Source: Gammaproteobacteria bacterium (GTDB taxonomy: Bacteria; Pseudomonadota; Gammaproteobacteria; Eutrophobiales; Eutrophobiaceae). Taken from it: a stretch of 64,000 bases of DNA. The stretch is taken from the NCBI GenBank assembly GCA_965229565.1, contig OZ245888.1, positions 37,801 to 101,800 of the forward strand, written 5' to 3'. Within the stretch, counting starts at the first letter, position 1. Each line of letters starts with the position of its first letter. Made by a program: the position numbers and the translations under genes. Below are positions 1 through 64,000 of this stretch, piece after piece. Below the pieces are notes generated by a model. That model worked only from the letters and a program-made list of their open reading frames with translations, did not search any database and was not told the origin of the DNA.

Positions 1-1343
1 TCAGATTTAACATCGGCCACAGAACAACAGCCGTTTTCGATTGAACTTATGATCGAACCCTTACTGACATTGTGACAGGAACAAATCGTGGCTGTGTCCG
101 GTAACAGGTCCGGGCCCAGTGCCGTCACATTTCCTTCTGTCGCGGGTAGTATTAACGTTTCCGGTTCGGTCGGTAATTCGATACCGTTCAGATAGTACTG
201 CAACAGGTTGTCGTACTCCGAGGTGTCACCGACCAATACAGCACCCAGTAATTTTTTACCGTCTGGTCTTGTAACGATACTCTTGTATACCTGCTCACGT
301 GGATTGCTGTAGATATATTGCAGGCTGTTTGGCGATTTACCCAATGAGTCCCCGATGGAACCGACCTCAACGCCAAGTAATTTCAGCTTGGTGCTCATAT
401 CTGCACCCTGGAATGAAGCCTTTTCATCAGTGAGTTGGCTAATGGCTACATCGGCCATGCGGTATCCAGGGCCAACGAGCCCCAGTGTCTGGCCTCCCCA
501 GGAAGCACATTCACCGATCGCGAAGATATCGCTATTGCTGGTTCGACAATGGTAATCAATAACAAAGCCACCACGTTCGCCTTTTTTCAAACCTGTCGGT
601 TCGGCCAGTTGATCGTTGGGACGAATACCGGCAGAGAATACGATCATGTCTGTTTCAAGTTCGTTTCCATCTGCAAAACACATTTTCAAACGATGCGTAT
701 CACCTTGCTCAATGGCTTCAGTCAGGGTACTGGTATGCACCTTCACACCCAGTTTCTCGATTTTTTTCTGTAGCATCTGGCTTCCACCTTCATCCAGCTG
801 TACGTTCATCAAGCCTTCAGAAATCTGCACCACGTGTGTTTCAAGTCCCAGGTTCAACAAGGCATTGGCACATTCCAGGCCCAACAGACCACCACCGACG
901 ACGACCCCGACCTTGCTGCTTTGTGCACTGGCCTTGATATCTCCCAGGTCATCAATGGTTCGATAGGTCAGACAATGCGGCCGGTCATGTCCCGGCACAG
1001 GAGGAACAAACGGATAGGACCCGGTAGCAAGTACCAGTTTGTCATAGCTGTACTTCCGGCCGTTTCCGGTAGAGACCGTTTTTTTATCCGGGTCGATTTC
1101 CGTAACAGCATCACCAAAAACAGCAGTGACACCGTTTTCCTCGTAGAACTCTCGAGTTGCCAGTGCCAGATCTTCAGGTTTTTTTCCGGCAAAGTATTCA
1201 GACAAGTGCACACGGTCATAGGCGGGTCTGGGCTCGGCACCAATCACGGTAATACTGTAGTCGAGCTCTTGCTCAAGTAATTTTTCGACATAGTAATGAC
1301 CCACCATGCCATTACCAATCACGATTATTTTTTTCTTACTCAT
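1..1343 (-). CDS. nirB: Assimilatory nitrite reductase [NAD(P)H] large subunit, N-terminal ~447 aa; gene runs off window start
   Basis: Manual translation of the minus strand from ATG at 1343 (MSKKKIIVIGNGMVGHYYVEKLL...). It shows FAD/NAD(P) motifs GNGMVGH and VVGGGLLGLE, then DIFAIGECA and VGPGY, then a BFD-type Cys cluster (CSCHNVSKG). The frame is open to the window edge, so it is absent from the ORF track. It sits downstream of nrtABCD on the same strand. Confidence 0.8.
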   Translation of the reverse strand, partial: MSKKKIIVIGNGMVGHYYVEKLLEQELDYSITVIGAEPRPAYDRVHLSEYFAGKKPEDLALATREFYEENGVTAVFGDAVTEIDPDKKTVSTGNGRKYSYDKLVLATGSYPFVPPVPGHDRPHCLTYRTIDDLGDIKASAQSSKVGVVVGGGLLGLECANALLNLGLETHVVQISEGLMNVQLDEGGSQMLQKKIEKLGVKVHTSTLTEAIEQGDTHRLKMCFADGNELETDMIVFSAGIRPNDQLAEPTGLKKGERGGFVIDYHCRTSNSDIFAIGECASWGGQTLGLVGPGYRMADVAISQLTDEKASFQGADMSTKLKLLGVEVGSIGDSLGKSPNSLQYIYSNPREQVYKSIVTRPDGKKLLGAVLVGDTSEYDNLLQYYLNGIELPTEPETLILPATEGNVTALGPDLLPDTATICSCHNVSKGSIISSIENGCCSVADVKS

Positions 1344-1361
1344 CGTATTTGTTTCCAGGTA

Positions 1362-3041
1362 TCAGTGGTTATCGCATTCGGCGAGGAAGGTTATGAGTTC
1401 TTCTCGATAGCGGTAATAGTCCGGGTGTGAGACCAGTGCCTTTCGACTGCGTGGACGTGGCAGATCAACATCCAGGACCTTACCCACCTTTGCGTTGGGA
1501 CCATTGGTCATCATCACCACACGGTCTGCCAGTAATATCGCTTCATCGACATCGTGTGTAACAACAATGGCAGTGACCTGTGTACGCGCCCAGACTTCCA
1601 TTAAAACTTCCTGTAATTCCCAGCGCGTCAGTGAATCCAGCATGCCAAAGGGCTCATCCAGCAACAGCAGCTTGGGTGATAAAGCAAAAGCACGGGCAAT
1701 ACCGACACGCTGTTTCATTCCATTGGATAATTCCGCTGCTTTTTTATGTAACGAGTCGCCGAGACCAACTCGAGTCAAGTAATATTCGATAATTTCATTG
1801 CGCTCTTTTCTTGAAGCATGTGGATAGACGCTTTCCACACCTAGCGCCACATTTTCTGCGGCTGTCATCCATGGAAACAGGCTAGGTGCCTGGAATACGA
1901 CGGCACGGTCCGGACCGGCACCATCAATCTCATGCTTGTCGAGTACGATACCGCCATCACTAATGTCATTCAGTCCCGCTGTCATGGACAGAACGGTGGA
2001 TTTACCACAGCCGGAGTGACCAATGATTGAAACGAACTCACCCTTCTGCATATTAAGATTAAAGCCATCGACTACAGTCAATGGTCCTTTAGGTGTCGGG
2101 TAAACCTTGGTGACGTTAAAAAATTCCAGGTACTTTCTCTCGCCCGGGTTATTCATATAGGGCTTGAGTGCATTGGGAACTTTATTCTTCTTTCCTTCAC
2201 CACTGCGATCAATTGGCTTGACCGGTGGTAGCTGAATCACGTTGTTGTCTACATCAGCGGTTTCATCGATGCCAATCTGCATCAGGTACTGCGTGATCTC
2301 ACTGCGCAGTTGCTTGAATTGCTCATCATGGTTCATGGCTGTTCTATCGCGTGGTCTATCCAGGTCAACAATAAACTCTGGACCAAACGTGGCATTAGGT
2401 CCCGGGTTGAGGGGAATAACACGGTCAGCCATGATCAGGCCTTCATCCACATCGTTGGTGATCAGGATGACGGTCTTCTGCTCCTGTTCCCAGATACGAA
2501 TGATCTCGTCCTGCAACTTGGCACGTGTTAACGCATCCAGTGCACTTAGCGGTTCATCCAGTAACAACACATCCGGACTCGCCGCGAGAGCCCGTGCAAC
2601 GTTTACGCGTTGACGCATTCCACCGGATAGTTCGGCCGGACGACGATTGACCGCGTGTGATAAACCCACCATCTCGATATATTTTTCGGTGTGGGCACGG
2701 CGTTGTTCACTGGACCAATCGGTATAGATAGCATCGACTGACAATGCAACGTTGCCATACACGGTTAACCAGGGCATTAGCGAGTAATTCTGAAAGACTA
2801 CTCCACGGTCAGGGCCGGGGCCGCTAACCGGCTTGTCTTTTTTGAAGATTTGTCCGGCATCGGCTTTTATCAGACCGGCAATTGCAGAAATGAGCGTGGT
2901 CTTGCCACTACCTGAAAATCCGACTATGGCAACAAACTCACCTTCATTAATTTCCAGATTAATATCCTTCAGGACATGGGTCTGTTTACTGCCCTTGCCA
3001 TAGGACTTGCGGAGGTTTTTTACGCTAAGAAATGACATCAC
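1362..3041 (-). CDS. nrtC: Nitrate ABC transporter ATP-binding protein, fused double ATPase (NrtC/NrtD-like)
   Basis: 559 aa with two ABC ATPase units: Walker [10 protein letters not shown] and [18 protein letters not shown] signature motifs, LLLDEP Walker B. Immediately downstream of nrtB. Confidence 0.85.
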
Positions 3042-3049
3042 TGAACTCC

Positions 3050-4177
3050 CTAGCGGCTCTCGCCGAACGTAAACAGCTTTTGCAGCGTCAACATAACGCG
3101 ATCGAGCAGGAAACCAATAAAGCCAATAGTGAATACTGCCACCATGATCTTGCCCAACGATTGCGAACTGCCATTCTGAAATTCATCCCAGACAAATTTA
3201 CCGAGGCCCGGGTTTTGCGCCAGCATTTCGGCCGCAATCAATACCATCCAGCCCACACCCAGTGACAAACGCAGACCGGTAAATATCAGCGGCAGGGCAC
3301 TTGGTAAAACAATCCTGGTGACAGTCTTCATCCAGCTAAGCTTCAATACCTTCGACACATTCATCAGGTCCTTGTCTATCGATGCCACACCAACCGCGGT
3401 ATTGATCAGCGTTGGCCACAGAGAACACAGCGTCACGGTAATCGCCGAGGTTAAAAATGACTTATCAAACCAGGAATCATCGGTTATCTCATAAGTGGCG
3501 CTCACGACCAGTGTCACAATGGGTAGCCAGGCCAATGGCGACACCGGTTTAAAGATTTGTATTAACGGATTTAACGCAGTATTAATAATATTGCTCAGGC
3601 CGCAGACGATACCAAGTGGTACTGCAACCAGTGTGGCAAGTATGAACCCGGTAAATACGGTATAAAGGCTGGTAAAAATCTGGTCCAGGTATGTCGGCGG
3701 ACCCGTGTATGGTCGAATCTTGACATTGGCATCCGGGTTACTGGCCAGTCTCTTCTCGTTACGCTCTACCTGGCGTTGAATAAAGTCTGATTCTTTTTCG
3801 CGTTCACGGTAATGATCATCCACCAGGTTTCCAGCCTCTTCCCAGACCGCGGCCGGACCGGGGATAGCACCGAGGCTGGTTTCAACCCTGGCCGCAGACC
3901 AGTCCCAGATCATCAGGAAAAAGATAAAGGCGATCACTGGCACACCAATCATTAATAACATTTGCTTGAACTGTTCCTGCGGATCCTCACCGGCACAGAG
4001 CTTGACTACTGGCACGAACCAGTTCAGTCCAACCATCTCAAAAAAATTACCGAGTCGAGTAGAAAATGGTACGCCAGATTGCTGCTTAACTTCGTTTGTA
4101 GCCTTTATTTCCCCGCTTGCTGGAGAATCTGTCGATGTTTCAGGCTGTTCCTGTTTTAGTGCTGTATTTGTTTCCAT
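3050..4177 (-). CDS. nrtB: Nitrate ABC transporter permease
   Basis: 375 aa polytopic membrane protein with a BPD_transp-like permease core. The N-terminal extension is typical of NrtB. It lies between nrtA and the ATPase gene. Confidence 0.8.
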
Positions 4178-4257
4178 AGTCTTTATCTATTCCAATATTT
4201 ATAAAGATCGGCGCCTGCTTTCACAGGCGCCTACCAAATGGCCTATCAGAGGGCTCA

Positions 4258-5616
4258 CTAGTTAACTGTTTCATCTCCCTTCAACCCAATCGGGAATTTA
4301 CTGAGGTAATCATTGGGAAACTTTCCATCAAACGTGATTTCATCGATGAACTCGGTTTGTGCCGGTTTGTAACCATCGGTATCCCACGGGATGTCTTCTT
4401 TCTTAATCAAACCTTCCTCAACCAGTTCCTTTGCCGCTGCCAGGTAGATGTCAGGTCGGTAAACTTTCTTAGCGACTTCGTGATACCAGCTATCCGGCCT
4501 GGATTCTGTAATCTGTCCCCAGCGACGCATCTGTGTCAGATACCAGATCGCATCGCTGTAAAACGGATAAGTGGCAAAGTAACGATAGAAAACGTTGAAA
4601 TCGGGAAGTGAGCGTTTATCACCCTTCTCGTATTCAAAGGTGCCTGTCATGCTGTTGGCAATCACCTCGTAGTCAGCGCCGACGTATTCAGAACGAGACA
4701 GGATCTCGACTGCTTCCTCGCGATTGGCGTCGTTATTGGCATCCAGCCATTGCGCTGCGCGTATTAATGCCTTGACTACAGCCTTGTGGGTATTCGGATT
4801 GGCCTCGGCCCACTCCGCGCTGACACCGAAGACTTTTTCCGGGTTATTTTTCCAGATCTCGTAGTCGGTAATGACTGGCACACCGATCCCCTTGAAGACG
4901 GCTTGCTGGTTCCAGGGCTCGCCCACGCAATAACCGTATATCGTGCCAGCCTCCATGGTTGCCGGCATCTGCGGCGGTGGTGTTACCGACAACAGTGCAT
5001 CGGCACTGATCTGACCGGTAATATCATTCTTTGAGTAATACCCCGGGTGGATGCCACCGGCTGCAAGCCAGTAACGTAATTCGTAGTTATGGGTAGACAC
5101 CGGGAACACCATACCCATGTTGAATGGTTTACCCTCGGCCTTGTACTCATCGACTACTGGTTTCAGGTAGTCGGCCTTAATGGGATGTACCGGCTTACCA
5201 TCTTCACCCTTAGGTACGTATTGTTTCATCTGTTCCCAGATATCATTGGAGACAGTAATTCCGTTTCCATTCAGGTCCATACTGAACGCGGTAATGACGT
5301 CAGCCTTGGTACCAAAACCGATGGTTGCGCCTAGTGGCTGGCCGGCCAGCATGTGTGCGCCATCCAGTTCACCATCAATAACTCGATCCAGTAATACCTT
5401 CCAGTTGGCCTGGGGTTCCAGAGTGACGTACAGACCTTCGTCCTCGAAATAACCTTTTTCATAGGCGATCGCCAGCGGCGCCATATCCGTCAGTTTGATA
5501 AAACCAAACTTGAGGTCTTCCTTCTCCAGATCTTCAAAAGCGTGAGCGTTGCCTGCAAGAAGCAGGGACGCCGCAAGAAAGCTTCTAATTACAGTATTCC
5601 AGTATTTACTACGCAT
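4258..5616 (-). CDS. nrtA: Nitrate/nitrite ABC transporter periplasmic substrate-binding protein
   Basis: 452 aa with a signal peptide ([26 protein letters not shown]) and an NrtA/NMT1-like fold. It is paralogous to the cytoplasmic NasS gene upstream. Confidence 0.8.
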
Positions 5617-5656
5617 TACTTATCTCCAGGTGACAATCCGGTCTTGAAAGACAGGC

Positions 5657-5699
5657 AAAAAAAAACGCCCAGGGAACGATACTCTGTTCCATGGACGCC
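5657..5699 (-). terminator. Rho-independent terminator in the nrtA leader (candidate NasT/ANTAR-controlled attenuator)
   Basis: On the minus strand, a GC-rich hairpin (GCGTCCATGGAAC / GTTCCCTGGGCG, loop AGAGTAT) is followed by a run of 9 T. It sits ~40 nt upstream of the nrtA start codon, inside the 300-nt leader between nasS and nrtA. Confidence 0.55.
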
Positions 5700-5920
5700 T
5701 TTGCCCGTTTACTTAAACCAGTGAAAGTTTACATATACGTGAGGCTAACGGTGCCTCAACTTAAATCTCTAATTATTGTTATCGCAAGAGCTATGCCAAA
5801 AAGCCTGCTCGTATAAAACCATTGTATATCAACATTTCATGAATATTTAGTCGATTAAGCAGGATATTTCGTGCACCAAAAAGATAAAACCGGTGTCAAT
5901 CGTGCACAATTTCAGCGCAT

Positions 5921-7219
5921 CTATCGATTCAGTTTTTCCAATTGTGCCAACTCGACCAGGCAGTTCTCGACCTTGTGCCCGGAGAGATAACTCACCACAT
6001 TGTCCGGATCGAAGACGATGTTATCCATGTATTTATCTGCACCCAGTTTGAAATCCAGGTCGTCATCATCCAGCTTCCATTCACTGCCCTGTTCACCCTC
6101 GGTCTTGTAATTGAAAGACGGGTAAGTCAGACCAAGACGACTGGCGGCCAATCGATACACATCCGGCCGATAAACTGCTTCTGCAATCTGCTTGATATCG
6201 ATGACTTCCTGTAATTGCCCCCAGCGATACATCTGGCTAATGATCCATGTGGCATGTGAACACCAGGGGAAATTGGCCTGGTAGCGATGAAATACATGCA
6301 TATCAGGAATTGACCTGGGTTCAGCATCGGCATGGTTATTAAAGTTGCCCGCCAGCGATGCACGAATAATATCGGGTTCTATACCAATGTACTCATCACT
6401 TGCGAGTACATTGGCAAAACTGTCACGATTATTAGCGTTATCTATCCATGCCGCAGCCTCGATCAAGGCCATTACCAGGCAAAGGTGTGTTTTCGGGTGT
6501 TTCGCGGCCCAGTCCCTTGTAACACCGAACACCTTCTCCGGCGAATTATTCCATATCTGGTAACCACTGGTTAACAGTTTCCCAACACCCATACTCACGG
6601 CACAACTGTTCCATGGTTCACCCACGCAGAAACCATCAATCAGTCCGTCCTTGAGGTTATCCACCATGTACTGAGGAGGAATGACTTTTAGTGCCACGTC
6701 CCTGTCCGGGTTAATCCCGGCGGCTGCCATCCAGTAACGTATCTCATAATTATGATTTGAATACGGGTAAACCATGGCAAAGTTAAGCATAGGCTTTCCC
6801 GCCGCACTGTCCTCCTGCAGAATTTGTTTCAATGCTTTTGCTGAAAGGTTGGGATCATTTTCTATGTTGGCGTCTTTTTCCAGCAATCTTTCATAAAGCG
6901 CTTTTGATACAGTAATTGCGTTTCCATTCAGGTTCATACTGAACGATGTCACCATGGGTTTCTTGTTAAAACCAAGTCCCAACGTCGTTGCGATGGTCAT
7001 GCCCGCCAGCATGTGAGCGCCATCCAGTGCGCCCACGCATACCTTGTCACGAATATTGGCCCAGGAGGCCTCGCGCGAAAGACTCACCTCCAGCCCGTAT
7101 TTTTTAAAGAAGCCCTGTTCCCTGGCTGCTACAAGCACACAGCAATCAACAAGAGGAATAAACCCCAGTGTTAATTCATGCTTTTCCGGTACAGGTAGCT
7201 TGCTTTTTTCAGTCATCAT
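5921..7219 (-). CDS. nasS: Nitrate/nitrite sensor NasS (cytoplasmic NrtA-like binding protein)
   Basis: 432 aa NrtA-like protein with no signal peptide (MMTEKSKLPVPEKHELTLGFIPLVDCC...). Its start overlaps the stop of the ANTAR regulator gene (ATGA), as in the classic nasT-nasS arrangement. Confidence 0.7.
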   Translation of the reverse strand: MMTEKSKLPVPEKHELTLGFIPLVDCCVLVAAREQGFFKKYGLEVSLSREASWANIRDKVCVGALDGAHMLAGMTIATTLGLGFNKKPMVTSFSMNLNGNAITVSKALYERLLEKDANIENDPNLSAKALKQILQEDSAAGKPMLNFAMVYPYSNHNYEIRYWMAAAGINPDRDVALKVIPPQYMVDNLKDGLIDGFCVGEPWNSCAVSMGVGKLLTSGYQIWNNSPEKVFGVTRDWAAKHPKTHLCLVMALIEAAAWIDNANNRDSFANVLASDEYIGIEPDIIRASLAGNFNNHADAEPRSIPDMHVFHRYQANFPWCSHATWIISQMYRWGQLQEVIDIKQIAEAVYRPDVYRLAASRLGLTYPSFNYKTEGEQGSEWKLDDDDLDFKLGADKYMDNIVFDPDNVVSYLSGHKVENCLVELAQLEKLNR

Positions 7220-7821
7220 TATTTTCCCGTTCTCAACAGTTCTGCCGCAGCAATAATGCTGCGAGCCAGGTCAACCAGTTTCATGTTCCTGCTCATGGCA
7301 ATTTTTTGCATTGTTTTATGCGCGGTTTCCTCGTCATAATTTTGCTGCTTCATGACGATGCCCTTGGCCCTCTCGATCAACTTGCGTTCTTCCAGCGTGT
7401 TTTTTGTTTTCTCCAACTCTTCCCTGATTGATTGGTACTCCTTGAAGCGCGCCATCGCGGTTTCCAGGATTGGCATTACTCGTTGTGGATGCATCCCGTC
7501 TACGATGTATGCCGTCACACCAGCCTTCACTGCTTTCTGTATGGTGTCGCTGTCATCATCATTGGTGAACATCACGATCGGTCTTGGTCTCTCTGCACTA
7601 ATACTGTGCATATGTTCGATGGTATCGCGGTCAGGTGAATCCATATCGATAATGATAATGTCTGGCTGGTAACGACTGACAAGTTGCGGAAGGTCATGCC
7701 CTGAAGAGGCGGTGGCCACAATCCTGTGACCCAGGTTGGTCAACAATTTTTCCATCGCCATCGAGCGCTCAGGCAATTCATCAATGATCATAATGTTGAG
7801 TTGTTTATTGTCTCTAGCCAT
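7219..7821 (-). CDS. nasT: ANTAR-domain RNA-binding response regulator NasT
   Basis: REC domain (NIMIIDELP...DIIIIDMD) plus a C-terminal ANTAR domain (ERKLIERAKGIVMKQQNYDEETAHKTMQKIAMSRNMKLVDLARSII). The ORF-track start at 7926 is probably too early. An ATG at 7821 gives MARDNKQLNIMIIDE and a ~200 aa product. Confidence 0.75.
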   Translation of the reverse strand: MARDNKQLNIMIIDELPERSMAMEKLLTNLGHRIVATASSGHDLPQLVSRYQPDIIIIDMDSPDRDTIEHMHSISAERPRPIVMFTNDDDSDTIQKAVKAGVTAYIVDGMHPQRVMPILETAMARFKEYQSIREELEKTKNTLEERKLIERAKGIVMKQQNYDEETAHKTMQKIAMSRNMKLVDLARSIIAAAELLRTGK

Positions 7822-7870
7822 ATTAATTATTGTGTTTTCAATGCTCTTAGCTAATTTTGCTCTTTCATAA

Positions 7871-7903
7871 TAAACAAAAGACCCCCGGCCTTTTTGGCCG
7901 GGG
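7871..7903 (-). terminator. Rho-independent terminator downstream of the porin gene
   Basis: CCCCGGCC-AAAAA-GGCCGGGG hairpin followed on the minus strand by TCTTTTGTTT. It lies between the porin stop (7956) and the nasT start. Confidence 0.5.
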
Positions 7904-7955
7904 ATCCTGTAATTAATCAACAACAAACTGATTATGATTTCTGGTTTATTACTGC

Positions 7956-9218
7956 CTAGTACTTGAAGGTAAAGTACGCCCAGTACTTACTTAAATCAGT
8001 CGATTTCGGGTTACCCACATCCGAAGATGCATCGTATCCTGCATATTTCAGACCAACGGTATAGTGCTTGGCAAATTTTTTGGTAAACCAGATATCCAGT
8101 TCGTCACCATAATCAAAGCCGGCGTTCTCCGCCTCAAGCATATGATAGGAAACGATCAGTTTGGTATCGTAAGCACCGGTCGCGACAACGGTAAAGTAAG
8201 TGTCTTCGATACCAGCAGCCGGGGTGGCGAGGAAATTATCAGCCCAACCCTGGAAGGCGTGACCGGTTGCCAGCGGTGTCTTGAACGCATTGACACCATC
8301 ACCCGCACTTTCAAGCACCTCGTAACTGACCTTGGCCATCAGCGATTTGATAAACATCCCGTCGAACCTGGTTTTAAAACCACCTTCAAACAGGTAATAA
8401 TCCGCGTCATAGCTCGCAGCCGAGTTACCACCTTCTTCCTGCATGGCATACTCGGCGGTATAGATTAACCTGGTTCCCTCTTTAAATATCGGGAAACCAC
8501 CGTCAGCGCGGAGACCATATGTTTCTGTAGACAACCCGGGTAAATCATCAAATTCCAGATCGTAGTAATAACCCTCGAGATTTACATATTTCAGGCCTTT
8601 GTATTGCGCATTCAGGATTGGGGCACTCATATCACGGTCGGTACCGAAGATGGTGTTGTTATTCCAGATATAACCAGCCAACAGCGTGGTATCAGGCAAC
8701 GAGGTGTTGGTAACGGTAATCGAATCCTGGGTCTGCCAGTTTTGACGCCAGAGGACAGTGCCCAGGAAACGATGAAACGGGGCGGCCCTGGGCGTAATAA
8801 TCTGGCGACCAACTTTCACGAGCGTATCATTCATGAAAGTACCACCAAGGAATGCCTGGTTGATTTCGGTTCCACTTGGATCAGCTATTGTAGGCAAAGT
8901 GCCACGACCATTACGGGTATCATTGTACTGGGTATCACTCAAAACATCGGTGGTGTTTTCAAACTGTATGTAGCCAAACACATTATGAAAACTGCCCGTT
9001 TTATATCCCAGCGTTGACCGTACGGTAAACGCATCACCATCGTCAGTCTTCGAGTCATCTTCTACAAATTCGTAACGTGGCCGGAAACTGAAGTCCACCT
9101 TGCCGCTGGTCAATGCTTCCATCAATGCATCGTCAGCCTGAACGCTCATGCTCGTAGCGGACATCCCCATTAAGATGACGCCAGATATCGTCAATTGCTT
9201 ATAAATATTAGTTTTCAC
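7956..9218 (-). CDS. Outer-membrane beta-barrel porin associated with the nitrate assimilation locus
   Basis: Signal peptide (KTNIYKQLTISGVILMGMSATSMSVQA), alternating amphipathic beta-strand pattern, and C-terminal aromatic residues (YFTFKY). The ORF-track start is a TTG at 9254. A GTG at 9218 preceded by GAGGGAGA is the more likely start. Substrate specificity cannot be read from the sequence. Confidence 0.55.
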   Translation of the reverse strand: MKTNIYKQLTISGVILMGMSATSMSVQADDALMEALTSGKVDFSFRPRYEFVEDDSKTDDGDAFTVRSTLGYKTGSFHNVFGYIQFENTTDVLSDTQYNDTRNGRGTLPTIADPSGTEINQAFLGGTFMNDTLVKVGRQIITPRAAPFHRFLGTVLWRQNWQTQDSITVTNTSLPDTTLLAGYIWNNNTIFGTDRDMSAPILNAQYKGLKYVNLEGYYYDLEFDDLPGLSTETYGLRADGGFPIFKEGTRLIYTAEYAMQEEGGNSAASYDADYYLFEGGFKTRFDGMFIKSLMAKVSYEVLESAGDGVNAFKTPLATGHAFQGWADNFLATPAAGIEDTYFTVVATGAYDTKLIVSYHMLEAENAGFDYGDELDIWFTKKFAKHYTVGLKYAGYDASSDVGNPKSTDLSKYWAYFTFKY

Positions 9219-9252
9219 TACTTTTCTCCCTCTGGTACTACTTTTTTGAAAC

Positions 9253-9284
9253 AAAAAAAAACCACGTCAGCGAGCTGAGCGTGG
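9253..9284 (-). terminator. Rho-independent terminator in the porin leader (second candidate antitermination site)
   Basis: On the minus strand, hairpin CCACGCTCAGC / GCTGACGTGG followed by 9 T, ending ~35 nt upstream of the porin start. No ORF lies upstream on that strand, so it acts as a leader attenuator rather than a gene-end terminator. Confidence 0.5.
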
Positions 9285-9843
9285 CTTCATTACCGATTAG
9301 TAAATCTTTTACTTTCTGATTACGCCATTGTAATCAATCGTGATACTGCAAATGTAACAACGTAAATGCAGTTACCACAAAACATGGAAAGCACTAGTGC
9401 AATTAACAGGCCAACATATTACGGGTTTGAATTTATTACGTTTTTGTTAATCCAGCGCGTGAACGGACAAGCGCTATTGCACAACATTAGTTCGAAACAG
9501 GTTTGATTTGCCCGATTTAAGTGCTCGAACAATAAATACACTGCTGCTAAAAGATTTTTACTATTCGTTCTTAACAAGAATTTTATTATCGATACTGACG
9601 TTTATGATCACAAGAAAGAAAATATTTGTTCAATAATGATGCAATGATTCATCAAAAGAGTGCACAAGTTCTCTATTAGAACACCATGTCAATAATATGA
9701 GAGCAACAATAACAAGAACTTATACTGCTATTAAATTATGGCATACATCATGCAATTATCTTTAGCGTTCTAACGTTGGAACTATATGAATTAATAATTT
9801 CGGTTGCTGCACATCAGCGACTTTAATTTCTAAGAGACAAAGG

Positions 9844-9894
9844 CGTCGCTTAGTTGATTGATAGAACTGTCAATCAACCAGCGGCGTTTTTTTT
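9844..9894 (+). terminator. Strong Rho-independent terminator 13 nt upstream of the start codon of the flavoprotein-membrane fusion gene (third candidate antitermination leader)
   Basis: Perfect 9-bp inverted repeat GTTGATTGA (9853-9861) / TCAATCAAC (9870-9878) plus an outer CGTCGC/GCGGCG stem, followed by T8 (9887-9894). A competing upstream pairing GCGAC (9817-9821) / GTCGC (9845-9849) could serve as the antiterminator. Confidence 0.55.
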
Positions 9895-9907
9895 GGACGA
9901 TATTTAA

Positions 9908-11890
9908 GTGAATACAGCCCTAAAGCTGGATAAAAATCTGGCTGAAAAAATACTATCAAGAAGTAACAAGCCGATAGTCATCGTTGGTACGGGACCGGTG
10001 GGCATGCGTTTTCTTAATGATTTGCTTGCCGACGGCATCAATCAGCCGGTAGTTATCTATGGCGGAGAGCCCTGGATGCCCTATAACCGGGTTCGCCTTT
10101 CTTCACTGCTGGCTGGAGAGATCAGCCACCAGGATATCCTGATTCCAGACTCGAATACTGGACCACAATCGCTAATTAAACGCTATAACTGCCGCGTCGT
10201 GCGTATCGATCCTGATAATAAACTGGTTGAAGATGAGCACGGGCAAACACAGGAATACGAAAAATTAATCCTTGCTACCGGTTCCAATGCATTCGTGCCC
10301 GAAATTCCCGGTATAAACATGAGGGGTGTTTACCAGTTTCGGGACCTAAAGGATACCGAGCACCTGATGGCCCGGCGCACAAGCAGTCGCCACACGGTAG
10401 TGTTGGGAGGAGGTTTACTGGGTCTTGAAGCCGCCCGGGCCATGCAACGTTACAGCACGCATGTATCAGTTATTGAACACAACCGTTTCCTCATGTTTCG
10501 ACAATTGGACGAAACCGCAGCAGGCATTTTCAAGCAACATGTTGAATCTATGGGCATCGATGTTTACCTGCAGGAATCAGTTAAACAGGTTCACGGCGAA
10601 GATCGTGTTACTCACATTGAATTACGTTCAGGCAAGGTACTGACCTGTGACACATTAATAGTATCTGCCGGTATTACTCCTAATATTGAACTGGCGAAGC
10701 AGGCCGGCCTGGCCTTTGGTAGAGGGATCAAGGTCAACGATGCGATGCAGACATCCAACCCTGATATATATGCAATCGGTGAATGTTGTGAGCATCAGGG
10801 ACAAATTTACGGCATTGTTGCGCCCGGTTATGAACAGGCCCTGATCGCGGCCATGAACATAGCCAGTAAACCCATGAAATACAAAGGCACGGTTCTGGCT
10901 ACCAGTCTCAAGGTTGTCGGCAAGCCTGTGTTCAGTATGGGTGATGTCGATGACAGTGTTCGTACCTACTCGACCTATACCTATCAAAAGGACGGTTTCT
11001 ATCGTCGCCTTAATGTGTATCGCGGCCGGTTACTTGGCGTTATAGCAATCGGTGAATGGTCGGAACTGATTCAACTCAAGGAACATGTCAAAAAAGGCAG
11101 GTTACTGTTTCCGTGGCAACTGCGACGTTTTACCAGTACTGGTGAGCTATGGGACAGCGATATTTTACAGGAAGTCACCCAGTGGCCTGCCGAGGCCACG
11201 GTTTGTTCGTGTAACGGCATATCTCGTGGGCAGCTCAGCAAGGAAATCAATAGCGGTTGCAGGACGATTTCACAACTTGCTGAAAAAACCGGGGCCTCCA
11301 CGGTTTGCGGTTCTTGTAAACCATTGCTGGTTAATATGCTCGGTCAGAAAGAGATTGAACCGACACGCGGCTGGAAACCATTATTGAAGGGTTCCGTGAT
11401 TGTAGTTGTTATGTGTTTCGTCGCTTACCTGCTCCCGGCCATACCCTATAACGATACGGTCCAGGTATCCTGGCGCTGGGACATGCTGTGGACCGAAAGC
11501 CTGTTCAAGCAGATCAGCGGTTTCACACTTCTGGCCATGTCTGTCCTGGTATTAATCCTGTCATTACGCAAGCGAATCAAATGGATCTCATGGGGAGATT
11601 TTCCAATCTGGCGCCTGCTTCATGCCCTGCTCGGCGGTAGCGCTATTTTTGTCCTGTTAATACATACCGGTTTTCGCCTTGGCGACAATCTGAATTTTTA
11701 TCTGATGATGAGTTTTACGTCGCTGTTATTGGTTGGCGCAATTATCGGTTCCGTGATTGCCATGGAACATAAGCTGGCCGCAAGCACAGTAAGACAGTTA
11801 AGAAATATCGGAACCTGGCTGCACATACTCCTGTTCTGGCCAATTCCAGTGTTGCTCGGCTTTCATATTTTTAAAACCTATTACTTTTAA
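9908..11890 (+). CDS. NirB-N-terminal-like NAD(P)H flavoprotein (FAD/NAD + BFD 2Fe-2S) fused to a C-terminal ferric-reductase-like di-heme-b membrane domain
   Basis: GTG start. Residues 1-~470 align motif-for-motif with the NirB N-terminus: GTGPVGMRF, YNRVRLSS, ATGSNAFVP, VLGGGLLGLEAA, NPDIYAIGECC, VAPGY, and BFD cysteines CSCNGISRG...CGSCKP. The C-terminal ~190 aa has 4-5 TM helices carrying two HX13H pairs (LLHALLGGSAIFVLLIH; WLHILLFWPIPVLLGFH), as in ferric-reductase/NOX heme-b domains. Confidence 0.7.
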   Translation: MNTALKLDKNLAEKILSRSNKPIVIVGTGPVGMRFLNDLLADGINQPVVIYGGEPWMPYNRVRLSSLLAGEISHQDILIPDSNTGPQSLIKRYNCRVVRIDPDNKLVEDEHGQTQEYEKLILATGSNAFVPEIPGINMRGVYQFRDLKDTEHLMARRTSSRHTVVLGGGLLGLEAARAMQRYSTHVSVIEHNRFLMFRQLDETAAGIFKQHVESMGIDVYLQESVKQVHGEDRVTHIELRSGKVLTCDTLIVSAGITPNIELAKQAGLAFGRGIKVNDAMQTSNPDIYAIGECCEHQGQIYGIVAPGYEQALIAAMNIASKPMKYKGTVLATSLKVVGKPVFSMGDVDDSVRTYSTYTYQKDGFYRRLNVYRGRLLGVIAIGEWSELIQLKEHVKKGRLLFPWQLRRFTSTGELWDSDILQEVTQWPAEATVCSCNGISRGQLSKEINSGCRTISQLAEKTGASTVCGSCKPLLVNMLGQKEIEPTRGWKPLLKGSVIVVVMCFVAYLLPAIPYNDTVQVSWRWDMLWTESLFKQISGFTLLAMSVLVLILSLRKRIKWISWGDFPIWRLLHALLGGSAIFVLLIHTGFRLGDNLNFYLMMSFTSLLLVGAIIGSVIAMEHKLAASTVRQLRNIGTWLHILLFWPIPVLLGFHIFKTYYF

Positions 11891-11907
11891 GTGAACCCTG
11901 AAACTGA

Positions 11908-13359
11908 ATGCTCAAAAACAAAAATCTATGGCTATGGTTGATATGGCTTTTACTCACGCTTGCATTTACAACATACCTGGTAATGAAGATTAATAACAAG
12001 GCGGCAGATAAATCAATTTTTCTCCCTGGTGAAACCACGCACGGTCATCATCAAATAGAACTCGCCTGCGGAGCCTGCCATAGCAAATCGTTTGCTGACA
12101 AGGAAGCAATACAGGAGTCCTGCATGAATTGTCATGGCAAGGCATTAAAAGACAATGATGACAAACATCCAAAAAGCAAGTTTACCGACCCACGTAATGC
12201 CGAACGTGTTGCGATACTGGATGCCCGCTATTGCGTCACCTGCCATATAGAACACAACCCGGAAGTTACATTGGAAATGGGCGTGACCATGCCGCCTGAC
12301 TATTGCCACCTCTGTCATGAAAAAATCGCGGAGGAACGCCCCAGTCATGAAGGTATGGCATTTACCACCTGTGCTTCGGCCGGTTGTCATAACTACCACG
12401 ACAACCAGGCACTGTATGAAGACTACCTGATCAAGCATTTACATCAGCCCGATATCCTCGATAAACAGGAATTTCCGCCGGACTTGAACCTTGATGAACT
12501 CGCACCGGTATTACCCGAGTATCCGATCAAGGATTATCCGCTCGAACGCCTGAAACTGGTCGATGCGAATGCGCCACTAAATATTGAATACGACGCCGAG
12601 ATTCTATACGAATGGTTTGACACCACGCATGCCAACTCCGGTGTGAACTGTACTGCCTGCCACCAGCAAACAATTAATGAAAAGACGGTATGGACCGACA
12701 CGCCCGATCACAAGGTTTGTGCAAGTTGCCATGGACCCGAGGTAGATGGCTTCCTGGCAGGCAAACATGGTATGCGCCTGGATAGCGAAAGACTAAAACA
12801 GGAACTCACAGCAATGACACCCGACCTGGCACGTCTCCCGATGAAGAAAGACGTGCAACACAAGGAGCTGGGTTGTAACAGTTGCCATGAAGCACACGAC
12901 TATAACACCACCACGGCCCGGGTAGAGGCCTGCCTGGGTTGCCATGATGATGAACACAGCCTGGCCTATATCGATTCGCCACACCATAAACTCTGGAAAC
13001 AGGAACTGGCGGGTGAACTACCCGAACACAGTGGCGTTACCTGTGCCACCTGTCATATGCCACGAATAGAAAAGGAATTCATGGACGGCATGTTTTACAT
13101 GGGCATCGTGCAACACAACCAGAACGACACACTGCAACCAAATGAAAAGATGCTGCGACCGGTATGCATGGACTGCCATGGACTGGGCTTTGGCATTGAT
13201 GCCCTTGCCGATGAAAAACTGATTCATAACAACTTCGACGGGCAGCCAGGCGTTCATATTGAAAGCATGGACATGGCCGAAGTCCGCATGAAAGAAGCAG
13301 AGGAAAAGAGGAGACGTCTACGCGAGCAGGCTAAAGACGAAAATTCACCAACCCCATAA
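11908..13359 (+). CDS. Membrane-anchored multiheme cytochrome c with 10 CXXCH motifs plus one CX4CH
   Basis: N-terminal TM anchor (LWLWLIWLLLTLAFTTYLV). Heme motifs: CGACH, CMNCH, CVTCH, CHLCH, CASAGCH, CTACH, CASCH, CNSCH, CLGCH, CATCH, CMDCH. Several occur as doubled CXXCH pairs. 483 aa. Confidence 0.8.
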   Translation: MLKNKNLWLWLIWLLLTLAFTTYLVMKINNKAADKSIFLPGETTHGHHQIELACGACHSKSFADKEAIQESCMNCHGKALKDNDDKHPKSKFTDPRNAERVAILDARYCVTCHIEHNPEVTLEMGVTMPPDYCHLCHEKIAEERPSHEGMAFTTCASAGCHNYHDNQALYEDYLIKHLHQPDILDKQEFPPDLNLDELAPVLPEYPIKDYPLERLKLVDANAPLNIEYDAEILYEWFDTTHANSGVNCTACHQQTINEKTVWTDTPDHKVCASCHGPEVDGFLAGKHGMRLDSERLKQELTAMTPDLARLPMKKDVQHKELGCNSCHEAHDYNTTTARVEACLGCHDDEHSLAYIDSPHHKLWKQELAGELPEHSGVTCATCHMPRIEKEFMDGMFYMGIVQHNQNDTLQPNEKMLRPVCMDCHGLGFGIDALADEKLIHNNFDGQPGVHIESMDMAEVRMKEAEEKRRRLREQAKDENSPTP

Positions 13360-13386
13360 AAAAACCAGCACTACAGGAGAAGTAAA

Positions 13387-13971
13387 ATGTTAAAACTGAA
13401 AAAAGTCATGATTACGGCCACACTGGTAGCAGCTTGTGCCCTGCCATTCACAGCATCGTCGGAGATAGCCGATACACCGACGTTTACGCCCAAGCAGTTG
13501 GCCGACTGGCTACACCTGGTTATGTCGACTGACCGGGCGGTTTATACCAAGAAGATTGTGAACAGACTGGTAAAGAAGGACAAGGTCATCAAGGCCAGCG
13601 AGCATTTTGAAGATGACAAGGCCCTGGTATTACCGGCACAGATGTTCCGCTTCGGTGCAGAAGAAGTCGCCAAGAAAACGGACCAGTTTACCTATTCTCT
13701 GCAATCACTATGGCCTATCAACAAGCAGAACGCCCCGCGCACTGAAATAGAAAAGGCCGGCCTCGCCTATGTTAGCGAGAACAAGGGAGAAAACTACTAC
13801 GGTGTTGAAGAACTCGGGGGCACCCAGTATTTCACCGCCGTGTATGCCGACCCCGCTGTTGCGCCTGTTTGTGTCAGCTGTCATAACGAACACAAGGACA
13901 CACCAAAGAGTGATTTCAAACTGGGTGATGTTATGGGCGGCGTGGTGATTCGTATACCTCTGAAGGGCTAA
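13387..13971 (+). CDS. Periplasmic heme-binding protein, DUF3365/Tll0287-like
   Basis: Signal peptide followed by a single C-terminal CVSCHNEH heme motif and GDVMGGVVIRIP. The overall length and motif placement match the DUF3365 family (assignment from memory of family features). Confidence 0.5.
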   Translation: MLKLKKVMITATLVAACALPFTASSEIADTPTFTPKQLADWLHLVMSTDRAVYTKKIVNRLVKKDKVIKASEHFEDDKALVLPAQMFRFGAEEVAKKTDQFTYSLQSLWPINKQNAPRTEIEKAGLAYVSENKGENYYGVEELGGTQYFTAVYADPAVAPVCVSCHNEHKDTPKSDFKLGDVMGGVVIRIPLKG

Positions 13972-13975
13972 CGAA

Positions 13976-14338
13976 ATGCGTTCTGCCATCACATTATCCA
14001 TGACTTTGTGCCTGATGCCTTTTTTCGTACACGCAGACGAAAGCCGGTATCGGGATTTTGACAGCGATCACCTGATTTTTGGCAAAAAAGTCTGGATTGA
14101 AACATGTGAAGGCTGCCACGGCTGGGGAATAGGTGGTGCACCTATTCCCCTCCACTACGACCAATGGGAAGACCGCATCGCCAAGGGTAAAGACATCCTG
14201 TACCAGCATGCTATCGATGGATACTTTGGACCCGATGACAGCATGATGCCCGAGCGTGGCGGTAACCCGGAACTCAGTGACGAAGAAGTCAAAGCTGCCG
14301 TGGATTACATGGTTGAACTGGCAAAAAGTCACCAATAA
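13976..14338 (+). CDS. Monoheme class I cytochrome c (c5/c-553-like)
   Basis: Signal peptide, a single CEGCHG heme motif, a downstream Met ligand region (MMPERGG). 120 aa. Confidence 0.7.
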   Translation: MRSAITLSMTLCLMPFFVHADESRYRDFDSDHLIFGKKVWIETCEGCHGWGIGGAPIPLHYDQWEDRIAKGKDILYQHAIDGYFGPDDSMMPERGGNPELSDEEVKAAVDYMVELAKSHQ

Positions 14339-14358
14339 ACGAGACGAGGAGAATTGCA

Positions 14359-14772
14359 ATGACCCCGAAACAAATTGAACTGGTTAGCGGCACCTGGGAA
14401 ATGGTGTTACCCATTTCAGACCAGGCTGCGGCCATGTTCTATGCCCGGCTATTTGAGATCGCGCCTGAAGTAAAACCGCTGTTTTCCGGTGATATGGAAG
14501 CACAGGGTAAGAAACTGATGCAAATGATCAACACCGCAGTGGATAACATCGAAGATGTGGAAAAGATCATTCCAGCACTTGAAGATTTGGGTAAACGCCA
14601 TGTTGGGTATGGCGTCACAGATGAACACTACGCCCAGGTGGCAGAAGCATTACTATGGACCCTGGAGCAAGGGCTGGGTGACGCTTTTACAGAGGATGTG
14701 AAACAGGCGTGGACGGAAACCTACATGACGCTGGCAGGCGTCATGATTGAGGCTTCAAAGGAAGCTGCTTAA
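14359..14772 (+). CDS. Single-domain bacterial hemoglobin (Vitreoscilla/Cgb-like globin)
   Basis: FYARLFEIAPEVKPLF resembles the VHb helix B/C region FYKNLFAKHPEVRPLF. A proximal His lies in GKRHVGYGVTDEHY. 137 aa, no signal peptide. Confidence 0.65.
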   Translation: MTPKQIELVSGTWEMVLPISDQAAAMFYARLFEIAPEVKPLFSGDMEAQGKKLMQMINTAVDNIEDVEKIIPALEDLGKRHVGYGVTDEHYAQVAEALLWTLEQGLGDAFTEDVKQAWTETYMTLAGVMIEASKEAA

Positions 14773-14839
14773 GTGAGAAACAACGTGACCAGGGACGGTC
14801 ATTACCGTGTACCGCAATGCAACCGTCTGTATACCATGT

Positions 14840-14870
14840 AAAAAAAACCCGCCAATGGCGGGTTTTTTTA
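14840..14870. terminator. Bidirectional Rho-independent terminator
   Basis: AAAAAAAA-CCCGCC-AAT-GGCGGG-TTTTTTTT. It ends the plus-strand redox operon and the convergent minus-strand small gene. Confidence 0.8.
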
Positions 14871-14886
14871 TTTCCTTAACCTGTGA

Positions 14887-15111
14887 TTACTCGGTAATCA
14901 CTACTTCAGCAGAGCCTTCAGCTTCTGAAGACGTACCAAGCTCTGCATTACAGTCCAGGATGAAGTTATCATATTCTTCACCAGCCAGACCAAGTTCTGC
15001 AGCTTCCTGTTCGCAGGTCATATCCACAACCTGGCCTTCCTCTGCAACAGCACGGGAAGAATAAACCATGCCTGACAGGCACAGGATTAGTAGTAGTTCT
15101 AACGATTTCAT
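14887..15111 (-). CDS. Small secreted acidic hypothetical protein (74 aa, 2 Cys)
   Basis: Signal peptide MKSLELLLILCLSGMVYSSRAVA followed by an acidic mature region. No recognisable family. Confidence 0.35.
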   Translation of the reverse strand: MKSLELLLILCLSGMVYSSRAVAEEGQVVDMTCEQEAAELGLAGEEYDNFILDCNAELGTSSEAEGSAEVVITE

Positions 15112-15416
15112 ACGTAAATCCTCAATAACAGTTAACAGTAAATTTCACTAACCATTACCTGGATCCAGCTTCGGCGGGCTTTTGGAGGCTACTTGGAAAG
15201 AAGGGCTTCTATACCAGTCTAGACACTTTACAAACTGCTTGGCAGTTCCAATTATTGGCAGCAGATTTATACGCCTGGCCAATTTACCTGTCAATGGGAT
15301 TTATACGGCGGCAGGCATACCCCGACTAGAAAGCGAATAGTGAGTCCTTTCATGTTCAGCTTCAATTCAGCTTACCTTCCTATACTCCTCCCATCTTTCA
15401 ACTTATTGGAGATTAA

Positions 15417-15776
15417 ATGATGAAAAACAGCAGTAAATACCTGTTAATTGCCGGGGGTATCGCGTTAGGTACCGTGGGCGGTATAACGATTGGCGTCTCA
15501 AGTGCGGACGATTTACATGAAGTCGCCCGGGCGCCACAGGACTTTATCCAGAAGGTAAACGGAAATAGCCCCAAAAAACCACTGTTACCGATTAACAAGA
15601 TCATCGGTCAATACGAAAACGATGGCAGCCAGGTCACGGAAATCGAGCTGGACCGCGAACTGTTCCGGGATGTTTACGAACTGGAACTTGTCGATGCCAG
15701 TGGCCAGGGCTGGGATATCGATGTAGATGCCCGAACTGGAGAGGAATTATCAAAATACAAGGATTGGGACGACTAG
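15417..15776 (+). CDS. PepSY-domain protein (membrane-anchored), BqsP-like
   Basis: N-terminal anchor followed by a PepSY signature (TEIELDRELFRDVYELELVDASGQGWDIDVDARTGEEL). Confidence 0.6.
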   Translation: MMKNSSKYLLIAGGIALGTVGGITIGVSSADDLHEVARAPQDFIQKVNGNSPKKPLLPINKIIGQYENDGSQVTEIELDRELFRDVYELELVDASGQGWDIDVDARTGEELSKYKDWDD

Positions 15777-15838
15777 TTCATTGTCGTATTATAGCCCGGT
15801 AACCTCAGGTTGCCGGGCCAATACCTGAAAAGCTGGAG

Positions 15839-16216
15839 ATGAAAATGAGAAATGTAATACTGATACTTGGAGGCCTGCTACTTATGGCTATTCAGCCCGG
15901 CATGGCAGCAACGAGTGAAAAAGGGCTCTCCCCGTTTGATATTGTACAACTGGAACAGATGGTAATCGTTGCCGAAGCCGATTTCTCGGCCGATGAAATT
16001 AAGCAGTTGAAAGACTCTGGTAACATCATGCCGCTCGAATCCATCCTGCAACTGGTACAAAAGAATTATGAGGGCCGGATCATCGAGGTTGAACTTGATA
16101 AAGAAGACAAAACGTATGTCTACGAAATAGAACTCGTCGATGATAATAATATTGTCTGGGAACTGGAAGTTGACGCGGCAACCGGCAAAGTGCTTAAACG
16201 TGAGCAGGACGACTAA
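15839..16216 (+). CDS. PepSY-domain periplasmic protein, BqsQ-like
   Basis: Signal peptide followed by a PepSY signature (IIEVELDKEDKTYVYEIELVDDNNIVWELEVDAATGKVL). Confidence 0.6.
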   Translation: MKMRNVILILGGLLLMAIQPGMAATSEKGLSPFDIVQLEQMVIVAEADFSADEIKQLKDSGNIMPLESILQLVQKNYEGRIIEVELDKEDKTYVYEIELVDDNNIVWELEVDAATGKVLKREQDD

Positions 16217-16881
16217 TGCGAATATTGCTGGTTGAAGATGACGTAGCACTGGCCAATGATCTGCAAAAAAAGCTACTTCAATCAGGATTCGTGGTAGACG
16301 TTAGCCATGACGGCATCGATGGTAAATTCAGGGCAGATACTGAATCCTATGATGCGGTCATTCTTGACCTGGGTTTGCCCGGCCAACCCGGCATAGAAGT
16401 CTTGCAACAGTGGCGCAACGATAATAATGACATTCCCGTATTAATACTGACCGCACGTGGTGCCTGGCACGAAAAAGTCGATGGCTTCAAGGCTGGTGCC
16501 GATGATTACCTAAGCAAACCATTCCATGTTGAGGAACTCATAGCCCGCCTGCAGGCTTTGATACGACGCCGAAATGGGCGTGCCGGGGCAACGTTAACGG
16601 CAGCCGGCCTCACACTGGATGAAGACACACAGCAACTCACGCTTGCCAACAACAGCAGCGTCGATCTCACCGCCACTGAATTTCGTATGCTCTCGTACCT
16701 GATGCAACATCCGGACAAGATCCTATCCAAATCGCGCCTGATAGAGCATGTACTGGCCAGCGACTCTGCCGGAGATGAAAATCTTATCGAGGTTTACATC
16801 AATCGGTTGCGACGCAAGATAGGCCCTGGGAAGATCGAGACACGACGCGGACAGGGATACATATTAAAGGACACGGATTGA
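16216..16881 (+). CDS. OmpR-family two-component response regulator
   Basis: REC domain (MRILLVEDDVALA...ILDLGLPG) plus a winged-helix C-terminus (RLRRKIGPGKIETRRGQGYIL). Its stop overlaps the kinase gene start. Confidence 0.85.
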   Translation: MRILLVEDDVALANDLQKKLLQSGFVVDVSHDGIDGKFRADTESYDAVILDLGLPGQPGIEVLQQWRNDNNDIPVLILTARGAWHEKVDGFKAGADDYLSKPFHVEELIARLQALIRRRNGRAGATLTAAGLTLDEDTQQLTLANNSSVDLTATEFRMLSYLMQHPDKILSKSRLIEHVLASDSAGDENLIEVYINRLRRKIGPGKIETRRGQGYILKDTD

Positions 16882-18206
16882 AATCATTAAAGGCACGTCT
16901 TGGGATAGAACTGGTTATCGCACTCATCGTTGTGTTCGCACTGCAGTGGGCACTGGTCAGTTATTTTATCAAGTACGTTACAGAAACCTATATCACTTCG
17001 CGTATCGAACATGACATTGATGTACTGCTAGCCAACATTGTTATAAACGAACAAGGCAATATAACGCTGGCCCGAGAACCGGAAGGAAGGTATAGCGAGG
17101 GACCATTTACCGGCCACTATTACGTGATCAGGGCCAACAACGAGATTTTACGCTCCCGCTCACTCTGGGATCAGTCTCTGGATATCAATACTGTTGGTGT
17201 TGGCGCTACATCCCTGCAACGTCTCCGGGGTCCGCTGGAACAGCCCTTGCTGATGGTAACCAAGGGCTTCAACAAGCTGTATACCGATATCAATGTGACC
17301 GTGGCCGAAGACATCACAACCCTGAATAGCGGCATCAAGACAATGCAGTCAGCATACTTGCTATTGTCGTCATGTCTGCTGTTATTGCTGTTATTGTCAC
17401 AACAGTGGATCGTGCATCGAGCATTAAAGTCACTAACTACGACCCGCCTGAACCTTGAGCGCGTCAGTCGTGGAGATACAGACAATTTGTCCGAGGCTGT
17501 TCCTGACGAAGTGTTACCACTGGTTCAGGAAATCAACCTGCTACTTGAATTATTATCGCGCCGTTTGCAAAAAACCCGTACGGCCGTGGGTAATCTTGCG
17601 CATTCGCTAAAGACGCCGTTAAGCCTTTTAAAAAATATAAAAGATGATCCGGCAATAAAAAACGAAACTGAATTATTAACTACCCTGGACAAACAAATCG
17701 AATCGATCCAGGTCACGCTGGAACGTGAACTGAATCGTGCCAGGCTTGCTGGCGATGCCAAATCCGGGCAGCGTTTTCTGCCGGGCAAGGAATTACCAGC
17801 ATTGGTTGAAACCCTGGAGCAAATATATAAAGAGCAGAACCTGGAAATTGTATTGGTCAACCAGCAACAAACCAGTTGGAACGCAGACCGCGAAGATATG
17901 CTGGAACTGTTCGGCAACCTCGCGGACAACGCCTGCAAATGGGCAAAATCAACAGTGACAATCACATTGGGCACTCAGCCTGGCCAGTTCACCATTGAGG
18001 ACGATGGCCCGGGCTTTCCTGCCGACCAGATCGAGTTGCTAAGCCAGCGCGGCCAACGCCTGGACGAATCTATACAGGGTCACGGACTGGGACTATCTAT
18101 TGTTCATGATATCGTGCAGTTTTATAAGGGTACGATTGAATTCGAACCATCTGCCGAGATAGGTGGGTTGCTTGTAAAGGTAAAACTCTTTAATAACCAG
18201 GAGTGA
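16878..18206 (+). CDS. Sensor histidine kinase with two TM helices and a periplasmic loop containing REPEGRYSE
   Basis: TM1, a ~140 aa periplasmic region, TM2 (LLLSSCLLLLLLL), HisKA H-box (LAHSLKTPLSLL) and HATPase_c (GHGLGLSIV). Confidence 0.8.
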   Translation: MKSLKARLGIELVIALIVVFALQWALVSYFIKYVTETYITSRIEHDIDVLLANIVINEQGNITLAREPEGRYSEGPFTGHYYVIRANNEILRSRSLWDQSLDINTVGVGATSLQRLRGPLEQPLLMVTKGFNKLYTDINVTVAEDITTLNSGIKTMQSAYLLLSSCLLLLLLLSQQWIVHRALKSLTTTRLNLERVSRGDTDNLSEAVPDEVLPLVQEINLLLELLSRRLQKTRTAVGNLAHSLKTPLSLLKNIKDDPAIKNETELLTTLDKQIESIQVTLERELNRARLAGDAKSGQRFLPGKELPALVETLEQIYKEQNLEIVLVNQQQTSWNADREDMLELFGNLADNACKWAKSTVTITLGTQPGQFTIEDDGPGFPADQIELLSQRGQRLDESIQGHGLGLSIVHDIVQFYKGTIEFEPSAEIGGLLVKVKLFNNQE

Positions 18207-18324
18207 TGTGTCGCTAGCAGATAATACTTCCAAACTTACATAGTGTTTATTGCTGGTATCTCATTCGTAAGCTATTGTCTGTTTGTCCAATTTTTCAGCA
18301 ACGATCTAAGCTAAAGATACAAAG

Positions 18325-18816
18325 TTAAAAATCATCGTTCTCCGGATCGACTATGTTATTCAACACATATTTCATAGATATCGGTTTTAGCTTTCTTATA
18401 CGCCCTGGTGATAACTGTCCGGATATTGCGTCCAGCGTTTTCGCTGCATTCATGTTGCCCTGTTTATAAGCCGCGTATAACCAAACATAGGCTTGCTCAA
18501 AGTCACGATTGCCCAATACACCAGATTCATAAAGGACACCGAGATTACGTTGCGCCTCGGGATTGCCGGATTTTGCCGATAATTCATACCATTTCAATGC
18601 CTGCCTGATATCACGCCGGACACCCAGACCAAGGTAGTATTGAATACCCAGATAATTCTGGGCCGTGCTATCACCCATCTTTGCTTGCTCTTTCCACAAC
18701 CGGAACGATGTCGCATAGTCGCCCTGGTCAAAGGCCTGCTTCGGGTCTACTTCATTATTACACCCCGTCAGCACTATCAAAAATAATAATACAATTATGT
18801 TGATCTGTTTTATCAA
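18325..18816 (-). CDS. Sel1-repeat (TPR-like) lipoprotein
   Basis: Lipobox LTGC followed by Sel1 repeats (AQNYLGIQYYLGLGVRRDIRQALKWYELSAKSGNPEAQRNLGVLYESG). Confidence 0.7.
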   Translation of the reverse strand: MIKQINIIVLLFLIVLTGCNNEVDPKQAFDQGDYATSFRLWKEQAKMGDSTAQNYLGIQYYLGLGVRRDIRQALKWYELSAKSGNPEAQRNLGVLYESGVLGNRDFEQAYVWLYAAYKQGNMNAAKTLDAISGQLSPGRIRKLKPISMKYVLNNIVDPENDDF

Positions 18817-19078
18817 GATAATTTCCGCTTATAGTCGAGATTAGTAAATCATTGAGTAAGGTTTCTGCCAACTTGATCATTACCTTGCCGATCGTAACAT
18901 TTCTTTTGTTAAGTTGACGCGATTGAAGGCCGAGGAACTCGAACCATGTTCGAAATCAGCGCCGACCATATCAAAACTAATATAAAACAATAACTTGTAA
19001 CGCTAGACTCTATTTATATTAGCTACAATAAGTTACAGTAAGTATGATTAAGCTTCAAAATTAGATATATAACAATAC

Positions 19079-19480
19079 ATGAAAGATTCTCTTACAAGTG
19101 GCACCCATCATATCGGCTTAACCGTATCGAACCTTGAAGAAAGTGCAGAGTTCTTCATATCACTACTTAATTGGCAGGAAGTACGTAGAAATGACGAATA
19201 CCCGGCCTTTTTTGTCAGTGATGGAGAGATTATGCTTACCCTTTGGGCTGTAAAAGATCAGCCCGGCAATTCATTCAACAGAAAATCTAACGTTGGACTT
19301 CACCATTTAGCGCTCACAGTAAGTAACGAAGAAGCTTTGGATATTCTTTATGAAAAATTATCATCCAGTAATATTGAAATTGAATTTGCACCGGAGCTTC
19401 TTAGAGATGGCCCAGCAAAGCATATGATGTGCTATGACCCAAGTGGCATACGCATAGAGTTCATATGGCCCGGAAAATAA
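19079..19480 (+). CDS. VOC/glyoxalase-family protein
   Basis: Two beta-alpha-beta-beta-beta half-domains with HHIGLTV and HHLALTV motifs. Confidence 0.6.
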   Translation: MKDSLTSGTHHIGLTVSNLEESAEFFISLLNWQEVRRNDEYPAFFVSDGEIMLTLWAVKDQPGNSFNRKSNVGLHHLALTVSNEEALDILYEKLSSSNIEIEFAPELLRDGPAKHMMCYDPSGIRIEFIWPGK

Positions 19481-19502
19481 TAGTAATTAGCTAGATAATA
19501 AA

Positions 19503-19602
19503 TGGCGGCCCGGAGGGATTGACTCGCTACATCCCTGCAGCTCGCACTTCGTGCAAACTGCGTTTGCCCAAATCGGCAATCCTACCGATTTGTCGAACAT
19601 CG
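19503..19602. repeat. tRNA-3'-end-derived structured repeat, copy B (family shared with 53957-54067)
   Basis: Begins TGGCGGCCCGGAGGGA, which is the reverse complement of a tRNA-Arg acceptor/T-arm 3' end. It is followed by hairpins that retain pairing through compensatory substitutions relative to copy A. It ends with a CAAATCG...CGATTTG hairpin. Confidence 0.5.
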
Positions 19603-19662
19603 TTCTCGTCCCACCAACAGTAATCCATAAAAAAAACCACCTTGCGGTGGCTTTCTTATGGA

Positions 19663-19739
19663 TGGCGCGCCCGGAGGGACTCGAACCCCCAACCCTCGGG
19701 TTCGAAGCCCGATACTCTATCCAGTTGAGCTACAGGCGC
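19663..19739 (-). tRNA. tRNA-Arg, anticodon TCG
   Basis: Reverse complement GCGCCTGTAGCTCAACTGGATAGAGTATCGGGCTTCGAACCCGAGGGTTGGGGGTTCGAGTCCCTCCGGGCGCGCCA folds as a cloverleaf with a 7-bp acceptor stem and anticodon loop CTTCGAA. A T-run terminator lies downstream on the minus strand (19631-19656). Confidence 0.75.
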
Positions 19740-19827
19740 GGCGTATAACCCGGTGTAGTTGGGCGCCATTCTAGCACAATCCTGCTGGACGAAAATGCCC
19801 CTGTTTGCCGCCCTGCAAGCCAGAAAC

Positions 19828-19841
19828 TTGATCTGAATCAA
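19828..19841 (+). promoter_or_regulatory. Consensus FNR/ANR-type box TTGAT-CTGA-ATCAA upstream of hemN
   Basis: Perfect TTGATnnnnATCAA match centred ~70 nt upstream of the hemN start codon. Confidence 0.6.
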
Positions 19842-19903
19842 TCTGCCAACAGCCCTGCTGGCCTAGTATTACAGACACTCAACTGTGAGACCAGGAAACC
19901 CGC

Positions 19904-21280
19904 ATGTTTAACAGAGAATTAATCGGCCGTTACGATTTATCAGGGCCCCGTTATACCTCCTACCCATCGGCGCTGGAATTCCATGAGCAATTTGGCATGG
20001 ACCAGTACCAGCGACTAACGGAAAGTACTAACGAGGAACTGGTGCCGCGACCGCTATCGTTATATGTTCACTTGCCTTTCTGTAATACCGTCTGCTACTA
20101 CTGCGCCTGCAACAAGATCATCACTGCTAACCGGGAACGGGCCCGCCCTTACCTGGAGGACCTGCACCGGGAAATTGCGATGCAGGGCAATCTGTTTGAT
20201 AAGGATCGCGTGGTTAAACAAATGCACTGGGGCGGAGGTACGCCGACGTTTATTTCAAATGAGCAAACCATCACTCTCATGCAGAAACTATGGCAGCACT
20301 TCAAGTTGCTTAATGACGATAGCGGTGAGTACTCGATTGAGATCGATCCGCGCCAAATTAAACCGGAAAGCATTGGCCTGCTCAGGACGCTGGGCTTTAA
20401 CCGGTTAAGCCTGGGTGTGCAGGACTTCGACCCAGCCGTTCAACAGGCCGTAAACCGTAACCAGTCATATGAACAAACCCTGTTTTCCTTTGAAGAGGCG
20501 CGTAAACATGGCTTTCACTCCGTGAATATGGATTTGATCTATGGCCTGCCCAGACAAACAGTGGATACTTTCAGCGATACCATTGACAAGGTAATTAATC
20601 TCTCCCCCGAGCGGATTGCTATCTACAACTACGCGCATTTACCACACGTGTTCAAGGTACAAAAGCAGATAAACGAAAACGAACTGCCAGATGCCGAAAC
20701 CAAGCTGCAAATACTGGAGCGCGCAATTCGGACGTTAACAGATGCCGGGTATGTCTATATCGGCATGGACCATTTTGCCAAACCGGATGATGAGCTGGCC
20801 GTGGCGCAGCGCGAGGGACACCTCTACCGTAACTTCCAGGGGTATTCAACCAATGCCAACTGTGATGTTGTTGGTCTCGGTGTTACTTCCATCAGCAAGA
20901 TTGGCAACAGCTATTCACAGAATTACCGCACGCTTGAAGACTATCACGCGGCCATTACGCAAGGGCGTATTCCCGTATTCAGGGGTTACCAGCTGGATTT
21001 TGATGACGAATTACGACGTGAGGTTATCTCCCAACTGATCTGTCATTTCAACGTTTACTTCACCGAGATAGAGAAATTATTCCATATCGATTTTCGTGGC
21101 TATTTCGACGATGAGTTATGCAGGCTTACTGGCATGGTTGATGACGAATTGTTATTCATTGATGCCGAGAAAATTAGGGTATTACCCGCCGGTCGTTTCT
21201 TTATTCGTAATATCTGCTCGGTTTTTGACCGTTACATGAACAAGGAAACCTCGACCAGGCGCTTCTCCAGGATGATTTAG
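19904..21280 (+). CDS. hemN: Oxygen-independent coproporphyrinogen III oxidase (radical SAM)
   Basis: MFNRELIGRYDLSGPRYTSYPSALEF N-terminus, radical-SAM CxxxCxxC (CNTVCYYCAC), 458 aa. Confidence 0.85.
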   Translation: MFNRELIGRYDLSGPRYTSYPSALEFHEQFGMDQYQRLTESTNEELVPRPLSLYVHLPFCNTVCYYCACNKIITANRERARPYLEDLHREIAMQGNLFDKDRVVKQMHWGGGTPTFISNEQTITLMQKLWQHFKLLNDDSGEYSIEIDPRQIKPESIGLLRTLGFNRLSLGVQDFDPAVQQAVNRNQSYEQTLFSFEEARKHGFHSVNMDLIYGLPRQTVDTFSDTIDKVINLSPERIAIYNYAHLPHVFKVQKQINENELPDAETKLQILERAIRTLTDAGYVYIGMDHFAKPDDELAVAQREGHLYRNFQGYSTNANCDVVGLGVTSISKIGNSYSQNYRTLEDYHAAITQGRIPVFRGYQLDFDDELRREVISQLICHFNVYFTEIEKLFHIDFRGYFDDELCRLTGMVDDELLFIDAEKIRVLPAGRFFIRNICSVFDRYMNKETSTRRFSRMI

Positions 21281-22602
21281 GAATTGGAATACAAGTCGTC
21301 ACGCCTTAATGGTAAAGGCCAGGGCTGCTTCGCCTTACACGCCAATACCTGGTAAATATTGGTTTCACCCTTGTTAAAGTAATAGGCTGAGCCAGACATA
21401 TATAACAGCCAGAGCCGATACGTCGCCTCACCGGCAAGATGTTCAGCCTGGTCCTTGTTGTTATTTAATGCTTGTAACCAGCTTCTCAAGGTCATTACAT
21501 AATGTGGTCGTAACGACTCGACATCGGCAATTTCAAAACCGCAATTTTCCATTGCTTTCAGCACGGTACTAATCCGTGCCAGTTCACCGTCAGGAAAAAT
21601 ATACTCGTTGATAAATCGACGCTCGGGAGAATCATCCCAGCCAGTGTCATTAGTAATACCATGATTCAGAAAAAGGCCATTATCTTTTAGCAGGCGATTA
21701 ATTAAACCAAAATACAATTCAAAGTTTCTTGTACCTATATGTTCAAACATGCCAACGCTTACAATACGGTCATAACTGGCTGTCTGTTCCAGTTCCCTGT
21801 AATCACGCAACTCAATACGAATATCATCCTGTAACCCCAGCTTTGTAATTCGTTGCTGTGCAAGATCATATTGTTGTTCACTGAGCGTGATACCATGCAC
21901 ACTGACTCCATAGCGTTGGGCAGCGTGTATGGCGAGCCCTCCCCAGCCACAGCCTATATCCAGGACATGCATACCGGGCTGCAACCGTAACTTTCGGCAG
22001 ATATGCTCCAGTTTGTCGCCTTGGGCCTCGTCCAGTGTCTGTTTTGCATCCCTGAAGTAGGCACAGGAATAAACCATTTGTTTATCGAGAAACAGGCGAT
22101 AGAAATCATTACCCACATCATAGTGGTGAGAAATCGTTTCACGACTGTTGTAACGCTTGTCTGATTTCAGCTCGTTGGCGTCGCTGATCCTGGCAGGACC
22201 GGACAGACGTGCCAGGGCCAGTATTAACCTGAACTGGTCAAGCAATGGTATTGAGCAATCACGTAAATAGTCCACCAGACTAAACAGATCCTCGAAATCA
22301 CCCTCGACCTCTACATCACCTTGCAGGTAGGCAACCACCAACCTGGACAAGTCTTTATTCAGGATCAGAATGCGCAGCGGATACTGCTTTTTGAAAATAA
22401 GTGTGCAGCTGGCATACCGCGAACCAATGACAGGCAACCCATCCCATAACTGCAACGCGACAGGCCCACGGTAAGATGAAAATAGAATTCGCAAAACATC
22501 CCGACACAGCGCCAGGCTTTGCTGGCCCTGATGCTTTTCTGCACGGTTCCCTTGCAAATAGTTTGATCGAAAATCCGTGTTGTACTGCCGCGTATTGGTC
22601 AT
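21277..22602 (-). CDS. cfa: Cyclopropane-fatty-acyl-phospholipid synthase family SAM-dependent methyltransferase
   Basis: SAM motif VLDIGCGWGGLAIHAAQRYG and a CFA-synthase-like N-terminal region. 441 aa. Confidence 0.7.
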   Translation of the reverse strand: MTNTRQYNTDFRSNYLQGNRAEKHQGQQSLALCRDVLRILFSSYRGPVALQLWDGLPVIGSRYASCTLIFKKQYPLRILILNKDLSRLVVAYLQGDVEVEGDFEDLFSLVDYLRDCSIPLLDQFRLILALARLSGPARISDANELKSDKRYNSRETISHHYDVGNDFYRLFLDKQMVYSCAYFRDAKQTLDEAQGDKLEHICRKLRLQPGMHVLDIGCGWGGLAIHAAQRYGVSVHGITLSEQQYDLAQQRITKLGLQDDIRIELRDYRELEQTASYDRIVSVGMFEHIGTRNFELYFGLINRLLKDNGLFLNHGITNDTGWDDSPERRFINEYIFPDGELARISTVLKAMENCGFEIADVESLRPHYVMTLRSWLQALNNNKDQAEHLAGEATYRLWLLYMSGSAYYFNKGETNIYQVLACKAKQPWPLPLRRDDLYSNS

Positions 22603-22724
22603 ATTCTACACAATAAGCATAGATCAAATTTTCTACCTGTCATCCCCGGGACGGACACATTTTTCAAAAGAAATGATAATGAATTACCGCAATTTCTTTA
22701 CAATCAAATACTTCACCCCAAGTG

Positions 22725-24044
22725 TTAAGACTGGGTGTCGTTATCCAGGTGCTTTAGCCTCAGAAACACCCTTTCGGCGGTAACTATCAGAGCCATCCCT
22801 ATTATGGCTGCCCATAAAATTAATACATCTGTTTGCGCCTTGACTATCAAGAATGCACAAAGTACGACTACATCCAGCACAATTGCGATGACCAGAATTA
22901 CCGGGTTCGCATTGATGTCCTTATAAAGATAACGTAGCACACCCCAGTGTATGACGATGTCCATAATGATATAAAATATAGCTCCGAGTGATGCAATACG
23001 ACTCAGATCGAAAAACACAGTAAGCAAGATGGCGATGACTACCGTATAAACCAGGGTATGTTTCTGGATGCTACCAGGCATGCCAAAATGGCTGTGTGGT
23101 ACCAGTTTCATGTCTGTCAGCATGGCCAGCATCCTGGAGACCGCAAATACACTTGCTATCACTCCGGATACCGTCGCAATGATTGCAAATCCAACTGTAA
23201 ACCAGAGGCCGTAGTCTCCAAACACAGGACGGGCAGCCTGGGCCAATGAATAATCCCTGGCCTTGACAATTTCATCAATTGACAAGTTGCCACCAACGGC
23301 AAGCGAGACAAGCAGGTAAAGACACACGCAGATGACCAGAGAAATGATAATCGCACGCCCTACATTACGATGCGGATCCTTTATCTCACCGCCACTATTC
23401 GTAATCGTGGTAAATCCCTTGTAGGCAAGAATGCCAAGAGCAACAGCCCCCAGAAAGCCACTTACTGACGTGTCTTCTGGTGTAACTGAAATGCTATCAA
23501 AACTGAAGCCTGATGCATATAACCCTCCGGCAGCCAGGATCACTAACCCACCAATCTTGACGAAGGCCATAAAGAAAGAAAACGTTTGAATAAACTTGTT
23601 GCTAAGAATATTAACCAGGAATGCAAATACCAGTAACGCCACGCCTAGCGCGGGCACAAGCCAGGAGTCAGTTCCCGTATCAAATAGTTGTAACGTATAG
23701 GTGCCGAATGTACGCGCGACAAGACTCTCATTGATGACCATGGAGAAATACATCAACAGTGCAGAGACAGCGGTAACAGCACCCTTGCCATAGGCCTTTT
23801 CCAGGAACATGGCGATGCCACCTGCACTGGGATAGGCATTGGCCATTTTTACATACGAATAGGCACTAAAGCCTGCTACCACAGCCGCCGCAAGAAATGC
23901 CAGGGGGAACCATTCTCTGGCAAGTTCGGCTACCTGTCCCGTTAAGGCAAATATTCCTGCACCGATCATGACACCGGTGCCCATGGATACAGCACCCACA
24001 AGACTAAGGCTGTCCTTATTGTAATGGTTATCGTGATTATTCAT
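22725..24044 (-). CDS. APC-family amino acid permease
   Basis: 12 predicted TM helices with an APC signature near the N-terminus (SLVGAVSMGTGVMIGAGIFALTG). Confidence 0.75.
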   Translation of the reverse strand: MNNHDNHYNKDSLSLVGAVSMGTGVMIGAGIFALTGQVAELAREWFPLAFLAAAVVAGFSAYSYVKMANAYPSAGGIAMFLEKAYGKGAVTAVSALLMYFSMVINESLVARTFGTYTLQLFDTGTDSWLVPALGVALLVFAFLVNILSNKFIQTFSFFMAFVKIGGLVILAAGGLYASGFSFDSISVTPEDTSVSGFLGAVALGILAYKGFTTITNSGGEIKDPHRNVGRAIIISLVICVCLYLLVSLAVGGNLSIDEIVKARDYSLAQAARPVFGDYGLWFTVGFAIIATVSGVIASVFAVSRMLAMLTDMKLVPHSHFGMPGSIQKHTLVYTVVIAILLTVFFDLSRIASLGAIFYIIMDIVIHWGVLRYLYKDINANPVILVIAIVLDVVVLCAFLIVKAQTDVLILWAAIIGMALIVTAERVFLRLKHLDNDTQS

Positions 24045-24108
24045 ATAAATAAGATACTTTAAAATAAGGGTTTAGACATGATTGTCAAATAAAATGTCTG
24101 CATCACTT

Positions 24109-24291
24109 CTATTGGCTACGAATTGAGATTCCCATCGTTACCGGCCGAGGTTTTAACCGAGTGTTTGGCAAAATGGAACCAGTAAAAGTCTTTGCATAAA
24201 CAGGAACCATCATATTTAAACTGGTCATCATCCCTGTCGCAGCCATCAACTTAAGTAACTTCCGGCGTTTTAAATAGTACTTGTCTTGCAT
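24109..24291 (-). pseudogene. 60-codon remnant encoding only a twin-arginine signal peptide
   Basis: MQDKYYLKRRKLLKLMAATGMMTSLNMMVPVYA has a Tat-like RRKLLK n-region and h-region, but the ORF ends after 60 aa in an AT-rich non-coding stretch. Confidence 0.25.
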
Positions 24292-24557
24292 TTTTCACTC
24301 CAAAATAATATAGTTTTGCTTCAACTAGGAAATTAATCATCATTAATATCAAATAACTATCCTCTTTTTAAATTAACATTGGTTAGAATTTGAAGACTCC
24401 AGCCTTCAAGTAAATTTGTATAACATGCAATTATTCGACAATATCAATTACTCCAAGCCTTGTTTATTAAAGTAATATTGAATTCACCTGCTTCTACAAA
24501 AATAGTCCGGTTTTCGTTAGCGCCATACTTAAAAAAGATCCGTTTTAAAAGTTAAGG

Positions 24558-24908
24558 TTAATCTTTTTTGTTATTTCCCTTGGTATTTACAGAAGAAAAT
24601 CCTTGTCTTAATTCATAGCTTATACTTAAACTCAAAACGGTCCTTACCAGGATTACCGATGCCAGTAATGCAATGTGTTCTATGGTGGGAGTATGTATTG
24701 TAGCAAGGATATCTGCTGCTATAAGGAATTCCAGCGCAAAAACCAATCGCTGACAAAATTGTAGACGGAGTGGTTCGACATCATTATTGAGCCCCTTATT
24801 CAACCATGTATGTATTAGATCATACAATGACAAACTGGCCGCTCCGACAATGAACAGGCCCCCAACCCCTTCCAGAATCAATATCATTATATTCAGTAAT
24901 ATTTCCAT
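24558..24908 (-). CDS. Small membrane protein (DUF1622-like)
   Basis: 116 aa with three TM helices. Last gene of the minus-strand redox operon, 17 nt after the cytochrome gene. Confidence 0.4.
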   Translation of the reverse strand: MEILLNIMILILEGVGGLFIVGAASLSLYDLIHTWLNKGLNNDVEPLRLQFCQRLVFALEFLIAADILATIHTPTIEHIALLASVILVRTVLSLSISYELRQGFSSVNTKGNNKKD

Positions 24909-24925
24909 AATGTATTCACCTTATG

Positions 24926-25690
24926 TTAATGATGCTTATACCAACCGATTTTAGGAATATCATTCCAGTCGTTGGTTTTATGACAGATAAAACATTGAGT
25001 GACATCTGCATGTTTCACGTCGGCTACTTTCATTGACACCATCTTGAAATGTTCCATGTAATGGCTGGGCGGTGCCTGATGACATTGGGCGCAATCCGTT
25101 GACTTCGAACTGGGATGGAGAAATTCGGGGATAGTCCATGTGATGGTTGAATGGCATGTAGTACAGTCTGTGCCAAACAGGTCACGATGAGGGTCTTCAT
25201 TGGAATGACAACTAGCGCAGTTTAACCATGTTTCCTGAACTGATATACGTGCATGTGGTGCTGACATCTTTTCCAGATGGAGTTTTTTATCGACCGACAG
25301 CTCATTACTACCAATCCTTGCCAGCGTCACATGGTTCATTTCCGTCGGGCGCCGTTCACTATCCAGATGCTCGATATGACAGCTACGACAATTGCCTATC
25401 TCTGCATGAAAAGCGGTGGATTGCTTACCCAGTAACGTCTGGTTGCTAGCATGGCAGGTGATGCAGTTAAGCGGTTCCGGTCCCTTAACGGCAGTATGGC
25501 AGGCGGCACAGTTATGCTCCAGAAAAGTATGACCTGCCGATAAGGGACCGGGGCTGGCCATGCGTTGCCAGGTATTCGCGTCCAGCCAACCTGTGATCGT
25601 ATCGTCAGGATGTGGCTTTCCATATTGTGCCCACAGTAAGAGAATGCCGACTATCACTATCGAGCACAGCAAATATGGCCAGAGTTTCAT
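24926..25690 (-). CDS. Heptaheme cytochrome c, periplasmic with an N-terminal anchor
   Basis: ORF-track start at 25810 rejected in favour of the ATG at 25690 (MKLWPYLLCSIVIVGILLLWA), which overlaps the upstream gene stop as ATGA. Heme motifs: CAACH, CITCH, CRSCH, CASCH, CTTCH, CAQCH, CFICH, including doubled-CXXCH pairs. Confidence 0.75.
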   Translation of the reverse strand: MKLWPYLLCSIVIVGILLLWAQYGKPHPDDTITGWLDANTWQRMASPGPLSAGHTFLEHNCAACHTAVKGPEPLNCITCHASNQTLLGKQSTAFHAEIGNCRSCHIEHLDSERRPTEMNHVTLARIGSNELSVDKKLHLEKMSAPHARISVQETWLNCASCHSNEDPHRDLFGTDCTTCHSTITWTIPEFLHPSSKSTDCAQCHQAPPSHYMEHFKMVSMKVADVKHADVTQCFICHKTNDWNDIPKIGWYKHH

Positions 25691-26445
25691 GTAAACCACC
25701 TCAGCCCGAAATGTATGCCCCCCCAAATATGCAGAACCAGAAGACCGTAAAGAACAAACGCAATGGTGATATGAAACCTGAGCCACCACTGGAATGCGGA
25801 TTTGAACCATTCATGCATCCTGATTGCATACTCAACCTCGGCCATAGCATCGGCTAGAGCGAGTGCTCGCAAGTGCGGTAAACTTCCTTGCCCAATGTCT
25901 TCCCGTAACAAAATCCGGTTGGCGATCCAGCGTGTGAACAGACCGGAAAACGGACGTACCAGTGCAGCCTGTCCCTGATTGGTAGCCAACTCAGAGGCGA
26001 CCTGACGGTAATTGATTTCCAGTTCGGTAAGTATCTCTTTCTTTTCACTGATAGTTTGCGAAAAACGTTTCAACAAGTAACGGCCTACAAATCCGCTCAG
26101 CACTACCACCAGTGTCATCCCCGTAAGTGCAATACCCAGAGTGCTATCGAATTTGTGGCTTGAATGGATGATTACTAGAATAGGTCCCAGCACCCCGGCG
26201 TAAATATGCCAGGCCAGCAAGGTTCGCATGGAAACAAACTGTGTAACCCAGCGATTAAGTAGCTTAACGCGCTTCACCACAAGATAAACCAATGGAACCA
26301 GCATCAACACTGCACCTGTCACACCAAATACGCCACCCCAAAGACTACCGGCAAATCGCGGAGATTGATGAAACAGGAATCCCAGCCAGAAGATCAGCAT
26401 TAACAAAACTAGCGCTGTGACTATGATCGGTTCGCGCTCCTTCAT
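25687..26445 (-). CDS. Ferric-reductase-domain-like di-heme-b integral membrane protein
   Basis: ~6 TM helices with two HX13H pairs (HIYAGVLGPILVIIH; HITIAFVLYGLLVLH). Translationally coupled to the flavoprotein gene upstream (ATGA) and the heptaheme gene downstream (ATGA). Confidence 0.6.
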   Translation of the reverse strand: MKEREPIIVTALVLLMLIFWLGFLFHQSPRFAGSLWGGVFGVTGAVLMLVPLVYLVVKRVKLLNRWVTQFVSMRTLLAWHIYAGVLGPILVIIHSSHKFDSTLGIALTGMTLVVVLSGFVGRYLLKRFSQTISEKKEILTELEINYRQVASELATNQGQAALVRPFSGLFTRWIANRILLREDIGQGSLPHLRALALADAMAEVEYAIRMHEWFKSAFQWWLRFHITIAFVLYGLLVLHIWGGIHFGLRWFT

Positions 26446-28337
26446 GCTTTCACCAATATGTCGCCGGATGCCTTAGCCTGGCATGCGAGAATAATGTTTT
26501 TCTCCTTATCTCCCGGTTGCAAGCCGTCCTCAACAGCCATGCTGACTTTACCAGCGAGTAATTCCACCCGACACAGACCACACACGCCCGACCGGCAGGA
26601 GAAGTCAATGTCCACTCCCAAATCTTCGGCTACGTCCAGCACCACCTTGTCTGGAGATAGTTGCCCGGCTTTGTTCGAATCCGTAAAAGTCACAGTGGAC
26701 AACTCTTCCGCTGTTGTTTCCAAACCCTCCAGATTCACATTCTGATCAGCTTTAGGTGTCCGCTCCTGTTTACCAAGAGCAGGGCCAAAGGCTTCAGTCT
26801 TGATACGATCAGTCGGGACACCCAGATCAGCCAGCAGCTGTTTTGTAGCCTCCATCATGGGTACCGGACCACAAATGTGTATGTAACGTGTCGGCAGATC
26901 AGGCACGCTTGCAACAATCAGATCTTTGGTAATATGCCCCTTTTGTCCTGACCATTCTGTTCCCTCGCTTTGCCCCACAGTGATAACGACGTGCAGATTA
27001 GCGTGACGGCGCTGCAGGTAGTCCAGTTCTTCACGGAATATGATGTCGGCGGGGCTGCGGCAACCATAAATAAGGAAAATATCGCCATCCCAACTACGAT
27101 CCGTAAGATAACGCAATACACTCATAAGAGGAGTAATCCCGACTCCTCCGCCAATCAGCAAAATGCATTTACATTCACGGCCAGTGAAAACAAGGGAACC
27201 ACTTGGACCTGAAAGATCCAGTAAATCCCCTTCTTGTACTTTCGTATGCAGATGTCCCGATACCTGCCCTTCCGGTGCTAGTTTAACCGTAATTTCAATG
27301 TAATCCCTTTGCGTAGGAGAAGAGGCAATCGTATAGCTTCGACGGTCAATAGATCCGTTGTTTGAAACGGCAACGGTAATAAATTGACCAGGAAGAAAAT
27401 CAAACGGCAGAAAGCCGCCAGCAGGGTTCATGAGTCGGAAAGTCTTGACGTCGGCAGTCTCCTGAAATATACGGCCTACACGCAACTGTCCCGACCAACG
27501 TTTGCCGCTATGTCTGGGAACTGCTGTAAGTATTTTTTCAGGTTGACTATCCGGTTGCTCTGCAAGACGAAAATTTATACCTTGTTCATCATCACGGTTT
27601 ATCTCCGTCAGGTTGTGTAAGAGTTGCGATGCTCGCCGCATCTTTAGAAAGTAGATCCACAGAAAACCCGCAATGAAGACAATCGAACTGAACATAATCC
27701 AGAAATGAAACCAGGATACTCCCAAGATTGCAGACTCTTTCTGAACAGAAACCGGACCGGGAAGTTCCATTTCCCTCCGGAACCAGTCGAGTGCTATTGC
27801 TTGTGGATCATCGATGCCGGAAAGGGCACGATGCGCTGCAAGGCCGCTCTCGAAACGGGCCATGCCCTCATGCAATAGATCTACCGCCTGTTGTATCGTT
27901 TCATAATCATCGGTAGCAACGGAATCAGCAAGACGGTTTAGTCCATCCGTCATTAGTTCAGTTCCACTTGCCATGCGTTCATTAGCTGCAGATTCAACCT
28001 CCTCTCGTTTTTCCTGCGTAAGAACGGCCAGTGTCATGAGTGAAGGGTAAATTTCCTTAGGCGGTGGCACACCCATATTGCGCATCATCTCTCCCATAGC
28101 TTCCATTGGTCCCGGAGCTGTTGCCGGTCCCGGTAAAGATGAGGCAGAGTCCTGTTGTGACATTGATGGAGGACCGGGATGGTGCGCATTATGCTCCTCA
28201 GGCGATACCCCTGCCTGGGTTATTCTTACAGAGAATATAAGCAGCATAAGCAATATTGATAGTGAGACACGGCTGCGTGAATGGAAAAATCTAAAGATGT
28301 TCACAGCTCTCACTTTCTTATGTAGTTGTTTATCCAT
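26442..28337 (-). CDS. Membrane-anchored FNR-type flavin reductase with a C-terminal 2Fe-2S ferredoxin domain and an N-terminal His/Met-rich periplasmic domain
   Basis: - Signal peptide.
- ~190 aa periplasmic region (EEHNAHHPGPP...MEAMGEMMRNMGVPPP).
- One TM helix.
- FAD site RSYTIASSP.
- NAD site LLIGGGVGITP.
- C-terminal CRSGVCGLCRV plant-type ferredoxin motif. Confidence 0.65.
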   Translation of the reverse strand: MDKQLHKKVRAVNIFRFFHSRSRVSLSILLMLLIFSVRITQAGVSPEEHNAHHPGPPSMSQQDSASSLPGPATAPGPMEAMGEMMRNMGVPPPKEIYPSLMTLAVLTQEKREEVESAANERMASGTELMTDGLNRLADSVATDDYETIQQAVDLLHEGMARFESGLAAHRALSGIDDPQAIALDWFRREMELPGPVSVQKESAILGVSWFHFWIMFSSIVFIAGFLWIYFLKMRRASQLLHNLTEINRDDEQGINFRLAEQPDSQPEKILTAVPRHSGKRWSGQLRVGRIFQETADVKTFRLMNPAGGFLPFDFLPGQFITVAVSNNGSIDRRSYTIASSPTQRDYIEITVKLAPEGQVSGHLHTKVQEGDLLDLSGPSGSLVFTGRECKCILLIGGGVGITPLMSVLRYLTDRSWDGDIFLIYGCRSPADIIFREELDYLQRRHANLHVVITVGQSEGTEWSGQKGHITKDLIVASVPDLPTRYIHICGPVPMMEATKQLLADLGVPTDRIKTEAFGPALGKQERTPKADQNVNLEGLETTAEELSTVTFTDSNKAGQLSPDKVVLDVAEDLGVDIDFSCRSGVCGLCRVELLAGKVSMAVEDGLQPGDKEKNIILACQAKASGDILVKA

Positions 28338-28508
28338 AGAACATGCTATTCGAGTATTTAATTAAAATAAGTAACTAAGTTTTTAGCATTAATTTACAGT
28401 TAACAAGCTAAATCAGCTCGTTCAAATTGCACTCCATGCTTATTAACTACCACGAATCAATGACGTGGATATACGCTTTGATAACAACTGCAAAAATTGC
28501 ATCAACAT

Positions 28509-28919
28509 TTACATATGACCCATGCCACCAGACATACCTTTCATTTGCTGCATCATTTGCTGCATCATTTGCTGCATCATTTCCATATTATGATTCATCA
28601 TGTCCATACGCTTATCCGAATCCATTGATTTCGGCTGGAAATTTTTGTTCATGTTATCATTCATCATTTGCATTGCATGTTGCATGGTCGCCATATGCTC
28701 CTTCGTCAGTTGTTCCCGCGTTTCCGGATTTTGTTCTGATTTGATGCGTTCCATCAACCCTGTCATTTTTTCCATTTGTACTTGTAAATCTGTACTTTGA
28801 GATTTTTCTATCTGAGTATTCATACTCTTTGTATCCATATTGTGATCATGCATTTCTGCTGAGAAAGCTGACACAGTGAAAAGAGTCAAAAACCCTATTA
28901 CTATGAAAGTATGTTTCAT
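28509..28919 (-). CDS. Periplasmic Met/His-rich metal-binding protein (SilE/PcoE-like composition)
   Basis: Signal peptide and repeated MxxM/MxxH motifs (MNHNMEMMQQMMQQMMQQMKGM). 136 aa. Confidence 0.55.
   Translation of the reverse strand: MKHTFIVIGFLTLFTVSAFSAEMHDHNMDTKSMNTQIEKSQSTDLQVQMEKMTGLMERIKSEQNPETREQLTKEHMATMQHAMQMMNDNMNKNFQPKSMDSDKRMDMMNHNMEMMQQMMQQMMQQMKGMSGGMGHM
28544..28592. repeat. In-frame 12-bp tandem repeat (4 units, GCTGCATCATTT) encoding (MMQQ)n
   Basis: Four perfect tandem copies inside the Met-rich protein gene. Confidence 0.8.
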
Positions 28920-29041
28920 TATGTTTCTCCTAAGTTGACGCTACGATTGGCAAGTATGTATTAACTTTTTTACCATGTTCATATGTAACCATATCGTGTA
29001 AAAACAATATGTATAGTAACTAGTAGGCTTTATTGATATTA

Positions 29042-29620
29042 CTAATGTCCATGCTCTGCCGAATTTTCACCACGAGCGGTGAGTATCTGGTATTGCGCTG
29101 GTGAAAGTTCTGGCAGGCGTCTGAGGAAGGCGACCATGTTCCAGATACGCTCGTCGTCGTGCCCCGCCCCCCAGGCGGGCATGCCGGAGGCTTTGATACC
29201 ATGCTTGATGATCCAGAACTGGCGCTGCAGGGTGTATTGCCCCCCATCCTGACCGCCATAACCGTGCTCGTGTTCATCCATTGTCAACCTGGGCGGTGAG
29301 GGATAAAGCCCTAATGTAAAATCGCTTTGCTTCATACCCGGTTTCAGATGGCAACCAACGCACATGTCGTTATAGTCAGCACCGCCTTTGAGAAGGCGAT
29401 CAGGCAAGTTCAGATTATCGGGAATAACGATATCGCTTGCCGCCCGTGCGATCGAACGCTCGCGCAAGGTTTCCAGCGCCCAGTAGGTCATTGAATTGTG
29501 TGGGACGTCGGCTCCCATGGGATAGAGACCGGAATAAATTAATACCAGCCCACCGGAGATGGCAATGCCTGCTGCTAGCAGCAGGCATTTGCCACAAGAT
29601 ATAAATTTGCTTACGGACAT
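29042..29620 (-). CDS. c-type monoheme cytochrome in the copper resistance cluster (CopJ-like by context)
   Basis: Single CVGCH motif. Probable start is MSVSKFISCGKCLLLAAGIAISGG (ATG at 29620), not the ORF-track start at 29704. Confidence 0.55.
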   Translation of the reverse strand: MSVSKFISCGKCLLLAAGIAISGGLVLIYSGLYPMGADVPHNSMTYWALETLRERSIARAASDIVIPDNLNLPDRLLKGGADYNDMCVGCHLKPGMKQSDFTLGLYPSPPRLTMDEHEHGYGGQDGGQYTLQRQFWIIKHGIKASGMPAWGAGHDDERIWNMVAFLRRLPELSPAQYQILTARGENSAEHGH

Positions 29621-29768
29621 GTTGCCCCGCGATGTATGGGCCCTGGTGACACCACCATGATTGGTATTTCCTCTTGAATATCGGTAACGGTGCCCGACAG
29701 ACAAATTATCCTTGCCATGCTTCGGATGCTCGGCCTGATGTTGTACAGGATTATCGATCGCATCATCA

Positions 29769-30092
29769 TTACATGTCCTTGTGGTCCATGTCTTCTTGCT
29801 TCATGTCTTTGTGATCCATGCCTTTATGCATCATATCTTTGTGATCCATGTCCATATGCTCCATGCCATCATGCTTCATGTCTTTATGATCCATGCTTTC
29901 CTTGCATTTCTGCATCATGGCCTGCATTACGGGATCGTTTTTGTCCATCTTGCTTTCATCCATGTTTTTCATGGTGGCGCAGTCTGGCTTTTGTGCATCT
30001 TTCATATGCTCTTTGGGATCGTGCGCCTGCGCGGTTACGGCAAACAGCAGAGACTGGATAATGACAAGGGTAGTTAAAGTAATCTGTTTCAT
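29769..30092 (-). CDS. Periplasmic His/Met/Asp-rich repeat protein with (M-D-H-K-D-M)n motifs
   Basis: Signal peptide followed by repeated MDHKDM/MEHMDM units. Composition typical of periplasmic copper-binding proteins. Confidence 0.5.
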   Translation of the reverse strand: MKQITLTTLVIIQSLLFAVTAQAHDPKEHMKDAQKPDCATMKNMDESKMDKNDPVMQAMMQKCKESMDHKDMKHDGMEHMDMDHKDMMHKGMDHKDMKQEDMDHKDM

Positions 30093-30149
30093 TTGACATT
30101 CCTCACGTTAATGGATTATGTGTTAAGACTAAATGCTGTAAATTAAATT

Positions 30150-30995
30150 CTAAAACCAGAATCGCAAACCGGCAACAAAGCGTGTGTCACTGTCATTTTC
30201 TCCGGCAGCGCGCAGGTAATCCGCCGTTTCGCCGAAGGCAGAAGACCACTCTACTCCGATATAGGGCGCAAACTGGCGGCTGAACTCGTAGCGAAGACGC
30301 ACCCCAATTTCAAGATCGGTGAGACCATCACCCAGACCGTTGGCACGATCTTCTTTCCCGTACAGGTTCAGTTCTGTACGTGGTTGCAAAATCAGTCTTT
30401 GCGTTAATAACAGCTCATATTCGGCTTCCAGGTTAACTGCAGTGCGCCCGTTTTCGCCCAGGTAGGCGGTCACATCCAACTCAAACCAGTATGGTGCGAG
30501 ACCCAGGATCCCTAGTGCTAACCAACGGCGATTCTTGCCTTCATCATACTGGTCGAAACGGACGCCGAGCTGCGTGTCGAAAAAAGCATTCACTGCATGC
30601 GACCAGAATACTTCAGTCTGGCTGCTTTCCAGACGGTCATCGACAATGTCACCTTCCGCCTTGACGTAAAACCGGTCAAAGGTGGTGCCATACCAACCCT
30701 GGAAATCATACAGTGTGCTACCATCGCTCTCGCTGTATTCTAGGCGATCACCGAGCACGGCCCAGAAGGCATGTTCATCGGCCAATTTGAGTTGCCTGAC
30801 ACCGGGTTGGGCATAGGGACCCTCGGTCAGGGTGTAGCCATCTGCATAGTCATGGGGATCGCGAGCGTCCTCGGGCGCGCTGCCTCCCTGCATTTGCATA
30901 TTTCCATGCTCCTTTTGCGCCAACGCAGTATCAGTCTGAACTAGGCCAAAAGTCAGCAGCAACAGACTTATCAAAGTTCCTGTTTTAAAATTCAT
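30150..30995 (-). CDS. copB: Copper resistance outer-membrane protein CopB/PcoB
   Basis: Signal peptide, Met/His-rich N-terminal segment (HGNMQMQGG), beta-barrel ending in WF. Overlaps the copA stop (ATGA). Confidence 0.75.
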   Translation of the reverse strand: MNFKTGTLISLLLLTFGLVQTDTALAQKEHGNMQMQGGSAPEDARDPHDYADGYTLTEGPYAQPGVRQLKLADEHAFWAVLGDRLEYSESDGSTLYDFQGWYGTTFDRFYVKAEGDIVDDRLESSQTEVFWSHAVNAFFDTQLGVRFDQYDEGKNRRWLALGILGLAPYWFELDVTAYLGENGRTAVNLEAEYELLLTQRLILQPRTELNLYGKEDRANGLGDGLTDLEIGVRLRYEFSRQFAPYIGVEWSSAFGETADYLRAAGENDSDTRFVAGLRFWF

Positions 30996-32788
30996 GACAC
31001 AACCACCTCGCGGAACATGCCCGCATCCATATGAAACAGCAGGTGGCAGTGCCAGGCCCAGCGGCCCAGATCGTGGGGTGTCGTCAGGAAGCTGATGCGC
31101 TGGGCCGGTTGCACTGGAATGGTGTGACGCCGCACCCGCAGTTCTCCCTGATCAGTTTCTAATTCGCTCCACATTCCGTGCAGATGCATGGGGTGGGTCA
31201 TCATAGTGTCATTCTGCAGAATTATCCTGACGCGCTCATTATGGTGCAGGGACACAGGTGTACTCTGCCCAAATTCCAGACCATCGAAAGACCAGCTGTA
31301 GCGCTCCATATTCCCGGTGAGATGCAGCTCAAGTTCCCTGCCAGGCGACCGAGGATCATCCAGAACCGCGTCGATGGATTTCAAATCCGCCAGCGTTAGT
31401 ACGCGGCGGCCGTTGTCACGAAGACCAATGCCCGGGTCATCGAGATTGGTGCGTGGCGTTTCTACGCGCATGTCTACCGATGGACCGTATTCTGTGCGTG
31501 CGTGACGCACGGTTTGCGATGGCTTGGACAGTGAGCTTTCATCAGCTTGCGACATATCATGCATGCTGTGATCCATGGCCATACCGCCATGCTTGCCGGA
31601 ATGATCCATACCCGTATTATCCATGGCCCCCATCATATCCTTCATAGTCAACCATTCCACCGCATCGGGTTCCGGCACCGGTGCCGACAGGCCCGGCTGT
31701 ACGGCCAGGGTACCGCGAGCGTAGCCGGTTCGTTCCATGCTCTGGGCAAAAATGGTGTAGACATCGTCTCTCGGCTCGACCATCACATCGTAGGTTTCGC
31801 CAGGGCCAAAACGGAACTCATCTACCGTTACCGGCTCCACATCCTGACCGTCGGCCTGGACGACAGTCAGCTTCAAGCCGGGAATACGAACATCATAAAA
31901 GGTGTTACCGGCACCATTAACAAAGCGCAGACGGACGCGATCACCACGTTTGAAAAGGCCCGTCCAGTTTCCTGCCGGGGTGGTGCCGTTCATGAGATAG
32001 GTCAGTGTGGCTGCCGAAAGGTCTGCCAGATCTGTCGGACTCATGCGCATCCGGTTCCACATCTGCCGTTTTTCAAGTGCTCCCTTCAAGCCCATCGCGG
32101 AGACATCGCGGGTAAAATCAAAAAGCGTAAGCTGATTAAAATTAAACGTATCGGATTGTACTTTTAGTTTGCTGAGAACATGCATGGGATCTTCGTCGGT
32201 CCAGTCGGAAAGCTGAACTACGTAATCCTGATCGGCACGATGTCGTTCGCCTGACCTTGGTTCAATGATCATCGCGCCATACATGCCGGTCATTTCCTGA
32301 AAACCCGAATGGCTATGGTACCAGTATGTTCCACTTTGTCTGAGCGTGAAACGGTAGATAAAAGTCTCACCTGGCGCGATGCCGTCAAAGCTGATCCCGG
32401 GTACACCGTCCATCTGGTAGGGCAGTAAAATGCCGTGCCAATGAATGGAGGTGCTTACCGGCAAGCGGTTGGTCACCTTTATCGTCACGTCATCGCCCTC
32501 GCGTAAACGTAACGTGGGGGCCGGGATGGAACCATTTATCGTCGTGGCCATACGAGCCACGCCAGTATAGTTGACCGGCGTTTCAGCAATGACAAGATCG
32601 ATTTCCTGCCCACTCAATACCGGGGCGGAACCCAGCAATGTTTCATCTTTTTCCCTGGCCAATAACCAGGGGGGTGCTGCGGCTAAAACCCCTCCGGCGA
32701 CCAAACCCTGTACAAAACGGCGGCGGCCAAAGTCAACGGCGGGTAATAAAGGTTGTGGAAATTGTCTAGTCACTAATAGTGCCTCCAT
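30992..32788 (-). CDS. copA: Multicopper oxidase CopA/PcoA
   Basis: Tat signal (RRRFVQGLVAGG), Cu-site motifs HWHGILLPY and HCHLLFHMDAGM, and an internal Met-rich insert (MKDMMGAMDNTGMDHSGKHGGMAMDHSMHDM). Confidence 0.85.
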   Translation of the reverse strand: MEALLVTRQFPQPLLPAVDFGRRRFVQGLVAGGVLAAAPPWLLAREKDETLLGSAPVLSGQEIDLVIAETPVNYTGVARMATTINGSIPAPTLRLREGDDVTIKVTNRLPVSTSIHWHGILLPYQMDGVPGISFDGIAPGETFIYRFTLRQSGTYWYHSHSGFQEMTGMYGAMIIEPRSGERHRADQDYVVQLSDWTDEDPMHVLSKLKVQSDTFNFNQLTLFDFTRDVSAMGLKGALEKRQMWNRMRMSPTDLADLSAATLTYLMNGTTPAGNWTGLFKRGDRVRLRFVNGAGNTFYDVRIPGLKLTVVQADGQDVEPVTVDEFRFGPGETYDVMVEPRDDVYTIFAQSMERTGYARGTLAVQPGLSAPVPEPDAVEWLTMKDMMGAMDNTGMDHSGKHGGMAMDHSMHDMSQADESSLSKPSQTVRHARTEYGPSVDMRVETPRTNLDDPGIGLRDNGRRVLTLADLKSIDAVLDDPRSPGRELELHLTGNMERYSWSFDGLEFGQSTPVSLHHNERVRIILQNDTMMTHPMHLHGMWSELETDQGELRVRRHTIPVQPAQRISFLTTPHDLGRWAWHCHLLFHMDAGMFREVVVS

Positions 32789-32834
32789 ATATGATTAAAT
32801 TTACAGTAATGTAGATACATGAACTGAACGACTC

Positions 32835-34199
32835 CTACGCTATTCCATAAGCAAGCATTGCATCTGCAACTTTTACAAAGCCCGCGATATTGGCACCATC
32901 AACATAATTAATTTTTCCGTCGTCACCATTCCCGTACTGTAAACATTGACTATGTATATGCTTCATAATTTGCTTTAATTTTTCATCAACTTCTTCTCTA
33001 GTCCAGGCAAGTCTTAATGCATTCTGACTTTGCTCAAGCCCGGACACGGCAACTCCTCCAGCATTCGCTGCTTTTGCTGGAGCAAATAGAACTTCATTAT
33101 CTTGAAATAACCTAACAGCCTCTAATGTTGTTGGCATGTTAGCGCCTTCTGCCAAGGCTATTACTCCATTGTCAATTAAGGCTCTAGCGTGATTTAAGTC
33201 TAATTCATTTTGAGTAGCACAAGGAAAAGCCAGGTCAGATTTAATAACCCAAGGTCGTTGATCAGGAAAATATTCTGCTGAAGCGTATCTATTGACATAT
33301 TCTCTAATACGACCTCGTTTGACAAACTTTAACTCTCTAACCCAGCTTAGCTTTTCACCATCAATACCATCAGGATCATGAATAAATCCGCTTGAGTCAG
33401 AAAGTGTTAATACTGTTACTCCTTCATCTATCAATTTTTCTGCACAAAATAAGGCAACATTTCCTGAGCCGGAAATGACAGCACTTTTCCCGTCCAATCG
33501 CATATCATGATATGTAAGCATCTGTTTAGTAAAATATACAACGCCATACCCTGTTGCCTCGGATCTAATTAAGCTTCCACCAAAAGATAGACCTTTACCT
33601 GTTAATGTCCCGACAAAACGATTATTTAGCCTTTTATACTGTCCAAACAAGAAGCTAATCTCTCTTGCTCCCACACCAATGTCACCAGCAGGAACATCTG
33701 TATCCTCTCCAATATGGCGAGATAATTCAGTCATTAATGATTGGCAAAATCTCATTACCTCTCTTTCACTTTTACCTTTGGGATCGAAATTACTTCCACC
33801 TTTAGCACCACCCATTGGAAGTCCTGTTAGCGCATTCTTATAAACTTGCTCAAACCCCAAGAACTTTAGAATACTTTGTGTAACTCCCGGGTGAAATCTA
33901 AGGCCGCCTTTATAAGGACCAATGGCGTTATTAAATTGAACTCGCCAGGCACGATTGCAACAGATATGTCCGTCATCGTTTTCCCAACATACTCGAAATA
34001 TCACAATTCTATCAGGCTCAGTCATTCGTTCGAGAATGTGACCATCAGCATATTGTTCATTGTTCATGGCGAAAGGCATGACTGACTCTGTAAACTCTCT
34101 AACAGCCTGATGAAATTCATACTCTGCAGGATTTCGCTCAGTCACTCCCTGGTTAAATAATTCGGTTTCATGTTTAATATTTTCATTGTTATATATCAT
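32835..34199 (-). CDS. gdhA: NADP-specific glutamate dehydrogenase
   Basis: GLPMGGAKGGS catalytic motif with the Glu/Leu/Phe/Val dehydrogenase N- and C-domains. 454 aa. Confidence 0.85.
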   Translation of the reverse strand: MIYNNENIKHETELFNQGVTERNPAEYEFHQAVREFTESVMPFAMNNEQYADGHILERMTEPDRIVIFRVCWENDDGHICCNRAWRVQFNNAIGPYKGGLRFHPGVTQSILKFLGFEQVYKNALTGLPMGGAKGGSNFDPKGKSEREVMRFCQSLMTELSRHIGEDTDVPAGDIGVGAREISFLFGQYKRLNNRFVGTLTGKGLSFGGSLIRSEATGYGVVYFTKQMLTYHDMRLDGKSAVISGSGNVALFCAEKLIDEGVTVLTLSDSSGFIHDPDGIDGEKLSWVRELKFVKRGRIREYVNRYASAEYFPDQRPWVIKSDLAFPCATQNELDLNHARALIDNGVIALAEGANMPTTLEAVRLFQDNEVLFAPAKAANAGGVAVSGLEQSQNALRLAWTREEVDEKLKQIMKHIHSQCLQYGNGDDGKINYVDGANIAGFVKVADAMLAYGIA

Positions 34200-34331
34200 G
34201 GTATTAACTCACTAGCGTTAACAGGCCCTTTACTGAAAATAGTCCCTCAATAATTGGAAAATTATATTTTTTCTTACCATTATTGTTTAAACTTGTTTAT
34301 ATATACTCAATCTTAGATTACAAAAAACTAA

Positions 34332-34985
34332 TTACGTTTCTGCCTTAAATCGCGTCCAATCGGGTAAAAATGCAGGTGTAGCTTGCATATAATTTATGTA
34401 TTTATCGCCAAAAGTTAAAATTGCGTTTTCCTCTTCGCGTTTAGCCAAACGAATATAGATATATACAAGTATTGGAAACATAATGAGTGTAGGCAATGTA
34501 GGCCATTGCAACAAAAAACCAAACATGATGATAATAAAGGCTACGTATTGCGGATGCCGAATATAGGAATAAGTACCACTGCAAGCGAGTGTTCTATCCT
34601 TTTGAGATTTGTAGAGAACATTCCACGATGAAGCAAGTAACCAAAATCCTAGAATGATAAAGACGTAACTTAAAATATGCAGGATATCAAAATGTGCATT
34701 ACCCCCTAGCCCCAACAAGGTATGCCATAAATGACCATTCTCATGCGATAGGAAATCAACACCTGGATAATTTTGTGTAAGCCACCCGGACAATAAATAG
34801 ATGGTTAATGGAAAGCCATACATTTCAGTGAACAATGCCACAATGAAAGCCGAGTACATGCCAAATGAACGCCAATCTCTTTTTGTCTGTGGTTTAGCAA
34901 AACTAAACGCAAAAATAATAAATATGGTCGAATTGATAATTACTAATGACCAAAGCCCATAGTCTGAAGCAGTTCCATGATCCAT
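34332..34985 (-). CDS. Membrane methyltransferase-family protein (ICMT/PEMT/NnrU-like)
   Basis: Multi-TM protein with an RHPQY motif. Confidence 0.5.
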   Translation of the reverse strand: MDHGTASDYGLWSLVIINSTIFIIFAFSFAKPQTKRDWRSFGMYSAFIVALFTEMYGFPLTIYLLSGWLTQNYPGVDFLSHENGHLWHTLLGLGGNAHFDILHILSYVFIILGFWLLASSWNVLYKSQKDRTLACSGTYSYIRHPQYVAFIIIMFGFLLQWPTLPTLIMFPILVYIYIRLAKREEENAILTFGDKYINYMQATPAFLPDWTRFKAET

Positions 34986-34987
34986 GA

Positions 34988-35218
34988 TTATTCCTCCTTA
35001 TGAAGTGAATGGTCATCATGCGAACCATGGCTATGACCATGACTACCATGCATGAAAAAATGCATTAATGGACAAAGTAAAAATATCAAATAGGGTAAGT
35101 ATGGAACTATATGCGCCCAATGTTCAGTGATTAAAAGATAAGCAACAAACCCCATAAAGACCCACATCACAGAATTGTGCTTTTTTATTTGTTTGGCATG
35201 CGTATCGTGTTCATTCAT
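34988..35218 (-). CDS. Small membrane protein with His-rich C-terminus (DUF2933-like)
   Basis: 76 aa with two TM helices followed by HGSHGHSHGSHDDH. Confidence 0.45.
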   Translation of the reverse strand: MNEHDTHAKQIKKHNSVMWVFMGFVAYLLITEHWAHIVPYLPYLIFLLCPLMHFFMHGSHGHSHGSHDDHSLHKEE

Positions 35219-35251
35219 GATGGCATCCTCGATAAATAAATATTATTAGCG

Positions 35252-35527
35252 TCAACATGAACCAGATTTGGTATTTTTTGAAACTACGTAGTTATAAATC
35301 GGAACCCAAATTAAAGCGAAGTACCAACCATAGGCATAACTTTCTATTGCCCCTATAAAAAAACTTTTCCAGTTAATAAACTCAAACCCTGGCAAAAGAT
35401 CTTGCCATGCCTTAAACATGGCATGTTCAGGGAATAATAAATCAAACGCAACGCAGATTGAAAAAGTAAACAACAATAACAAACTCGTTGCATGACCAAA
35501 TGCCAATAGCGATAGTCTTCTGTTCAT
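35252..35527 (-). CDS. Small integral membrane protein, hypothetical
   Basis: 91 aa, 3 TM helices, no recognisable motif. Confidence 0.35.
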   Translation of the reverse strand: MNRRLSLLAFGHATSLLLLFTFSICVAFDLLFPEHAMFKAWQDLLPGFEFINWKSFFIGAIESYAYGWYFALIWVPIYNYVVSKNTKSGSC

Positions 35528-35602
35528 ATGGCTATTCCTTATTTAACAAATTGTGTCTCGAACATGCATGTTGTTAATCACACACATCCGAGACACTTTT
35601 AT

Positions 35603-35926
35603 TTAATGATGTTTTCTAGGGTCAAGCCTCCAGACTTTACCCTCATCAATCATTACCTTGCCACCGTCCTTCAGTTCCATTGGCGGATGATGTCGTCTGG
35701 GATCCAGACGCCATACATTCTTGTTTTTCATCATAATTAATGTGCCATCTTCCAACTCCATTGCAACACCATCTTTCATTTTAATAGAGTTACCGTCTTT
35801 ATCCTCCATCCTCATTGTTTCATCATCATTAATAATCAAATAAGAACCATCTTTTAATGACAACTTTTCAGCTGCCATTGCAGAGAAACTTACCATTAAT
35901 AACAAAATGTATATTAATTTACGCAT
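35603..35926 (-). CDS. Periplasmic Met-rich copper-binding protein, CopK-like
   Basis: Signal peptide followed by LKDGSYLII..MRMEDKDGNSIKMKDGVAMELEDGTLIMMK, with an internal duplication VWRLDPR(R/K)HH. Confidence 0.45.
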   Translation of the reverse strand: MRKLIYILLLMVSFSAMAAEKLSLKDGSYLIINDDETMRMEDKDGNSIKMKDGVAMELEDGTLIMMKNKNVWRLDPRRHHPPMELKDGGKVMIDEGKVWRLDPRKHH

Positions 35927-35966
35927 TACTTTTCTCCTTTTAATTAAAAAGTAAACATGCTTTTTT

Positions 35967-36248
35967 TCACAGAACTTCTTTGTCTTCCTCCTTTAGGTTG
36001 AGATATTGTTCCGGATTATCATCAAATTTATCCAGACAATTTTTTGAACAAAATCGATAAAGCTGACTCTCATATATTTTTCCATAGCCCTTATCAGGTT
36101 CGACATGCATGCCGCAAACAGGATCAGCATGATTTGGTTGACTATGCGAGTGAGTGTGAGAGCCATGAACCATATGAGCACCACAACCAAAACGCATCAT
36201 CAAGTAAAAGAATAATGCGAATAACAAAAATGAACCTAAACCTTCCAT
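35967..36248 (-). CDS. YHS-domain membrane protein with His-rich segment
   Basis: TM helix, HGSHTHSHSQPNH, and a YHS motif (DPVCGMHV...YRFCSKNC). Confidence 0.55.
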   Translation of the reverse strand: MEGLGSFLLFALFFYLMMRFGCGAHMVHGSHTHSHSQPNHADPVCGMHVEPDKGYGKIYESQLYRFCSKNCLDKFDDNPEQYLNLKEEDKEVL

Positions 36249-36306
36249 AACGTTACCCTCATGCTTAACCTGTTTTAAAGCATTAAAAATTCTTCCTCAT
36301 ATAAAT

Positions 36307-38829
36307 TTACTCAACACCAAGCTTTGCCCGTTTAAGTAAGATGGAGTTGCCAATAACGGATAATGAACTTGTCGTCATAGCAATAACGCCGATCATGGGA
36401 TGTAACAAACCAATGGCGGCAATAGGAATGGCGGCAAGATTATAAAACCAGGCCCAGAAAAGATTTTGCACTATCTTGTTAAAGGTAGATTTCGAAAGAC
36501 GAATAGCCTCAACTACTTTGGTTAACTCACCTTTAACCAATGTCACATCAGCTGCTTCAATTGCGACATCGGCACCTGCACCAATTGCTATTCCAACATT
36601 GGCCTGTTTTAAAGCTGGCGCATCATTAATACCATCACCTACCATGGCAACCTGTTCGCCATATTTAGATTGTAAATTTCTTACCTCATCGACTTTTCCT
36701 TGAGGTAAAACTCCGGCAAGTACTTCATCGATATTAACTTGTGTTGCAACATGTTTTGCTGTGCGTTCATTGTCACCAGTAATCATGACCACGCGTATAT
36801 CCATTACGTGTAAAGCAGCTATGGCCTCTTTTGAATCAGCCTTAATCGTATCTGCAACGGCCACAATGCCTGCTGCTTGATTGTCGATGGCAACAAGCAT
36901 GGCAGTCTTTCCTTCGGATTCGAGTCGCACCATGTCTTTTTCTAAACCGTTAAGTGAAATACTTGACTCTTGTAACAAGCGCCGATTGCCTACTAGTACA
37001 TTTTGATTCTCTACTACACCCTGAACACCACGTGCCGTTAATGCTTTAAAGTTTTCCACAGTTGGAATAGATAATCCTTTCTCCTTTGCACCGATCACAA
37101 TTGCTTGCCCTAAAGGATGTTCCGATCCTGCTTCAATTGCAGCTGCTGCTTTTAATACAGAGTCTTCATCAAAACTACTTGTAGTTATAATGTCCGTTAA
37201 TGCCGGTTTACCTTCAGTAATAGTCCCTGTCTTATCAAGTACAACAACCTTAATATCTTTGAGTGTTTGAATGGCTTCACCAGATCGAATTAATACACCT
37301 CTTTCTGCGCCCAAGCCTGAGCCCACCATGATGGCTGTTGGTGTTGCTAATCCCAATGCACAGGGACATGCGATTACTAATACAGATATAGCTGCCAATA
37401 TGGCTAGCATAATGGGACTTAAATCTGGATCGACCCAGGGCAGAAATGATTCACCCCATATCAATATGGGATTCAATGCATCAGCAAATAACAGCCATAT
37501 CAGGAAACTGGCTGAGCTTATGACAATAACTGCCGGAACAAATTTCGCAGTAACTTTATCGGCAAATTCTTGAATGGGTACTTTTGAACCCTGTGCTTCT
37601 TCAACCAGTTTTATGACTTGTGAAAGAAATGTATCTGCACCTACTTTAGTTGCCCGTATCTTTAACATTCCCTCTTTATTAATTGTGGCCCCAATAACCG
37701 GTTCTCCGGCCCCTTTCTCGACTGGAAAAGATTCGCCGGTTGCCAATGATTCATCCAGATGGCTATTTCCTTCAATGATTTCTCCATCTGTAGGTACTTT
37801 TGCACCCGGACGTACAACCATCAGATCACCTACAATCAATTCTGAAATCGGGATATCAACCTCTTCCCCGTCTTTGATAACGGTTGCAGACTTTGCACCC
37901 ATCTTAAGTAATTTTTTTATGGCTTGTGAGGCACGTCCCTTTGCGCGGGTTTCAAGATAACGCCCTAACATATGAAACGTCATAATAGTGGAAGCCATTT
38001 CGATAAATGAAGTCATCGGATAAAAGAAACCCACCAAACCAATACAGTAAGGTGGCAAACTTCCCATAGAGATCAACACATCCATATTAGCCGTTCGATT
38101 GGTTAGGGAGCGCCAGGCTGATACATGGGTAGACCAACCGCCATAGAGAAAAACAACAGGGAAAGCCAATAAAGAAATTATTGCGAGATAAGCGGGAATC
38201 GGTTTCCAGAACATTTCAAACCCCATTAATATCATGATTAATGTTGTTGGAACGCCTGCTATCCAAAGTCGATGCCATGCCTGTTTCAAGTATCGTTCTT
38301 CAATCTCACCTTCATCGACTTGATTAGATTTCGAAGTTTTTATTTCATCTACGGCAGCAACATCATAACCCGCATGAACAATCGCTTCTTTAATTGTAGA
38401 TACATCAACTTCATTTGATAAAAACCGGACTGTTACACGATGATTACTAATATTTGTACTGATACCGATAATGCCGGGTAAACGTTCTATTGAACTGGAT
38501 ACCAGCCCGGCACAATGATCACTTCCCATACCTGGAACAATAATTCTTATCTCACTATCTTTAGTATCTACTTCCTTACTCTTAACATCAGCAACATCAT
38601 AACCTGCATTAATAATGGCAGACTTTACAGCCTCAAGAGATATCTCATTATTATCAAAGTCAACTTCAACATGATGGTTAGCAATGTTTGTTTTTACGGA
38701 ATTGATTCCATTTAACCGTTTTAACGACGTGCTTATAATTCCGGCACAATGATCGCTGCCCATGTTTGGCACAATAAACAATCCATGATTGCCAATCACT
38801 TTATCAGTTGAAGTTGATTGATTCATCAT
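36307..38829 (-). CDS. P1B-type heavy-metal (likely copper) translocating ATPase with two atypical N-terminal metal-binding domains
   Basis: DKTGT, CPC (ACPCALG), GDGINDAP and HP motifs. Both N-terminal HMA-like domains carry GMGSDHCAG in place of the canonical GMxCxxC. Confidence 0.85.
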   Translation of the reverse strand: MMNQSTSTDKVIGNHGLFIVPNMGSDHCAGIISTSLKRLNGINSVKTNIANHHVEVDFDNNEISLEAVKSAIINAGYDVADVKSKEVDTKDSEIRIIVPGMGSDHCAGLVSSSIERLPGIIGISTNISNHRVTVRFLSNEVDVSTIKEAIVHAGYDVAAVDEIKTSKSNQVDEGEIEERYLKQAWHRLWIAGVPTTLIMILMGFEMFWKPIPAYLAIISLLAFPVVFLYGGWSTHVSAWRSLTNRTANMDVLISMGSLPPYCIGLVGFFYPMTSFIEMASTIMTFHMLGRYLETRAKGRASQAIKKLLKMGAKSATVIKDGEEVDIPISELIVGDLMVVRPGAKVPTDGEIIEGNSHLDESLATGESFPVEKGAGEPVIGATINKEGMLKIRATKVGADTFLSQVIKLVEEAQGSKVPIQEFADKVTAKFVPAVIVISSASFLIWLLFADALNPILIWGESFLPWVDPDLSPIMLAILAAISVLVIACPCALGLATPTAIMVGSGLGAERGVLIRSGEAIQTLKDIKVVVLDKTGTITEGKPALTDIITTSSFDEDSVLKAAAAIEAGSEHPLGQAIVIGAKEKGLSIPTVENFKALTARGVQGVVENQNVLVGNRRLLQESSISLNGLEKDMVRLESEGKTAMLVAIDNQAAGIVAVADTIKADSKEAIAALHVMDIRVVMITGDNERTAKHVATQVNIDEVLAGVLPQGKVDEVRNLQSKYGEQVAMVGDGINDAPALKQANVGIAIGAGADVAIEAADVTLVKGELTKVVEAIRLSKSTFNKIVQNLFWAWFYNLAAIPIAAIGLLHPMIGVIAMTTSSLSVIGNSILLKRAKLGVE

Positions 38830-39036
38830 CTCTCCTTTATTTAAACGTTATTCATTAATATTCTGTCCATGCATATGTTCCATGTCTTTTATCATGGCAC
38901 CAATAATAAAATAAGGATATTCCAGTCCGTCTGAAAGATGATATTTAAAGTCAAAGTATGTCCTGCATAAAATATCAATACGCCTATTAAAAACGCAATA
39001 TTTCCTAGAAAAGCCGCCAATTCGCACCATGTATAA

Positions 39037-39474
39037 CTAAGTAATACTCTCTATCAAATGACATATGGAGTCGCCAACCGGAATAGAATCGTCCATGTTT
39101 TCCCATTGCCGTAATGCTTTTTCCATTCTTTTTTGTAATACCATTGCTTCATTAAATTGATTTTTATTCTTTTCTATCCTTTTCTTAATTATATCCCTCA
39201 CCAATGGGCAAGGGCTTTCGCTTTTTTCACTTGCTATAATAATCTGCTTAATTTCATTAAGCGTATATCCCAATATTTTTGCTTTTCCTATAAATTTCAA
39301 GCGAATCAGATCTGCATGACTGTACATCTGATAATTATTGGTTTTATTTCGTACTGGCTTTAGTAATCTCTTTTTTGTATAAAATCGGACCGCGTCAGTT
39401 GTCACATGGGCTGCATCAGCAAGTTCCTTAACCTGATAAAAACTTATTTTTTTACTATACACTTCTGAATTCAT
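39037..39474 (-). CDS. MerR-family transcriptional regulator
   Basis: N-terminal HTH (VKELADAAHVTTDAVRFYTKKRLLKP) and a coiled-coil dimerisation region. Likely start is MNSEVYS (39474) rather than the ORF-track 39504. Confidence 0.65.
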   Translation of the reverse strand: MNSEVYSKKISFYQVKELADAAHVTTDAVRFYTKKRLLKPVRNKTNNYQMYSHADLIRLKFIGKAKILGYTLNEIKQIIIASEKSESPCPLVRDIIKKRIEKNKNQFNEAMVLQKRMEKALRQWENMDDSIPVGDSICHLIESIT

Positions 39475-39690
39475 TAGCATCGACACCAAAAATGTTTCAT
39501 ACACGTAATTACTCTATTAATTCATCAGTCTAAAACATAGGTCTTAGACACAGGTCAAGCCTGACTTTGATTTTATATAATTCCCATAACTCTGTCTCAA
39601 CCACTACCATATTATTTTTAAATTTTCTCATGTCTATATCTATTCTAATTTTATTATTCATAAATAGTTTGGTTTCTATATATCTAGAAG

Positions 39691-40008
39691 CTATTTATTT
39701 TTTATACTGTCATTATTAATCTTAATCACATCATCAACAGGTGAAATTGATATGAAGCCATCATCATATGTGCCCGCATATGCATTGGTAACAATACAGT
39801 CAGTAATTTTTTTTATGCCTTCTTCTTCTGATACTATTTCTACACGTATATGTGTAATTAGGTCTGGCATTTCAAATAATCTGTGTGGGTTTTCGTAACC
39901 ACTCACACCAACAGTAGTGATATGTGGCACATTCAATTCTTTAAGTTTTGTTTTAATCTGCGCGAGCATTTCGCTGCGGATCACGGCAGTCACTTTTTTT
40001 AGCCTCAT
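39691..40008 (-). CDS. P-II (GlnB)-like small protein adjacent to the RND pump
   Basis: 105 aa with a P-II-like N-terminus (MRLKKVTAVIRSEMLAQIKTKLKELNVPHITTVGVSGYE). Confidence 0.4.
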   Translation of the reverse strand: MRLKKVTAVIRSEMLAQIKTKLKELNVPHITTVGVSGYENPHRLFEMPDLITHIRVEIVSEEEGIKKITDCIVTNAYAGTYDDGFISISPVDDVIKINNDSIKNK

Positions 40009-40058
40009 AATTTCACCTGTTATTTATTTTTTGATAACTTTAAATGAAAATTTACAAG

Positions 40059-43000
40059 TCAAAATTTCAGCGCATAGTTCTTCCATACAAAATAAACAAC
40101 TGGAATTACGATCAATGTTAAAGCTGTCGCACTTATCATCCCTCCGATCATGGGTGCTGCGACACGCGTCATAATTTCAGAGCCTGATCCTTTTATAAAC
40201 ATGATTGGAAGTAAGCCGGCAACGGTCGAACATGTTGTCATCATGATAGGTCTGACACGTTGGCTTGCAGCATCGATAATATTGCTAATCAACTTTTCTC
40301 TACTAATCTTTTTTTCTGGTGAATCAATAGATTTATTTAGAAACTCAAGCATAACAACGCCAGACTCAACTGCGATACCTGCTAATGCGATAAAACCCAC
40401 GCCGACAGCTACAGATAAATTATAATTTAAGAGATATAAAAACCATGCCCCCCCACCAAGCGCAAAAGGCAAAAAGCCCATGATTAAAAATACATCACCT
40501 AATTTTTGAAAGTTAAGATAAAGCAAAATAAATATAATGACTAAGGTAATTGGCACAACGATAGTTAACCGCTCCATTGCCCTTAGCATATATTCATATT
40601 GTCCGGACCAACTTATAGAATAACCTGAAGGTAAATCCACATTTTTTGCAACATGTTCTCGAGCTTCATTCACGTAACTGCCCAAATCACGACCTTTTGT
40701 ATCAACGAATATCCAGCCATTTATTCGCGCATTTTCGCTTTTTATCATTGGTGGGCCATCTGTTATATTTACAGATGCTACATCCTCTAACGGGACTCTC
40801 GCACCAGATGGCGTCACTACGGGCAATAAACGTAATTGTTCCAGTGAGTCACGAAGTTCATGTGGATAGCGGATATTTATTGGATAACGCTCCAGTCCCT
40901 CTACTGTTTCAGCAACATTCATCCCGCCTACTGCAGTACGAACAATGTCCTGAATATCACTGATATTAAGCCCCAATCTAGCGGCATCAATCCTATTAAT
41001 ATCCACAATAAGGTAGCGTCCGCCTGCAACTCGCTCCGCATAAACCGAAGCAGTACCTGGAACATCTTTAAGTGCTTTTTCAATCTGACGGCCGATATCT
41101 TCAATAACTTCAAGATCTGTACCGGCAATTTTTATACCAACAGGAGTCTTTATACCGGTAGCTAACATATCGATACGTGTTTTAATTGGCATTACCCATG
41201 CGTTAGTAATTCCAGGCAATTTTACTAAAGCATTAAACTCTGCTTTTAGTTTTTCAAGTGTCATACCCTCACGCCATTCATTACGAGGTTTAAAACGAAT
41301 AAGTGTTTCAATCATTGTTAGAGGAGCTGGGTCAGTTGCTGTTTCAGCACGGCCAATCTTTCCAAATACGGTATCAACTTCCGGGACAGTACGAATCAAT
41401 TTATCCGTCTGCTGTATAATTTGCTGCGCCTTGCCAATGGAAATAGCAGGCAATGTTGTCGGCATATACATCAAGTCGCCTTCATCCAGATCCGGCATAA
41501 ACTCACTACCTAACTGAGTGAATGGCCAGAGTCCGATAACCATGATCAATAATGCAACAAATACTGTTGAAATAGGGAAATGAAGCACGAATCGTATGAT
41601 TGGCTCATAAAAAATATTTAATAAACGGGTTATAGGATTTTTTTCCGAGGATATGACCCGGCCTTTTACAAAATATCCCAGTAACACAGGCACGACAGTA
41701 ACAGCAAGAATGGTTGCTGATATCATTGCATAAACCCAGGTAAATGCCAGTGGTGAAAACATACGGCCTTCCTGCGCCTGTAGTGTAAAAATAGGTAATA
41801 CACTTAGTCCGGTTATGAGCAAGGAAAAGAACAATGGCGGTCCCACTTCTGTTGTTGCCTTCATAATAACTTTCCAATGATCAGCATCATCATTATTTCG
41901 TTCAATATGTTTATGAACGTTATCAATCATGACGATTGCAGCGTCAACCATGACGCCTATTGCAATAGCAATTCCTCCCAAAGACATAATATTGGCATTG
42001 ATTCCCTGAATATTCATAATGATAAATGCCATTAATATCCCAAGAGGGAGACTAATAATAACAACCAAGGCGGACCGAAAATGTAGAAGAAAAAAGATAC
42101 AAACCAACACCACTAAAAGTAGTTCCTGTAGCAATGCATCTTTTAACGTTTTAATTGCCCGTTCAATTAAGCCGGAACGATCGTAGGTTTCAACAATTTC
42201 GACGCCATCTGGCAATCCTTTTTTCAGCTCGTTTAACTTTTCTTTAACGGAATCGATTACTCTTTTAGCATTTTCACCCCAGCGCATTACGATAACGCCA
42301 CCAACTACTTCTCCCTCACCATTAAGTTCAGCTATACCACGGCGTAACTGTGGGCCGATTCGTACTTGTGCTACGTCTTTGAGTAAAATCGGCGTTCCTC
42401 TGACATTGACACCTAACGGAATATTACGTAATTGTTCAAGACCGGTAATATAACCGGTAACCCTGACCATATATTCAGCTTCTGCCATTTCAATAACAGA
42501 TGCCCCTGCTTCTTGATTGGCTTTTTTAATAGCATTGCTAATTGTTGAAATGGGAATATCGTAGGCACGTAACTGATTAGGATCGACAATTACCTGGTAT
42601 TGTTTGACCATTCCACCAATAGTGGCAACTTCAGCAACACCTGGAACAGTTTGTAATTCATATTTCAGGAACCAGTCTTGCAATGATCGCAATTGTGATA
42701 AGTCATGATTCCCTTTTCGATCAACCAAAGCATATTCATAGACCCAACCTACTCCTGTAGCATCAGGACCAAGTTCAGGCTTAGCACCTGGAGGTAATCT
42801 ACTCGTCACCTGACTTAAGTATTCAAGTACTCTGGATCTTGCCCAATATAAATCCGTTCCTTCTTCAAAAATGACGTAGACATATGAATCACCAAAAAAA
42901 GAATATCCCCTGACAGTAACAGCATAAGGAACAGATAACATTGCAGTGGTTAGTGGGTAGGTAATCTGATCTTCAACAACCTGCGGCGCCTGCCCCGGAA

Positions 43001-43157
43001 AAGGTGTTTTTATTATGACTTGCACATCAGAAAGGTCCGGTATTGCATCTACTGGCGTCTGCTTAATGATATATACGCCACTAATCATGACAACGACAGT
43101 AGCAAGTATAATTAAAAATCGATTATTGATTGACCATTTTATGATCTGCTCTATCAT
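40059..43157 (-). CDS. cusA: Heavy-metal efflux RND transporter, CusA/CzcA family
   Basis: 1032 aa with the 12-TM RND topology and an HME-type N-terminus (PVDAIPDLSDVQVII...). Confidence 0.85.
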   Translation of the reverse strand: MIEQIIKWSINNRFLIILATVVVMISGVYIIKQTPVDAIPDLSDVQVIIKTPFPGQAPQVVEDQITYPLTTAMLSVPYAVTVRGYSFFGDSYVYVIFEEGTDLYWARSRVLEYLSQVTSRLPPGAKPELGPDATGVGWVYEYALVDRKGNHDLSQLRSLQDWFLKYELQTVPGVAEVATIGGMVKQYQVIVDPNQLRAYDIPISTISNAIKKANQEAGASVIEMAEAEYMVRVTGYITGLEQLRNIPLGVNVRGTPILLKDVAQVRIGPQLRRGIAELNGEGEVVGGVIVMRWGENAKRVIDSVKEKLNELKKGLPDGVEIVETYDRSGLIERAIKTLKDALLQELLLVVLVCIFFLLHFRSALVVIISLPLGILMAFIIMNIQGINANIMSLGGIAIAIGVMVDAAIVMIDNVHKHIERNNDDADHWKVIMKATTEVGPPLFFSLLITGLSVLPIFTLQAQEGRMFSPLAFTWVYAMISATILAVTVVPVLLGYFVKGRVISSEKNPITRLLNIFYEPIIRFVLHFPISTVFVALLIMVIGLWPFTQLGSEFMPDLDEGDLMYMPTTLPAISIGKAQQIIQQTDKLIRTVPEVDTVFGKIGRAETATDPAPLTMIETLIRFKPRNEWREGMTLEKLKAEFNALVKLPGITNAWVMPIKTRIDMLATGIKTPVGIKIAGTDLEVIEDIGRQIEKALKDVPGTASVYAERVAGGRYLIVDINRIDAARLGLNISDIQDIVRTAVGGMNVAETVEGLERYPINIRYPHELRDSLEQLRLLPVVTPSGARVPLEDVASVNITDGPPMIKSENARINGWIFVDTKGRDLGSYVNEAREHVAKNVDLPSGYSISWSGQYEYMLRAMERLTIVVPITLVIIFILLYLNFQKLGDVFLIMGFLPFALGGGAWFLYLLNYNLSVAVGVGFIALAGIAVESGVVMLEFLNKSIDSPEKKISREKLISNIIDAASQRVRPIMMTTCSTVAGLLPIMFIKGSGSEIMTRVAAPMIGGMISATALTLIVIPVVYFVWKNYALKF

Positions 43158-43160
43158 GAT

Positions 43161-44468
43161 TTATTCCTCGCCCATATCCATTTGTTCCATTGAGTTATTA
43201 CTCATGGGTTCTTCAACGGATTGCATTCGACTCAGACTGGCTTTGAGATTTGATTCGGAATCAATCAAAAATTGTGAAGAGGTAACAACATTATCTTCTT
43301 TGTTTAATCCCGAAATAATTTCCACCCTATCTCCACTTTCAATACCTGCTACAACTTCCTGCGCATGGAAACGACCATCACCAAGCATTTTAATAACTCG
43401 TTGCTGTTTAGCATCTCGTATCAAGGCTTCACGTGGAATACTTAATGCCTCCTTTTTTTCTCCAGCATAAACAGTAACGTGCGCGTACATATTCGGCATT
43501 AATTTTTCTTCGGAGTTATCAAAACGTAACCGAATGCGTAACGTCCGTGTAACAGGATCAAGATCAGGGTAAATATATTCAACTTCACCTTTCCAGATAA
43601 CACCCGGCATTGAAGGTAATGTAGCTTCTGCACTTTGACCTATTTCAACCCAATTCGCTTGTCGTTCAAATACTTCAGCTAACAACCAAATCGTATCAAG
43701 ATTGGCAATACTTAATATCTGGGTCTCCGGTTTGATATACATTCCTTCACGTACACCAAGATTTATTAACACACCTGATTGTGGCGCATAAAAACGAATA
43801 TTCTGGGTAACTCTTTTTTCTTTTTCCAATCTATCAATCTGAGACTTTGAAATACCCAATGCAGAAAGCTTCTCTTTCGATGCTTCTGCCAGTGATCGAT
43901 TGCCACCCGCTAATGCCTGTAAGTATTCTTCCTGTGCATTTACCAATGGTGGAGAATAAAGCTCAAATATAAGTTGCCCACGTTTAACCTCTTCTCCCTC
44001 AGCACGAACTTGTAGTTTTTCTATCCAACCTTCTGTTCTTGTATGAATATGATTAATTCGTGTTTCGTCGTAATCAATATAACCAACCGTACTTATTCTT
44101 TTCCATAGAGGTCCGAGTTCAACCCTGGTTGACCGTACGCCCAGATTATTGATCACCTCTGGACTTATTTTGACTACAGATGTCTCCTCATCCATGTTCT
44201 CTTCACTGCCTTCATAAACAGGAATAAGGTCCATGCCCATTGGAGACTTTCCAGGTTCATCCCGACGATAGCCTGGATTCATAGGAGCAACCCAATACAT
44301 TATTTTCTTCTCTTTTGATTCAGAGTTTGAATGCCCCGTATGCCCATCCGGATTCATGTCCATATTGAACTTGAACACTAGTTGCGAGGTATCAAATTTC
44401 TTTTCAATGAAAGCGCCAACTAAAATCCCGATGGCAAGCAGAATTAATATCTGAATTATTTTTTTCAT
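43161..44468 (-). CDS. cusB: RND periplasmic adaptor (membrane fusion protein), CusB-like
   Basis: N-terminal anchor with HlyD/biotin-lipoyl-like and beta-barrel domains. Overlaps the cusC stop. Confidence 0.75.
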   Translation of the reverse strand: MKKIIQILILLAIGILVGAFIEKKFDTSQLVFKFNMDMNPDGHTGHSNSESKEKKIMYWVAPMNPGYRRDEPGKSPMGMDLIPVYEGSEENMDEETSVVKISPEVINNLGVRSTRVELGPLWKRISTVGYIDYDETRINHIHTRTEGWIEKLQVRAEGEEVKRGQLIFELYSPPLVNAQEEYLQALAGGNRSLAEASKEKLSALGISKSQIDRLEKEKRVTQNIRFYAPQSGVLINLGVREGMYIKPETQILSIANLDTIWLLAEVFERQANWVEIGQSAEATLPSMPGVIWKGEVEYIYPDLDPVTRTLRIRLRFDNSEEKLMPNMYAHVTVYAGEKKEALSIPREALIRDAKQQRVIKMLGDGRFHAQEVVAGIESGDRVEIISGLNKEDNVVTSSQFLIDSESNLKASLSRMQSVEEPMSNNSMEQMDMGEE

Positions 44469-45730
44469 ATCGTTTCTCTTACGTAATACAATAGATTGGC
44501 TTGTGACTTGGCACGATCAACACGAATCTTCAACATATCTAGTTGTGTATTTAACTCAGTTAATCGAGCACGCATTAATGTTGTAAAGTCAGTTAGATCA
44601 TTTTGATACGCTTTTAACGTGGATGATGAATTTTGCTCGGCATCAACCATTGCTCTTGTTTCATATAATTCAAGTCGTTTACCAAGACGTATCCAATTCG
44701 CATATTCCTTTTCCAACGACTGTCTGAATTCCAGTAAACGATCGCTGCGCGCGAACTGTGAGGCCGCGTGATCCAGCTTGCTCGCAGATAGGCGTTTATC
44801 CTGTCTTTTATTCGTGAAGATAGGCAGATCGACCAGGATCATGGCCGAGGCAAAGTCATCCCTACTACTACCATCCAGATTATTACCTGACCGGTTACCG
44901 TAGGTGAGATCAAGCATCCAACCCGGCTTGTATTGCTGTTCAGCAAGATTAATATCCTTCTCGTTAACCGCAATCATGGCATCTTCAATTTGAATTCTGG
45001 GATGTCGAGGTAATTCCTGGACCAGTTGCTGTAAATCTCTTATCGGCGTTAAGAAGGGAAAGTTGTCGCTTACCCTGTCAAATTGAATACTGTTACCGAG
45101 CCAACGTTTCAACTCGGCCAGTGTCATGGCATGCTTGCCCTGAACCTCTACCAGGCGGTCATCAACCAATGACAGTTCAAGTTGTGCACGCAGCACATCA
45201 TGCTGGTTATCTCGCCCCACTGCATATTGCCTTTCGGTCACTTCCAGTAACTGGCTGAACAAATCACGATTTTCGAGTAATAACTTTTCTGTCTCCTGGC
45301 TAAGGTAAACATCCAGGTAATTGCTGCGTACTGATAACAAGACATTGCGGGCCTGTAACCTTGCTCGTGCGGCATCAATGTCTGCATAATGCCCGGTCTT
45401 TTCCTGCCGCAGTTCTAACGTGTCGCCACGCGGAAAAGACTGCTGTATTCCAACCTGTACCTGCGTCATTGGTTCCTGACTTCGATCGAAACTGTTTATT
45501 GGTAGATTCATCATGCCAAACTTCATAACGGGATCAGGCAATTGGCCTTCAGCAACAGCTAATTCATCATATTTTTCAGCCGTTACTTCAAGCTTCTTGA
45601 TGGTCAAATCAGATGAAAGAGCAAACTCTTCTGCTGCTTGCAACGTCAATTCATTTGCAAATAATTGCGTAGAAACAATGGCAGATAAAATAATCAGAAA
45701 TAATTTATTTAGTATGGATAGGCCCATCAC
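44465..45730 (-). CDS. cusC: Outer-membrane efflux protein (TolC family), CusC-like
   Basis: Signal peptide and two OEP repeats. 421 aa. Confidence 0.75.
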   Translation of the reverse strand: MMGLSILNKLFLIILSAIVSTQLFANELTLQAAEEFALSSDLTIKKLEVTAEKYDELAVAEGQLPDPVMKFGMMNLPINSFDRSQEPMTQVQVGIQQSFPRGDTLELRQEKTGHYADIDAARARLQARNVLLSVRSNYLDVYLSQETEKLLLENRDLFSQLLEVTERQYAVGRDNQHDVLRAQLELSLVDDRLVEVQGKHAMTLAELKRWLGNSIQFDRVSDNFPFLTPIRDLQQLVQELPRHPRIQIEDAMIAVNEKDINLAEQQYKPGWMLDLTYGNRSGNNLDGSSRDDFASAMILVDLPIFTNKRQDKRLSASKLDHAASQFARSDRLLEFRQSLEKEYANWIRLGKRLELYETRAMVDAEQNSSSTLKAYQNDLTDFTTLMRARLTELNTQLDMLKIRVDRAKSQANLLYYVRETI

Positions 45731-45801
45731 ACACCTCGTTTATTAAAAATAAGACGAACTTTTGATCTGTGAATACAGATCAATAATAAAGAGGGTGGTG
45801 T

Positions 45802-46251
45802 TTAAATCAGGAGTTTGTTATAGAGAGAAACAGGTGAGTTTTGAGCAAGCGCAGACGACCTGTCTGGAACAACATGCTCTATGCAGAAATTGAAAGTGTA
45901 GCCGGATTTTTTATGAATAATATAAACAATATCAGGGGAAAACTTGTAACTGTTCTTTTCTTTATTTTGTTCCTTGGAGTGCATCAGAATGGTGCTTTCA
46001 TCGCAATCACAAACGCCAGTACAATGTTCTTCAGTTTCGTAATTCTGTGTCAGGTCGGCTTGCTGCGAATCATCATGACAGTGTTCCAATTCAACAACTT
46101 TATCATGCAGCGCTGCACTATTGACTTCATCATTCGCAAAACAAGACTGGCACAATAACAATAACCAGGCGCCCATAAACAACGATAAGGTTGCTATGGC
46201 CATGGTTTGTTGCCTTTTTCTAATTAGTGCGAACATTGATATTCCTGTCAT
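45802..46251 (-). CDS. Secreted Cys/His-containing hypothetical protein
   Basis: Signal-peptide-like MAIATLSLFMGAWLLLLCQSCFA. Mature region contains HCHDD...EEHCTGVCDCDE. No confident family. Confidence 0.35.
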   Translation of the reverse strand: MTGISMFALIRKRQQTMAIATLSLFMGAWLLLLCQSCFANDEVNSAALHDKVVELEHCHDDSQQADLTQNYETEEHCTGVCDCDESTILMHSKEQNKEKNSYKFSPDIVYIIHKKSGYTFNFCIEHVVPDRSSALAQNSPVSLYNKLLI

Positions 46252-46332
46252 TTAACAGATTAAATATCGCCCGATTTGACTTGGAAATCAATAGCAAGTA
46301 AAGAAATGATAGGGGAAAAAGCATCATTTATT

Positions 46333-46761
46333 TTAATGCTGGACATGACTGGCATCCGCCAGTGTATCTACGGTGCTCCAGATCAGCTTGCTTTTGTAGG
46401 TCACCATGCTGGGGGCAGATGAAATATGAAACAGGTGGTTAATCATCAAATCATGAATATCCTTGAATTCATGGTCCATGATCAGGCGCATACCCCAACC
46501 TGTGAATTTTCTTTGCTCGATATCATGCCGGATATAGTGTGTGATTCGATGACGGTTATCCCGGTAAATGGAATCAAACAGTTGTTGTAAATCCGTCTCT
46601 TCACTCTCGATGTACTGGATAAAGCGGTCTTCGCTATCGTAGGAAAGGTAACCGGTAATATTGTTATTTTTGTTCCTGGCTGCGGCAGTTTGTGCCAATT
46701 GTGTCAATTCATCTTCTGAAAAAGGATTTGTTGCCCTACTTATATAAACCAGACCTTTCAT
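46333..46761 (-). CDS. BLUF-domain blue-light FAD photoreceptor (short, stand-alone)
   Basis: LVYISRA...ITGYLSYDSEDRFIQYIESEE...LFDSIYRDNRH matches the BLUF signature Y-x-S...ITG-L-Y...F-Q-x-E...D-x-RH. Confidence 0.7.
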   Translation of the reverse strand: MKGLVYISRATNPFSEDELTQLAQTAAARNKNNNITGYLSYDSEDRFIQYIESEETDLQQLFDSIYRDNRHRITHYIRHDIEQRKFTGWGMRLIMDHEFKDIHDLMINHLFHISSAPSMVTYKSKLIWSTVDTLADASHVQH

Positions 46762-46828
46762 CTATTTCTGCTTATGAACTATTAAAGTTTTTGTTTAATT
46801 ATTTTAGTCAACATTAAATAAATGTCAC

Positions 46829-47695
46829 TTAAATATTAATGGCGAGAACCTGACTCAGGTCAATGCAGTTGGAAGCGTGAGGAATAGTGTTACAGGTAAC
46901 GACCCTGGCTGCACCTGCCTGTTTAATCTGCTGCCATGCAGCATCGGCAAATACAGCGTGGATTCCAATGCATACCGGGGCTGAAAGCCCTGCCGCAAGT
47001 AAATGCTTAATGGTTTCTATCATAGTTTTACCGGTAGAAATAATATCATCAAATAATACTGGCGTGCAGTCTGTCCATTTTTCAACCTGCGGCACAATCA
47101 CTTCCACATCCCGGTCGCCTCGCCTTGTCTTTTCCAAAACTAAAAATGGTGCGCCACTGTTTTTTGCCAACTTTTTAACCCACTGTGCGCTTTCACTGTC
47201 GGGGCCTATAATGACCGGCGAACTAACGTTAGCTTTTAACCAATTACTGACGGCAGGTGCAGCCCTGACCAGTTTTGTTTCAATAGAATATATATCAGCC
47301 AGATCGTGGATTCGGTGCAAATGAGGATCTACAGTAACCAATTTATCAAAACAGGATGATAAGAGTCTGGCATAGTAACGGGCCGTAACACCTTGCCCAC
47401 TTTTGAAAATCTTATCCTGCCGCATGTAGGCAAGATAAGGCGCAACGAGTGTGATGTGCTGCACTCCATAGTCACGTAGTGTATGTGCAAGAAAAAAAAG
47501 AGGCAGCGTGATATTATCAGGTTGCACCAGGCTAGCGTAAACAACACAAGAATCGGCAATCAGCTCTGGTTCGATTTGAATACAACTCTCGCCATCCGGG
47601 AAACGATGACATTCAACGATACTGCAGGCCGTTCCCAGTTCTGTAGCCAGTGCCTGGGCAGGTTCTTGCTGCTGTGCAAATGCAAAGACAGTCAT
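46829..47695 (-). CDS. Ribose-phosphate pyrophosphokinase (PRPP synthetase)-like PRTase-fold protein
   Basis: PRPP-binding loop VLFDDIISTGKTM with the two-domain Prs-like organisation. 288 aa, with a divergent N-terminus. Confidence 0.6.
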   Translation of the reverse strand: MTVFAFAQQQEPAQALATELGTACSIVECHRFPDGESCIQIEPELIADSCVVYASLVQPDNITLPLFFLAHTLRDYGVQHITLVAPYLAYMRQDKIFKSGQGVTARYYARLLSSCFDKLVTVDPHLHRIHDLADIYSIETKLVRAAPAVSNWLKANVSSPVIIGPDSESAQWVKKLAKNSGAPFLVLEKTRRGDRDVEVIVPQVEKWTDCTPVLFDDIISTGKTMIETIKHLLAAGLSAPVCIGIHAVFADAAWQQIKQAGAARVVTCNTIPHASNCIDLSQVLAINI

Positions 47696-47707
47696 TGATA
47701 TAACAAT

Positions 47708-49219
47708 TCAGTTCGGGTTGATAACAATGATATCTTCCTGCGCGTTGATATAGTCGAGGGCATAGGCCAGTTCCCCTGCGGATTCGGCATGGAGTGTAAA
47801 TAGCGGCTGGTTGTTGTCCACTGATTGTCCCTGTCTTATATGAAGATCGATCCCGGCCGCTGCGGCCAATGGCGCACCCGCGAGCTTGGCACAGAGTGCC
47901 AGCCGCCTGTTGTCGATACTTTGTACAGTTCCCGCCTGGCGGGCCAGATGTTCATGCTGGAATCTTGCAAGTTTCAAAGTGCGCATACCGCCCTGTGCCT
48001 CGCAGATAGCCTGGAATTTATTCCAGGCTGTACCGTTGTTTAGTATGTTCTCGGCGATCACAAAACCTTCATCGCTGGCTACTTTGCCCGAAAATTCCAG
48101 GATTTCACCAGCTAGCACCAATGCCTTTTCCCGAAGGTCTTGTGGCGCATCCGGATCGTTTTGCAAAACCTGTAGCACATCCCTTGCCTCCAGCGCTGGT
48201 CCAATTCCACGACCAACAGGTTGCTCACCCACAGTGAGCTTGACGCGGACATTCATATCAATTTCGGAGCCTATATCGACCAGCGTATCCGCTAGTTGTC
48301 TGGCCAGGTTCATGGAACGGACCTTTGCTGTCTCCCCCACGGGAACATCAATCAGTACATGCGTGGAACCTGCCGCAGATTTTTTAGAAAGCACCGATGC
48401 GATCAACTGCCCCTCACTATCTATATCAAGCTGTCTTTCGACCGATATCAAAATGTCATCTGCGGGACTGATTTGCATGGCGCCGCCCCAGACGATGCAG
48501 CCATTTTCCTGGTATACAACACGTTGCATCTGTTCAATAGTGAGATTGACCGGTGCCAGCGTCTCCATGGTATCTGCCGTGCCAGCCGGCGAAGTGATGG
48601 CACGTGATGAGGTTTTAGGCATAATCAGTCCAAAGGCAGCAATGATAGGTACCAGGATGATAGTCGTGCGATTACCAGGTAGCCCACCAACACAATGTTT
48701 ATCCACCACGATATCACTGTCCCAGTAAAGGCGGGTACCGGCATTAATCATGGCGCGGGTAAGCGACACAATTTCATCCATGTTCAGTCGGTTACCTGCA
48801 CACGCCGTAATGAATGCAGACAGGTGAATATCATCAAAATTTCTGGCGACAATATCCTGAATGATGGCATCAAATTGCCATTGTTCCAGTGCGCGACCAT
48901 GGATCTTGGCACGCACATAGGAGAGTGACTGCATCGGTTCGGGATGAGATAGAAAAGCAATGTCATCTTCCTGTGCATGTAATATTTCCCAGGCCGCATC
49001 GGACAAACCTAACTCCCCCGAACGCAGGATAGAGTCCCGGATTATATGTAAGGTCGCGATTATCGATCGTTCCCTGATGCGCACATTGATCCGTGAAAAC
49101 GCTTCAAAGCCCTCGATTCGACAAATTGGGCAATCGTGACGCATATAGATGACTGCCTGTCGGTAGGTATCAATACCGATACGTTTTACCCGCATGGTAT
49201 TTTTATTCTTGTTATCCAT
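47708..49219 (-). CDS. Thymidine-phosphorylase-family protein, long form (putative thymidine/AMP phosphorylase-like)
   Basis: Glycosyltransferase family 3 (nucleoside phosphorylase II) core preceded by a ~90 aa N-terminal extension. 503 aa. Confidence 0.65.
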   Translation of the reverse strand: MDNKNKNTMRVKRIGIDTYRQAVIYMRHDCPICRIEGFEAFSRINVRIRERSIIATLHIIRDSILRSGELGLSDAAWEILHAQEDDIAFLSHPEPMQSLSYVRAKIHGRALEQWQFDAIIQDIVARNFDDIHLSAFITACAGNRLNMDEIVSLTRAMINAGTRLYWDSDIVVDKHCVGGLPGNRTTIILVPIIAAFGLIMPKTSSRAITSPAGTADTMETLAPVNLTIEQMQRVVYQENGCIVWGGAMQISPADDILISVERQLDIDSEGQLIASVLSKKSAAGSTHVLIDVPVGETAKVRSMNLARQLADTLVDIGSEIDMNVRVKLTVGEQPVGRGIGPALEARDVLQVLQNDPDAPQDLREKALVLAGEILEFSGKVASDEGFVIAENILNNGTAWNKFQAICEAQGGMRTLKLARFQHEHLARQAGTVQSIDNRRLALCAKLAGAPLAAAAGIDLHIRQGQSVDNNQPLFTLHAESAGELAYALDYINAQEDIIVINPN

Positions 49220-49248
49220 ATCTGGGCAAAATTACGGCTTCCAGGTTT

Positions 49249-50619
49249 CTACTTAATTACCACAGACTGTCCATGCACCGGGATTTCTACATTCCATCCC
49301 AGTTGATTAACCAGATAGCTACGAAATGCATCCTGGCTCTGTGGCTCACCATGAACAATATAAGTCATCCGAGGCCGCCCAGGCATGGTTGCCAACCAGT
49401 CGGTCAACTCCTGGTAATCGGCATGTGCTGACAGGCAATCTATTGATGTCAGTTTCGCCCGTACCGGGTAATACTCCCCGTGGATCTTGATTCGGTCCAT
49501 GCCTGCCAGCATGTTTGCACCACGAGTTCCTTCTGCCTGATAGCCTACAAAGATTATCGTGTTGCGATTATCACCAAGGTATACTTTCAAATGATGTAGA
49601 ACCCGGCCACCAGTCAACATCCCGCTCGCGGACAGGATTATCTTCGGTACTGACTGAAACTCGATTCCCTTCGACTCCTCGACAGCAGGTGTAAAAGTCA
49701 CCAGTTGGCCAAGTTTATGACACTCATCTTCACTGAGTTTGTGTAAATCCTTGTGGCGGAAAAAGATATCGGTTGCATCAATCGCCATTGGGCTATCGAG
49801 GTATATCGGTACCCTGGGTATCCTTTTTTCAATAATCAATTTTGTGATCACGTGTAACAGACTTTGTGCTCGACCCACAGCAAAGGTGGGTATCAACACG
49901 GCTCCACCCTTGCCAAACGTGCTATTAATAACTTTTTCCAGCAATTCAAATGGATCGGCTTCAGGGTGTCTGCGATTTCCATAGGTTGATTCGATCACCA
50001 GGAAATCTGCATTGGGTAATGACTCCGGCGCATGCATCACTACATCATCAGGTCGTCCTACATCACCGCTGAACAGGATACTCTTTTCACCATCATGCAC
50101 ATGGACACAGGCAGCACCAAGTATATGGCCGGCATTAGTCATTGATACCTTGATACCTGGCACTGGTTCGAAGGACTGGTGATAGGCAACTGGAAAAAAT
50201 TGTTCCAGTGAACGATAGGCATCCATTTCGGTGTAGATTGGCAGGGCTGGATGGTGTTTCGTATAGCCGTATCGGTTGGCGCGATCCGCTTCTTCCTCTT
50301 GCAAATGTCCTGCATCCGGTAACAGGATTCTGCAGAGATCCATCGTCGCATGCGTGCAGTAAATTTTACCTTTGAAGCCTTCTCTGCAAAGAGCCGGTAT
50401 AAAACCACTGTGGTCAAGGTGAGCATGGGTTAACACAATGGCATCGATAGTGCCTGGCTCAACAGGAAATGGTTGTCTGTTCCTGATCCGAATCTTTTTT
50501 ATCCCCTGGAAAAGTCCACAATCAATGAGTATCCGTTTGTCGTCTTTTTCCAGCAGAAACCTTGAACCGGTAACTGTTTCGGCCGCACCCCAGAATGTCA
50601 GCTTACAGCCCACAGGCAC
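49249..50619 (-). CDS. MBL-fold metallo-hydrolase of the beta-CASP family
   Basis: HxHxDH motif (LTHAHLDHSG) followed by downstream beta-CASP motifs. 456 aa. Confidence 0.7.
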   Translation of the reverse strand: MPVGCKLTFWGAAETVTGSRFLLEKDDKRILIDCGLFQGIKKIRIRNRQPFPVEPGTIDAIVLTHAHLDHSGFIPALCREGFKGKIYCTHATMDLCRILLPDAGHLQEEEADRANRYGYTKHHPALPIYTEMDAYRSLEQFFPVAYHQSFEPVPGIKVSMTNAGHILGAACVHVHDGEKSILFSGDVGRPDDVVMHAPESLPNADFLVIESTYGNRRHPEADPFELLEKVINSTFGKGGAVLIPTFAVGRAQSLLHVITKLIIEKRIPRVPIYLDSPMAIDATDIFFRHKDLHKLSEDECHKLGQLVTFTPAVEESKGIEFQSVPKIILSASGMLTGGRVLHHLKVYLGDNRNTIIFVGYQAEGTRGANMLAGMDRIKIHGEYYPVRAKLTSIDCLSAHADYQELTDWLATMPGRPRMTYIVHGEPQSQDAFRSYLVNQLGWNVEIPVHGQSVVIK

Positions 50620-50896
50620 CTCTCTTTCGGTTTTATTGTAAGCGTTATAACAATCGCAACATTTATTGACGAGTACAGGTCAGAAGCAATGCGCCGGACT
50701 GTCCTGCTGTCAATTGTTATTATTATAGTTGACTTAACTTTATAATGGACTACAAAAAATACTTGATATTATTTTATACACTGCTATTGCATTGGTAGTC
50801 AGCGTATTAGAACATTCAAACAGGTATAGTATTAATAACCAATAACGATAAACAGACTGAATAGAGAATCTAGCTGGTGTCATTCCAGGCAGAAGT

Positions 50897-50995
50897 GAAC
50901 ATTCCAGTTAAAAGAATCCTGGTAACCGGTGCAACCGGTTACATTGGCAGGCACGTGGTGAAGAAACCGGGTGACCATACCATGTTCTCATGAGT
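50897..50995 (+). pseudogene. 33-codon remnant of an NAD(P)-binding SDR/epimerase N-terminus
   Basis: Encodes VNIPVKRILVTGATGYIGRHVVKKPGDHTMFS then a stop, overlapping the hydrolase start as ATGA. Confidence 0.3.
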
Positions 50996-51907
50996 AGTGA
51001 CTCACTTAACCACGCCCTGCCGGGTCAACGCCGGGAGCTAAAAAGTAATGCGGGCATTATTAGTTACTATACTGATGCGCCTGCAAATACTGACAACAAC
51101 ACACCTTTGCTGTTAATACATACGATTAATGCGGCCGCCGGCGCCCATGAAGTGCGCCCCCTGTACGAACAATATCGACAGACGCGCCCGGTCTATGCGC
51201 TGGACTTGCCCGGTTATGGTTTTTCGGAGCGCAGTGACAGGGATTACACGCCACGGCTGATGACAGATGCCATTCACAACATCGTAGCGGAAATACAAAC
51301 AATTCATGGGGACGTAGATATTGATGCTTTGGCCGTGTCCACTTCCTGCGAGTTCCTGGCACGGGCCGCGCATGAAAACACCTCAAGCTTTCGTAGCCTG
51401 GCACTGGTAGCGCCGACCGGTTTCAGCAGAATGTATCCCTACAAGGGAGAAGAATTAAGTAACAGGGGTATGCCAGGTTTTCTCAAGTTCCTGAAACTAC
51501 CTTTTGTCGGTGGAGCTTTATTTAACCTGCTTACATGCAGGAAAAGCGTTCGATTTTTCCTGCAAAAAACCTGGGGCTCAAAACAGATCGATGAAACCAT
51601 GTACGAGTATTCATGGCAGACGACACGACAACCCGGTGCGCGCTTCGCACCTTTTTACTTTTTATCCGGTTATCTATTCAGCCAGGACATCAATGCCATT
51701 TACGAGGACTTGTCTGTTCCCGTATGGATGAGTCATGGTGTGCGTGGTGACTTTACGAACTATTGCTGGAAGGAAACACTGAAAGATAATAGCAACTGGA
51801 ACTTTAGCGTGTTTGAAACAGGTGCATTATCGTATTACGAGGTGTTGAATGATTTCTGCCAGAATTACGATGCATTCCTGTCATCGCTGGCAGCAAAAAA
51901 CAGCTAG
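50990..51907 (+). CDS. Alpha/beta-hydrolase fold protein
   Basis: 305 aa with an alpha/beta-hydrolase core. The nucleophile motif is not clear-cut. Confidence 0.55.
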   Translation: MSSDSLNHALPGQRRELKSNAGIISYYTDAPANTDNNTPLLLIHTINAAAGAHEVRPLYEQYRQTRPVYALDLPGYGFSERSDRDYTPRLMTDAIHNIVAEIQTIHGDVDIDALAVSTSCEFLARAAHENTSSFRSLALVAPTGFSRMYPYKGEELSNRGMPGFLKFLKLPFVGGALFNLLTCRKSVRFFLQKTWGSKQIDETMYEYSWQTTRQPGARFAPFYFLSGYLFSQDINAIYEDLSVPVWMSHGVRGDFTNYCWKETLKDNSNWNFSVFETGALSYYEVLNDFCQNYDAFLSSLAAKNS

Positions 51908-51910
51908 AAG

Positions 51911-52129
51911 TCAGGCGCAATCCTCTTTTTCTTCCTCTTTTTCCAGGTGCTCGGCAAGCTGTTCCAACACGAGTTTGGCCGAATACTGGAGATCGACCAG
52001 GCGAACCTGTGTCAATTTGCTCAATTCATTAGCGAGCCTGACATCCTGTACATCAGACATCAGTAACTCAATCTTATGCATGAGCTCAGCGAGCTGCTGA
52101 TCGCTATCAAATTTATTTTTTGCGTCCAT
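51911..52129 (-). CDS. Small acidic coiled-coil hypothetical protein
   Basis: 72 aa, predicted helical, no recognisable motif. Confidence 0.3.
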   Translation of the reverse strand: MDAKNKFDSDQQLAELMHKIELLMSDVQDVRLANELSKLTQVRLVDLQYSAKLVLEQLAEHLEKEEEKEDCA

Positions 52130-52491
52130 CTAATACATCGAGGCCTTGCTGCAATGCACAAAGTATAAACCTTCAAGCTGTAATTGCAAGGCGAGTAATA
52201 TTATTAATATTCAATCATTTATCTAAATAAAATAGTAAATCTTACTTAGCTGTTTGATTTAAACCGCAAACCTTAATAAATTCATTTATATAACGCTGTG
52301 ATAATCAGGGGAAACCTCCCTGATACTTCAAAAGAAGGTTAAAGGGTTGTTTTTAAGAGATTTAATTTAAACAAGTGCAGATGCACCAAATTGAGCGCAT
52401 CGCGCCTAAATGCTGCAGTCAAGCTGCATTACAGTTGTCGATGTCTGGTTTGTTAGCCTTATAGCAAGTATTAGCCACGTTTGGCGCTATT

Positions 52492-53748
52492 TCAGGAGAA
52501 AGTCATTGTTCTCTCGGTGGGTAGTTCATCGATATCCCCTGCCATGATGCGGTTACGAACATAAACACTGATTCGGTAGCGTTCCATATCCTGAAGGTCA
52601 TGAAAACTTACACCGATAGAGATATCGTCCTGATCCTCGTTGAGGTCTTTCCATAACACTGTCGCATTCGTGGTGACCTTGAGGTAATCATCCTCGGAAT
52701 CAGATGGAATATAAAATTCCAGGAAAAGTTTACTCCCCAGTTCGATGTCAGAGGTAACACGCAGGTTGGCACCGCTGACGGAAAGATTCACTTTCTCTGC
52801 AAAGATAAAACCCTCATCAGGCTGACATTGAATTCTTACCTTGAGTGTCACAGCGGCACGATGATCCCAGCGCAATTCTTTATCCATATCTTCTATGTTG
52901 CAATCGATACCCATTGCTTTTTCCAGGGCCAGTGCAAACTCACGACAGGAATGGAAACGTTTACGCGAATTCTTTTCCAGTGCCTTCAGTACCACCTTGT
53001 CAACTTTCTCGGGAATATCCTTGACCAAGCTTGATGGTTTATTAACCGGTGTTTCCTGATGACTTTTGAGCATCTCGCTGACAGTGCTGGCTTTTGTAAA
53101 AGGATGTCTGCCGGTCAACATCTTGTAGAGGATGATCCCAAGCGAATAAATATCTGCACGGGCATCCATGTGCTGGCAATTGATATGTTCCGGTGACATG
53201 TAACCCGGTGTACCGTTGGGTTTACCTTCAAGGAAAGACTGTTCTTCAAGAAATTTGGCAATACCAAAATCCATAATCAACACTTCACCACTGAGACTGA
53301 TGCGGATATTGCCGGGCTTCAAGTCGAGATGAACAATACCAAGGTTGTGTGCATATTCCATTGCCCACAGTATCTTTTGCATGATCTTTAGCGCCTGGCT
53401 TACCTTGAATGGTTTTTTTTGATTGGCAAGTATCTGATCCAGGTCGCCACCGCTGATCAGGCGCATAACGATCAGTACCGATTTCTTATAATCCAGGATG
53501 TCGTACACGGGGACAATATTGGAGTGTTCTGCCAGCGCGTGTATGCGGGCCTCGCGGATGATGGATTCCTTGTTGAATTTCCTGTTCACCAGGTCAGTTG
53601 AACGGACCTTGATCGCGACATATCGCTGTAGCTCATGGTCATAGGCCTTGTACACGTCTCCGAAGGTGCCACTGCCAATGACGTCCTTAAGCTCGTACCG
53701 GCCTATCCTTGTTCCCTCTAGCGTCACTGGTTTGGTCTTCGCGAACAT
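52492..53748 (-). CDS. Hanks-type Ser/Thr protein kinase fused to a C-terminal PilZ (c-di-GMP-binding) domain
   Basis: - Kinase motifs: GSGTFGDVYKA, VAIK, HLDLKPGNI, DFGIAK, SPE.
- C-terminal ~130 aa carries RWDHR (RxxxR) and, 27 residues later, NLSVSG ((D/N)xSxxG). Confidence 0.6.
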   Translation of the reverse strand: MFAKTKPVTLEGTRIGRYELKDVIGSGTFGDVYKAYDHELQRYVAIKVRSTDLVNRKFNKESIIREARIHALAEHSNIVPVYDILDYKKSVLIVMRLISGGDLDQILANQKKPFKVSQALKIMQKILWAMEYAHNLGIVHLDLKPGNIRISLSGEVLIMDFGIAKFLEEQSFLEGKPNGTPGYMSPEHINCQHMDARADIYSLGIILYKMLTGRHPFTKASTVSEMLKSHQETPVNKPSSLVKDIPEKVDKVVLKALEKNSRKRFHSCREFALALEKAMGIDCNIEDMDKELRWDHRAAVTLKVRIQCQPDEGFIFAEKVNLSVSGANLRVTSDIELGSKLFLEFYIPSDSEDDYLKVTTNATVLWKDLNEDQDDISIGVSFHDLQDMERYRISVYVRNRIMAGDIDELPTERTMTFS

Positions 53749-53931
53749 GTCGATAAATTAAATTCTAGTATAAAAAGCCCTGTCCAGGCATCTCACCGTT
53801 CTGGACATACAGATACCTGACTGCAGCCATCACCTCTATATCGGACGATACAGATTGTTCTTGAGAAATGATTGTTAGATCGTGTATTCGAGAATTAGTC
53901 GAACTGCGCTTTCATCCTGCTGAAAACAATC

Positions 53932-53956
53932 CATAAAAAAACCTGCACATGGCAGG
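53932..53956. terminator. Hairpin plus A/T runs (AAAAAAAA-CCTGC-ACATG-GCAGG-TTTATTTAT)
   Basis: Follows the 3' end of repeat A on the minus strand, and the kinase gene on the plus side. Confidence 0.45.
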
Positions 53957-54067
53957 TTTATTTATATGGCGCGCCCGGAAGGACTGACTCGCGACGTCCT
54001 GTCGCTCGCACTGCGTACAGACTAGCGTCTGCCCAAATCGTCTATCCTGACGATTTGTCGAACCGAC
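53957..54067. repeat. tRNA-Arg-3'-end-derived structured repeat, copy A (degenerate tRNA-like unit)
   Basis: Begins TGGCGCGCCCGGAAGGA, identical to the reverse complement of the adjacent tRNA-Arg 3' end. The rest is ~80% identical to copy B (19503-19602), with compensatory changes in three hairpins. There is no 5' acceptor strand. Confidence 0.55.
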
Positions 54068-54145
54068 TTGTTTATTGTCGGAGGGTCAAATTCATGCAAC
54101 TCCATAAATAAAAAAACCCGCACAAGGCAGGTCTGTTTATTTATA

Positions 54146-54222
54146 TGGCGCGCCCGGAAGGATTCGAACCTCCGACCCCCTAGTTCGTAGCCAGGTACTC
54201 TATCCAACTGAGCTACGGGCGC
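54146..54222 (-). tRNA. tRNA-Arg, anticodon ACG
   Basis: Reverse complement GCGCCCGTAGCTCAGTTGGATAGAGTACCTGGCTACGAACTAGGGGGTCGGAGGTTCGAATCCTTCCGGGCGCGCCA, with anticodon loop CTACGAA and a T-run terminator downstream. Confidence 0.85.
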
Positions 54223-54272
54223 GTTGCAAAATTTGAGCGGCGAATAATATCTGACTTGCGTATTTAGTCAAA

Positions 54273-54378
54273 TGGCGGAGAGAGAGGGACTACAAAATAC
54301 ATCCTGTATTTTGCCCTGCGGGCCAGCCTGCGGCTGTTCCGATTTGTTCCCGACAAATCGGTCAAACCCTCTTCTCGG
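54273..54378. repeat. tRNA-Ser-3'-end-derived structured repeat, copy C
   Basis: Begins TGGCGGAGAGAGAGGGA, which is the reverse complement of the tRNA-Ser 3' end. Followed by hairpins GCCCTGCGGGC, CAGCCTGCGGCTG and CCGATTTGT-TCCCG-ACAAATCGG. The tail CCCTCTTCTC can pair with the head. Confidence 0.5.
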
Positions 54379-54442
54379 CTATCGCATCTACCTTTCGTGA
54401 ATCATTCAAATATTCATATCATTAATATGAATATTTGAATGA

Positions 54443-54534
54443 TGGCGGAGAGAGAGGGATTCGAACCCTCGATACGGGATAAACCGTATACTCCCTTAGC
54501 AGGGGAGCGCCTTCAGCCACTCGGCCACCTCTCC
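54443..54534 (-). tRNA. tRNA-Ser, anticodon GCT
   Basis: Reverse complement GGAGAGGTGGCCGAGTGGCTGAAGGCGCTCCCCTGCTAAGGGAG...GGTTCGAATCCCTCTCTCTCCGCCA, with a long variable arm and anticodon loop CTGCTAA. Confidence 0.85.
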
Positions 54535-54567
54535 TAATAAACTACTATGATTTATAAATTCTTTTCA

Positions 54568-54686
54568 CTGGCGCTCCTGTCGCGCCCTACTCCGGGCATC
54601 CTGCCCTTCGCCCTTCGGGCCAGTCCACTTCGTGGACTGTTCAAAATCGTTTCCGACGATTTTGTCAGCAATTACAGCTTCCTCTC
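54568..54686. repeat. Structured repeat, copy D (homologous to copy C)
   Basis: Shares GCCCTTCGGGC, CAGTCCACTTCGTGGACTG and AAAATCGTTTCCGACGATTTT hairpins with copy C, with covarying stems. Lies between tRNA-Ser and csrA. Confidence 0.45.
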
Positions 54687-54806
54687 CGAAAAAAACACGG
54701 CTTAACGCCGCGAGTATTGTAATGATTTAGCGAGCAAAATGCTCAGAAATATCAGATAAAAAGCATAACCCTGCAGCGAGGCAGGGTAAAGTCCCGGGGT
54801 GGACTG

Positions 54807-55004
54807 TTACTCTGAAGCTTCTGACGGTACGTCGTCAGATTGCTCTTTCTGTATTCGGTCGTAGATTTCTTCGCGGTGTACGGCGACGTCCTTGGGGGCG
54901 TTCACACCAATTCTCACCTGGTTTCCTCTGATACCCAGTACGGTAACGTTGACCTCGTCACCGATCATGAGCGACTCACCGACTCTTCTGGTCAATATCA
55001 ACAT
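54807..55004 (-). CDS. csrA: Carbon storage regulator CsrA/RsmA
   Basis: [48 protein letters not shown] is near-identical to canonical CsrA. Confidence 0.95.
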
Positions 55005-55125
55005 CTCAATTCTCCTGTTGCTTCCTTAGTCTTAATAATATCTTTTCCTTAATTATAGCCACATGTAGCGTTGTGCTCGCCTATTATTTGCACGACCGCT
55101 GCACTCGGCATCCTCTCCCCGTTAT

Positions 55126-56355
55126 CTATTCTGCCAATGCGCCGTTTTCCAGCCCAAAGGCCGCATGCAGTGTACGAACTCCCAGCTCTAGGTATTTTTC
55201 GGCCACAACCACAGAAACCTTAATTTCGGAGGTGGAAATCATCTGGATATTGATACCTTCATCCGCCAGCGCCTTGAACATTTTGCTGGCAATACCGGCA
55301 TGAGAGCGCATACCAACACCCACTACCGAGATCTTGGCGATCTTGTTATCACCCGTGACGGCCTTGGCCTTGATGTCCGCGGCCGTAGTTTTCAGGATCT
55401 TCATGGCCTGGTCGTAATCGTTACGGTGCACCGAGAAAGTAAAGTCGGTGGTGTTATCCACGCCGACGTTTTGCACGATCATATCGACCTCGATGTTCGC
55501 ATCGGCAATGGGGCCCAGTATTTGCGAGGCAATACCGGGTTGATCGGGCACGCCGACAATAGTCAGCTTGGCCTCGTCACGGTTGTGGGCAATGCCTGAA
55601 ATCAGTGCCGCTTCCATATTTTCATCCTCATCTGTTATCAGTGTACCCGGCCCGTCCTTGAAACTGGAGAGCACGCGGAGATTTACATTGTATTTTCTGG
55701 CAAATTCTACGGATCGTATCTGCAGTACCTTGGAGCCTAGACTGGCCATTTCCAGCATTTCCTCGTAGGTAATGCGGGGCAGGCGCTGGGCATCCTCGAC
55801 AATACGGGGATCGGCGGTGTAAACGCCGTCTACATCGGTATAGATCCGGCATTCGTCGGCATTCAGTGCCGCTGCCATGGCCACCGCCGTGGTATCTGAG
55901 CCACCTCGACCCAGCGTGGTGATATTGCCTTCCTCGTCGATACCCTGGAACCCGGCGATCACGACGACCTTGCCCGCATCCAGTTGTTTATGCACACGTT
56001 CTGATTCGATATCAAGGATGCGTGCCTTGCTATGCGCATTATCGGTACGGATATGGACCTGGCCACCGGTAAATGAAACGGCCGGCTGGCCTTTCTCAGA
56101 CAGCGCCATGCTGAGCAGCGCGATGGTGACCTGTTCACCGGTCGATAACAGGACGTCGAGTTCCCTTGCGGGCATTTCGTTGGAAATACTTTTTGCCAGC
56201 CCCAGCAACCGATCGGTCTCGCCGCTCATGGCCGATACCACGACCACCACCTGGTGCCCCTGGCCAATGGTCTTAATAACCTTGTCGGCAACGGCCTGGA
56301 TACGCTCGATTGTACCTACCGACGTACCGCCATATTTTTGAACTATAAGCGCCAT
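55126..56355 (-). CDS. lysC: Aspartate kinase (monofunctional, ACT-domain regulated)
   Basis: MALIVQKYGGTSVG N-terminus, kinase core and two C-terminal ACT domains. Confidence 0.85.
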   Translation of the reverse strand: MALIVQKYGGTSVGTIERIQAVADKVIKTIGQGHQVVVVVSAMSGETDRLLGLAKSISNEMPARELDVLLSTGEQVTIALLSMALSEKGQPAVSFTGGQVHIRTDNAHSKARILDIESERVHKQLDAGKVVVIAGFQGIDEEGNITTLGRGGSDTTAVAMAAALNADECRIYTDVDGVYTADPRIVEDAQRLPRITYEEMLEMASLGSKVLQIRSVEFARKYNVNLRVLSSFKDGPGTLITDEDENMEAALISGIAHNRDEAKLTIVGVPDQPGIASQILGPIADANIEVDMIVQNVGVDNTTDFTFSVHRNDYDQAMKILKTTAADIKAKAVTGDNKIAKISVVGVGMRSHAGIASKMFKALADEGINIQMISTSEIKVSVVVAEKYLELGVRTLHAAFGLENGALAE

Positions 56356-56538
56356 GCAGCGATCCTGTTAAAAAGCGCGGGATTCTAGCCGATTCACCGG
56401 CTTTAGGAAAGAAAAGTGGCTTGTATGGCTTTGCTATACAAGCCATCCCGGGCATTAGCGAGGGGCCTTTTGTTGACTGGATTTCTCGGCTAGCGCTCGA
56501 AATGACAGCGTTAGTAGCTTCGAAAAGACGAGATTATT

Positions 56539-59142
56539 TTAGAGCTGACTCCGGATCCAGTCGGGAACCTGTTTTAATGCGGCTTCCAGTGCGGTCGGAT
56601 CATTACCCCCGGCCTGGGCCATATCCGGGCGACCACCACCGCGACCACCCACCTGCTCGGCCACGAAATTCACCAGGTCGCCAGCCTTGATACGGTCAAC
56701 ACTGTCCTTGGTCACACCGGCCACCAGGCTCACCTTGGAATCGTTCACTGTGGCCAGTATAAGCGCGGCCGTACCGAGCTTGTTCTTGAGTTGGTCAACG
56801 GTATCACGCAGCGTTTTTGGATCGGCACCATCCAGTGTCTTGGCTATCACCTTGATACCGTCAATCACCTCGGCTTCATCGGCCATGTTGGTACCGGCAC
56901 TGCTGGCGAGTTTACCCTTCAACTGTTCCAGTTCCTTTTCCAGTTTCCGGATGCGGTCGACCTGCTGTGACAAACGACTATCGACGCTATCGATATCTGT
57001 CTTTAATAACTCGGAGACATGTTGCAATTTGCCTTCCACGTTTTCAGCCCAGTTCAGCGCACCGATACCGGTAACGGCTTCCACCCGGCGTACACCAGCG
57101 GCAATACCGGTCTCGGAGATAATCTTGAATAAACCAATATCGCCGGCTCGCTCCACGTGCGTGCCGCCACACAATTCTTTTGAAAATTCACCACCGATGC
57201 TGAGTACGCGTACCGTATCGTCATACTTTTCACCGAACAGCGACATGGCACCGGACTCTTTTGCTTTTTCCAGTGGCATTACCTGTACCAACGTTTCCTC
57301 GTTGGCCAGTATCTGTGCATTGATCATTTGTTCCAGTTGCACGATCTCTTCACGGGTTAATGGATCGTTATGGGAAAAATCAAAACGCAGGCGATCATCG
57401 GCAACCAGCGAGCCCTTTTGAGTCACATGATCGCCAAGTACCTTGCGCAGTGCCGTGTGCAACAAGTGTGTAGCAGAATGGTTGCGCATGATGTGTTCAC
57501 GGCGCGACGCATCAACGGAGGCATTCACGATATCGCCGACATGTAACTCGCCGGTACGTAACACACCAAGATGAATATGTGACTTGCCCTGCTTCTTGGT
57601 GTCTTCAACTTCGAAAAAGACATCACCTTCAAATAACTCACCGCGGTCACCTACCTGGCCACCCGACTGCGCGTAAAAAGGTGTTTCCAGTAATATGACG
57701 CCACCGATATCACCCTGCTTCAAGGTCTGTACGTTACGGCCATCCTGGTAGAGTCCGGTGACAGTGGTCTTCTGCTGTGTTCTTTCATAGCCGGTAAAGT
57801 TGGTAACAAGGTTGTCGTCGGCACTGACCATAATGCCCGCGTCAAACTTGCTGGCCGCACGGGCCCGTTTGCGCTGTTCGGCCATGGCCTTGTTAAAGCC
57901 ATCCATGTCGACACCTAAGCCGCGTTCGCGGGCGATGTCAGCAGTGAGATCAACCGGGAAACCGTAGGTGTCGTAGAGTCGAAATACATCATCACCGGCA
58001 ATCTGTTTATTTTTACCAAGTTCCGCGATGACCTCGTCCAGTACTTTCAGCCCCTGCTCCAGTGTCTCGGCAAAACGCTCTTCTTCTGCCAGCAGCACAC
58101 GCTCTATATGTTGAAGGGCTTTACCCAGTTCCGGGTAGGCGGCACCCATCACCTGTTCCAGCGGCACAACCAGTTTATGAAAGAACGGCTCCTTGAATCC
58201 CAGCTTGTTACCATGACGGATAGCACGACGAATGATACGCCGTAACACGTAACCACGACCCTCGTTAGCGGGAATTACACCATCGGTTATCAGGAAGGCA
58301 CAGGAACGGATGTGGTCTGCAACGACACGACTGGATGTCAATTCCAGTTCATCATTGCCTGCAAGATCTTTCGTTGCATTGATCAGATGCTGAAACAGAT
58401 CGATGTCGTAGTTGTTGTGGACGTGTTGCATAACCGCGGTAATGCGTTCAAGACCCATACCGGTATCCACCGAGGGATGCGGGATAGGTTTAAGTTCACC
58501 ATCCGATCCACGATCAAACTGGGTAAAAACCAGGTTCCAGATCTCGATATAACGATCCAGTTCGGCATCGGCGCTTCCGGGCGGACCACCAGGGACGTCT
58601 TCGCCATGGTCATAAAAGATCTCACTGCACGGACCACAAGGGCCGGTATCACCCATGGACCAGAAATTGTCTTTTTCGCCGCAACGACTGAAACGATCTT
58701 TCGATACACCGATTTCCTTTAACCAGATATCAGCGGCTTCATCGTCGTCCTCGAACACCGTGACCCAGAGTTTTTCTTCCGGTATTTTCAATACGTCTGT
58801 CAGGTATTCCCAGGCAAAACCGATTGCCTCTCTTTTGAAATAGTCGCCGAAGCTGAAATTACCGAGCATTTCAAAAAAGGTATGGTGACGCGCAGTGTAA
58901 CCCACGTTTTCAAGGTCGTTATGCTTACCACCGGCACGCACACAGCGTTGCGAACTCACCGCCCGCTGGTAGTTACGCTTCTCCCTGCCAAGAAACAGGT
59001 CCTTGAATTGCACCATGCCGGCGTTGGTAAATAAAAGGGTCGGGTCGTTACTCGGTACGAGCGAACTGCTGGGCACCTCAGTGTGCCCTTTCGATTTAAA
59101 GAAATCGATAAATGACTGGCGGATATCGTTACTGCTTTTCAT
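56539..59142 (-). CDS. alaS: Alanine--tRNA ligase
   Basis: 867 aa with class II aaRS motifs, editing-domain HxxxH/CxxxH, and a C-terminal DHHA1-like region. Confidence 0.9.
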
Positions 59143-59558
59143 TCTTTCAGGACGAGACTGATCTGTTCCGATGTAAAACCGCGACTATATAGGAAACGCG
59201 ACTGTTTTGCCTTATTTTGGTAGTCGCGTGGAACGTCACTGCCGAATTTTTTTACCCTGGTTTGCTCGGCCAACGCCAGCCAGTCCAGCTGATCGGCATT
59301 CAGACAATCTGCTATCAGCCCGGTGTCTATACCACGCTGATTCAGTTCCTGTTTGATCTTGAGTGGGCCCTGTCCCTTGTTGTAACGCTGTTGCACAAAA
59401 CTCTCTGCAAAGCGGGCATCGCTTTGTAGCCCCTCTGCAGAGAGTTTATCCAGTAGCTCTTCGATTAATTCATCGTCTTTACAGTTGCGAGACAGCTTTT
59501 GCCGCAGTTCCCTGCGGCTGTGCTCACGTCTTGCCAGGAAGTCGCAGGCTTTCTGCAA
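59139..59558 (-). CDS. recX: RecA regulator RecX
   Basis: 139 aa three-helical-repeat protein between recA and alaS, with a RecX-like repeat pattern. Confidence 0.7.
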
Positions 59559-59578
59559 GACTTCCTGGCGTTCTGTGA

Positions 59579-60643
59579 TCAGGCTACTACCTCTTCATCC
59601 GGGGCGTCCTCGGCCACGTCTTCTTCAGTGACCGGTAACACGGTGGGGAGTAATTGTGCGCGAATCTTTGCCTGTAGTTGATCCGCGATTTCCGGGTTTT
59701 CTTTCAGGTAGGTTCGTACATTGTCCTTGCCCTGGCCGATGCGCTCATCGCCGTAGCTGTACCAGGCACCGGCCTTGTCGATCAGCCCCAACTGCACGCC
59801 GAGATCGATGATCTCACCATGACGGGAGATGCCCTCACCGTAAAGAATATCAAACTCGGCCTGCTTGAACGGGGGTGCTATCTTGTTCTTGACGACCTTG
59901 ACGCGGGTCTCGTTGCCTACTACTTCATCACCCTTCTTGATGGCACCGATACGGCGAATGTCGAGTCGCACACTGGAATAAAACTTCAGTGCATTACCAC
60001 CGGTTGTCGTTTCCGGGTTACCAAACATAACACCGATCTTCATACGGATCTGGTTAATAAAGATGACGCAGCAATTGGCGCGCTTGATGTTACCGGTCAG
60101 TTTACGTAGTGCCTGTGACATCAGGCGTGCAGCCAGACCCATGTGCGAGTCACCCATTTCACCTTCAATTTCTGCCTTGGGTACCAGTGCCGCTACCGAG
60201 TCGATGACGACCAGTTCTACCGCGCCACTGCGAACCAGCATGTCGCAGATTTCCAGTGCCTGTTCGCCCGTGTCCGGTTGCGATACCAGCAGTTCATCAA
60301 TATCCACGCCCAGCTTTTCAGCATAGATAGGGTCCAGTGCATGCTCGGCATCGATAAAGGCGCAGGTTTTACCCTGTTTCTGTGCCTCGGCGATGGCCGA
60401 CAGGGTCAGCGTGGTTTTACCAGAGGATTCCGGACCGTATATTTCAACGATACGACCATACGGTAAACCGCCTGCGCCCAGCGCAATATCCAGTCCCAGG
60501 GAACCGGTACTGACAGTCGGAATTGCCGCAACCGGCTGGTCTCCCATTTTCATGACCGAGCCCTTGCCGAACTGTTTTTCGATCTGGCCCAGTGCCATAC
60601 TCAGTGCACGTTTCTTGTCGTCATCTACCTTTGCTGTTGCCAT
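59579..60643 (-). CDS. recA: Recombinase RecA
   Basis: GPESSGKTT Walker A, L1/L2 loops, canonical length (354 aa). Confidence 0.95.
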
Positions 60644-60677
60644 CGTAATATCTCCTTATCCAGTTTATCGATGCCTG

Positions 60678-60697
60678 TCGTTCCCCCTCGAACGACC
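60678..60697. promoter_or_regulatory. Perfect 7-bp inverted repeat GTCGTTC-N6-GAACGAC in the recA upstream region; candidate operator
   Basis: Located 35-55 nt upstream of the recA start, in the divergent intergenic region shared with the WYL regulator gene. I found no CTGT-N8-ACAG LexA box by inspection of 60644-60812. Confidence 0.35.
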
Positions 60698-60812
60698 AGT
60701 TGCCGATAGAATAGGCAATACTTTTTTTGATGTCAATATTTTTTATTACCTTTATATTTTTTACTATGTAATAAATTCTATCGAGGTATTTTCATTTCGG
60801 TATACTTTGACC

Positions 60813-61682
60813 ATGTTGAATGAAATCAAGTGGGCCACCCGCCAGCGGCTGCAGTTTATAGAAGTAATGGCTTACTACACAGGTGTGGTCACACGCAGCG
60901 ACGTGGCACGGGCCTTTGCCATTTCCGACGCGGCCGCGACAAAGGACCTCAAGTACTACGGGGATATTGCCCCTGGCAACCTGAACTACAAGCACAGCGT
61001 GTTCGGTTTCGTTCCTACGGCCGATTTCAGCGCCGTATTCGCCGATCTGTCGCCCACCACCGTATTACCCATGCTGGAAGCCAACCTGACCGTGGTTGGC
61101 AGTCCTGACCCGGATGAACCGGTATTTGGCGTTGCCTCGGAAAACCTGGTGTTGCCCAACCGTTTGCCCGGCCAGGAGGTACTGAGCCAGATTACACGGG
61201 CCATCCATGGTAGCAACAGGCTAAAAGTCAGCTATCACTCACTATCTGAAAATTCAAATATTGAAAGGATTATTGAGCCACATGCCCTGGTGAACACCGG
61301 TTTTCGCTGGCACGTACGTGCCTACAACGAGGACAGTTTTGATTTCCGGGATTTCGTTCTGTCACGTTTCGTGGAGGCCACCTGTCTCGAGGAAGCGGCC
61401 GAATCCAGTGCCCGCTACGACGAGGACTGGATAGAATTCGTGGTATTGAAGCTTGGCCCCCACCCAGCTCTGAGCCAGAAACAGAAGGCTAGCCTGCTGA
61501 TCGACTACAAGGCAGAAAAAGAGATCATTGAAATACGCATTCGCCGGGCACTGATCGGCTACCTGTTACGACAGTTAAGCGTCGATACCAGTGCAGACCA
61601 TTCGCGTGACCCGATACAGTATCAACTGGTGGTATTGAACCGCGACGAGATCGAGCCGTTTGCGAGTTGGGCGTTTAACTAA
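60813..61682 (+). CDS. HTH-WYL domain transcriptional regulator (PafBC/DriD-like architecture), divergent from recA
   Basis: The ORF-track 5' extension overlaps recA and is rejected. ATG at 60813 gives MLNEIKW... N-terminal wHTH (RQRLQFIEVMAYYTGVVTRSDVARAFAIS), central WYL-like segment (IIEPHALVNTGFRWHVRAYNEDSFDFRDFVLSRF), and a C-terminal extension. Confidence 0.6.
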   Translation: MLNEIKWATRQRLQFIEVMAYYTGVVTRSDVARAFAISDAAATKDLKYYGDIAPGNLNYKHSVFGFVPTADFSAVFADLSPTTVLPMLEANLTVVGSPDPDEPVFGVASENLVLPNRLPGQEVLSQITRAIHGSNRLKVSYHSLSENSNIERIIEPHALVNTGFRWHVRAYNEDSFDFRDFVLSRFVEATCLEEAAESSARYDEDWIEFVVLKLGPHPALSQKQKASLLIDYKAEKEIIEIRIRRALIGYLLRQLSVDTSADHSRDPIQYQLVVLNRDEIEPFASWAFN

Positions 61683-62187
61683 ACAGCCAGGACTTTAAAA
61701 CGCGGTACGTCACCCCACCTGGCCCTGATTCGGAAACGATCAGTGCAAAACGATTTATATGCCAATCGATAGAAAATCGATTTTTAGCAATGATGTTTTG
61801 TTTGACCTTTCTGGCAAAGGTCACGTGTGGTTTATAGCGACGTTTATCGGGCTTGATGCCATGCGGTTTCAGTATTACAGCGATAGCTTCGACAAGATCT
61901 AACAACTGTGGCGGGTGCTGTTCCGGCCCAAGCCAGGCAATACGGGGTTTTTCCCACCAGCCAACGCGCGTGAGTGTCAGCGTAAACTGTTTAGCCTTTA
62001 TTGATGCCGCATCCCTGGTCACTTCCTTTTGAACATGTTCGGAAACCTCGCCGAGAAATGCGAGTGTCATGTGCAGGTTTGATTTTGCTACCAGTCGAAC
62101 AGGCTCATCTTGAAACTGCGTCGCAACCTGGTAAAGCTGGTCACGCGTTTCATCATCCGGCCACAAGGCAAAGAACAGGCGCGACAT
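61675..62187 (-). CDS. thpR: RNA 2',3'-cyclic phosphodiesterase (2H family, LigT/ThpR)
   Basis: Two HxT/S motifs (HMTLAF, HVTFAR). 170 aa. Confidence 0.75.
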   Translation of the reverse strand: MSRLFFALWPDDETRDQLYQVATQFQDEPVRLVAKSNLHMTLAFLGEVSEHVQKEVTRDAASIKAKQFTLTLTRVGWWEKPRIAWLGPEQHPPQLLDLVEAIAVILKPHGIKPDKRRYKPHVTFARKVKQNIIAKNRFSIDWHINRFALIVSESGPGGVTYRVLKSWLFS

Positions 62188-62192
62188 GACTG

Positions 62193-63359
62193 TCAGGAAG
62201 AAATGGTAACCATGACCAGCGTCTGGTCATCCTGTTCATTGGAATTACTGACGTGCTGATGATAAGTATCCATGAAGTTTGACATTAACAACTCTGCCGA
62301 GCCGGCCGGGCTTTGTTCCAGTACCGATTTCAAACGATCAAAACCAAACTGTTCACCGGAGATCGATTCGGCCTCGGTAATACCATCGGTATATAAAACA
62401 ATGGTATCGCCCTGCTCGAGCTGCGTGGTTTCCGTAGTCCAGCTATAGTCGCGTTCTATGCCAATCGGTATGCCGGTTTTACTTTGCAGTACGCTGACGT
62501 GGCCTTCATGGTGCTTGATCAATATTGGCAGATGACCGGCAGAGGCGTAGGAAAAAATATCTGTCGATGCATCATAGTTACAAAGAATACCGGTACTGAA
62601 GCCACCGCGATATTCGCGCGTGAAATAATACTTGTTGACGTATTTCAGCACATCGCCGGGGCCGGAGCCGGCCTGGTACTCGTACGTACGCAGGATGGCA
62701 TCGACCATGGCGACCTCTACTGCGGCACCTGGACCATGGCCCGAGACATCCATCAGCCCGACTCCCCAGATCAATGGCGGATTTTCAACCCCGGCGCGTT
62801 TACGAGATGGACGCAGGTCAATCACATCGAAGTAATCGCCGCCGCCGCCAACACTGGGACGGTAATAGGTTGCATAGTCCAGGCCCTCGATACGATGACC
62901 TTCAGATGGCAACAGCTTTTCCTTGATGGTTTTTACTTCACGGATATAGTCCTGGTATTTCTTTTCTTTCCTGTCATTTATTTTTACCAGTCGATCATTT
63001 TCAACCAGTGCATCAACCAGGTTTAATAATAGTTGCGGCTCATAACTATCCATCACTTTTTTACCGGGTGCGGCAGCAAGCAGGTAGTGAGCCCTGGGTT
63101 GTAGTTGCAAGGGAGACAAGATCACGTCATCACAGTCAGTAAATAGTCCCTGCAATACTTCAGGTAAATTTTCAATGGCAAGATACAGGCTGTGGTTATT
63201 ATTAGTTGGTACTTCGAATGGTGCATCGAGCTGTATGTCTTTCTCGTTTCCAAGTACATGCTGCACACCGTCGACTGTGGTCAATTCATACACAGTCATG
63301 CCGGGTAATGCCTGCAGGACCCGCTGCATAAGTGAGGAATAGGCAGAGCCCGTTTTCAT
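62193..63359 (-). CDS. PP2C-family (SpoIIE/RsbU-like) Ser/Thr phosphatase with N-terminal sensory region
   Basis: GLMDVSGHGPGAAVEVAM, LYTDGITEA and DDQTLVMV metal-binding motifs. Confidence 0.65.
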   Translation of the reverse strand: MKTGSAYSSLMQRVLQALPGMTVYELTTVDGVQHVLGNEKDIQLDAPFEVPTNNNHSLYLAIENLPEVLQGLFTDCDDVILSPLQLQPRAHYLLAAAPGKKVMDSYEPQLLLNLVDALVENDRLVKINDRKEKKYQDYIREVKTIKEKLLPSEGHRIEGLDYATYYRPSVGGGGDYFDVIDLRPSRKRAGVENPPLIWGVGLMDVSGHGPGAAVEVAMVDAILRTYEYQAGSGPGDVLKYVNKYYFTREYRGGFSTGILCNYDASTDIFSYASAGHLPILIKHHEGHVSVLQSKTGIPIGIERDYSWTTETTQLEQGDTIVLYTDGITEAESISGEQFGFDRLKSVLEQSPAGSAELLMSNFMDTYHQHVSNSNEQDDQTLVMVTISS

Positions 63360-63856
63360 TCAAGTTCCTGGCTGGTTATGTCAATCAAACCCTGCAAGGC
63401 AAGTAAACAGGCCTGTTCCCTGACCTGCTGTCGATCACCATTGAATTGCACCCGCGTTGTTTTTATTTCACCGGTTGCACCATACCAGCCAAAACAAACC
63501 GTACCCACCGGCTTGTCATCTGTCCCTCCATCAGGCCCGGCAATTCCGGTAACAGACACGCCAAACTGCGCGTGGCTGTTGGCCAGTGCACCGGCCACCA
63601 TCTCTGCAGCAGTTTGCTCGCTGACAGCGCCGAACTGTTCGAGTGTTTCCCGGGAGACGTTCAGCAGTTCCACCTTGGCTTCATTTGAATAAGTCACGAA
63701 ACCGCGATCAAACCATGCCGAACTGCCGGCGATGCTGGTCAGATGCTCCGCCAGGCCGCCGCCAGTACAGGATTCCGCTGTTACCAGCGCGGCTGACAGC
63801 CTGGTCAGGTTTTCAGCCAATTGTTCAACCGTATTAATAATGTTTGGATTTGGCAT
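63356..63856 (-). CDS. CinA-family / NMN amidohydrolase PncC-like protein
   Basis: CinA C-terminal domain signature (ESCTGGGLAE...VSVTGIAGPDGG). Overlaps the phosphatase start. Confidence 0.7.
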   Translation of the reverse strand: MPNPNIINTVEQLAENLTRLSAALVTAESCTGGGLAEHLTSIAGSSAWFDRGFVTYSNEAKVELLNVSRETLEQFGAVSEQTAAEMVAGALANSHAQFGVSVTGIAGPDGGTDDKPVGTVCFGWYGATGEIKTTRVQFNGDRQQVREQACLLALQGLIDITSQELE

Positions 63857-64000
63857 ATATTCAGTTATTCAAACCATGATAATACCCCAGGTACTAAACC
63901 TGGTTTCTCTTCTTCCTGAAAAACCCTTGAATAAGTGTCTTACTCTCGTCTTCCATAACGTTAGTGGTAATCCCGGTTCTGTGATTAAGCTCGTCTGATT

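Follow-up and report, generated by a model that had tools for sequence, protein, structure and literature searches.

Why do intrinsic terminators stand in front of genes at a place where nothing upstream has to be terminated? The question arises in a 64-kb stretch of gammaproteobacterial DNA (64,000 nucleotides of a 2.75 Mb contig; hereafter the window, whose first letter is position 1), in which a porin-like gene and a five-gene heme operon (genes g1 to g5) are transcribed away from each other. An earlier note on this DNA had placed a terminator within 40 nt of each start codon. We found that the T-run of the porin terminator ends 34 nt before the start codon GTG 9218 and that the heme terminator ends 13 nt before GTG 9908 of g1. 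Since the spacer between the two genes (9219-9907) contains no open reading frame longer than 52 aa, neither terminator closes an upstream gene, which bears out the same note. Judged from the sequence, the extra terminators are probably the off switches of ANTAR-type attenuators, operating in a two-signal circuit that the porin and heme leaders have in common with the leader of nrtA.

Architecture of the three leaders

Folding of the porin, heme and nrtA leaders, the check that the earlier note had proposed, revealed two hairpins of the ANTAR target type (P1 and P2) in all three, with loops of six bases (seven in the nrtA P1) that have A at position 1 and G at position 4 (A1/G4), and with P2 overlapping the 5' arm of the terminator (Table 1). 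The P2 loops of the heme and nrtA leaders are identical (AAAGGC). The nrtA leader carries the hairpin-plus-T-run attenuator that had been expected of it, and its P2 (5706-5693) overlaps the terminator from 5699; the heme P2 (9830-9853) likewise has bases in common with its terminator (from 9842). The overlap is weaker in the porin leader, where the terminator 5' arm opens with the end of the P2 loop and the 3' arm of P2 (AAGCC), a stretch of 3-5 nt. The porin terminator folded alone at -14.1 kcal/mol, and none of 200 shuffles was as stable; the heme terminator folded at -25.4 kcal/mol (z = -6.1) and the heme P2 at -7.2 kcal/mol. A consensus promoter/terminator scan listed neither the heme nor the porin leader terminator, because their loops or mismatches fall outside its rules, and RNA folding was used instead.

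Table 1. Positions in the window of the leader elements, regulatory genes, porin gene and heme operon.
Feature	Position	Strand	Description
nrtA leader	5657..5798	-	Reference leader with promoter, P1, P2 and terminator
nrtA sigma-54 promoter	5798-5783	-	Pattern search
nrtA P1	5758-5740	-	UGAGGC-ACCGUUA-GCCUCA; 7-nt loop instead of 6, A1/G4 retained
nrtA P2	5706-5693	-	GGGC-AAAGGC-GUCC; hexaloop
nrtA terminator	5699-5657	-	-18.1 kcal/mol; then U9
nasS	5921..7219	-	NrtA-like (NMT1_2, Pfam 1e-84), without signal peptide
nasT	7219..7821	-	Receiver and ANTAR antiterminator domains; 200 aa from ATG 7821
Porin-like outer-membrane protein gene	7956..9218	-	420 aa from GTG 9218; signal peptide; C-terminal aromatic residue
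Porin leader terminator (intrinsic)	9253..9285	-	AAGCCACGcUCAGCucgcGCUGACGUGGUU then U9
Porin leader P2	9283..9294	-	GGU-AAUGAA-GCC; weak, -0.9 kcal/mol, 3 base pairs only
Porin spacer hairpin, between P1 and P2	9299..9313	-	Folds
Porin leader P1	9317..9336	-	UGAUUAC-AAUGGC-GUAAUCA; hexaloop with A1 and G4
Porin sigma-54-type promoter	9398..9413	-	TGGCCT-N5-TTGCA; kept in L001 as TGGCCTGGAATTTGCT
Heme operon sigma-54-type promoter	9739..9754	+	TGGCAT-N5-ATGCA; GG-N10-GC; pattern search, kept in L001
Heme leader P1	9767..9782	+	GUUCU-AACGUU-GGAAC; hexaloop with A1 and G4
Heme spacer hairpin, between P1 and P2	9802..9822	+	Folds; contains GCGAC
Heme leader P2 (proposed antiterminator)	9830..9853	+	Core GAC-AAAGGC-GUC at 9836-9847, extended to CUAAG.GAC/GUC.CUUAG
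Heme leader terminator (intrinsic)	9842..9894	+	19-pair stem then U8
Heme operon, g1-g5	9908..14772	+	Intergenic gaps of 4-27 nt; terminator at 14841-14869
g1		+	NirB-N-terminal-like FAD/NAD domain, BFD-type [2Fe-2S] domain, C-terminal multi-pass membrane domain (Pfam, NCBIfam)
g2		+	Membrane-anchored decaheme cytochrome c; ten CXXCH motifs, no CXXCK
g3		+	Tll0287-like heme-c protein
g4		+	Monoheme cytochrome c
g5		+	Single-domain globin

The linker between P1 and P2 measures 22 nt in the porin leader, 53 nt in the heme leader and 33 nt in the nrtA leader, and each linker holds a self-folding spacer hairpin; in most other genomes they are 3-16 nt long. Altering this linker length lowered induction in the EutV system (PMC3369931), and the spacer hairpin may restore the proximity of P1 and P2. 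For the heme leader, a competing antiterminator between GCGAC (9817-9821) and GTCGC (9845-9849) had been suggested earlier. Both sequences are present at these positions, but GCGAC is the 3' arm of the spacer hairpin at 9802-9822, and folds of the nascent leader gave P2 instead. The pairing appeared in neither the minimum-energy nor the centroid fold of the nascent leader and was not kept in L001, a close relative whose decaheme protein is 79% identical; P2 was therefore preferred. The spacer hairpin itself, which has a 5-nt loop, had been a candidate for the heme P1 and was dropped when the comparison with L001 revealed a kept A1/G4 hexaloop hairpin at 9767-9782. Its sequence was not kept in L001, which has another hairpin there.

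Each of the three leaders has a match, with one mismatch, to the sigma-54 -24/-12 consensus (TGGCAC-N5-TTGCW), and the matches lie at corresponding distances. The whole window contained 7 matches with at most one mismatch, 3 of them in the three leaders. As 6.75 were expected, a match to the consensus has no significance by itself; it is position, orientation and conservation in L001 that point to the three sites as probable promoters. Conserved blocks with TGCAC/GTGCA-like half-sites were found upstream of them. Transcription is predicted to start near 9387 for the porin gene and near 9765 for the heme operon.

The start of the porin gene was set at GTG 9218, with the Shine-Dalgarno sequence GAGGGAGA at 9232-9225. 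This start had been favored by the earlier note, and the L001 and L003 homologs agree with it, as they begin at a GTG past the terminator with a GGGAGAA Shine-Dalgarno sequence. A start at TTG 9254 would place the terminator tail inside the reading frame. Homologs of 420-425 aa span 100% of the protein. The public record gives 402 aa for the porin and 628 aa for g1, both N-terminally truncated, and our analysis corrects the two starts. The porin gene has its own terminator at 7908-7878. Its product matched the NCBIfam family 'Opr family porin' below the family cut-off (E = 2.5e-7) and had no Pfam match even at E <= 10.

Conservation and recurrence of the leaders

Comparison of the spacer with that of L001 showed that the promoters, P1, P2 and the terminators are conserved islands, while the rest has diverged. 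The heme P1 of L001 (GAUCCU-AAUGGC-GGGAUU) has a different stem and retains A1/G4, and the core of the heme P2 is identical. The heme terminator of L001 contains a compensatory change from G:C to A:U. The porin P1 of L001 has the loop AAAGGC and one stem pair changed from A:U to G:U, and the porin P2 reads UGGU-AAAGGA-GCCA in L001 and UGGU-AACGAA-GCCA in L003, again with A1/G4. Thus, the loop changes in both relatives leave A1/G4 in place.

The leaders were then compared with chance expectation. A simple descriptor of two A..G.. hexaloop hairpins plus a T-run found both the heme and the porin leaders; shuffled windows gave 1.5 +/- 1.6 matches per 128 kb of strand, or about 0.002 per 150-nt leader. 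A covariance model (R1) was seeded with 26 leaders, all from other genomes; neither the window nor any of its three closest relatives contributed to it. With filters off, it ranked the porin leader 1st in the window (17.9 bits, E = 0.05), the heme leader 2nd (14.8 bits, E = 0.24) and the nrtA leader 4th, the E-values being marginal because the long spacers are penalised. R1 was seeded with nrtA and heme-operon leaders together and detected both classes. Over 80 loci it gave 53 matches, 27 of them outside the seed alignment. All but two (51) were on the strand of, and no more than 450 nt before, the heme operon (30 matches), nrtA or an nrtA/nasS-like gene (20), or the porin gene (1).

The arrangement before the heme operon and the porin gene recurs in many other genomes. 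Thirty-three of 61 heme operons had a leader of their own, and three more lay directly after nrtC or the porin gene on the same strand. Under the strict definition of a P2 hexaloop overlapping a terminator, the feature occurred in the upstream regions of 26 out of 60 heme operons and 18 out of 29 nrtA genes, as against 1.5% of 345-nt segments drawn at random from these loci. Enrichment over random segments was about 28-fold for P2 plus terminator and about 70-fold for the dual hairpin, before orthologous operons in Gamma-, Beta- and Alphaproteobacteria. In the alignment of R1 matches (A5), 97.9% of the cells were paired and both sides had changed in 44 cells versus 13.9 in shuffles, counts that lean towards structure because the seeds were picked by a descriptor requiring A1/G4 and pairing and because A5 was fitted to the model. 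At gathering thresholds, Rfam reported only three tRNAs in the whole window; permissive scans added sub-threshold narK matches, which served merely as a lead, and chance ones (STnc50, snoRNAs).

Proposed regulon membership and competing explanations

The nasT and nasS genes lie between the porin gene and nrtA. NasT matched the Pfam families ANTAR (6e-20) and Response_reg (1e-14), and its best solved relatives were Rv1626 (4e-26) and EutV (5e-23); the nasS product is presumed to be the nitrate/nitrite sensor that holds NasT. Among the open reading frames tested within the window, none was nasA or nirBD. The proposal that the porin gene and the heme operon belong to the same regulon as nitrate uptake gained support from the dual A1/G4 hexaloops, the overlap of P2 with the terminator, the adjacent nasT-nasS pair and the sigma-54 promoter of the kind found at nrtA. 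Its further claim, that the regulon extends beyond assimilation, was overstated: in many genomes the heme module lies within nrt/nas clusters, the porin plausibly takes part in nitrate uptake, and NasT was already known to act on non-assimilatory genes in Bradyrhizobium (PMC6759348).

The proposed circuit would operate as follows. Under nitrogen limitation, the sigma-54 promoter, most likely activated by NtrC, would start transcription about 115-135 nt before each terminator. Folding shows that, when no protein partner takes part, the leader forms the strong terminator (-14 to -25 kcal/mol) in competition with a weaker P2 (-1 to -7 kcal/mol), and because the terminator is far more stable the default outcome would be a short terminated leader RNA. 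Nitrate or nitrite would free NasT from NasS, as published work on NasS-NasT suggests, and NasT could then bind the A1/G4 hexaloops of P1 and P2. Binding would keep P2 closed and so withhold the first bases of the terminator 5' arm, and RNA polymerase would read through into the porin gene or the five-gene heme operon. [quoted passage not shown]

The same leaders could be ANTAR-type attenuators that answer to another ANTAR regulator or another signal (nitrite, NO or redox state) than the adjacent NasS-NasT, with nitrate uptake and the heme operon only loosely co-regulated. The window covers a small part of the contig, so other ANTAR genes may exist, the loop sequences vary somewhat among the three leaders, and at many loci a leader precedes the heme operon with no nasT within 10 kb. 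We nevertheless consider this unlikely, given the position of nasT-nasS in the window, the AAAGGC loop common to the heme and nrtA P2 hairpins, the single model that detects both classes of leader, and the 22 loci (of 61 with a recovered g1 start) in which nasT lies at most 10 kb from the heme operon, often directly beside it. It is very unlikely that the hairpins with T-runs are unregulated (constitutive attenuators, terminators of short non-coding or antisense transcripts, or insulators of the divergent promoters) and that the hexaloops arose by chance. The roughly 1.5 chance matches of the simple descriptor per shuffled window, the silence of the consensus terminator scan and the marginal individual E-values of R1 would all fit such an origin; it is opposed by the exact placement of the features in the 5' leaders of genes beside nasT, their survival as islands in an otherwise diverged spacer, their enriched recurrence before orthologous operons and the lack of an upstream gene needing termination.

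We regard as most improbable that the terminated leader RNAs of about 115-135 nt serve mainly as trans-acting small RNAs, as has been proposed for NalA, with control of the downstream genes being secondary. Each leader is indeed a discrete, structured unit running from promoter to terminator, and the equivalent Pseudomonas nirBD leader was named as an RNA, NalA (PMC10783516). Against this, the terminators lie 13-40 nt from the downstream start codons and the genes behind them have no separate promoter; moreover, a small-RNA role could coexist with the cis mechanism and need not compete with it. Attenuation controlled by NasT is the reading we prefer, and the signature of hairpins of the kind that NasT binds in the porin and heme leaders, as read from the sequence, links an uncharacterised redox module to nitrate use.

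The heme module and comparison with known systems

The synteny of the heme operon was kept across the 80 loci, and a scan of 185,579 genomes, each representing a species, found the module in more than 580. A protein search returned about 4000 homologs of the decaheme protein g2. Few of them bear a name, and the names in use are just 'cytochrome c3 family', 'NrfA- nitrite reduction protein' or 'hypothetical'. Pfam gave no match to the g1 membrane domain even at E <= 10. An AlphaFold2 model of g2 (23-sequence alignment; mean pLDDT 55, pTM 0.45) was too poor for a fold search. A literature search found no paper describing the heme module or a nitrate-cluster porin, in a limited collection from which absence is not proven. 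The five genes, with g4 optional, may form an undescribed, widespread enzyme system of nitrate assimilation that passes reducing power from the cytoplasm through the membrane and uses it to convert nitrite, NO or hydroxylamine in the periplasm. Throughout Proteobacteria, the system would be an ancient core member of the sigma-54 and ANTAR nitrate regulon, beside a dedicated nitrate porin. We put this forward as a tentative proposal that is somewhat more likely to fail than to hold.

The value of the finding is that of a pointer. Two functions without annotation, an outer-membrane porin family outside Pfam and the flavo/multiheme/globin module, become tied to the condition 'nitrate present, fixed nitrogen scarce'. 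A conserved, probably nitrate-specific switch before that module gives a direct and testable hypothesis of its role, the candidates being the handling of nitrite, NO or hydroxylamine in the periplasm while nitrate is assimilated. In addition, the leaders provide a sequence marker with which other genes of the regulon could be sought in marine and groundwater bacteria.

A profile made from g2 and homologous proteins showed local similarity to NrfA (2e-7), to an HAO-like protein (6e-7) and to an eight-heme nitrite reductase of the TvNiR type (8e-7). Each match spans 50-140 residues, and g2 differs from these enzymes in having ten CXXCH motifs and no CXXCK. In Bradyrhizobium, the narK-bjgb-flp-nasC cluster for nitrate assimilation encodes a single-domain haemoglobin and an FAD/NAD(P)H flavoprotein for NO detoxification (PMC6759348, PMC4724949). 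This Bjgb/Flp pair resembles, by description only, the g5 globin and the flavoprotein part of g1, to which the module described here adds the flavoprotein membrane domain, the periplasmic decaheme cytochrome, the Tll0287-like heme protein and the monoheme cytochrome c. The targets of NasS-NasT in Bradyrhizobium (PMC6759348, PMC4724949) set a precedent for action of NasT beyond nas genes, as it controls the non-assimilatory nap and nos genes (PMC6759348); expression of narK-bjgb-flp went up, not down, in a nasT mutant (PMC6759348, PMC4724949).

The Rfam narK RNA (RF03032) has a consensus that starts with GGCACA-N5-UUGCU, which we read as resembling a sigma-54 promoter, and ends with GACAAAGACGUCGC, the counterpart of P2. 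Both blocks align to the heme and nrtA leaders; in the heme leader, the promoter matches the 5' part of the consensus and P2 matches the GACAAAGACGUCGC block. With 20.2 bits (heme) and 16.1 bits (nrtA) against a gathering score of 43.2, the leaders are not narK members by the Rfam criterion. The blocks are spaced 62-67 nt apart here versus 27-28 in the model, and RF03032 gave no match to the porin leader.

The ANTAR target has been defined as a dual hexaloop with A1/G4 whose second hairpin overlaps the terminator (PMC3369931). Such a target follows a sigma-54/NtrC-dependent promoter in the nasF leader of Klebsiella oxytoca (PMC3369931, PMC7496416, PMC12591593), where sigma-54/NtrC control is combined with antitermination (PMC12591593). 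The logic there, nitrogen limitation and nitrate together, is the one proposed here; the nasF leader is read by the one-component NIT-ANTAR protein NasR instead of the two-protein NasS-NasT, and the target genes differ. Binding of NasT to a dual-hexaloop target was demonstrated with the NalA leader in Pseudomonas putida (PMC10783516). The NalA leader of nirBD (P. putida and P. aeruginosa; PMC10783516) has two hexaloop hairpins, in which A1 and G4 are essential, and is served by a NasT protein (receiver plus ANTAR) that nitrate frees from NasS, which is the arrangement proposed for the leaders in the window. In the window, P1 and P2 are 22-53 nt apart with an extra hairpin between them, and the genes behind them, as known from sequence, are a porin and a flavo/multiheme/globin operon instead of nirBD. 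The regulatory mechanism is the known one of textbook ANTAR antitermination, and the probable targets are new.

The nitrate locus and its gene starts

The window lies in a 2.75 Mb metagenome-assembled contig (ENA ERZ25074583), and the nitrate locus occupies the first 15 kb of the window, with five closely packed genes (g1-g5, the heme operon) on the plus strand, divergent from a porin-like gene. The window ORFs tested included neither nasA nor nirBD. The C-terminal domain of g1, of about 150 residues, contains several membrane helices and histidines and found no match in a Pfam search. The longest nasT ORF, from TTG 7926, overlaps the terminator downstream of the porin gene, and therefore ATG 7821 is taken as the real start; nasT-nasS would have to possess their own promoter or depend on read-through past that terminator. 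The hairpin after g5 is a symmetrical A7-stem-T7 and would terminate bidirectionally. A metal-resistance neighbourhood (29000-45800, minus strand) has no relation to the leader finding.

Features of the window, with the three leaders grouped last
Feature	Position	Strand	Description
nrtCD	1362-3041	-	fused double ATPase
nrtB	3050-4177	-
nrtA	4258-5616	-	300-nt leader in the nasS-nrtA gap
nasS	5921-7219	-	NrtA-like, without signal peptide
nasT	7219-7821	-	receiver and ANTAR domains
porin-nasT terminator	7908-7878	-	very strong; 13 pairs, 9 G:C
porin-like gene	7956-9218	-
g1	from 9908	+	660 aa; NirB-N-terminal-like FAD/NAD domain, BFD-type [2Fe-2S] domain, C-terminal membrane domain
g2		+	483 aa; N-terminal membrane anchor, ten CXXCH motifs
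g3		+	Tll0287-like; signal peptide, one CXXCH
g4		+	monoheme cytochrome c
g5		+	single-domain globin; Pfam Globin 3e-19
heme operon terminator	14841-14869		3' end of operon
multicopper oxidase	30992-32788	-	metal resistance
heavy-metal P-type ATPase	36307-38829	-	metal resistance; two HMA domains
RND efflux pump	40059-43157	-	metal resistance; two adjacent upstream ORFs (43161-45730) without annotation
sigma-54-type -24/-12, heme	9739-9754	+	TGGCATACATCATGCA; predicted start ~9765
sigma-54-type -24/-12, porin	9413-9398	-	TGGCCTGTTAATTGCA; predicted start ~9387
sigma-54-type -24/-12, nrtA	5798-5783	-	TGGCATAGCTCTTGCG; predicted start ~5772
P1, heme	9767-9782	+	GUUCU-AACGUU-GGAAC
P1, porin	9336-9317	-	UGAUUAC-AAUGGC-GUAAUCA
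P1, nrtA	5758-5740	-	UGAGGC-ACCGUUA-GCCUCA; seven-base loop
spacer hairpin, heme	9802-9822	+
spacer hairpin, porin	9299-9313	-
spacer hairpin, nrtA	~5712-5738	-
P2, heme	9836-9847	+	GAC-AAAGGC-GUC; can extend to 9830-9853
P2, porin	9294-9283	-	GGU-AAUGAA-GCC
P2, nrtA	5706-5693	-	GGGC-AAAGGC-GUCC
terminator, heme	9842-9894	+	19-pair stem, eight U
terminator, porin	9285-9253	-	8 + 4 pair stem, nine U
attenuator, nrtA	5699-5657	-

Our comparison supports the porin start at GTG 9218 that an earlier note on this DNA had preferred to TTG 9254, which falls within the terminator U-run. The porins of two relatives (L001 and L003) have a GTG start after the terminator, a GGGAGAA Shine-Dalgarno sequence and upstream in-frame stops, and homologs of 420-425 aa span the entire protein. 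The GTG 9908 start of g1 stands because GTGAATACAGC is conserved in L001. The public calls (ENA ERZ25074583; L081) start both genes downstream of the conserved GTG codons (window 9164-9254 and 9908-10004), giving a 402-aa porin that begins inside the signal peptide and a 628-aa g1 that begins at Met33 and has lost its GxGxxG dinucleotide-binding motif. The porin belongs to a family (P0123-P0242) of more than 1000 proteins, most without a Pfam match and a few matching PF13372; it scored 30 bits against a cut-off of 150 for the NCBIfam 'Opr family porin', and nitrate clusters of unrelated genomes contain it as well (L003, L004, L017, L026, L036, L050, L074 and L079).

Leader architecture

All three leaders, those of the porin gene, the heme operon and nrtA, have the same order of parts: a sigma-54-type element, hairpin P1, a spacer hairpin, hairpin P2 and a terminator whose 5' arm starts within P2. 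The folding proposed in the earlier note yielded tandem hexaloop hairpins with A at position 1 and G at position 4 (A1/G4), P2 overlapping the terminator 5' arm; every P1 and P2 loop except that of nrtA P1 is of this kind. The folds also agreed with the terminators that the note had placed at 9253-9284 (-) and 9844-9894 (+). None of 200 shuffles was as stable as the porin terminator, the heme terminator had a z of -6.1, and 13 nt separate the latter from GTG 9908. The note's remark that no upstream gene there needs terminating holds: the 689-nt porin-g1 spacer contains no ORF longer than 52 aa and, aligned with a relative, shows many indels outside the regulatory islands.

When the leaders were cut before the terminator 3' arm, the minimum-energy fold consisted of P1, the spacer hairpin and P2. 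The P2 energies in the porin, heme and nrtA leaders were -0.9, -7.2 and -3.4 kcal/mol, versus -14.1, -25.4 and -18.1 kcal/mol for the terminators; P2 is thus far weaker than the terminator, as a protein-dependent antiterminator requires. Porin P2 is the weakest link: it has three pairs and shares 3-5 nt with the terminator. The antiterminator that the note had proposed for the heme leader, GCGAC (9817-9821) with GTCGC (9845-9849), is not supported: it was absent from the nascent-leader folds, GCGAC forms the 3' arm of the spacer hairpin, and the L001 spacer hairpin differs and lacks such complementarity. The spacer hairpin, which we assume brings P1 and P2 together, is present in L001 with a different sequence; in most other genomes the linker is short and unstructured. 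The porin leader contains one more hairpin near its 5' end (9340-9378, minus strand; GUGGUAACUGCA...UGCAGUAUCAC), located after the predicted transcription start and before P1, which L001 conserves only in part.

A sigma-54 pattern with one mismatch gave seven matches in the window, about chance level, three of which fall in the three leaders in the correct orientation. Upstream of the three promoters, several stretches are conserved in L001 (9478-9525, 9627-9665 and 5870-5915); they may be NtrC-type enhancer sites. Those in the divergent spacer (such as TTGCACAACA, TTTGCCCGATTTAAGTGC, TTGTTCAATAATGATGCA and AGTGCA) do not fit the classic TGCACC-N5-GGTGCA spacing; an example before nrtA reads TTGTGCACGA...TTTTGGTGCA.

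Conservation of the leaders

A crude descriptor of two A..G.. hexaloop hairpins plus a T-run picked the heme and porin leaders, and shuffled windows gave 1.5 +/- 1.6 matches each (about 0.002 per leader). Comparison with L001, which has a decaheme protein 79% identical to that of the window, shows good conservation of the divergent spacer only at the two promoters, at P1, P2 and the terminator of each of the two leaders, and in a few upstream blocks. The loops changed from AAUGGC to AAAGGC, AAUGAA to AAAGGA and AACGUU to AAUGGC, always keeping A1/G4; the heme P1 stems differ entirely with pairing retained, and in the heme terminator a G:C pair is replaced by A:U, a compensatory change. The same behaviour was seen in the nrtA leader.

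We found a strict arrangement, in which the loop or 3' arm of a P2 hexaloop starts a terminator of at least six pairs followed by at least five T, in 26 of 60 g1 and 18 of 29 nrtA upstream regions, versus 1.5% of 20,000 random 345-nt segments from the same loci. Adding P1 left 18 of 60 and 14 of 29, versus 0.4%. A covariance model was built from 26 leaders of other genomes, excluding the window and its three closest relatives. Run on both window strands with filters off, it gave its two best scores to the porin leader (17.9 bits, E = 0.05) and then the heme leader (14.8 bits, E = 0.24), and the nrtA leader came fourth (11.3 bits). The E-values are modest, since long P1-P2 spacers are penalised; it is the ranking that carries the information. 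The third match (31674-31706, minus strand, 11.7 bits), inside the multicopper oxidase gene, was judged a chance match; its first loop is 9 nt long and its second lacks A1.

Scanning 80 related heme-module loci (2.5 Mb of strand, E <= 0.5) gave 53 matches, 27 of them non-seed. Fifty-one precede a target on their own strand by at most 450 nt: the heme operon in 30 cases, an nrtA or nrtA/nasS-like gene in 20 and the porin gene in one; the other two sit after nrtC and may precede nirB- or nasA-like genes. Among heme operons with a recovered g1 start, 33 of 61 have their own leader; in three more (L017, L074 and L079), g1 comes immediately after nrtC or the porin gene, with both on one strand. An alignment of 27 mostly non-seed matches paired in 97.9% of cells, pairing was lost when the partners were slid, and both sides changed in 44 cells versus 13.9 +/- 3 in shuffles, a count that leans towards structure because the alignment was fitted to the model.

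The heme module, the proposed circuit and known leaders

The g2 decaheme protein has about 4000 homologs, and a scan of one genome from each of 185,579 species found more than 580 module loci, 80 of which were analysed. All 80 keep the order g1-g2-g3-(g4)-g5, g4 being optional, and many have the module next to nrtABC, nasS-nasT or the porin gene. Some bins labelled Planctomycetota or Verrucomicrobiota also carry it, besides Gamma-, Beta- and Alphaproteobacteria. The g2 profile matched NrfA, an HAO-like protein and octaheme nitrite reductase over local stretches only (E ~1e-7); g2 has no CXXCK beside its ten CXXCH motifs, and its structure model was unusably poor (pLDDT 55). The domains suggest an electron path from cytoplasmic NAD(P)H through FAD, [2Fe-2S] and the histidine-rich membrane domain to periplasmic multiheme proteins, accompanied by the cytoplasmic g5 globin. 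We infer from this that, while nitrate is being used, the module may reduce a nitrogen oxide or hydroxylamine in the periplasm, detoxify NO, or do both. Several loci also have a more divergent paralog of g1 (33-39% identity), a putative NirB; if it is NirB, that would speak for a module that is accessory to NirBD and against one that replaces it. The function appears undescribed; the literature searched, with incomplete coverage, gave no description of the module or the nitrate-cluster porin.

The best explanation, on sequence and comparative evidence, is that the standard two-signal nitrate-assimilation circuit acts on two further transcription units, the porin gene and the heme operon; the note's proposal that both share the antitermination regulon of nitrate uptake is well supported on these grounds. 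The analysis demonstrates the leader anatomy, the balance of folding energies, the neighbouring nasT-nasS pair and the conservation; promoter use, binding protein and signal we infer as follows. Nitrogen limitation would fire the sigma-54 promoter, presumably through NtrC, and leader transcription would terminate by default. Nitrate or nitrite would free NasT from NasS, encoded by the adjacent nasT-nasS pair, and NasT would bind the two hexaloops and hold P2, so that the terminator 5' arm becomes unavailable and polymerase reads on.

The note's further claim, that the regulon extends beyond assimilation, was overstated: the idea is not new in principle, and it is not clear that it applies here. 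NasT is already known to act outside assimilation, on nap and nos in Bradyrhizobium (PMC6759348), and Bjgb-Flp, a globin and flavoprotein pair for NO detoxification, lies in a nitrate-assimilation cluster (PMC4724949); the heme module itself sits within nrt/nas clusters in Gamma-, Beta- and Alphaproteobacteria alike. Of greater interest is an apparently nitrate-specific, widely conserved switch before a widespread uncharacterised redox module.

The A1/G4 hexaloop is the ANTAR recognition signature established for EutV and NasR (PMC3369931), and its use by NasT was shown directly on the Pseudomonas putida NalA leader (PMC10783516). The window leaders have the testable defining features of ANTAR targets and appear to be of the same working type as NalA/nirBD (NasT) and the Klebsiella nasF leader (NasR, sigma-54/NtrC). 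They differ from the classic targets in a P1-P2 distance of 22-53 nt with a hairpin in between, versus 3-16 nt in most other genomes; altering the linker lowered induction in the EutV system (PMC3369931). By score the leaders fall outside the Rfam narK family (20.2 and 16.1 bits versus 43.2). The narK consensus resembles a sigma-54 promoter with the P2 sequence GACAAAGACGUCGC downstream of it, and the family appears to cover leaders of this kind whose parts lie closer together. The mechanism is already known; the targets are new.

Follow-up and report, generated by a model that had tools for sequence, protein, structure and literature searches.

Five genes on the forward strand of the window (the whole 64,000-nucleotide stretch of gammaproteobacterial DNA that was analyzed) form a conserved, apparently uncharacterized operon with control like that of the adjacent nitrate-assimilation genes. 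We tentatively propose that the operon belongs to the nitrate-assimilation regulon and encodes a module that exports electrons from NAD(P)H, probably so that N-oxides can be handled in the periplasm. We regard this reading as quite possible.

Organization and Distribution of the Operon

9908-11890, forward strand: gene 1, flavo-FeS-cytochrome b of 660 aa (Pfam and NCBIfam matches, alignment, AF2 model)
11908-13359, forward strand: gene 2, membrane-anchored undecaheme cytochrome c (heme motifs, Pfam, profile alignments)
13387-13971, forward strand: gene 3, secreted Tll0287-like (DUF3365) monoheme c protein (E 1.7e-20, conserved residues)
13976-14338, forward strand: gene 4, secreted class I monoheme cytochrome c (C44xxC47H48, Met91)
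14359-14772, forward strand: gene 5, cytoplasmic single-domain globin of the flavohemoglobin lineage (Pfam, NCBIfam, conserved residues)
14841-14869, forward strand: operon terminator, bidirectional, with a 13-bp stem and then a T-run (from sequence)

The genes are separated by gaps of 4-27 nt. All five reading frames of an earlier note on this DNA were recovered at the same positions, and the single terminator that it placed behind the set is a strong one. The nitrate-assimilation genes lie upstream of the operon and are divergent from it.

1-1343, reverse strand: nirB-like gene that extends beyond the window; its flavoprotein/BFD part is seen over at least 447 aa
1362-5616, reverse strand: nitrate ABC transporter (nrtA, 4258-5616; nrtB, 3050-4177; fused nrtCD, 1362-3041)
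5921-7219, reverse strand: nasS, NMT1_2 nitrate/nitrite-binding sensor partner of NasT (domain matches)
7219-7926, reverse strand: nasT, response-regulator receiver and ANTAR domain (domain matches)
7956-9254, reverse strand: porin-like outer-membrane gene, divergent, apparently of the same regulon

The porin-like gene, which was absent from the earlier note, sits between the nas/nrt genes and the operon. It gave no Pfam match and a weak match to the Opr-porin model NF033923 (E 2.3e-7). A GTG near 9218 is its probable real start codon, and homologues are present in 15 of 80 loci. Downstream of the operon, the window contains a two-component pair (response regulator and histidine kinase).

In all 80 related loci, genes 1 and 2 lie side by side. 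For the other genes, the counts refer to the 67 loci whose downstream sequence was long enough: 66 have gene 3 next, 40 have gene 4 and 27 lack it, and a globin of any kind is present in 56 and absent from 11. The globin is of the gene 5 type in 52 loci; in five, a truncated hemoglobin replaces it, and a Fer2-FAD-NAD reductase is next to it in four of those. The set is thus not unique to this DNA. Nitrate-transporter or nasST genes are found within 10 kb in 43 of the 80 loci, and no nas or nrt gene was found within this distance in about half of them. Besides genes for nitrate transport and regulation, no recurrent neighbors were found among the loci. In a scan of 185,579 species genomes, 325 loci matched the architecture. 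The suggestion that this architecture is not a described one therefore holds in part: it is common in databases, yet it is unnamed and apparently uncharacterized in the literature searched, where no paper describing the five-gene module was found.

The Leader and Regulation

9739-9754, forward strand: sigma-54-type promoter of the operon, TGGCAT-N5-ATGCA (motif)
9767-9782, forward strand: leader hairpin P1, gttct-AACGTT-ggaac, hexaloop with A1 and G4, ANTAR-target type
9836-9847, forward strand: leader hairpin P2, gac-AAAGGC-gtc (from sequence)
9842-9894, forward strand: leader intrinsic terminator, GGCGTCGCT...AGCGGCG then T8, 13 nt before the start of gene 1
5657-5798, reverse strand: leader of nrtA with sigma-54 promoter TGGCATAGCTCTTGCG, hairpin gggc-AAAGGC-gtcc overlapping the terminator, then T9
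9255-9413, reverse strand: leader of the porin-like gene with sigma-54-like TGGCCTGTTAATTGCA, hairpin gattac-AATGGC-gtaatc, terminator then a T-run

P1 lies inside a sub-threshold match to the Rfam narK RNA (RF03032; 9740-9849, 20.2 bits). P2 is a candidate anti-terminator, since the 5′ arm of the terminator begins with the 3′ arm of P2. The minimum free energy fold of the leader (9760-9907) was -47.5 kcal/mol (z = -5.7), and none of 200 shuffled sequences was as stable. Of 78 related loci, 56 have a sigma-54-type motif upstream of gene 1, where shuffled sequences would lead one to expect 2.1, and 54 have a P2-equivalent hexaloop hairpin 15-75 nt before a T-run (4.9 expected). Within the window, the leader of nrtA is designed like that of gene 1, including the P2-type element. 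The Cupriavidus necator H16 gene 1 leader has both the sigma-54-type motif and the P2-type element. These features agree with the NasT-style leader terminator proposed previously.

In published RNA-seq data, the C. necator orthologues H16_B0948, H16_B0950 and H16_B0951 rose 22- to 37-fold upon N depletion (65 to 1456, 60 to 2180 and 110 to 2447, respectively), and this induction occurred without added nitrate (PMC3734047). The locus tags were anchored via PMC12271211 and the L081 gene order. The synteny in 43 of 80 loci, the leader shared with nrtA and kept across loci, and the N-depletion response make the link to nitrate assimilation much stronger than it could be in the earlier note. The regulatory part of our model is supported by the sequence and by one published data set. 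The sigma-54 promoter would make transcription dependent on nitrogen limitation, presumably via NtrC, and the ANTAR-type dual-hairpin leader overlapping the terminator would make read-through dependent on NasT and hence on nitrate or nitrite.

Gene 1: A NirB-type Flavoprotein with a Membrane Domain

Residues 22-400 of gene 1 form a NirB-type FAD/NAD(P)H module, and residues 431-478 form a BFD-like 2Fe-2S domain with C433, C435, C467 and C470. Pfam matches were obtained with Pyr_redox_2 (E 6.5e-57), Rubredoxin_C and Fer2_BFD (E 1.6e-10). The NCBIfam NirB model TIGR02374 matches only through its positions 1-468 of 794, scoring 392 bits where the cutoff is 578. Both modules had been recognized in the earlier note. 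In the alignment of homologues, the FAD and NAD glycine motifs and the four BFD cysteines are invariant. The N-terminal part of gene 1 therefore corresponds to the N-terminal half of NirB; the remainder is a membrane domain joined by fusion.

11372-11887, forward strand: C-terminal membrane domain of gene 1, residues 489-660 (TM prediction)

Five TM helices were predicted (489-508, 532-553, 565-587, 594-618 and 625-659), and the AF2 model (mean pLDDT 83.8) also has five. Two HX13H pairs, H572/H586 and H639/H653, are present, and all four histidines, as well as H621, are invariant across 73 homologues. The loop charges obey the positive-inside rule with a cytoplasmic N-terminus. In the predicted topology, H572 and H639 are on the side of the cytoplasmic face and H586 and H653 on that of the periplasmic face.

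The earlier note had assigned this domain to the NOX/FRE/MsrQ ferric-reductase type. This assignment was not supported: the best match to PF01794 had E = 0.33 and was obtained in only two of 15 members, and hhalign against a verified PF01794 member gave a probability of 0.16%. No Pfam family was above threshold for the domain, and no sequence relatives of it were found in the PDB. HX13H pairs are known in other di-heme cytochromes b too. We therefore describe it as an unclassified, putative di-heme-b domain, with heme binding read from the histidine pattern. The domain occurs in 738 clusters (50% identity), nearly always at the C-terminus of proteins of about 660 aa. Because it is also fused to BFD and FNR-type FAD_binding_6/NAD_binding_1 modules, it is, judging from these fusions, a module for NAD(P)H flavoproteins.

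Gene 2: An Undecaheme Cytochrome c

Gene 2 possesses an N-terminal TM anchor, ten CXXCH motifs and one CX4CH. All 11 heme motifs are kept in 70 homologues, and twelve non-motif histidines are conserved for the 11 hemes. The motif count given earlier was correct; CX4CH, which had been called rare, is normal in class III cytochromes c3. The N-terminal half is a c3-like pentaheme (PF02085 and PF14537). The C-terminal half is a hexaheme homologous to hemes 2, 3, 5, 6, 7 and 8 of hydroxylamine oxidoreductase (HAO), with profile matches to Kustc0457 (E 4.6e-8), Kuenenia HAO (KsHAO, 4n4j; E 4.4e-6) and Nitrosomonas HAO (NeHAO, 1fgj; E 1e-3).

This half is collinear with HAO, but it does not have the catalytic heme-4 site. 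Opposite the heme-4 CXXCH, gene 2 has LPMKKDVQHKEL in all three alignments, and neither a heme-4 CXXCH nor a CXXCK was found in any of the 70 orthologues. Unlike HAO and NrfA, gene 2 is without the active-site heme; therefore, it probably acts as a wire of roughly 11 hemes and not as an HAO enzyme. A catalytic site, if there is any, would then be elsewhere.

Genes 3 to 5

Gene 3 is the most conserved protein of the set, with C162xxC165H166, H169 and L82-PAQMFR-88 conserved, and the match behind its DUF3365/Tll0287-like assignment (E 1.7e-20) bears out the earlier identification. The Tll0287 family (PF11845) is a PAS-like heme c domain and is often fused to signalling proteins. The Cys ligand of Tll0287 is missing in gene 3. 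Gene 3 is our candidate for a ligand-binding or catalytic heme, but it may also be a simple His/Met electron carrier or act as a sensor. In none of the periplasmic proteins of the operon did we identify a catalytic site. Gene 5, expected to be a globin, matches the Hmp N-terminal domain, and Tyr28 (B10), Gln49 (E7) and His81 (F8) are conserved.

Proposed Electron Path and Alternatives

From this anatomy, we infer the following path. Gene 1 would oxidize NAD(P)H at the NirB-type FAD domain. From there, the BFD-type 2Fe-2S cluster would pass the electrons on to a transmembrane stack of two b hemes, in which H572/H639 would ligate the inner and H586/H653 the outer heme. The outer heme would reduce heme 1 of gene 2, an HAO-derived scaffold that has lost its catalytic heme, and this wire would deliver electrons to gene 3, its near-universal partner, and to gene 4 where present. 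Such a chain would be dedicated, quinone-independent and switched on together with nitrate assimilation. Thus, of the earlier interpretation, the inside-out conduit stands as the natural reading of a positive-inside topology with a pair of invariant histidine ligands near each face, and the nitrate link stands as well; membership of the ferric-reductase family is not supported.

Periplasmic N-oxide chemistry by the operon is plausible. The most likely purpose is the reductive removal or scavenging of reactive N-oxides (NO, nitrite or hydroxylamine) in the periplasm during nitrate/nitrite assimilation, and this is the least certain step. As a counterpoint, the source organism also carries ordinary cytoplasmic nitrate assimilation, as C. 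necator presumably does, so that it is hard to see why a periplasmic branch would be needed. The induction of the C. necator genes without added nitrate, the many loci with no nas or nrt gene nearby, those that have no globin and the lack of an identified catalytic site also count against our reading.

The chain may instead feed NAD(P)H electrons through gene 4 or gene 3 into the general pool of periplasmic c-type cytochromes, with terminal enzymes encoded elsewhere (e.g., cNor, cytochrome c peroxidase, NirS/NirK or NosZ) and no catalytic subunit in the operon. Gene 2 does resemble a pure wire, without a heme-4 site and with sufficient histidines for all-bis-His ligation; gene 4 is a typical soluble class I shuttle cytochrome, and no catalytic gene recurs in the neighborhood. 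However, 27 of 67 loci lack gene 4, while gene 3, the most conserved protein, is found almost everywhere; regulation of so tight a nitrate type points to a specific task, and bypassing complexes I and III while dissipating membrane potential seems costly. We consider this feed rather unlikely.

An assimilatory periplasmic nitrite (or hydroxylamine) reductase is improbable. Here, gene 2, alone or with gene 3 docked at the position of HAO heme 4, would make ammonium that is then taken up, as a second route beside NirBD, driven by NAD(P)H. Gene 2 is homologous to the HAO/ONR/NrfA superfamily, some orthologues carry an NrfA-like auto-annotation and weak PF02335 matches, its invariant HGMR (287-290), M312 and HPKSKFTDPRNA (87-98) are free of an assigned role, and the operon is regulated like N-scavenging genes. 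The lack of CXXCK and heme-4 CXXCH throughout the orthologues nevertheless speaks against it, the window already has a nirB-like gene, and the docked split active site is pure speculation.

Slightly less probable again is a function apart from N-oxides, such as periplasmic metal reduction (e.g., of Fe(III), as a supply for the iron-rich Nas/Nir enzymes), the disposal of electrons outside the cell, or the balancing of redox state when carbon is in excess and N is limiting. In its logic, the chain is similar to NOX/ferric reductases and to multiheme wires for metal reduction, a porin-like gene adjoins the operon, and the induction in C. necator took place in an N-depleted, carbon-rich PHA phase without nitrate (PMC3734047). 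Nevertheless, no outer-membrane cytochrome or MtrB-type partner recurs among the loci, the only recurrent neighbors concern nitrate, the ANTAR/NasT-type leader is conserved, and globins co-occur, being swapped for other globins. Finally, it is very unlikely that gene 3 reports periplasmic redox or NO status through its PAS-like heme domain, a fold that serves as a sensor module, with the chain only poising this heme: a two-component pair does lie downstream, but it is not kept in other loci, gene 3 stands alone without an output domain, and an 11-heme wire with a dedicated NAD(P)H flavocytochrome would be extravagant for poising a sensor.

If the proposed export of electrons for N-oxide handling is correct, aerobic bacteria with ubiquinone as their only quinone could drive periplasmic hemes of low potential by drawing on NAD(P)H and not on ubiquinol. 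On the cytoplasmic side, the Hmp-type globin of gene 5 would dioxygenate NO and may be reduced by the gene 1 flavoprotein. Reduction of a globin by a NirB-like flavoprotein has already been proposed for Flp-Bjgb of Bradyrhizobium, where a NasT-controlled globin and NirB-like flavoprotein act in NO defence during nitrate assimilation (PMC4724949).

Organization and Conservation of the Gene Cluster

ORF calling in the window placed genes 1 to 5 on the + strand, from 9908 to 14772, with intergenic gaps of 4-27 nt. The window lies on a 2.75-Mb contig of a MAG from an uncultured gammaproteobacterium.

9908-11890, +: gene 1, flavo-FeS protein with a C-terminal membrane domain
11908-13359, +: gene 2, undecaheme cytochrome c
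13387-13971, +: gene 3, Tll0287-like protein
13976-14338, +: gene 4, class I cytochrome c
14359-14772, +: gene 5, globin
14841-14869, +: operon terminator with a 13-bp stem, closing the five-gene set
14882-15110, -: small convergent ORF
15417-18206, +: two PepSY-domain proteins, then an OmpR-type response regulator and a histidine kinase

The earlier note had described the five genes, their domain content and the closing terminator; this observation was correct, and all of these elements were found in the window. The product of the small convergent ORF, about 76 aa long, begins with what looks like a signal peptide, and its mature part is acidic and contains Cys; the ORF has a bidirectional terminator in common with the operon. 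The PepSY and two-component genes lie directly downstream of the operon. Such genes were not conserved beside the cluster in 80 related loci. Therefore, they were left out of the system.

These loci were obtained by searching 185,579 species genomes with a profile of the gene 1 membrane domain. Relatives were detected at 325 loci, and 80 loci were fetched and compared. By tblastn with the window proteins, gene 2 directly followed gene 1 in all 80. The downstream genes were counted where at least 2.5 kb of sequence followed gene 2 (67 loci). Of these loci, 66 had gene 3, 40 had gene 4 and 56 had a globin. In five loci, a truncated hemoglobin (Bac_globin, PF01152) occupies the position of the Hmp-type globin, and in four of them it is followed by a Fer2/FAD_binding_6/NAD_binding_1 reductase. 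The loci with a truncated hemoglobin are as follows.

L005, 12665-14013
L059, L063, L066 and L069
In addition, L080, on the opposite strand

This non-orthologous displacement suggests that a globin function belongs to the system.

In a clustering of all ORFs of the loci, the only other recurrent neighbors were nrtA/nasS, nrtB, nrtC/D, nasT and a porin-like protein. At least one of nrtA, nrtB, nrtCD, nasS and nasT was present within 10 kb in 43 of the 80 loci, so that the expected linkage of related clusters to nitrogen-metabolism genes was observed. Hosts belong to the Gamma-, Beta- and Alphaproteobacteria; among them are Halioglobus, Haliea, Catenovulum, Sedimenticola, purple and colorless sulfur bacteria, Cupriavidus, Noviherbaspirillum and Methyloligella. 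Judged from the compared sequences, the cluster is a conserved system and not a chance juxtaposition. In databases, its proteins carry generic or wrong names ("NAD(P)/FAD-dependent oxidoreductase", "nitrite reductase (NADH) large subunit", "cytochrome c3 family protein", "NrfA- nitrite reduction protein" and "DUF3365"). Full-text searching found no published description of the cluster; since most subscription journals lie outside the coverage of this search, an earlier description is possible.

The Flavoprotein Part of Gene 1

Gene 1 encodes 660 aa and matches the Pfam families Pyr_redox_2 (E 6.5e-57), Pyr_redox, Rubredoxin_C and Fer2_BFD (E 1.6e-10). The NirB-like character of the N-terminal part was borne out: gene 1 matched positions 1-468 of the 794 positions of the NirB model TIGR02374 (E 5e-117), and it has the FAD/NAD(P)H pyridine-nucleotide-disulfide-oxidoreductase fold and the BFD-like 2Fe-2S domain of the NirB N-terminus. 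The siroheme/4Fe-4S C-terminal half of NirB is absent from gene 1, and the score (392 bits) is below the curated cutoff of 578. About 170 hydrophobic residues occupy the place of this half. The FAD and NAD glycine motifs and the BFD residues C433, C435, C467 and C470 show full invariance or at least 90% conservation in 73 homologues with identities down to 45%. The window also contains a nirB-like gene; thus, the operon is not a replacement of NirBD in this genome.

The public gene call starts at Met33 and gives 628 aa, which cuts off the conserved GxGxxG FAD-binding motif (IVIVGTGPVG; window 9908-10003; locus L084). Alignment with homologues supports the GTG at 9908 as the true start, which gives 660 aa.

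The Membrane Domain of Gene 1

An AlphaFold2 model of gene 1, built on 73 homologues (mean pLDDT 83.8), contains five transmembrane (TM) helices at residues 489-508, 532-553, 565-587, 594-618 and 625-659. Five His residues in this domain (H572, H586, H621, H639 and H653) are invariant or at least 90% conserved among the 73 homologues. The four His of the two HX13H pairs, noticed at first reading, are conserved throughout: H572/H586 on TM3 and H639/H653 on TM5 form invariant pairs with a 13-residue spacing and an in-to-out orientation. The fifth, H621, is invariant and lies at the cytoplasmic end of TM4. Based on an RKR motif and basic loops after TM2 and TM4, these loops and the flavoprotein were placed in the cytoplasm. 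Accordingly, H572 and H639 would face the inner side and H586 and H653 the outer side of the membrane. The His geometry in the model is that of a putative trans-membrane di-heme b.

The same His-pair pattern is found in Ferric_reduct / NOX / MsrQ domains (PF01794); it is not exclusive to PF01794. The earlier note had assigned the membrane domain to the ferric-reductase family. This assignment was rejected at the sequence level. A Pfam search with 15 gene 1 family members gave a PF01794 match in only two, with a best E of 0.33, and DUF6713 (2e-4) and DUF4405 (5e-3) matched weakly better, all below threshold. The hhalign probability against a verified PF01794 sequence was 0.16%, and no sequence relative of the domain was found in the PDB. 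A PF01794-type domain has six TM helices that bind two b hemes; the gene 1 model has five. With the whole model, the Foldseek matches were flavoprotein reductases only, as the N-terminal domain dominated the search. Neither the membrane domain nor full-length gene 1 or gene 2 is covered by a Pfam or NCBIfam model.

In a library of 1.84 billion representative proteins, the membrane domain formed 738 clusters at 50% identity, nearly all of them proteins of about 660 aa or fragments thereof. A few longer proteins (P0250, P0295 and P0383; 866-1013 aa) carry the same domain at the C-terminus, preceded by an EF-hand or cyclic-nucleotide-binding domain, BFD and FNR-type FAD_binding_6/NAD_binding_1. 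Since the domain is fused to BFD and FNR-type modules as well, NAD(P)H flavoproteins seem to be its regular partners, and it acts as a modular unit. The parts list of these longer proteins resembles that of NOX5, in a different order.

Gene 2 Is an Undecaheme Cytochrome with the Core of the HAO Superfamily

Gene 2 encodes 483 aa. It has an anchor helix at the N-terminus and 11 sites for heme c, and every one of these sites is conserved in 70 homologues. The N-terminal half matches class III cytochrome c3 families in Pfam, and this accounts for the CX4CH motif. This half was poorly modelled (pLDDT <50 at residues 84-167) and the C-terminal half well modelled. In profile searches against PDB sequences, the C-terminal half was collinear with Kustc0457 (E 4.6e-8), KsHAO (E 4.4e-6) and NeHAO (E 1e-3). 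Thus, in both fold and collinear heme motifs, gene 2 contains the core of the HAO/ONR/NrfA superfamily. The correspondence of the hemes is given in the table.

Table. Hemes of gene 2 and their counterparts in the HAO and TvNiR alignments
Gene 2 heme 6 (first Cys C248): HAO heme 2
Gene 2 heme 7 (first Cys C271): HAO heme 3
No heme of gene 2: HAO heme 4 (catalytic)
Gene 2 heme 8 (first Cys C323): HAO heme 5
Gene 2 heme 9 (first Cys C342): HAO heme 6
Gene 2 hemes 10 and 11: TvNiR (octaheme nitrite reductase) hemes 7 and 8

Opposite the heme-4 motifs CDMCH (Kustc0457), CAHCH (KsHAO) and CTMCH (NeHAO), gene 2 has the Cys-free segment "LPMKKDVQHKEL". In none of the 70 orthologues does this segment contain a Cys, and no CXXCK was found anywhere in them. 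A catalytic heme with CXXCH or CXXCK and an open distal site, as in heme 4 of HAO/ONR and heme 1 of NrfA, was therefore not found in gene 2. Twelve non-motif His residues are conserved in the family, for 11 hemes. From the missing heme-4 motif and these His residues, the best reading of gene 2 is a scaffold derived from HAO in which the active-site heme has been lost and which would serve as an electron wire.

As gene 2 has neither CXXCK nor a heme-4 site, the simple reading as an NrfA/ONR-type nitrite reductase was ruled out. A low-scoring alignment pairs "CLGCH" of gene 2 with the catalytic "CLNCK" of TvNiR; it was set aside because it conflicts with the higher-scoring collinear HAO alignments. 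A NapC/NirT-type quinol dehydrogenase was also considered and rejected, since gene 2 gave no PF03264 match. Other invariant elements of gene 2 are HPKSKFTDPRNA (87-98, in the c3-like half), M312 and HGMR (287-290). The KHGMR motif adjoins the position of the missing HAO heme 4.

Genes 3, 4 and 5

Gene 3 encodes a secreted monoheme Tll0287-like protein (DUF3365, PF11845; 74.4 bits against a gathering threshold of 24.1) with a C-terminal CXXCH. This motif, C162xxC165H166, is conserved in at least 95% of 56 aligned sequences. The heme of Tll0287 has His/Cys axial ligation. In the mature gene 3 protein, no Cys is conserved outside CXXCH among the 56 sequences; the distal Cys of Tll0287 is missing. 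Besides CxxCH, gene 3 conserves LPAQMFR (Met86) and H169; Met86 and His169 are candidate ligands. Gene 3 is the most conserved protein of the set, with about 52-77% identity where genes 1 and 2 have about 33-56%. Gene 3 is the most evident candidate for a terminal heme that binds ligands.

Gene 4 encodes a secreted class I cytochrome c. Gene 5 encodes a leaderless globin (E 2.6e-19), which covers only positions 3-139 of the Hmp model and has no reductase domain. Y28 (Tyr-B10), Q49 (Gln-E7) and H81 (His-F8) are conserved in at least 95% of 44 aligned sequences. Gene 5 is thus a single-domain globin of the flavohemoglobin lineage (Vgb/Cgb/Bjgb type).

Regulation and Expression

The following elements were found upstream of gene 1.

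9739-9754, +: sigma-54 -24/-12 motif TGGCATACATCATGCA, upstream of gene 1
9767-9782, +: leader hairpin gttct-AACGTT-ggaac
9836-9847, +: leader hairpin gac-AAAGGC-gtc
9842-9894, +: leader terminator (stem 9842-9886, T8 9887-9894)
7956-9254, -: divergent porin-like gene, secreted protein of about 420 aa (leader 9255-9413)

Targets of ANTAR proteins, as worked out for NasR, AmiR and EutV, have two hairpins with A1/G4 hexaloops, the second of which competes with a terminator. The gene 1 leader has this design: both hairpins carry A1/G4 hexaloops, and the 3' arm of the second is the first part of the long terminator stem. Its fold is far more stable than that of shuffled sequences (z = -5.7). The same design precedes nrtA in the window (TGGCATAGCTCTTGCG, gggc-AAAGGC-gtcc, then a terminator and T9) and the divergent porin-like gene; nasT and nasS lie between the porin-like gene and the nrtA leader. 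Among 78 related loci, the sigma-54 motif was found upstream of gene 1 in 56 (2.1 expected from shuffles), and a hexaloop hairpin 15-75 nt before a T-run in 54 (4.9 expected). The dominant hexaloops were AAAGGC, AACGGC and AATGGC. From these elements, we infer that the leader depends on NasT.

No leader matched an Rfam family at the gathering threshold. The narK RNA (RF03032; gathering 43.2) gave sub-threshold scores of 20.2 bits at 9740-9849 (+; gene 1 leader), 16.1 bits at 5692-5797 (-; nrtA leader) and 28.1 bits at 9857-9918 of L081, the related locus on chromosome 2 of C. necator H16 (E 1e-3 in a small search). The leaders share with RF03032 a sigma-54 promoter-like 5' part, an AACGGC-type hexaloop hairpin and a "GACAAAGRCGUC" element followed by a terminator. 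However, they score below gathering, and the hairpin spacing differs in this gammaproteobacterial MAG. Since gamma- and betaproteobacterial leaders are sub-threshold, RF03032 as built is narrower than the real distribution of the motif.

The porin-like protein has a C-terminal aromatic residue and a weak match to the Opr porin family NF033923 (E 2.3e-7); no Pfam match was detected. A sigma-54-like promoter, a hairpin with an AATGGC hexaloop and a terminator are found in its own leader, and homologues adjoin nrt genes in 15 of the 80 loci. Possibly, the gene encodes a nitrate/nitrite-regulated outer-membrane channel. The listed TTG start (9254) is inside the T-run of the terminator; thus, translation more likely starts at a GTG near 9218, which has GAGGGAG before it.

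In C. necator H16, the cluster corresponds to H16_B0948 to B0951, followed by ccmA-I. The tags were anchored by SelB (B0947) and Mrp (B0960) (PMC12271211); the annotations "NAD(FAD)-dependent dehydrogenase" and "hemoglobin-like protein" served as further anchors. In RNA-seq data for entry into the N-depleted phase, B0948 rose from 65 to 1456, B0950 from 60 to 2180 and B0951 from 110 to 2447 (PMC3734047, Additional file 1), which correspond to log2 rises of 4.5-5.2. The authors also listed B0948 among the genes with sigma-54 consensus promoters (PMC3734047). The complete cytochrome c maturation operon, ccmABCDEFGHI, is located directly after the globin gene (L081 14551-21306), which agrees with the large amount of heme c that the cluster requires.

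The link to nitrate metabolism, proposed in the earlier note, thus holds by nrt/nas synteny, by the sigma-54/ANTAR-type leader in many genomes and by the C. necator RNA-seq. The assignment of the cluster to a nitrogen-limitation and nitrate regulon rests on sequence in many genomes and one experimental data set.

Proposed Mechanism and Alternative Readings

Domain content, ligand conservation and topology signals uphold the proposal of an inside-out conduit from cytoplasmic NAD(P)H to periplasmic hemes. The earlier interpretation therefore stands in the conduit and the nitrate link, and falls in the ferric-reductase family. The sequence basis of the mechanism also includes synteny and the leader elements. 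Electrons would pass from NAD(P)H to FAD, 2Fe-2S, the inner and the outer heme b, and then to heme 1 of gene 2, which lies about 25 residues after the anchor helix. They would move along the 11 c hemes to gene 3 and, where present, gene 4. NAD(P)H is a much stronger reductant than ubiquinol, and the membrane potential would assist the outward movement of electrons. Thus, the chain could keep low-potential periplasmic hemes reduced in aerobic bacteria that have only ubiquinone, which would give a reason for bypassing the quinone pool. By analogy with the proposal for the Bradyrhizobium flavoprotein Flp, the globin may be reduced by the gene 1 flavoprotein.

The weakest step is the purpose, namely the handling of NO, nitrite or hydroxylamine during nitrate/nitrite assimilation. 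It is suggested by regulation of the nitrate type, by descent from HAO, by the persistence of a globin, whether Hmp-type or truncated, and by the precedent in Bradyrhizobium, where the NasT-controlled globin Bjgb and the NAD(P)H/FAD flavoprotein Flp act against NO from assimilatory nitrate reductase (PMC4724949). N-oxide catalysis by the operon is hypothetical, and the presumed catalytic cytochrome, gene 2, has no active-site heme. A further-reaching reading is a widespread, hitherto unrecognized branch of nitrate assimilation in which a quinone-independent, NAD(P)H-powered flavocytochrome b feeds the HAO-derived wire and the Tll0287-like heme replaces the catalytic heme in trans, giving a novel type of periplasmic N-oxide (NO, nitrite, hydroxylamine) reductase in aerobic ubiquinone-only bacteria. 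We regard this reading, taken as a whole, as speculative and rather doubtful.

Other readings were weighed against N-oxide handling. The wire-like gene 2 would fit a general supply of reducing power to the periplasmic c-type cytochromes, from which unlinked enzymes would draw, although the near-universal and highly conserved gene 3 is then less well explained. For a nitrite- or hydroxylamine-to-ammonium reductase, the active site would have to be non-canonical, such as one formed by gene 3 docked in the pocket that heme 4 has left. If the chain served metal reduction or redox dumping, the induction in C. necator without nitrate would be explained, but the ANTAR leader, the globins and the absence of outer-membrane partners would not. 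A sensor role of gene 3 is disfavored because it has neither an output domain nor a conserved signaling neighbor.

Nitrate assimilation is treated as purely cytoplasmic, with a transporter, NasA, and NirBD or NirA. To our knowledge, no periplasmic redox branch of it has been recognized. The conserved operon of at least three genes has the promoter type, leader and neighborhood of nitrate assimilation, yet its build is that of a device for moving NAD(P)H electrons outward, and the hosts of the 325 loci include marine heterotrophs, sulfur oxidizers and Cupriavidus. If NO, nitrite or hydroxylamine is handled, the system would be an unaccounted sink or source of N-oxides, including N2O precursors, in oxic waters and soils. 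It also offers new biochemistry, in the putative membrane di-heme module and the HAO scaffold minus its active site, and a first functional context for stand-alone Tll0287/DUF3365 proteins. The system is therefore of interest as widespread, unnamed and tightly co-regulated with a textbook pathway. It is directly testable in C. necator H16, a genetically tractable host of the operon that induces it strongly.

Comparison with Known Systems

The first ~470 residues of gene 1, including the BFD-type 2Fe-2S domain, resemble NirB, and the genomic and regulatory contexts are also alike. NirB continues with a sulfite/nitrite-reductase ferredoxin-like and siroheme/4Fe-4S half, whereas gene 1 continues with the membrane domain.

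In comparison with HAO/ONR/NrfA proteins (Kustc0457, KsHAO, NeHAO, IhOCC and TvNiR), the C-terminal six hemes of gene 2 resemble HAO hemes 2, 3, 5, 6, 7 and 8, and gene 2 shares the "CxxCHMP" heme-7-type motif and the long C-terminal helix. Gene 2 differs in having an added c3-like pentaheme module and an N-terminal membrane anchor, and in lacking the heme-4 motif and CXXCK. Its proposed electron source is NAD(P)H via the flavocytochrome b, in contrast to quinol (NrfH/NrfBCD) or substrate oxidation in those enzymes.

Bradyrhizobium's narK-bjgb-flp-nasC system (PMC4724949) is likewise a nitrate-assimilation operon under NasS/NasT control, which is inferred for NasT here. Both systems combine a single-domain Hmp-lineage globin with an NAD(P)H/FAD flavoprotein of the nas-operon type, in Bradyrhizobium for NO detoxification. 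However, Flp is soluble and also serves NasC, and that operon has no membrane cytochrome b domain, multiheme cytochrome or Tll0287-like protein.

NOX and the two-component bacterial chain Fre-MsrQ-MsrP also have a cytoplasmic NAD(P)H flavoprotein, two stacked b hemes and a periplasmic partner, an arrangement predicted from sequence in the present system. The His pairs on TM3 and TM5, their 13-residue spacing and the in-to-out orientation are the same. The flavoprotein of those systems belongs to the FNR class, whereas that of gene 1 is of the NirB/two-dinucleotide-binding class with a 2Fe-2S relay and, unlike theirs, is N-terminal to the membrane domain. The gene 1 domain has five TM helices in place of the six in NOX/ferric reductase and no detectable sequence relation to PF01794, and the partner is a multiheme cytochrome c instead of a molybdoenzyme or O2. 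Thus, NAD(P)H-driven trans-membrane electron export is known in principle, and its attachment to nitrate assimilation appears to be new.

Follow-up and report, generated by a model that had tools for sequence, protein, structure and literature searches.

Gene content of the window

We have analysed a window of 64,000 nucleotides, i.e., the whole stretch of DNA under study, from a gammaproteobacterium (GCA_965229565.1 OZ245888.1:37801-101800). It contains two redox modules of three parts each. The NAD(P)H flavoprotein includes a 2Fe-2S domain; the membrane domain has 5 helices, of which the third and the fifth each bear an invariant HX13H pair; and a multihaem cytochrome c, with 11 haems in module 1 and 7 in module 2, is anchored to the membrane. 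That both modules are built from the same three parts had been proposed in the original prediction, and it is confirmed here by the Pfam domains, the invariant HX13H pairs, and the multihaem CXXCH motifs. The prediction was also right in that the flavoproteins belong to different classes, NirB-type in module 1 and FNR-type in module 2 according to the Pfam and model matches, and in that the b domain is part of a 660-aa fusion in module 1 and a free-standing protein of 252 aa in module 2. It had missed the approximately 9.8 kb of unrelated genes (14.8-24.5 kb) that separate the two modules.

Module 1: fusion protein, downstream genes, and leader

The features of module 1 are the following:

9802..9894, + strand: 5' leader of module 1, an ANTAR (NasT)-type antitermination leader (hairpin and terminator sequence/fold)
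9802-9822, + strand: first leader hairpin
9836-9847, + strand: second leader hairpin, GAC-AAAGGC-GTC, with a 3-bp stem and the hexaloop AAAGGC
9842-9886, + strand: intrinsic terminator, followed by T8 at 9887-9894, its 5' arm overlapped by the AAAGGC hairpin
9908..11890, + strand: fusion protein, 660 aa (Pfam domains, NirB model, homologue alignment, AF2)
about 9971-11098, + strand: cytoplasmic NirB-N-terminal-type FAD/NAD(P)H reductase of the fusion
11198-11341, + strand: BFD-like [2Fe-2S] domain of the fusion (Fer2_BFD, residues 431-478)
11363-11887, + strand: five-TM putative dihaem-b-type domain of the fusion (H572/H586 on TM3, H639/H653 on TM5)
11908..13359, + strand: periplasmic membrane-anchored undecahaem cytochrome c, 483 aa (10 CXXCH and one CX4CH, C155-H161)
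13387..13971, + strand: periplasmic stand-alone Tll0287-like/sCache_haem protein with one CXXCH (PF11845, E 1.7e-20)
13976..14338, + strand: periplasmic monohaem cytochrome c, an optional operon member (in 21/50 loci)
14359..14772, + strand: cytoplasmic single-domain globin, like the globin domain of flavohaemoglobin Hmp (Pfam Globin, E 2.6e-19)

The fusion protein matches Pyr_redox_2 (E 6.5e-57), Rubredoxin_C, and Fer2_BFD, and its reductase fold resembles that of putidaredoxin/rubredoxin reductases. The NirB model is matched only at positions 1-468 of 794, and the sirohaem domains are absent. A linker of about 13 residues leads from the 2Fe-2S domain to TM1 of the C-terminal membrane domain, to which the Pfam search assigned no family. 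The four histidines of this domain (H572-x13-H586 and H639-x13-H653) are invariant in 43 full-length homologues, as are the BFD cysteines C433, C467, and C470, while C435 is kept in at least 90% of the homologues. More than 120 full-length homologues of about 660 aa were found, and the flavoprotein/2Fe-2S part was covalently attached to the b domain in all of those compared (46/46). The public gene call for this protein is 628 aa long, starts beyond the GxGxxG motif, and looks truncated.

The module-1 b domain also occurs elsewhere in fusions that combine a cNMP or EF-hand domain with BFD, FNR, and b domains, and the same cytochrome c is encoded downstream of these FNR-type fusions in 3/3 contexts (42% identity, E 7e-133). 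Since the b domain is thus carried by FNR-type reductases with the same cytochrome adjoining, the flavoprotein class is interchangeable, which bears out the independent assembly that had been postulated.

The undecahaem cytochrome gene lies directly 3' of the fusion gene in 80/84 loci. All 11 haem motifs of its product are invariant in 31 homologues, and the match to Paired_CXXCH_1 (26.5 bits) is above the cut-off of 20.6. Local profile matches, covering 60-80 residues, were obtained with NrfA (E 3e-9) and octahaem nitrite reductase (E 1.4e-8). The protein has no CXXCK motif and has 12 extra invariant His, and it may be a pure electron carrier that serves another partner. The Tll0287-like gene is present in 50 of the 50 loci with enough downstream sequence; stand-alone sCache_haem proteins have been described as 'redox-related' and not as NO sensors (bioRxiv 10.64898/2026.02.01.703092). 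The globin, encoded in 46/50 loci, aligns with the model for NO-inducible flavohaemoprotein at positions 3-139. Altogether, the set formed by the fused NirB-type flavoprotein and b domain, the 11-haem cytochrome, the sCache_haem protein, and the globin is kept in about 80 loci.

The fold of the leader with its terminator gave z = -5.7, and the same AAAGGC hairpin plus terminator is found upstream of nrtA. A hairpin with an A..G.. hexaloop followed by a T-run precedes 49 of the 62 homologous operons, against 3.8 in shuffles; in the leader of the window itself only the second hexaloop hairpin is canonical. Besides this established RNA motif, the nas genes adjoin the operon in 4/5 genomes, and NasT and NasS are encoded near module 1 in 21 and 15 loci, respectively. 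Module 1 expression is probably under the control of the nitrate/nitrite-responsive NasS-NasT antiterminator.

Module 2: a split version with a membrane-anchored flavoprotein

Module 2 is encoded on the opposite strand by the following features:

24558..24908, - strand: DUF1622 membrane protein, an occasional fourth gene of the module (Pfam E 6.1e-19)
24926..25690, - strand: periplasmic membrane-anchored heptahaem cytochrome c, 255 aa from MKLWPY (7 CXXCH)
25687..26445, - strand: free-standing 5-TM putative dihaem-b-type protein, 252 aa (H80/H94 on TM3, H225/H239 on TM5)
26442..28337, - strand: flavoprotein, 631 aa (FAD_binding_6, NAD_binding_1, and Fer2 by Pfam)
about 28337-27723, - strand: signal peptide and periplasmic His/Met-rich helical domain of the flavoprotein, with one TM helix after it
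about 27488-26778, - strand: cytoplasmic FNR-type FAD/NAD(P)H domains of the flavoprotein
about 26693-26445, - strand: C-terminal plant-type [2Fe-2S] ferredoxin domain of the flavoprotein

Both junctions, between the flavoprotein and b genes and between the b and cytochrome c genes, are ATGA stop/start overlaps. The order is strongly conserved, with the flavoprotein gene directly 5' of the b gene in 79/80 genomes and the cytochrome c gene directly 3' in 76/80; the DUF1622 gene accompanies them in 12/80 genomes and also in a Methylophaga plasmid copy. The hosts are spread over many phyla and include Planctomycetota, Nitrospirales, Legionella, Verrucomicrobiota, and Gammaproteobacteria. In the b protein, H80-x13-H94 and H225-x13-H239 are invariant in 61 homologues, TM4 carries the motif SGFVG, and TM4 and TM5 are separated by about 90 residues that form a helical insert on the cytoplasmic side. 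The 7 CXXCH motifs of the cytochrome are conserved in 73 homologues. The original prediction had overlooked that the flavoprotein is itself membrane-anchored, through its signal peptide, periplasmic His/Met-rich domain, and single TM helix. This N-terminal domain is kept in 78/80 genomes; among the 84 FNR-like ORFs scanned, 78 have a HxxHH(P) motif and 68 have MxxM motifs. In about 15 planctomycete genomes the b protein is extended by a fused DUF547 domain, which is periplasmic and has a C-x4-C motif.

Thus, each module is a conserved operon and neither an annotation artefact nor a one-off, and the expected co-occurrence with multihaem cytochromes holds across genomes (80/84 loci for module 1, 76/80 for module 2). 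The idea of one recurring system did not hold: these are two systems, related to nitrate/NO and to copper, respectively, that are never co-localised elsewhere.

Copper island and mobility of module 2

The region upstream of module 2 contains the following genes:

28509..28919, - strand: secreted Met-rich protein directly upstream of module 2 (no Pfam family found)
29042..45730, - strand: copper-resistance context of module 2, comprising the genes below
29042-29704, - strand: monohaem cytochrome c
30150-30995, - strand: CopB-like protein
30992-32788, - strand: multicopper oxidase
32835-34199, - strand: glutamate dehydrogenase
34332-34985, - strand: ICMT-family protein
36307-38829, - strand: P1B-ATPase with two HMA domains
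40059-43157, - strand: CusA
43161-44468, - strand: CusB
44465-45730, - strand: CusC

The GC content drops to 0.35-0.41 between 34 and 46 kb of the window. A Met-rich, LTXXQ-like periplasmic protein is encoded 5' of module 2 in 48-49/80 genomes, and the protein of the window is likened to it by position and composition. A multicopper oxidase, CopB, P1B-ATPase, or outer-membrane efflux gene lies within 8 kb of module 2 in 46/80 genomes, no canonical copper gene being found at this distance in the other 34; counting the Met-rich protein too, 64/80 genomes have a copper-type neighbour. The commonest enzyme neighbour is not a copper gene but that of glutamate dehydrogenase (34-35/80 genomes). Of the 54 plasmids that carry module 2, 27 are conjugative; the Methylophaga plasmid copy adjoins a P-type ATPase and DUF411 and an Alteromonas plasmid copy adjoins a [NiFe] hydrogenase. 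In the explanation that we favour, module 2 is transferred horizontally and has a link with copper homeostasis. The physiology of the modules differs, module 1 being tied to nitrate assimilation and nitric-oxide stress and module 2 to a mobile copper-resistance island.

The most likely role of module 2 would be to reduce metals in the periplasm, the favoured reaction being that of Cu(II) to Cu(I), or to give redox support to copper efflux. Copper is suggested by the conserved His/Met-rich periplasmic domain, by the Cu(I)-efflux genes often encoded nearby (P1B-ATPase, CusCBA), and by the metal islands on plasmids, and the related eukaryotic dihaem reductases STEAP, FRE, and Dcytb act on Cu(II) and Fe(III). 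However, the multicopper oxidase encoded nearby would work against a cupric reductase and undo its reaction. This point, together with the prevalence of glutamate dehydrogenase, the hydrogenase beside the Alteromonas copy, and the planctomycete DUF547 fusions, would fit a module that is no copper reductase and supplies electrons, during metal or oxidative stress, to a different process in the periplasm, such as keeping Met-/Cys-rich copper-binding proteins reduced, feeding thiol-type DUF547 domains, or reducing Fe(III)/Mn oxides or oxygen species. We regard such a role as possible, albeit rather unlikely, and metal reduction or support of copper efflux as the preferred function of module 2.

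Relationship between the two membrane domains

The AF2 models of both b domains are 5-helix bundles (pLDDT 81 and 80). A double HX13H motif alone is not rare, as it appears in 15/342 stop-to-stop ORFs of the window; the features that are not due to chance are the invariance of the histidines, their placement on predicted helices 3 and 5 of the AF2 models, and the conserved gene order. When the two domains were compared by hhalign, the E-value was 2.9e-4 in global and 3e-3 in local mode, and the four His of one domain were aligned with those of the other. Reversed controls scored 0.09-0.55, and the hhalign probability for the two domains was only 10-18%. BLASTP between them (E 0.77) and HMM-versus-sequence comparisons (E 2.9 and 8.1) were not significant. 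DUF4405, which is the best Pfam match of the module-1 b domain though below threshold (E 1.2e-4), was matched sub-threshold by 17/30 family members of module 1 and 14/61 of module 2, and Ferric_reduct (PF01794) by 20/61 relatives of module 2 and 0/30 of module 1. Foldseek searches with the models gave nothing significant (SpNOX, E 2.5), and sequence-profile searches of the PDB found no solved relative. Membership of the NOX/FRD superfamily is not supported, both domains scoring below threshold against DUF4405 or Ferric_reduct.

The kinship anticipated in the original prediction thus stands at the profile-profile level, although it is remote. The domains could instead be unrelated helical proteins whose histidines came to lie 14 residues apart by convergence, the window holding two unrelated redox operons, as might be argued from the non-significant pairwise searches, the low hhalign probability, the frequency of HX13H pairs in random ORFs, and the fact that the modules co-occur nowhere else. 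This appears improbable to us, given that the helix count and the His-bearing helices are identical, that the histidines align in register (E 3e-4) far better than in the reversed controls, that both domains show sub-threshold DUF4405 matches, and that they have the same kinds of partners on both sides of the membrane. Rather than convergent, the two b-type domains appear to be remote homologues within the DUF4405/MsrQ/ferric-reductase-like dihaem class.

Proposed electron-transfer chain

From the domain content, the invariant ligand residues, and the gene order established above, modules 1 and 2 are two different, widely conserved operons, each of which appears to lead electrons from cytoplasmic NAD(P)H, by way of a membrane protein with two haems, to multihaem cytochromes c on the outer side of the membrane. 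The binding of haem b by both membrane proteins is suggested by their motifs, and from the whole we infer the direction of electron flow, its quinone independence, and both terminal substrates. The explanation that we favour, with moderate confidence, is that the two separate operons share one plan, i.e., a quinone-independent electron-export chain. Cytoplasmic NAD(P)H would reduce the flavin, and the flavin the [2Fe-2S] centre, from which electrons would enter the inner haem of the 5-helix protein, where two bis-His haems b would be stacked across the membrane (His on helices 3 and 5); the outer haem b would deliver them to the membrane-anchored periplasmic multihaem cytochrome c. Module 1 (9908-14772) would be the fused version, with a NirB-type reductase, and module 2 (24558-28337) the split version, with an FNR/ferredoxin-type reductase and the periplasmic His/Met-rich domain. 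In module 1, low-potential electrons would most likely reach the 11-haem cytochrome, with its NrfA/ONR-like segments, and the sCache_haem protein, which may serve the periplasmic reduction of reactive nitrogen species (NO, nitrite, or hydroxylamine), while the globin would handle cytoplasmic NO.

Alternatively, the 5-TM dihaem proteins might be quinone-active cytochromes b that connect the quinone pool with the multihaem cytochromes, as in CymA, NrfH, or the hydrogenase cytochrome b, the flavoproteins being accessory or regulatory. He et al., 2017 (PMC5566968) proposed this function for the same class of membrane proteins, the extra redox protein is absent from some of their clusters (Supplementary Table 6), and a ubiquinone cofactor has recently been reported in MsrQ (PMC12525009). 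Yet in module 1 (46/46) and in the FNR-type fusions the flavoprotein/2Fe-2S unit and the b domain form one covalent chain, 79/80 genomes have the module-2 reductase gene, which overlaps that of the b protein, and no quinone-site motif was identified, so we consider a quinone-active function doubtful, module 2 being the case in which it may still apply.

An inward flow, in which the multihaem cytochromes would take electrons from a periplasmic donor (Fe(II), Cu(I), hydroxylamine, or NO) and feed the cytoplasmic flavoprotein or globin, has in its favour that PCC3/PCC4 relatives have been discussed for Fe(II) oxidation and that the globin of module 1 requires a reductant, but it is very improbable because the reduction of NAD(P)+ (about -320 mV) by such donors is uphill, inward electrons oppose the membrane potential, and most hosts of module 2 do not oxidise iron.

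Comparison with known systems

For the physiology of module 1, the narK-bjgb-flp-nasC cluster of Bradyrhizobium, an NO-detoxification module (PMC4724949), is a precedent: there, NasS-NasT controls the expression of a single-domain globin and an NAD(P)H flavoprotein together with that of nitrate assimilation, and by-product NO is removed. However, its Flp is soluble and lacks a membrane haem domain and periplasmic cytochromes, whereas module 1 has an extra transmembrane branch with the 11-haem cytochrome and the sCache_haem protein. NrfA/NrfH and the octahaem nitrite reductases are periplasmic multihaem reducers of nitrite, NO, and hydroxylamine that share local haem-motif segments with the module-1 cytochrome (E 3e-9 to 1e-8, over 60-80 residues only), which differs in having 11 haems and no CXXCK catalytic-haem motif; moreover, NrfA receives its electrons from quinol through NrfH and not from NAD(P)H.

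The term NOX-like used in the original prediction is valid as an analogy only. NOX, SpNOX, FRE, and STEAP (PF01794) also conduct electrons from an NAD(P)H flavoprotein to two bis-His haems b stacked across the membrane, the histidines of the pairs on helices 3 and 5 being spaced by about 13 residues, and in STEAP and FRE the electrons go on to reduce Cu(II) and Fe(III) outside the membrane. In contrast, the proteins of the window have 5 helices instead of 6, PF01794 matches below threshold, no solved relative by sequence profile, an extra 2Fe-2S centre, and NirB- or PDR-type flavoproteins, N-terminal or in a separate chain, instead of NOX-type dehydrogenase domains; their predicted acceptor is a multihaem cytochrome c and not O2 or a metal at the outer haem. 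Bacterial dihaem membrane proteins of a comparable kind are MsrQ (with Fre) and the DUF4405/PepSY-like flavinylation-associated cytochromes (PMC11334425; bioRxiv 10.1101/2021.01.07.425746), which bring cytoplasmic or membrane electrons to periplasmic partners. DUF4405 binds haem b and has a 4-His core in common with MsrQ and PepSY-like proteins (PMC11334425). Their partners are the molybdoenzyme MsrP or ApbE-flavinylated proteins instead of c-type multihaem cytochromes, and, unlike in these systems, the donor flavoprotein/2Fe-2S unit of the window is fused or translationally coupled.

The recurring pattern itself is not new. He et al., 2017 (PMC5566968) tabulated porin-less clusters of multihaem cytochromes c, a 5-TM inner-membrane protein with two HX13H pairs, and a redox protein, together with the PCC3/PCC4 inner-membrane proteins; from a common parts list of penta-, tetra-, and decahaem cytochromes, porin, and membrane protein, PCC4 appears to be the ptdABCDEFG operon (bioRxiv 10.1101/2023.11.21.568154). 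Their clusters share with the window modules the five TM, the HX13H on TM3 and TM5, the SGXXG on TM4 (SGFVG in module 2), and the adjacent genes for multihaem cytochromes c and a further redox protein. Those of Bradyrhizobium and R. palustris (Supplementary Table 6) resemble module 2 in dimensions: their cytochrome c has 7 haems and about 258 aa, the membrane protein measures 231-235 aa, and the redox protein 608-702 aa. He et al. had in mind a quinone-active cytochrome b in an iron-oxidation setting and noted the class without assigning a function to it. The modules described here are a further variant of this class, to which module 2 adds the copper-island context, the periplasmic His/Met domain, and the spread by plasmids, and module 1 the fused NirB-type version with globin and sCache_haem protein under an ANTAR leader.

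Two modules built from the same parts

Two gene modules of the window combine an NAD(P)H flavoprotein carrying a [2Fe-2S] centre, a five-helix membrane part with two HX13H pairs that is presumed to bind dihaem b (the b domain), and multihaem cytochromes c. The parts listed in the original prediction are all present at the positions given in the two lists below, on ORF, Pfam, and motif evidence. It had also claimed that the flavoproteins belong to different classes and that the b domain is fused in one module and free-standing in the other, and this is indeed the case: module 1 has a Pyr_redox_2/NirB-type flavoprotein fused to its b domain (9908-11890), and module 2 an FNR-type reductase with a plant-type ferredoxin and a separate b protein (25687-26445).

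Module 1 and its surroundings:
runs off the window start, - strand: true NirB (nitrate-assimilation cluster, 1-9254)
1362-5616, - strand: nitrate ABC transporter
about 5655-5760, - strand: leader upstream of nrtA (5616), hairpin and terminator
5921-7219, - strand: NasS-like protein
7219-7926, - strand: NasT-like ANTAR regulator
7956-9254, - strand: 432-aa protein of no Pfam family
9802-9894, + strand: module 1 5' leader, hairpin and terminator
9908-11890, + strand: 660-aa flavoprotein/BFD/b-domain fusion
11908-13359, + strand: membrane-anchored cytochrome c with 11 haem motifs

Module 1 encodes a fusion protein and an 11-haem cytochrome c

The N-terminal two-thirds of the 660-aa protein is, according to Pfam, a pyridine-nucleotide-disulphide-type FAD/NAD(P)H reductase (Pyr_redox_2, E 6.5e-57) followed by a BFD-like [2Fe-2S] domain (Fer2_BFD, residues 431-478). 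The last 175 residues matched no Pfam family and contain five predicted helices with the pairs H572-x13-H586 and H639-x13-H653; they also show W568-x3-H572, a W-x-H in TM5, and a single invariant Gly in TM4. The public gene call (628 aa; retrieved protein P0182) starts at about 10004, past the GxGxxG FAD-binding motif. The deposited protein thus looks N-terminally truncated, since the GTG at 9908, directly after the terminator, is a better-fitting start. The fusion is not NirB, the large subunit of assimilatory nitrite reductase, because it has no sirohaem domain: it scores 392 bits with TIGR02374 (cut-off 578), covering model positions 1-468 of 794, and it lacks a NIR_SIR Pfam match, i.e., no sirohaem/4Fe-4S domains follow the FAD/NAD and BFD domains. 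The true NirB is encoded elsewhere in the window.

The cytochrome gene encodes ten CXXCH and one CX4CH motifs, all 11 ending in His, and 12 additional His are invariant. Against NrfA and octahaem nitrite reductases, the cytochrome gives profile matches of 60-80 residues (E 3e-9 to 1e-8). A true NrfA or octahaem enzyme is ruled out by the lack of a CXXCK motif and by the merely local nature of these matches; with no CXXCK and 12 further invariant His, a catalytic site is not evident.

Module 1 is a conserved operon. More than 120 full-length relatives (about 660 aa) of the fusion exist, including one on chromosome 2 of Cupriavidus necator H16 (AM260480.1, operon at about 1,070,065-1,074,600), and the b-domain profile recovers 959 clusters at the 50% identity level. 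Among 84 module 1 loci, the flavoprotein is fused to the b domain in all 46 informative ones, and the 11-haem cytochrome gene comes next after the fusion gene in 80. Where there is enough sequence downstream, a Tll0287-like (sCache_haem) gene follows in 50/50 loci, a globin gene in 46/50, and a monohaem cytochrome gene in 21/50.

Two PepSY-domain proteins, both small and secreted, and a two-component pair (an OmpR-type response regulator and a PhoQ-like histidine kinase) are encoded directly after module 1 (15417-18206, + strand). With a presence in just 2 of the 84 loci, these genes do not count as part of the module.

Module 1 lies in a nitrate-assimilation context

In the window, module 1 is located beside NasT, NasS, the nitrate ABC transporter, and the true NirB. 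This linkage to nitrate assimilation was seen in four of the five genomes examined, and 21 metagenomic module 1 loci have a nearby NasT and 15 a nearby NasS; homologues of the 432-aa protein occur near module 1 in three other loci.

In the module 1 leader, a hairpin with a hexaloop (GAC-AAAGGC-GTC) overlaps a strong terminator, after which comes T8; the same AAAGGC hairpin overlaps an intrinsic terminator in the leader upstream of nrtA, the T-runs of the two leaders being T8-T9. Two A..G.. hexaloop hairpins, the second overlapping a terminator, constitute the architecture recognised by ANTAR antiterminators. Of this, the window's module 1 leader shows the terminator and, as second hairpin, AAAGGC; the loop of the first hairpin is non-canonical, with 5 nt. 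An A..G.. hexaloop hairpin with a T-run after it precedes the homologous operon in 49 of 62 loci (shuffled sequences: mean 3.8, maximum 9), and the dual-hairpin form does so in 25 of the 62 (shuffles: 0.5). An Rfam scan of the window gave no family matching the AAAGGC leaders. From their sequence, the module 1 and nrtA leaders look like targets of ANTAR/NasT antitermination.

In Bradyrhizobium, a globin and a flavoprotein controlled by NasST clear the NO formed during nitrate assimilation (PMC4724949). Tll0287/DUF3365 proteins are haem-c Cache domains, whose fused forms sense NO and whose stand-alone forms have been called 'redox-related' (bioRxiv 10.64898/2026.02.01.703092). We infer that module 1 would serve the defence against nitrosative stress as a periplasmic branch driven by NAD(P)H.

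Module 2 is a conserved three-gene operon

Module 2 and its surroundings:
19666-19739, - strand: tRNA gene, between the modules
22725-24044, - strand: APC-family amino-acid transporter
24926-25690, - strand: anchored heptahaem cytochrome c
25687-26445, - strand: 252-aa b protein (H80-x13-H94 and H225-x13-H239)
26442-28337, - strand: FNR-type reductase with a C-terminal plant-type ferredoxin domain (FAD_binding_6, NAD_binding_1, Fer2)
32835-34199, - strand: glutamate dehydrogenase
54149-54222 and 54446-54534, - strand: tRNA genes

The reductase has the domain order FAD_binding_6, NAD_binding_1, Fer2 of phthalate-dioxygenase-reductase-type enzymes, and its best NCBIfam match is GbcB (246 bits against a cut-off of 500). 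Unlike that family, to which GbcB belongs, it adds a signal peptide, a periplasmic domain, and a TM helix. The signal peptide is conserved, as is the periplasmic domain with the motifs SPEEHxxHHP and MxxMGxMMxxMG...YPSLM, whose HxxHH and MxxM parts are present in most homologues of the reductase. In the 252-aa protein, W221-x3-H225 precedes the second pair, W79 immediately precedes H80, and S117-G118-x-x-G121 is found. Further invariant or near-invariant His of this family are H26 and H97, at the periplasmic ends of TM1 and TM3, and H211, 14 residues ahead of H225 in a cytoplasmic extension of TM5; judging by their conservation, they could form an extra metal or cofactor site.

Module 2 is likewise a conserved operon. 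Searching the protein database with the 252-aa protein gave 1926 significant matches, many of about 60% identity across distant phyla, and when one genome per species was scanned, 217 genomes had relatives of the module. In the 80 best loci, the b gene is directly preceded by the FNR-type gene in 79 and directly followed by the heptahaem gene in 76. Co-occurrence with multihaem cytochromes, which the original prediction proposed to look for in other genomes, is therefore conserved for both modules. Both gene junctions in the window are 4-nt ATGA overlaps, suggesting translational coupling.

Some b proteins of this family are lengthened at the C-terminus by about 300 residues, which are predicted to lie in the periplasm and contain a DUF547 domain (E 5e-18) with a VSCAAVSCP motif. 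These are encoded at the retrieved locus L016 (7983-9635) and about 14 other planctomycete/Hydrogenedentota loci (L008, L017-L019, L022, L032, L044, L046, L053, L064, L072, L074, L075). Homologues of the adjoining APC-family transporter (59-78% identity) were found near module 2 in 8/80 genomes of unrelated phyla.

Module 2 lies in a copper context and on plasmids

Module 2 ends a copper island that encodes a Met-rich protein, a cytochrome c, CopB, a multicopper oxidase, an ICMT-family protein, a P1B-ATPase, and CusCBA. The GC content falls to 0.35-0.41 at 34-46 kb, where the ICMT-family gene, the P1B-ATPase gene with two HMA domains, and cusCBA are located; this 34000-46000 stretch is probably a horizontally acquired metal island, and a related arrangement is found on plasmid pWTT2411 of Methylophaga pinxianii. 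A gene for a multicopper oxidase, CopB, a P1B-ATPase, or an outer-membrane efflux protein lies within 8 kb of module 2 in 46 of 80 genomes, or in 64 if a Met-rich LTXXQ-like periplasmic protein is counted. The module is also found on 54 plasmids, 27 of them conjugative. The copy in Methylophaga adjoins a P-type ATPase and DUF411, and that in Alteromonas a hydrogenase.

We favour the reading that module 2 is a candidate periplasmic Cu(II) reductase feeding Cu(I) efflux, although such an activity would oppose that of the neighbouring multicopper oxidase.

Like the window, which has a glutamate dehydrogenase gene within the copper island, 34-35/80 genomes carry one; there it lies a short way upstream of module 2 and in its orientation. 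The enzyme could be a dedicated source of NAD(P)H. An Rfam scan located the three tRNA genes, of which the one between the modules could mark an island boundary.

The two b domains are probably remotely related

Two HX13H motifs are present in 15 of the 342 ORFs of the window. Such pairs are not rare alone, and the signal consists of the invariance of the four His in each b family, their placement on the third and fifth predicted helices, and the conserved gene order.

The original prediction proposed an alignment of the two domains. BLASTP of one against the other was uninformative (E 0.77), though the first His pair aligns, and HMM-versus-sequence cross searches within the window were not significant, though the correct regions were aligned. 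In the profile-profile alignment of the two families all four His fall in register, and the E value is 2.9e-4 (global) or 3e-3 (local), against 0.09-0.55 for reversed-sequence controls. The module 2 family differs in having about 90 additional cytoplasmic residues, inserted between helices 4 and 5.

The electron exporter had been described as NOX-like, and this stands in part: both b domains have two His pairs on TM3 and TM5 with the spacing of 12-14 residues used to define the ferric reductase domain and NOX. In sequence family, helix count, and type of dehydrogenase, the likeness does not hold. No window protein matches Ferric_reduct (PF01794) at E <= 0.01 or reaches its gathering threshold, and the predicted models of both b proteins have five helices versus the six-helix core of NOX proper. 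The dehydrogenase differs as well, since NOX proper has a fused C-terminal FAD_binding_8/NAD_binding_6, whereas here Pyr_redox_2 or FAD_binding_6/NAD_binding_1 is N-terminal or on a separate chain. The two b domains are outside the NOX/FRD family as defined. The observation in the original prediction has been confirmed and its interpretation partly supported.

When members were scanned one by one, Ferric_reduct gave matches, all below threshold, in 20/61 module 2 relatives (best E 1.5e-3) and 0/30 module 1 relatives, and DUF4405 (PF14358), again always below threshold, in 17/30 of the module 1 family (best E 1.2e-4) and 14/61 of the module 2 family (best E 0.039). No member of either family scored at gathering level for DUF4405 or Ferric_reduct. 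Foldseek against the PDB found nothing significant with the 252-aa model and returned the flavoprotein fold alone with the whole fusion model; sequence-profile searches of the PDB with both families found no relatives, and all 150 matches listed in the profile search with the module 1 b domain were close relatives. Binding of haem b has been shown for a DUF4405 protein (PMC11334425). In our reading, the two domains are remote homologues in a broad dihaem DUF4405/MsrQ/ferric-reductase-like class.

The flavoprotein is exchanged while the b domain and the cytochrome stay together

Four longer proteins with the module 1 b domain (P0374, P0426, P0438, and P0309; loci L171-L174) have another type of reductase. 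Their order is a cNMP-binding or EF-hand domain, BFD, FAD_binding_6/NAD_binding_1, and then the b domain. In all three contexts retrieved for these FNR-type fusions, the gene that follows encodes a cytochrome homologous to the 11-haem one (42% identity, E 7e-133), and a Tll0287-like gene is adjacent in two. The same b domain and cytochrome c thus occur with different reductases, so that their pairing is constant and the NAD(P)H module is exchanged. This swap is the strongest support for the argument from independent assembly put forward in the original prediction. The domain content of the cNMP-binding and EF-hand fusions suggests that second messengers or calcium may directly control electron export.

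Possible function and comparison with known systems

Periplasmic multihaem cytochromes are usually thought to take electrons from the quinone pool via CymA-, NrfH-, or NapC-type proteins. A direct route from NAD(P)H to the periplasm would bypass quinones, supply electrons of much lower potential, and spend rather than conserve membrane energy, a profile that suits detoxification rather than respiration. A tentative proposal, which taken as a whole we consider rather doubtful, is that the modules belong to a large class, so far unrecognised, of transmembrane NAD(P)H:cytochrome c oxidoreductases that work independently of quinones and provide aerobes with low-potential periplasmic electrons, module 1 being a new NasT-controlled periplasmic NO/nitrite/hydroxylamine reductase and module 2 a plasmid-spread periplasmic cupric reductase. 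If so, module 1 would protect cells during nitrate assimilation, and module 2 would turn Cu(II) into Cu(I) for capture by Met-rich proteins and export by CusCBA, as the first functional equivalent of FRE/STEAP in the copper resistance of bacteria. Nearly all relatives are annotated as 'hypothetical', 'NirB', or '2Fe-2S protein'. Module 1 may be what nitrate-assimilating aerobes use to deal with reactive nitrogen in the periplasm, and C. necator H16, which has the operon, lends itself to genetic work. Module 2 suggests that copper resistance includes a so far unrecognised redox step that spreads on conjugative plasmids, including those of Legionella and Alteromonas.

Searches of the accessible literature gave no functional study of either operon and surfaced related clusters described in 2017 and 2024. 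In PCC3/PCC4 clusters, He et al. (2017; PMC5566968) described inner-membrane proteins of five TM helices, with HX13H on TM3/TM5, whose genes neighbour those of multihaem cytochromes. They also listed clusters that lack a porin and combine a multihaem c, a membrane protein, and a redox protein. The authors suggested a quinone-active cytochrome b and gave no function. A second description, from 2024, concerns the ptd operon, apparently the equivalent of PCC4, and left its function open (bioRxiv 10.1101/2023.11.21.568154). Both modules share with the class of He et al. the five TM helices, HX13H on TM3/TM5, and the adjacent multihaem cytochrome c and further redox protein. That class also has WX3H ahead of both His pairs and SGXXG in TM4; of these, module 2 shows SGXXG and one WX3H, and module 1 one WX3H and a single invariant Gly in TM4. 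The porin-less clusters of Bradyrhizobium and R. palustris (Supplementary Table 6 of PMC5566968) have the sizes and haem count of module 2. Beside the accessible literature, the NAD(P)H-fed reading and the swap between flavoprotein classes are new. So are, for module 1, its probable control by ANTAR/NasT and its partnership with a globin and sCache_haem, and, for module 2, its setting in copper islands and on plasmids and the His/Met domain in the periplasm.
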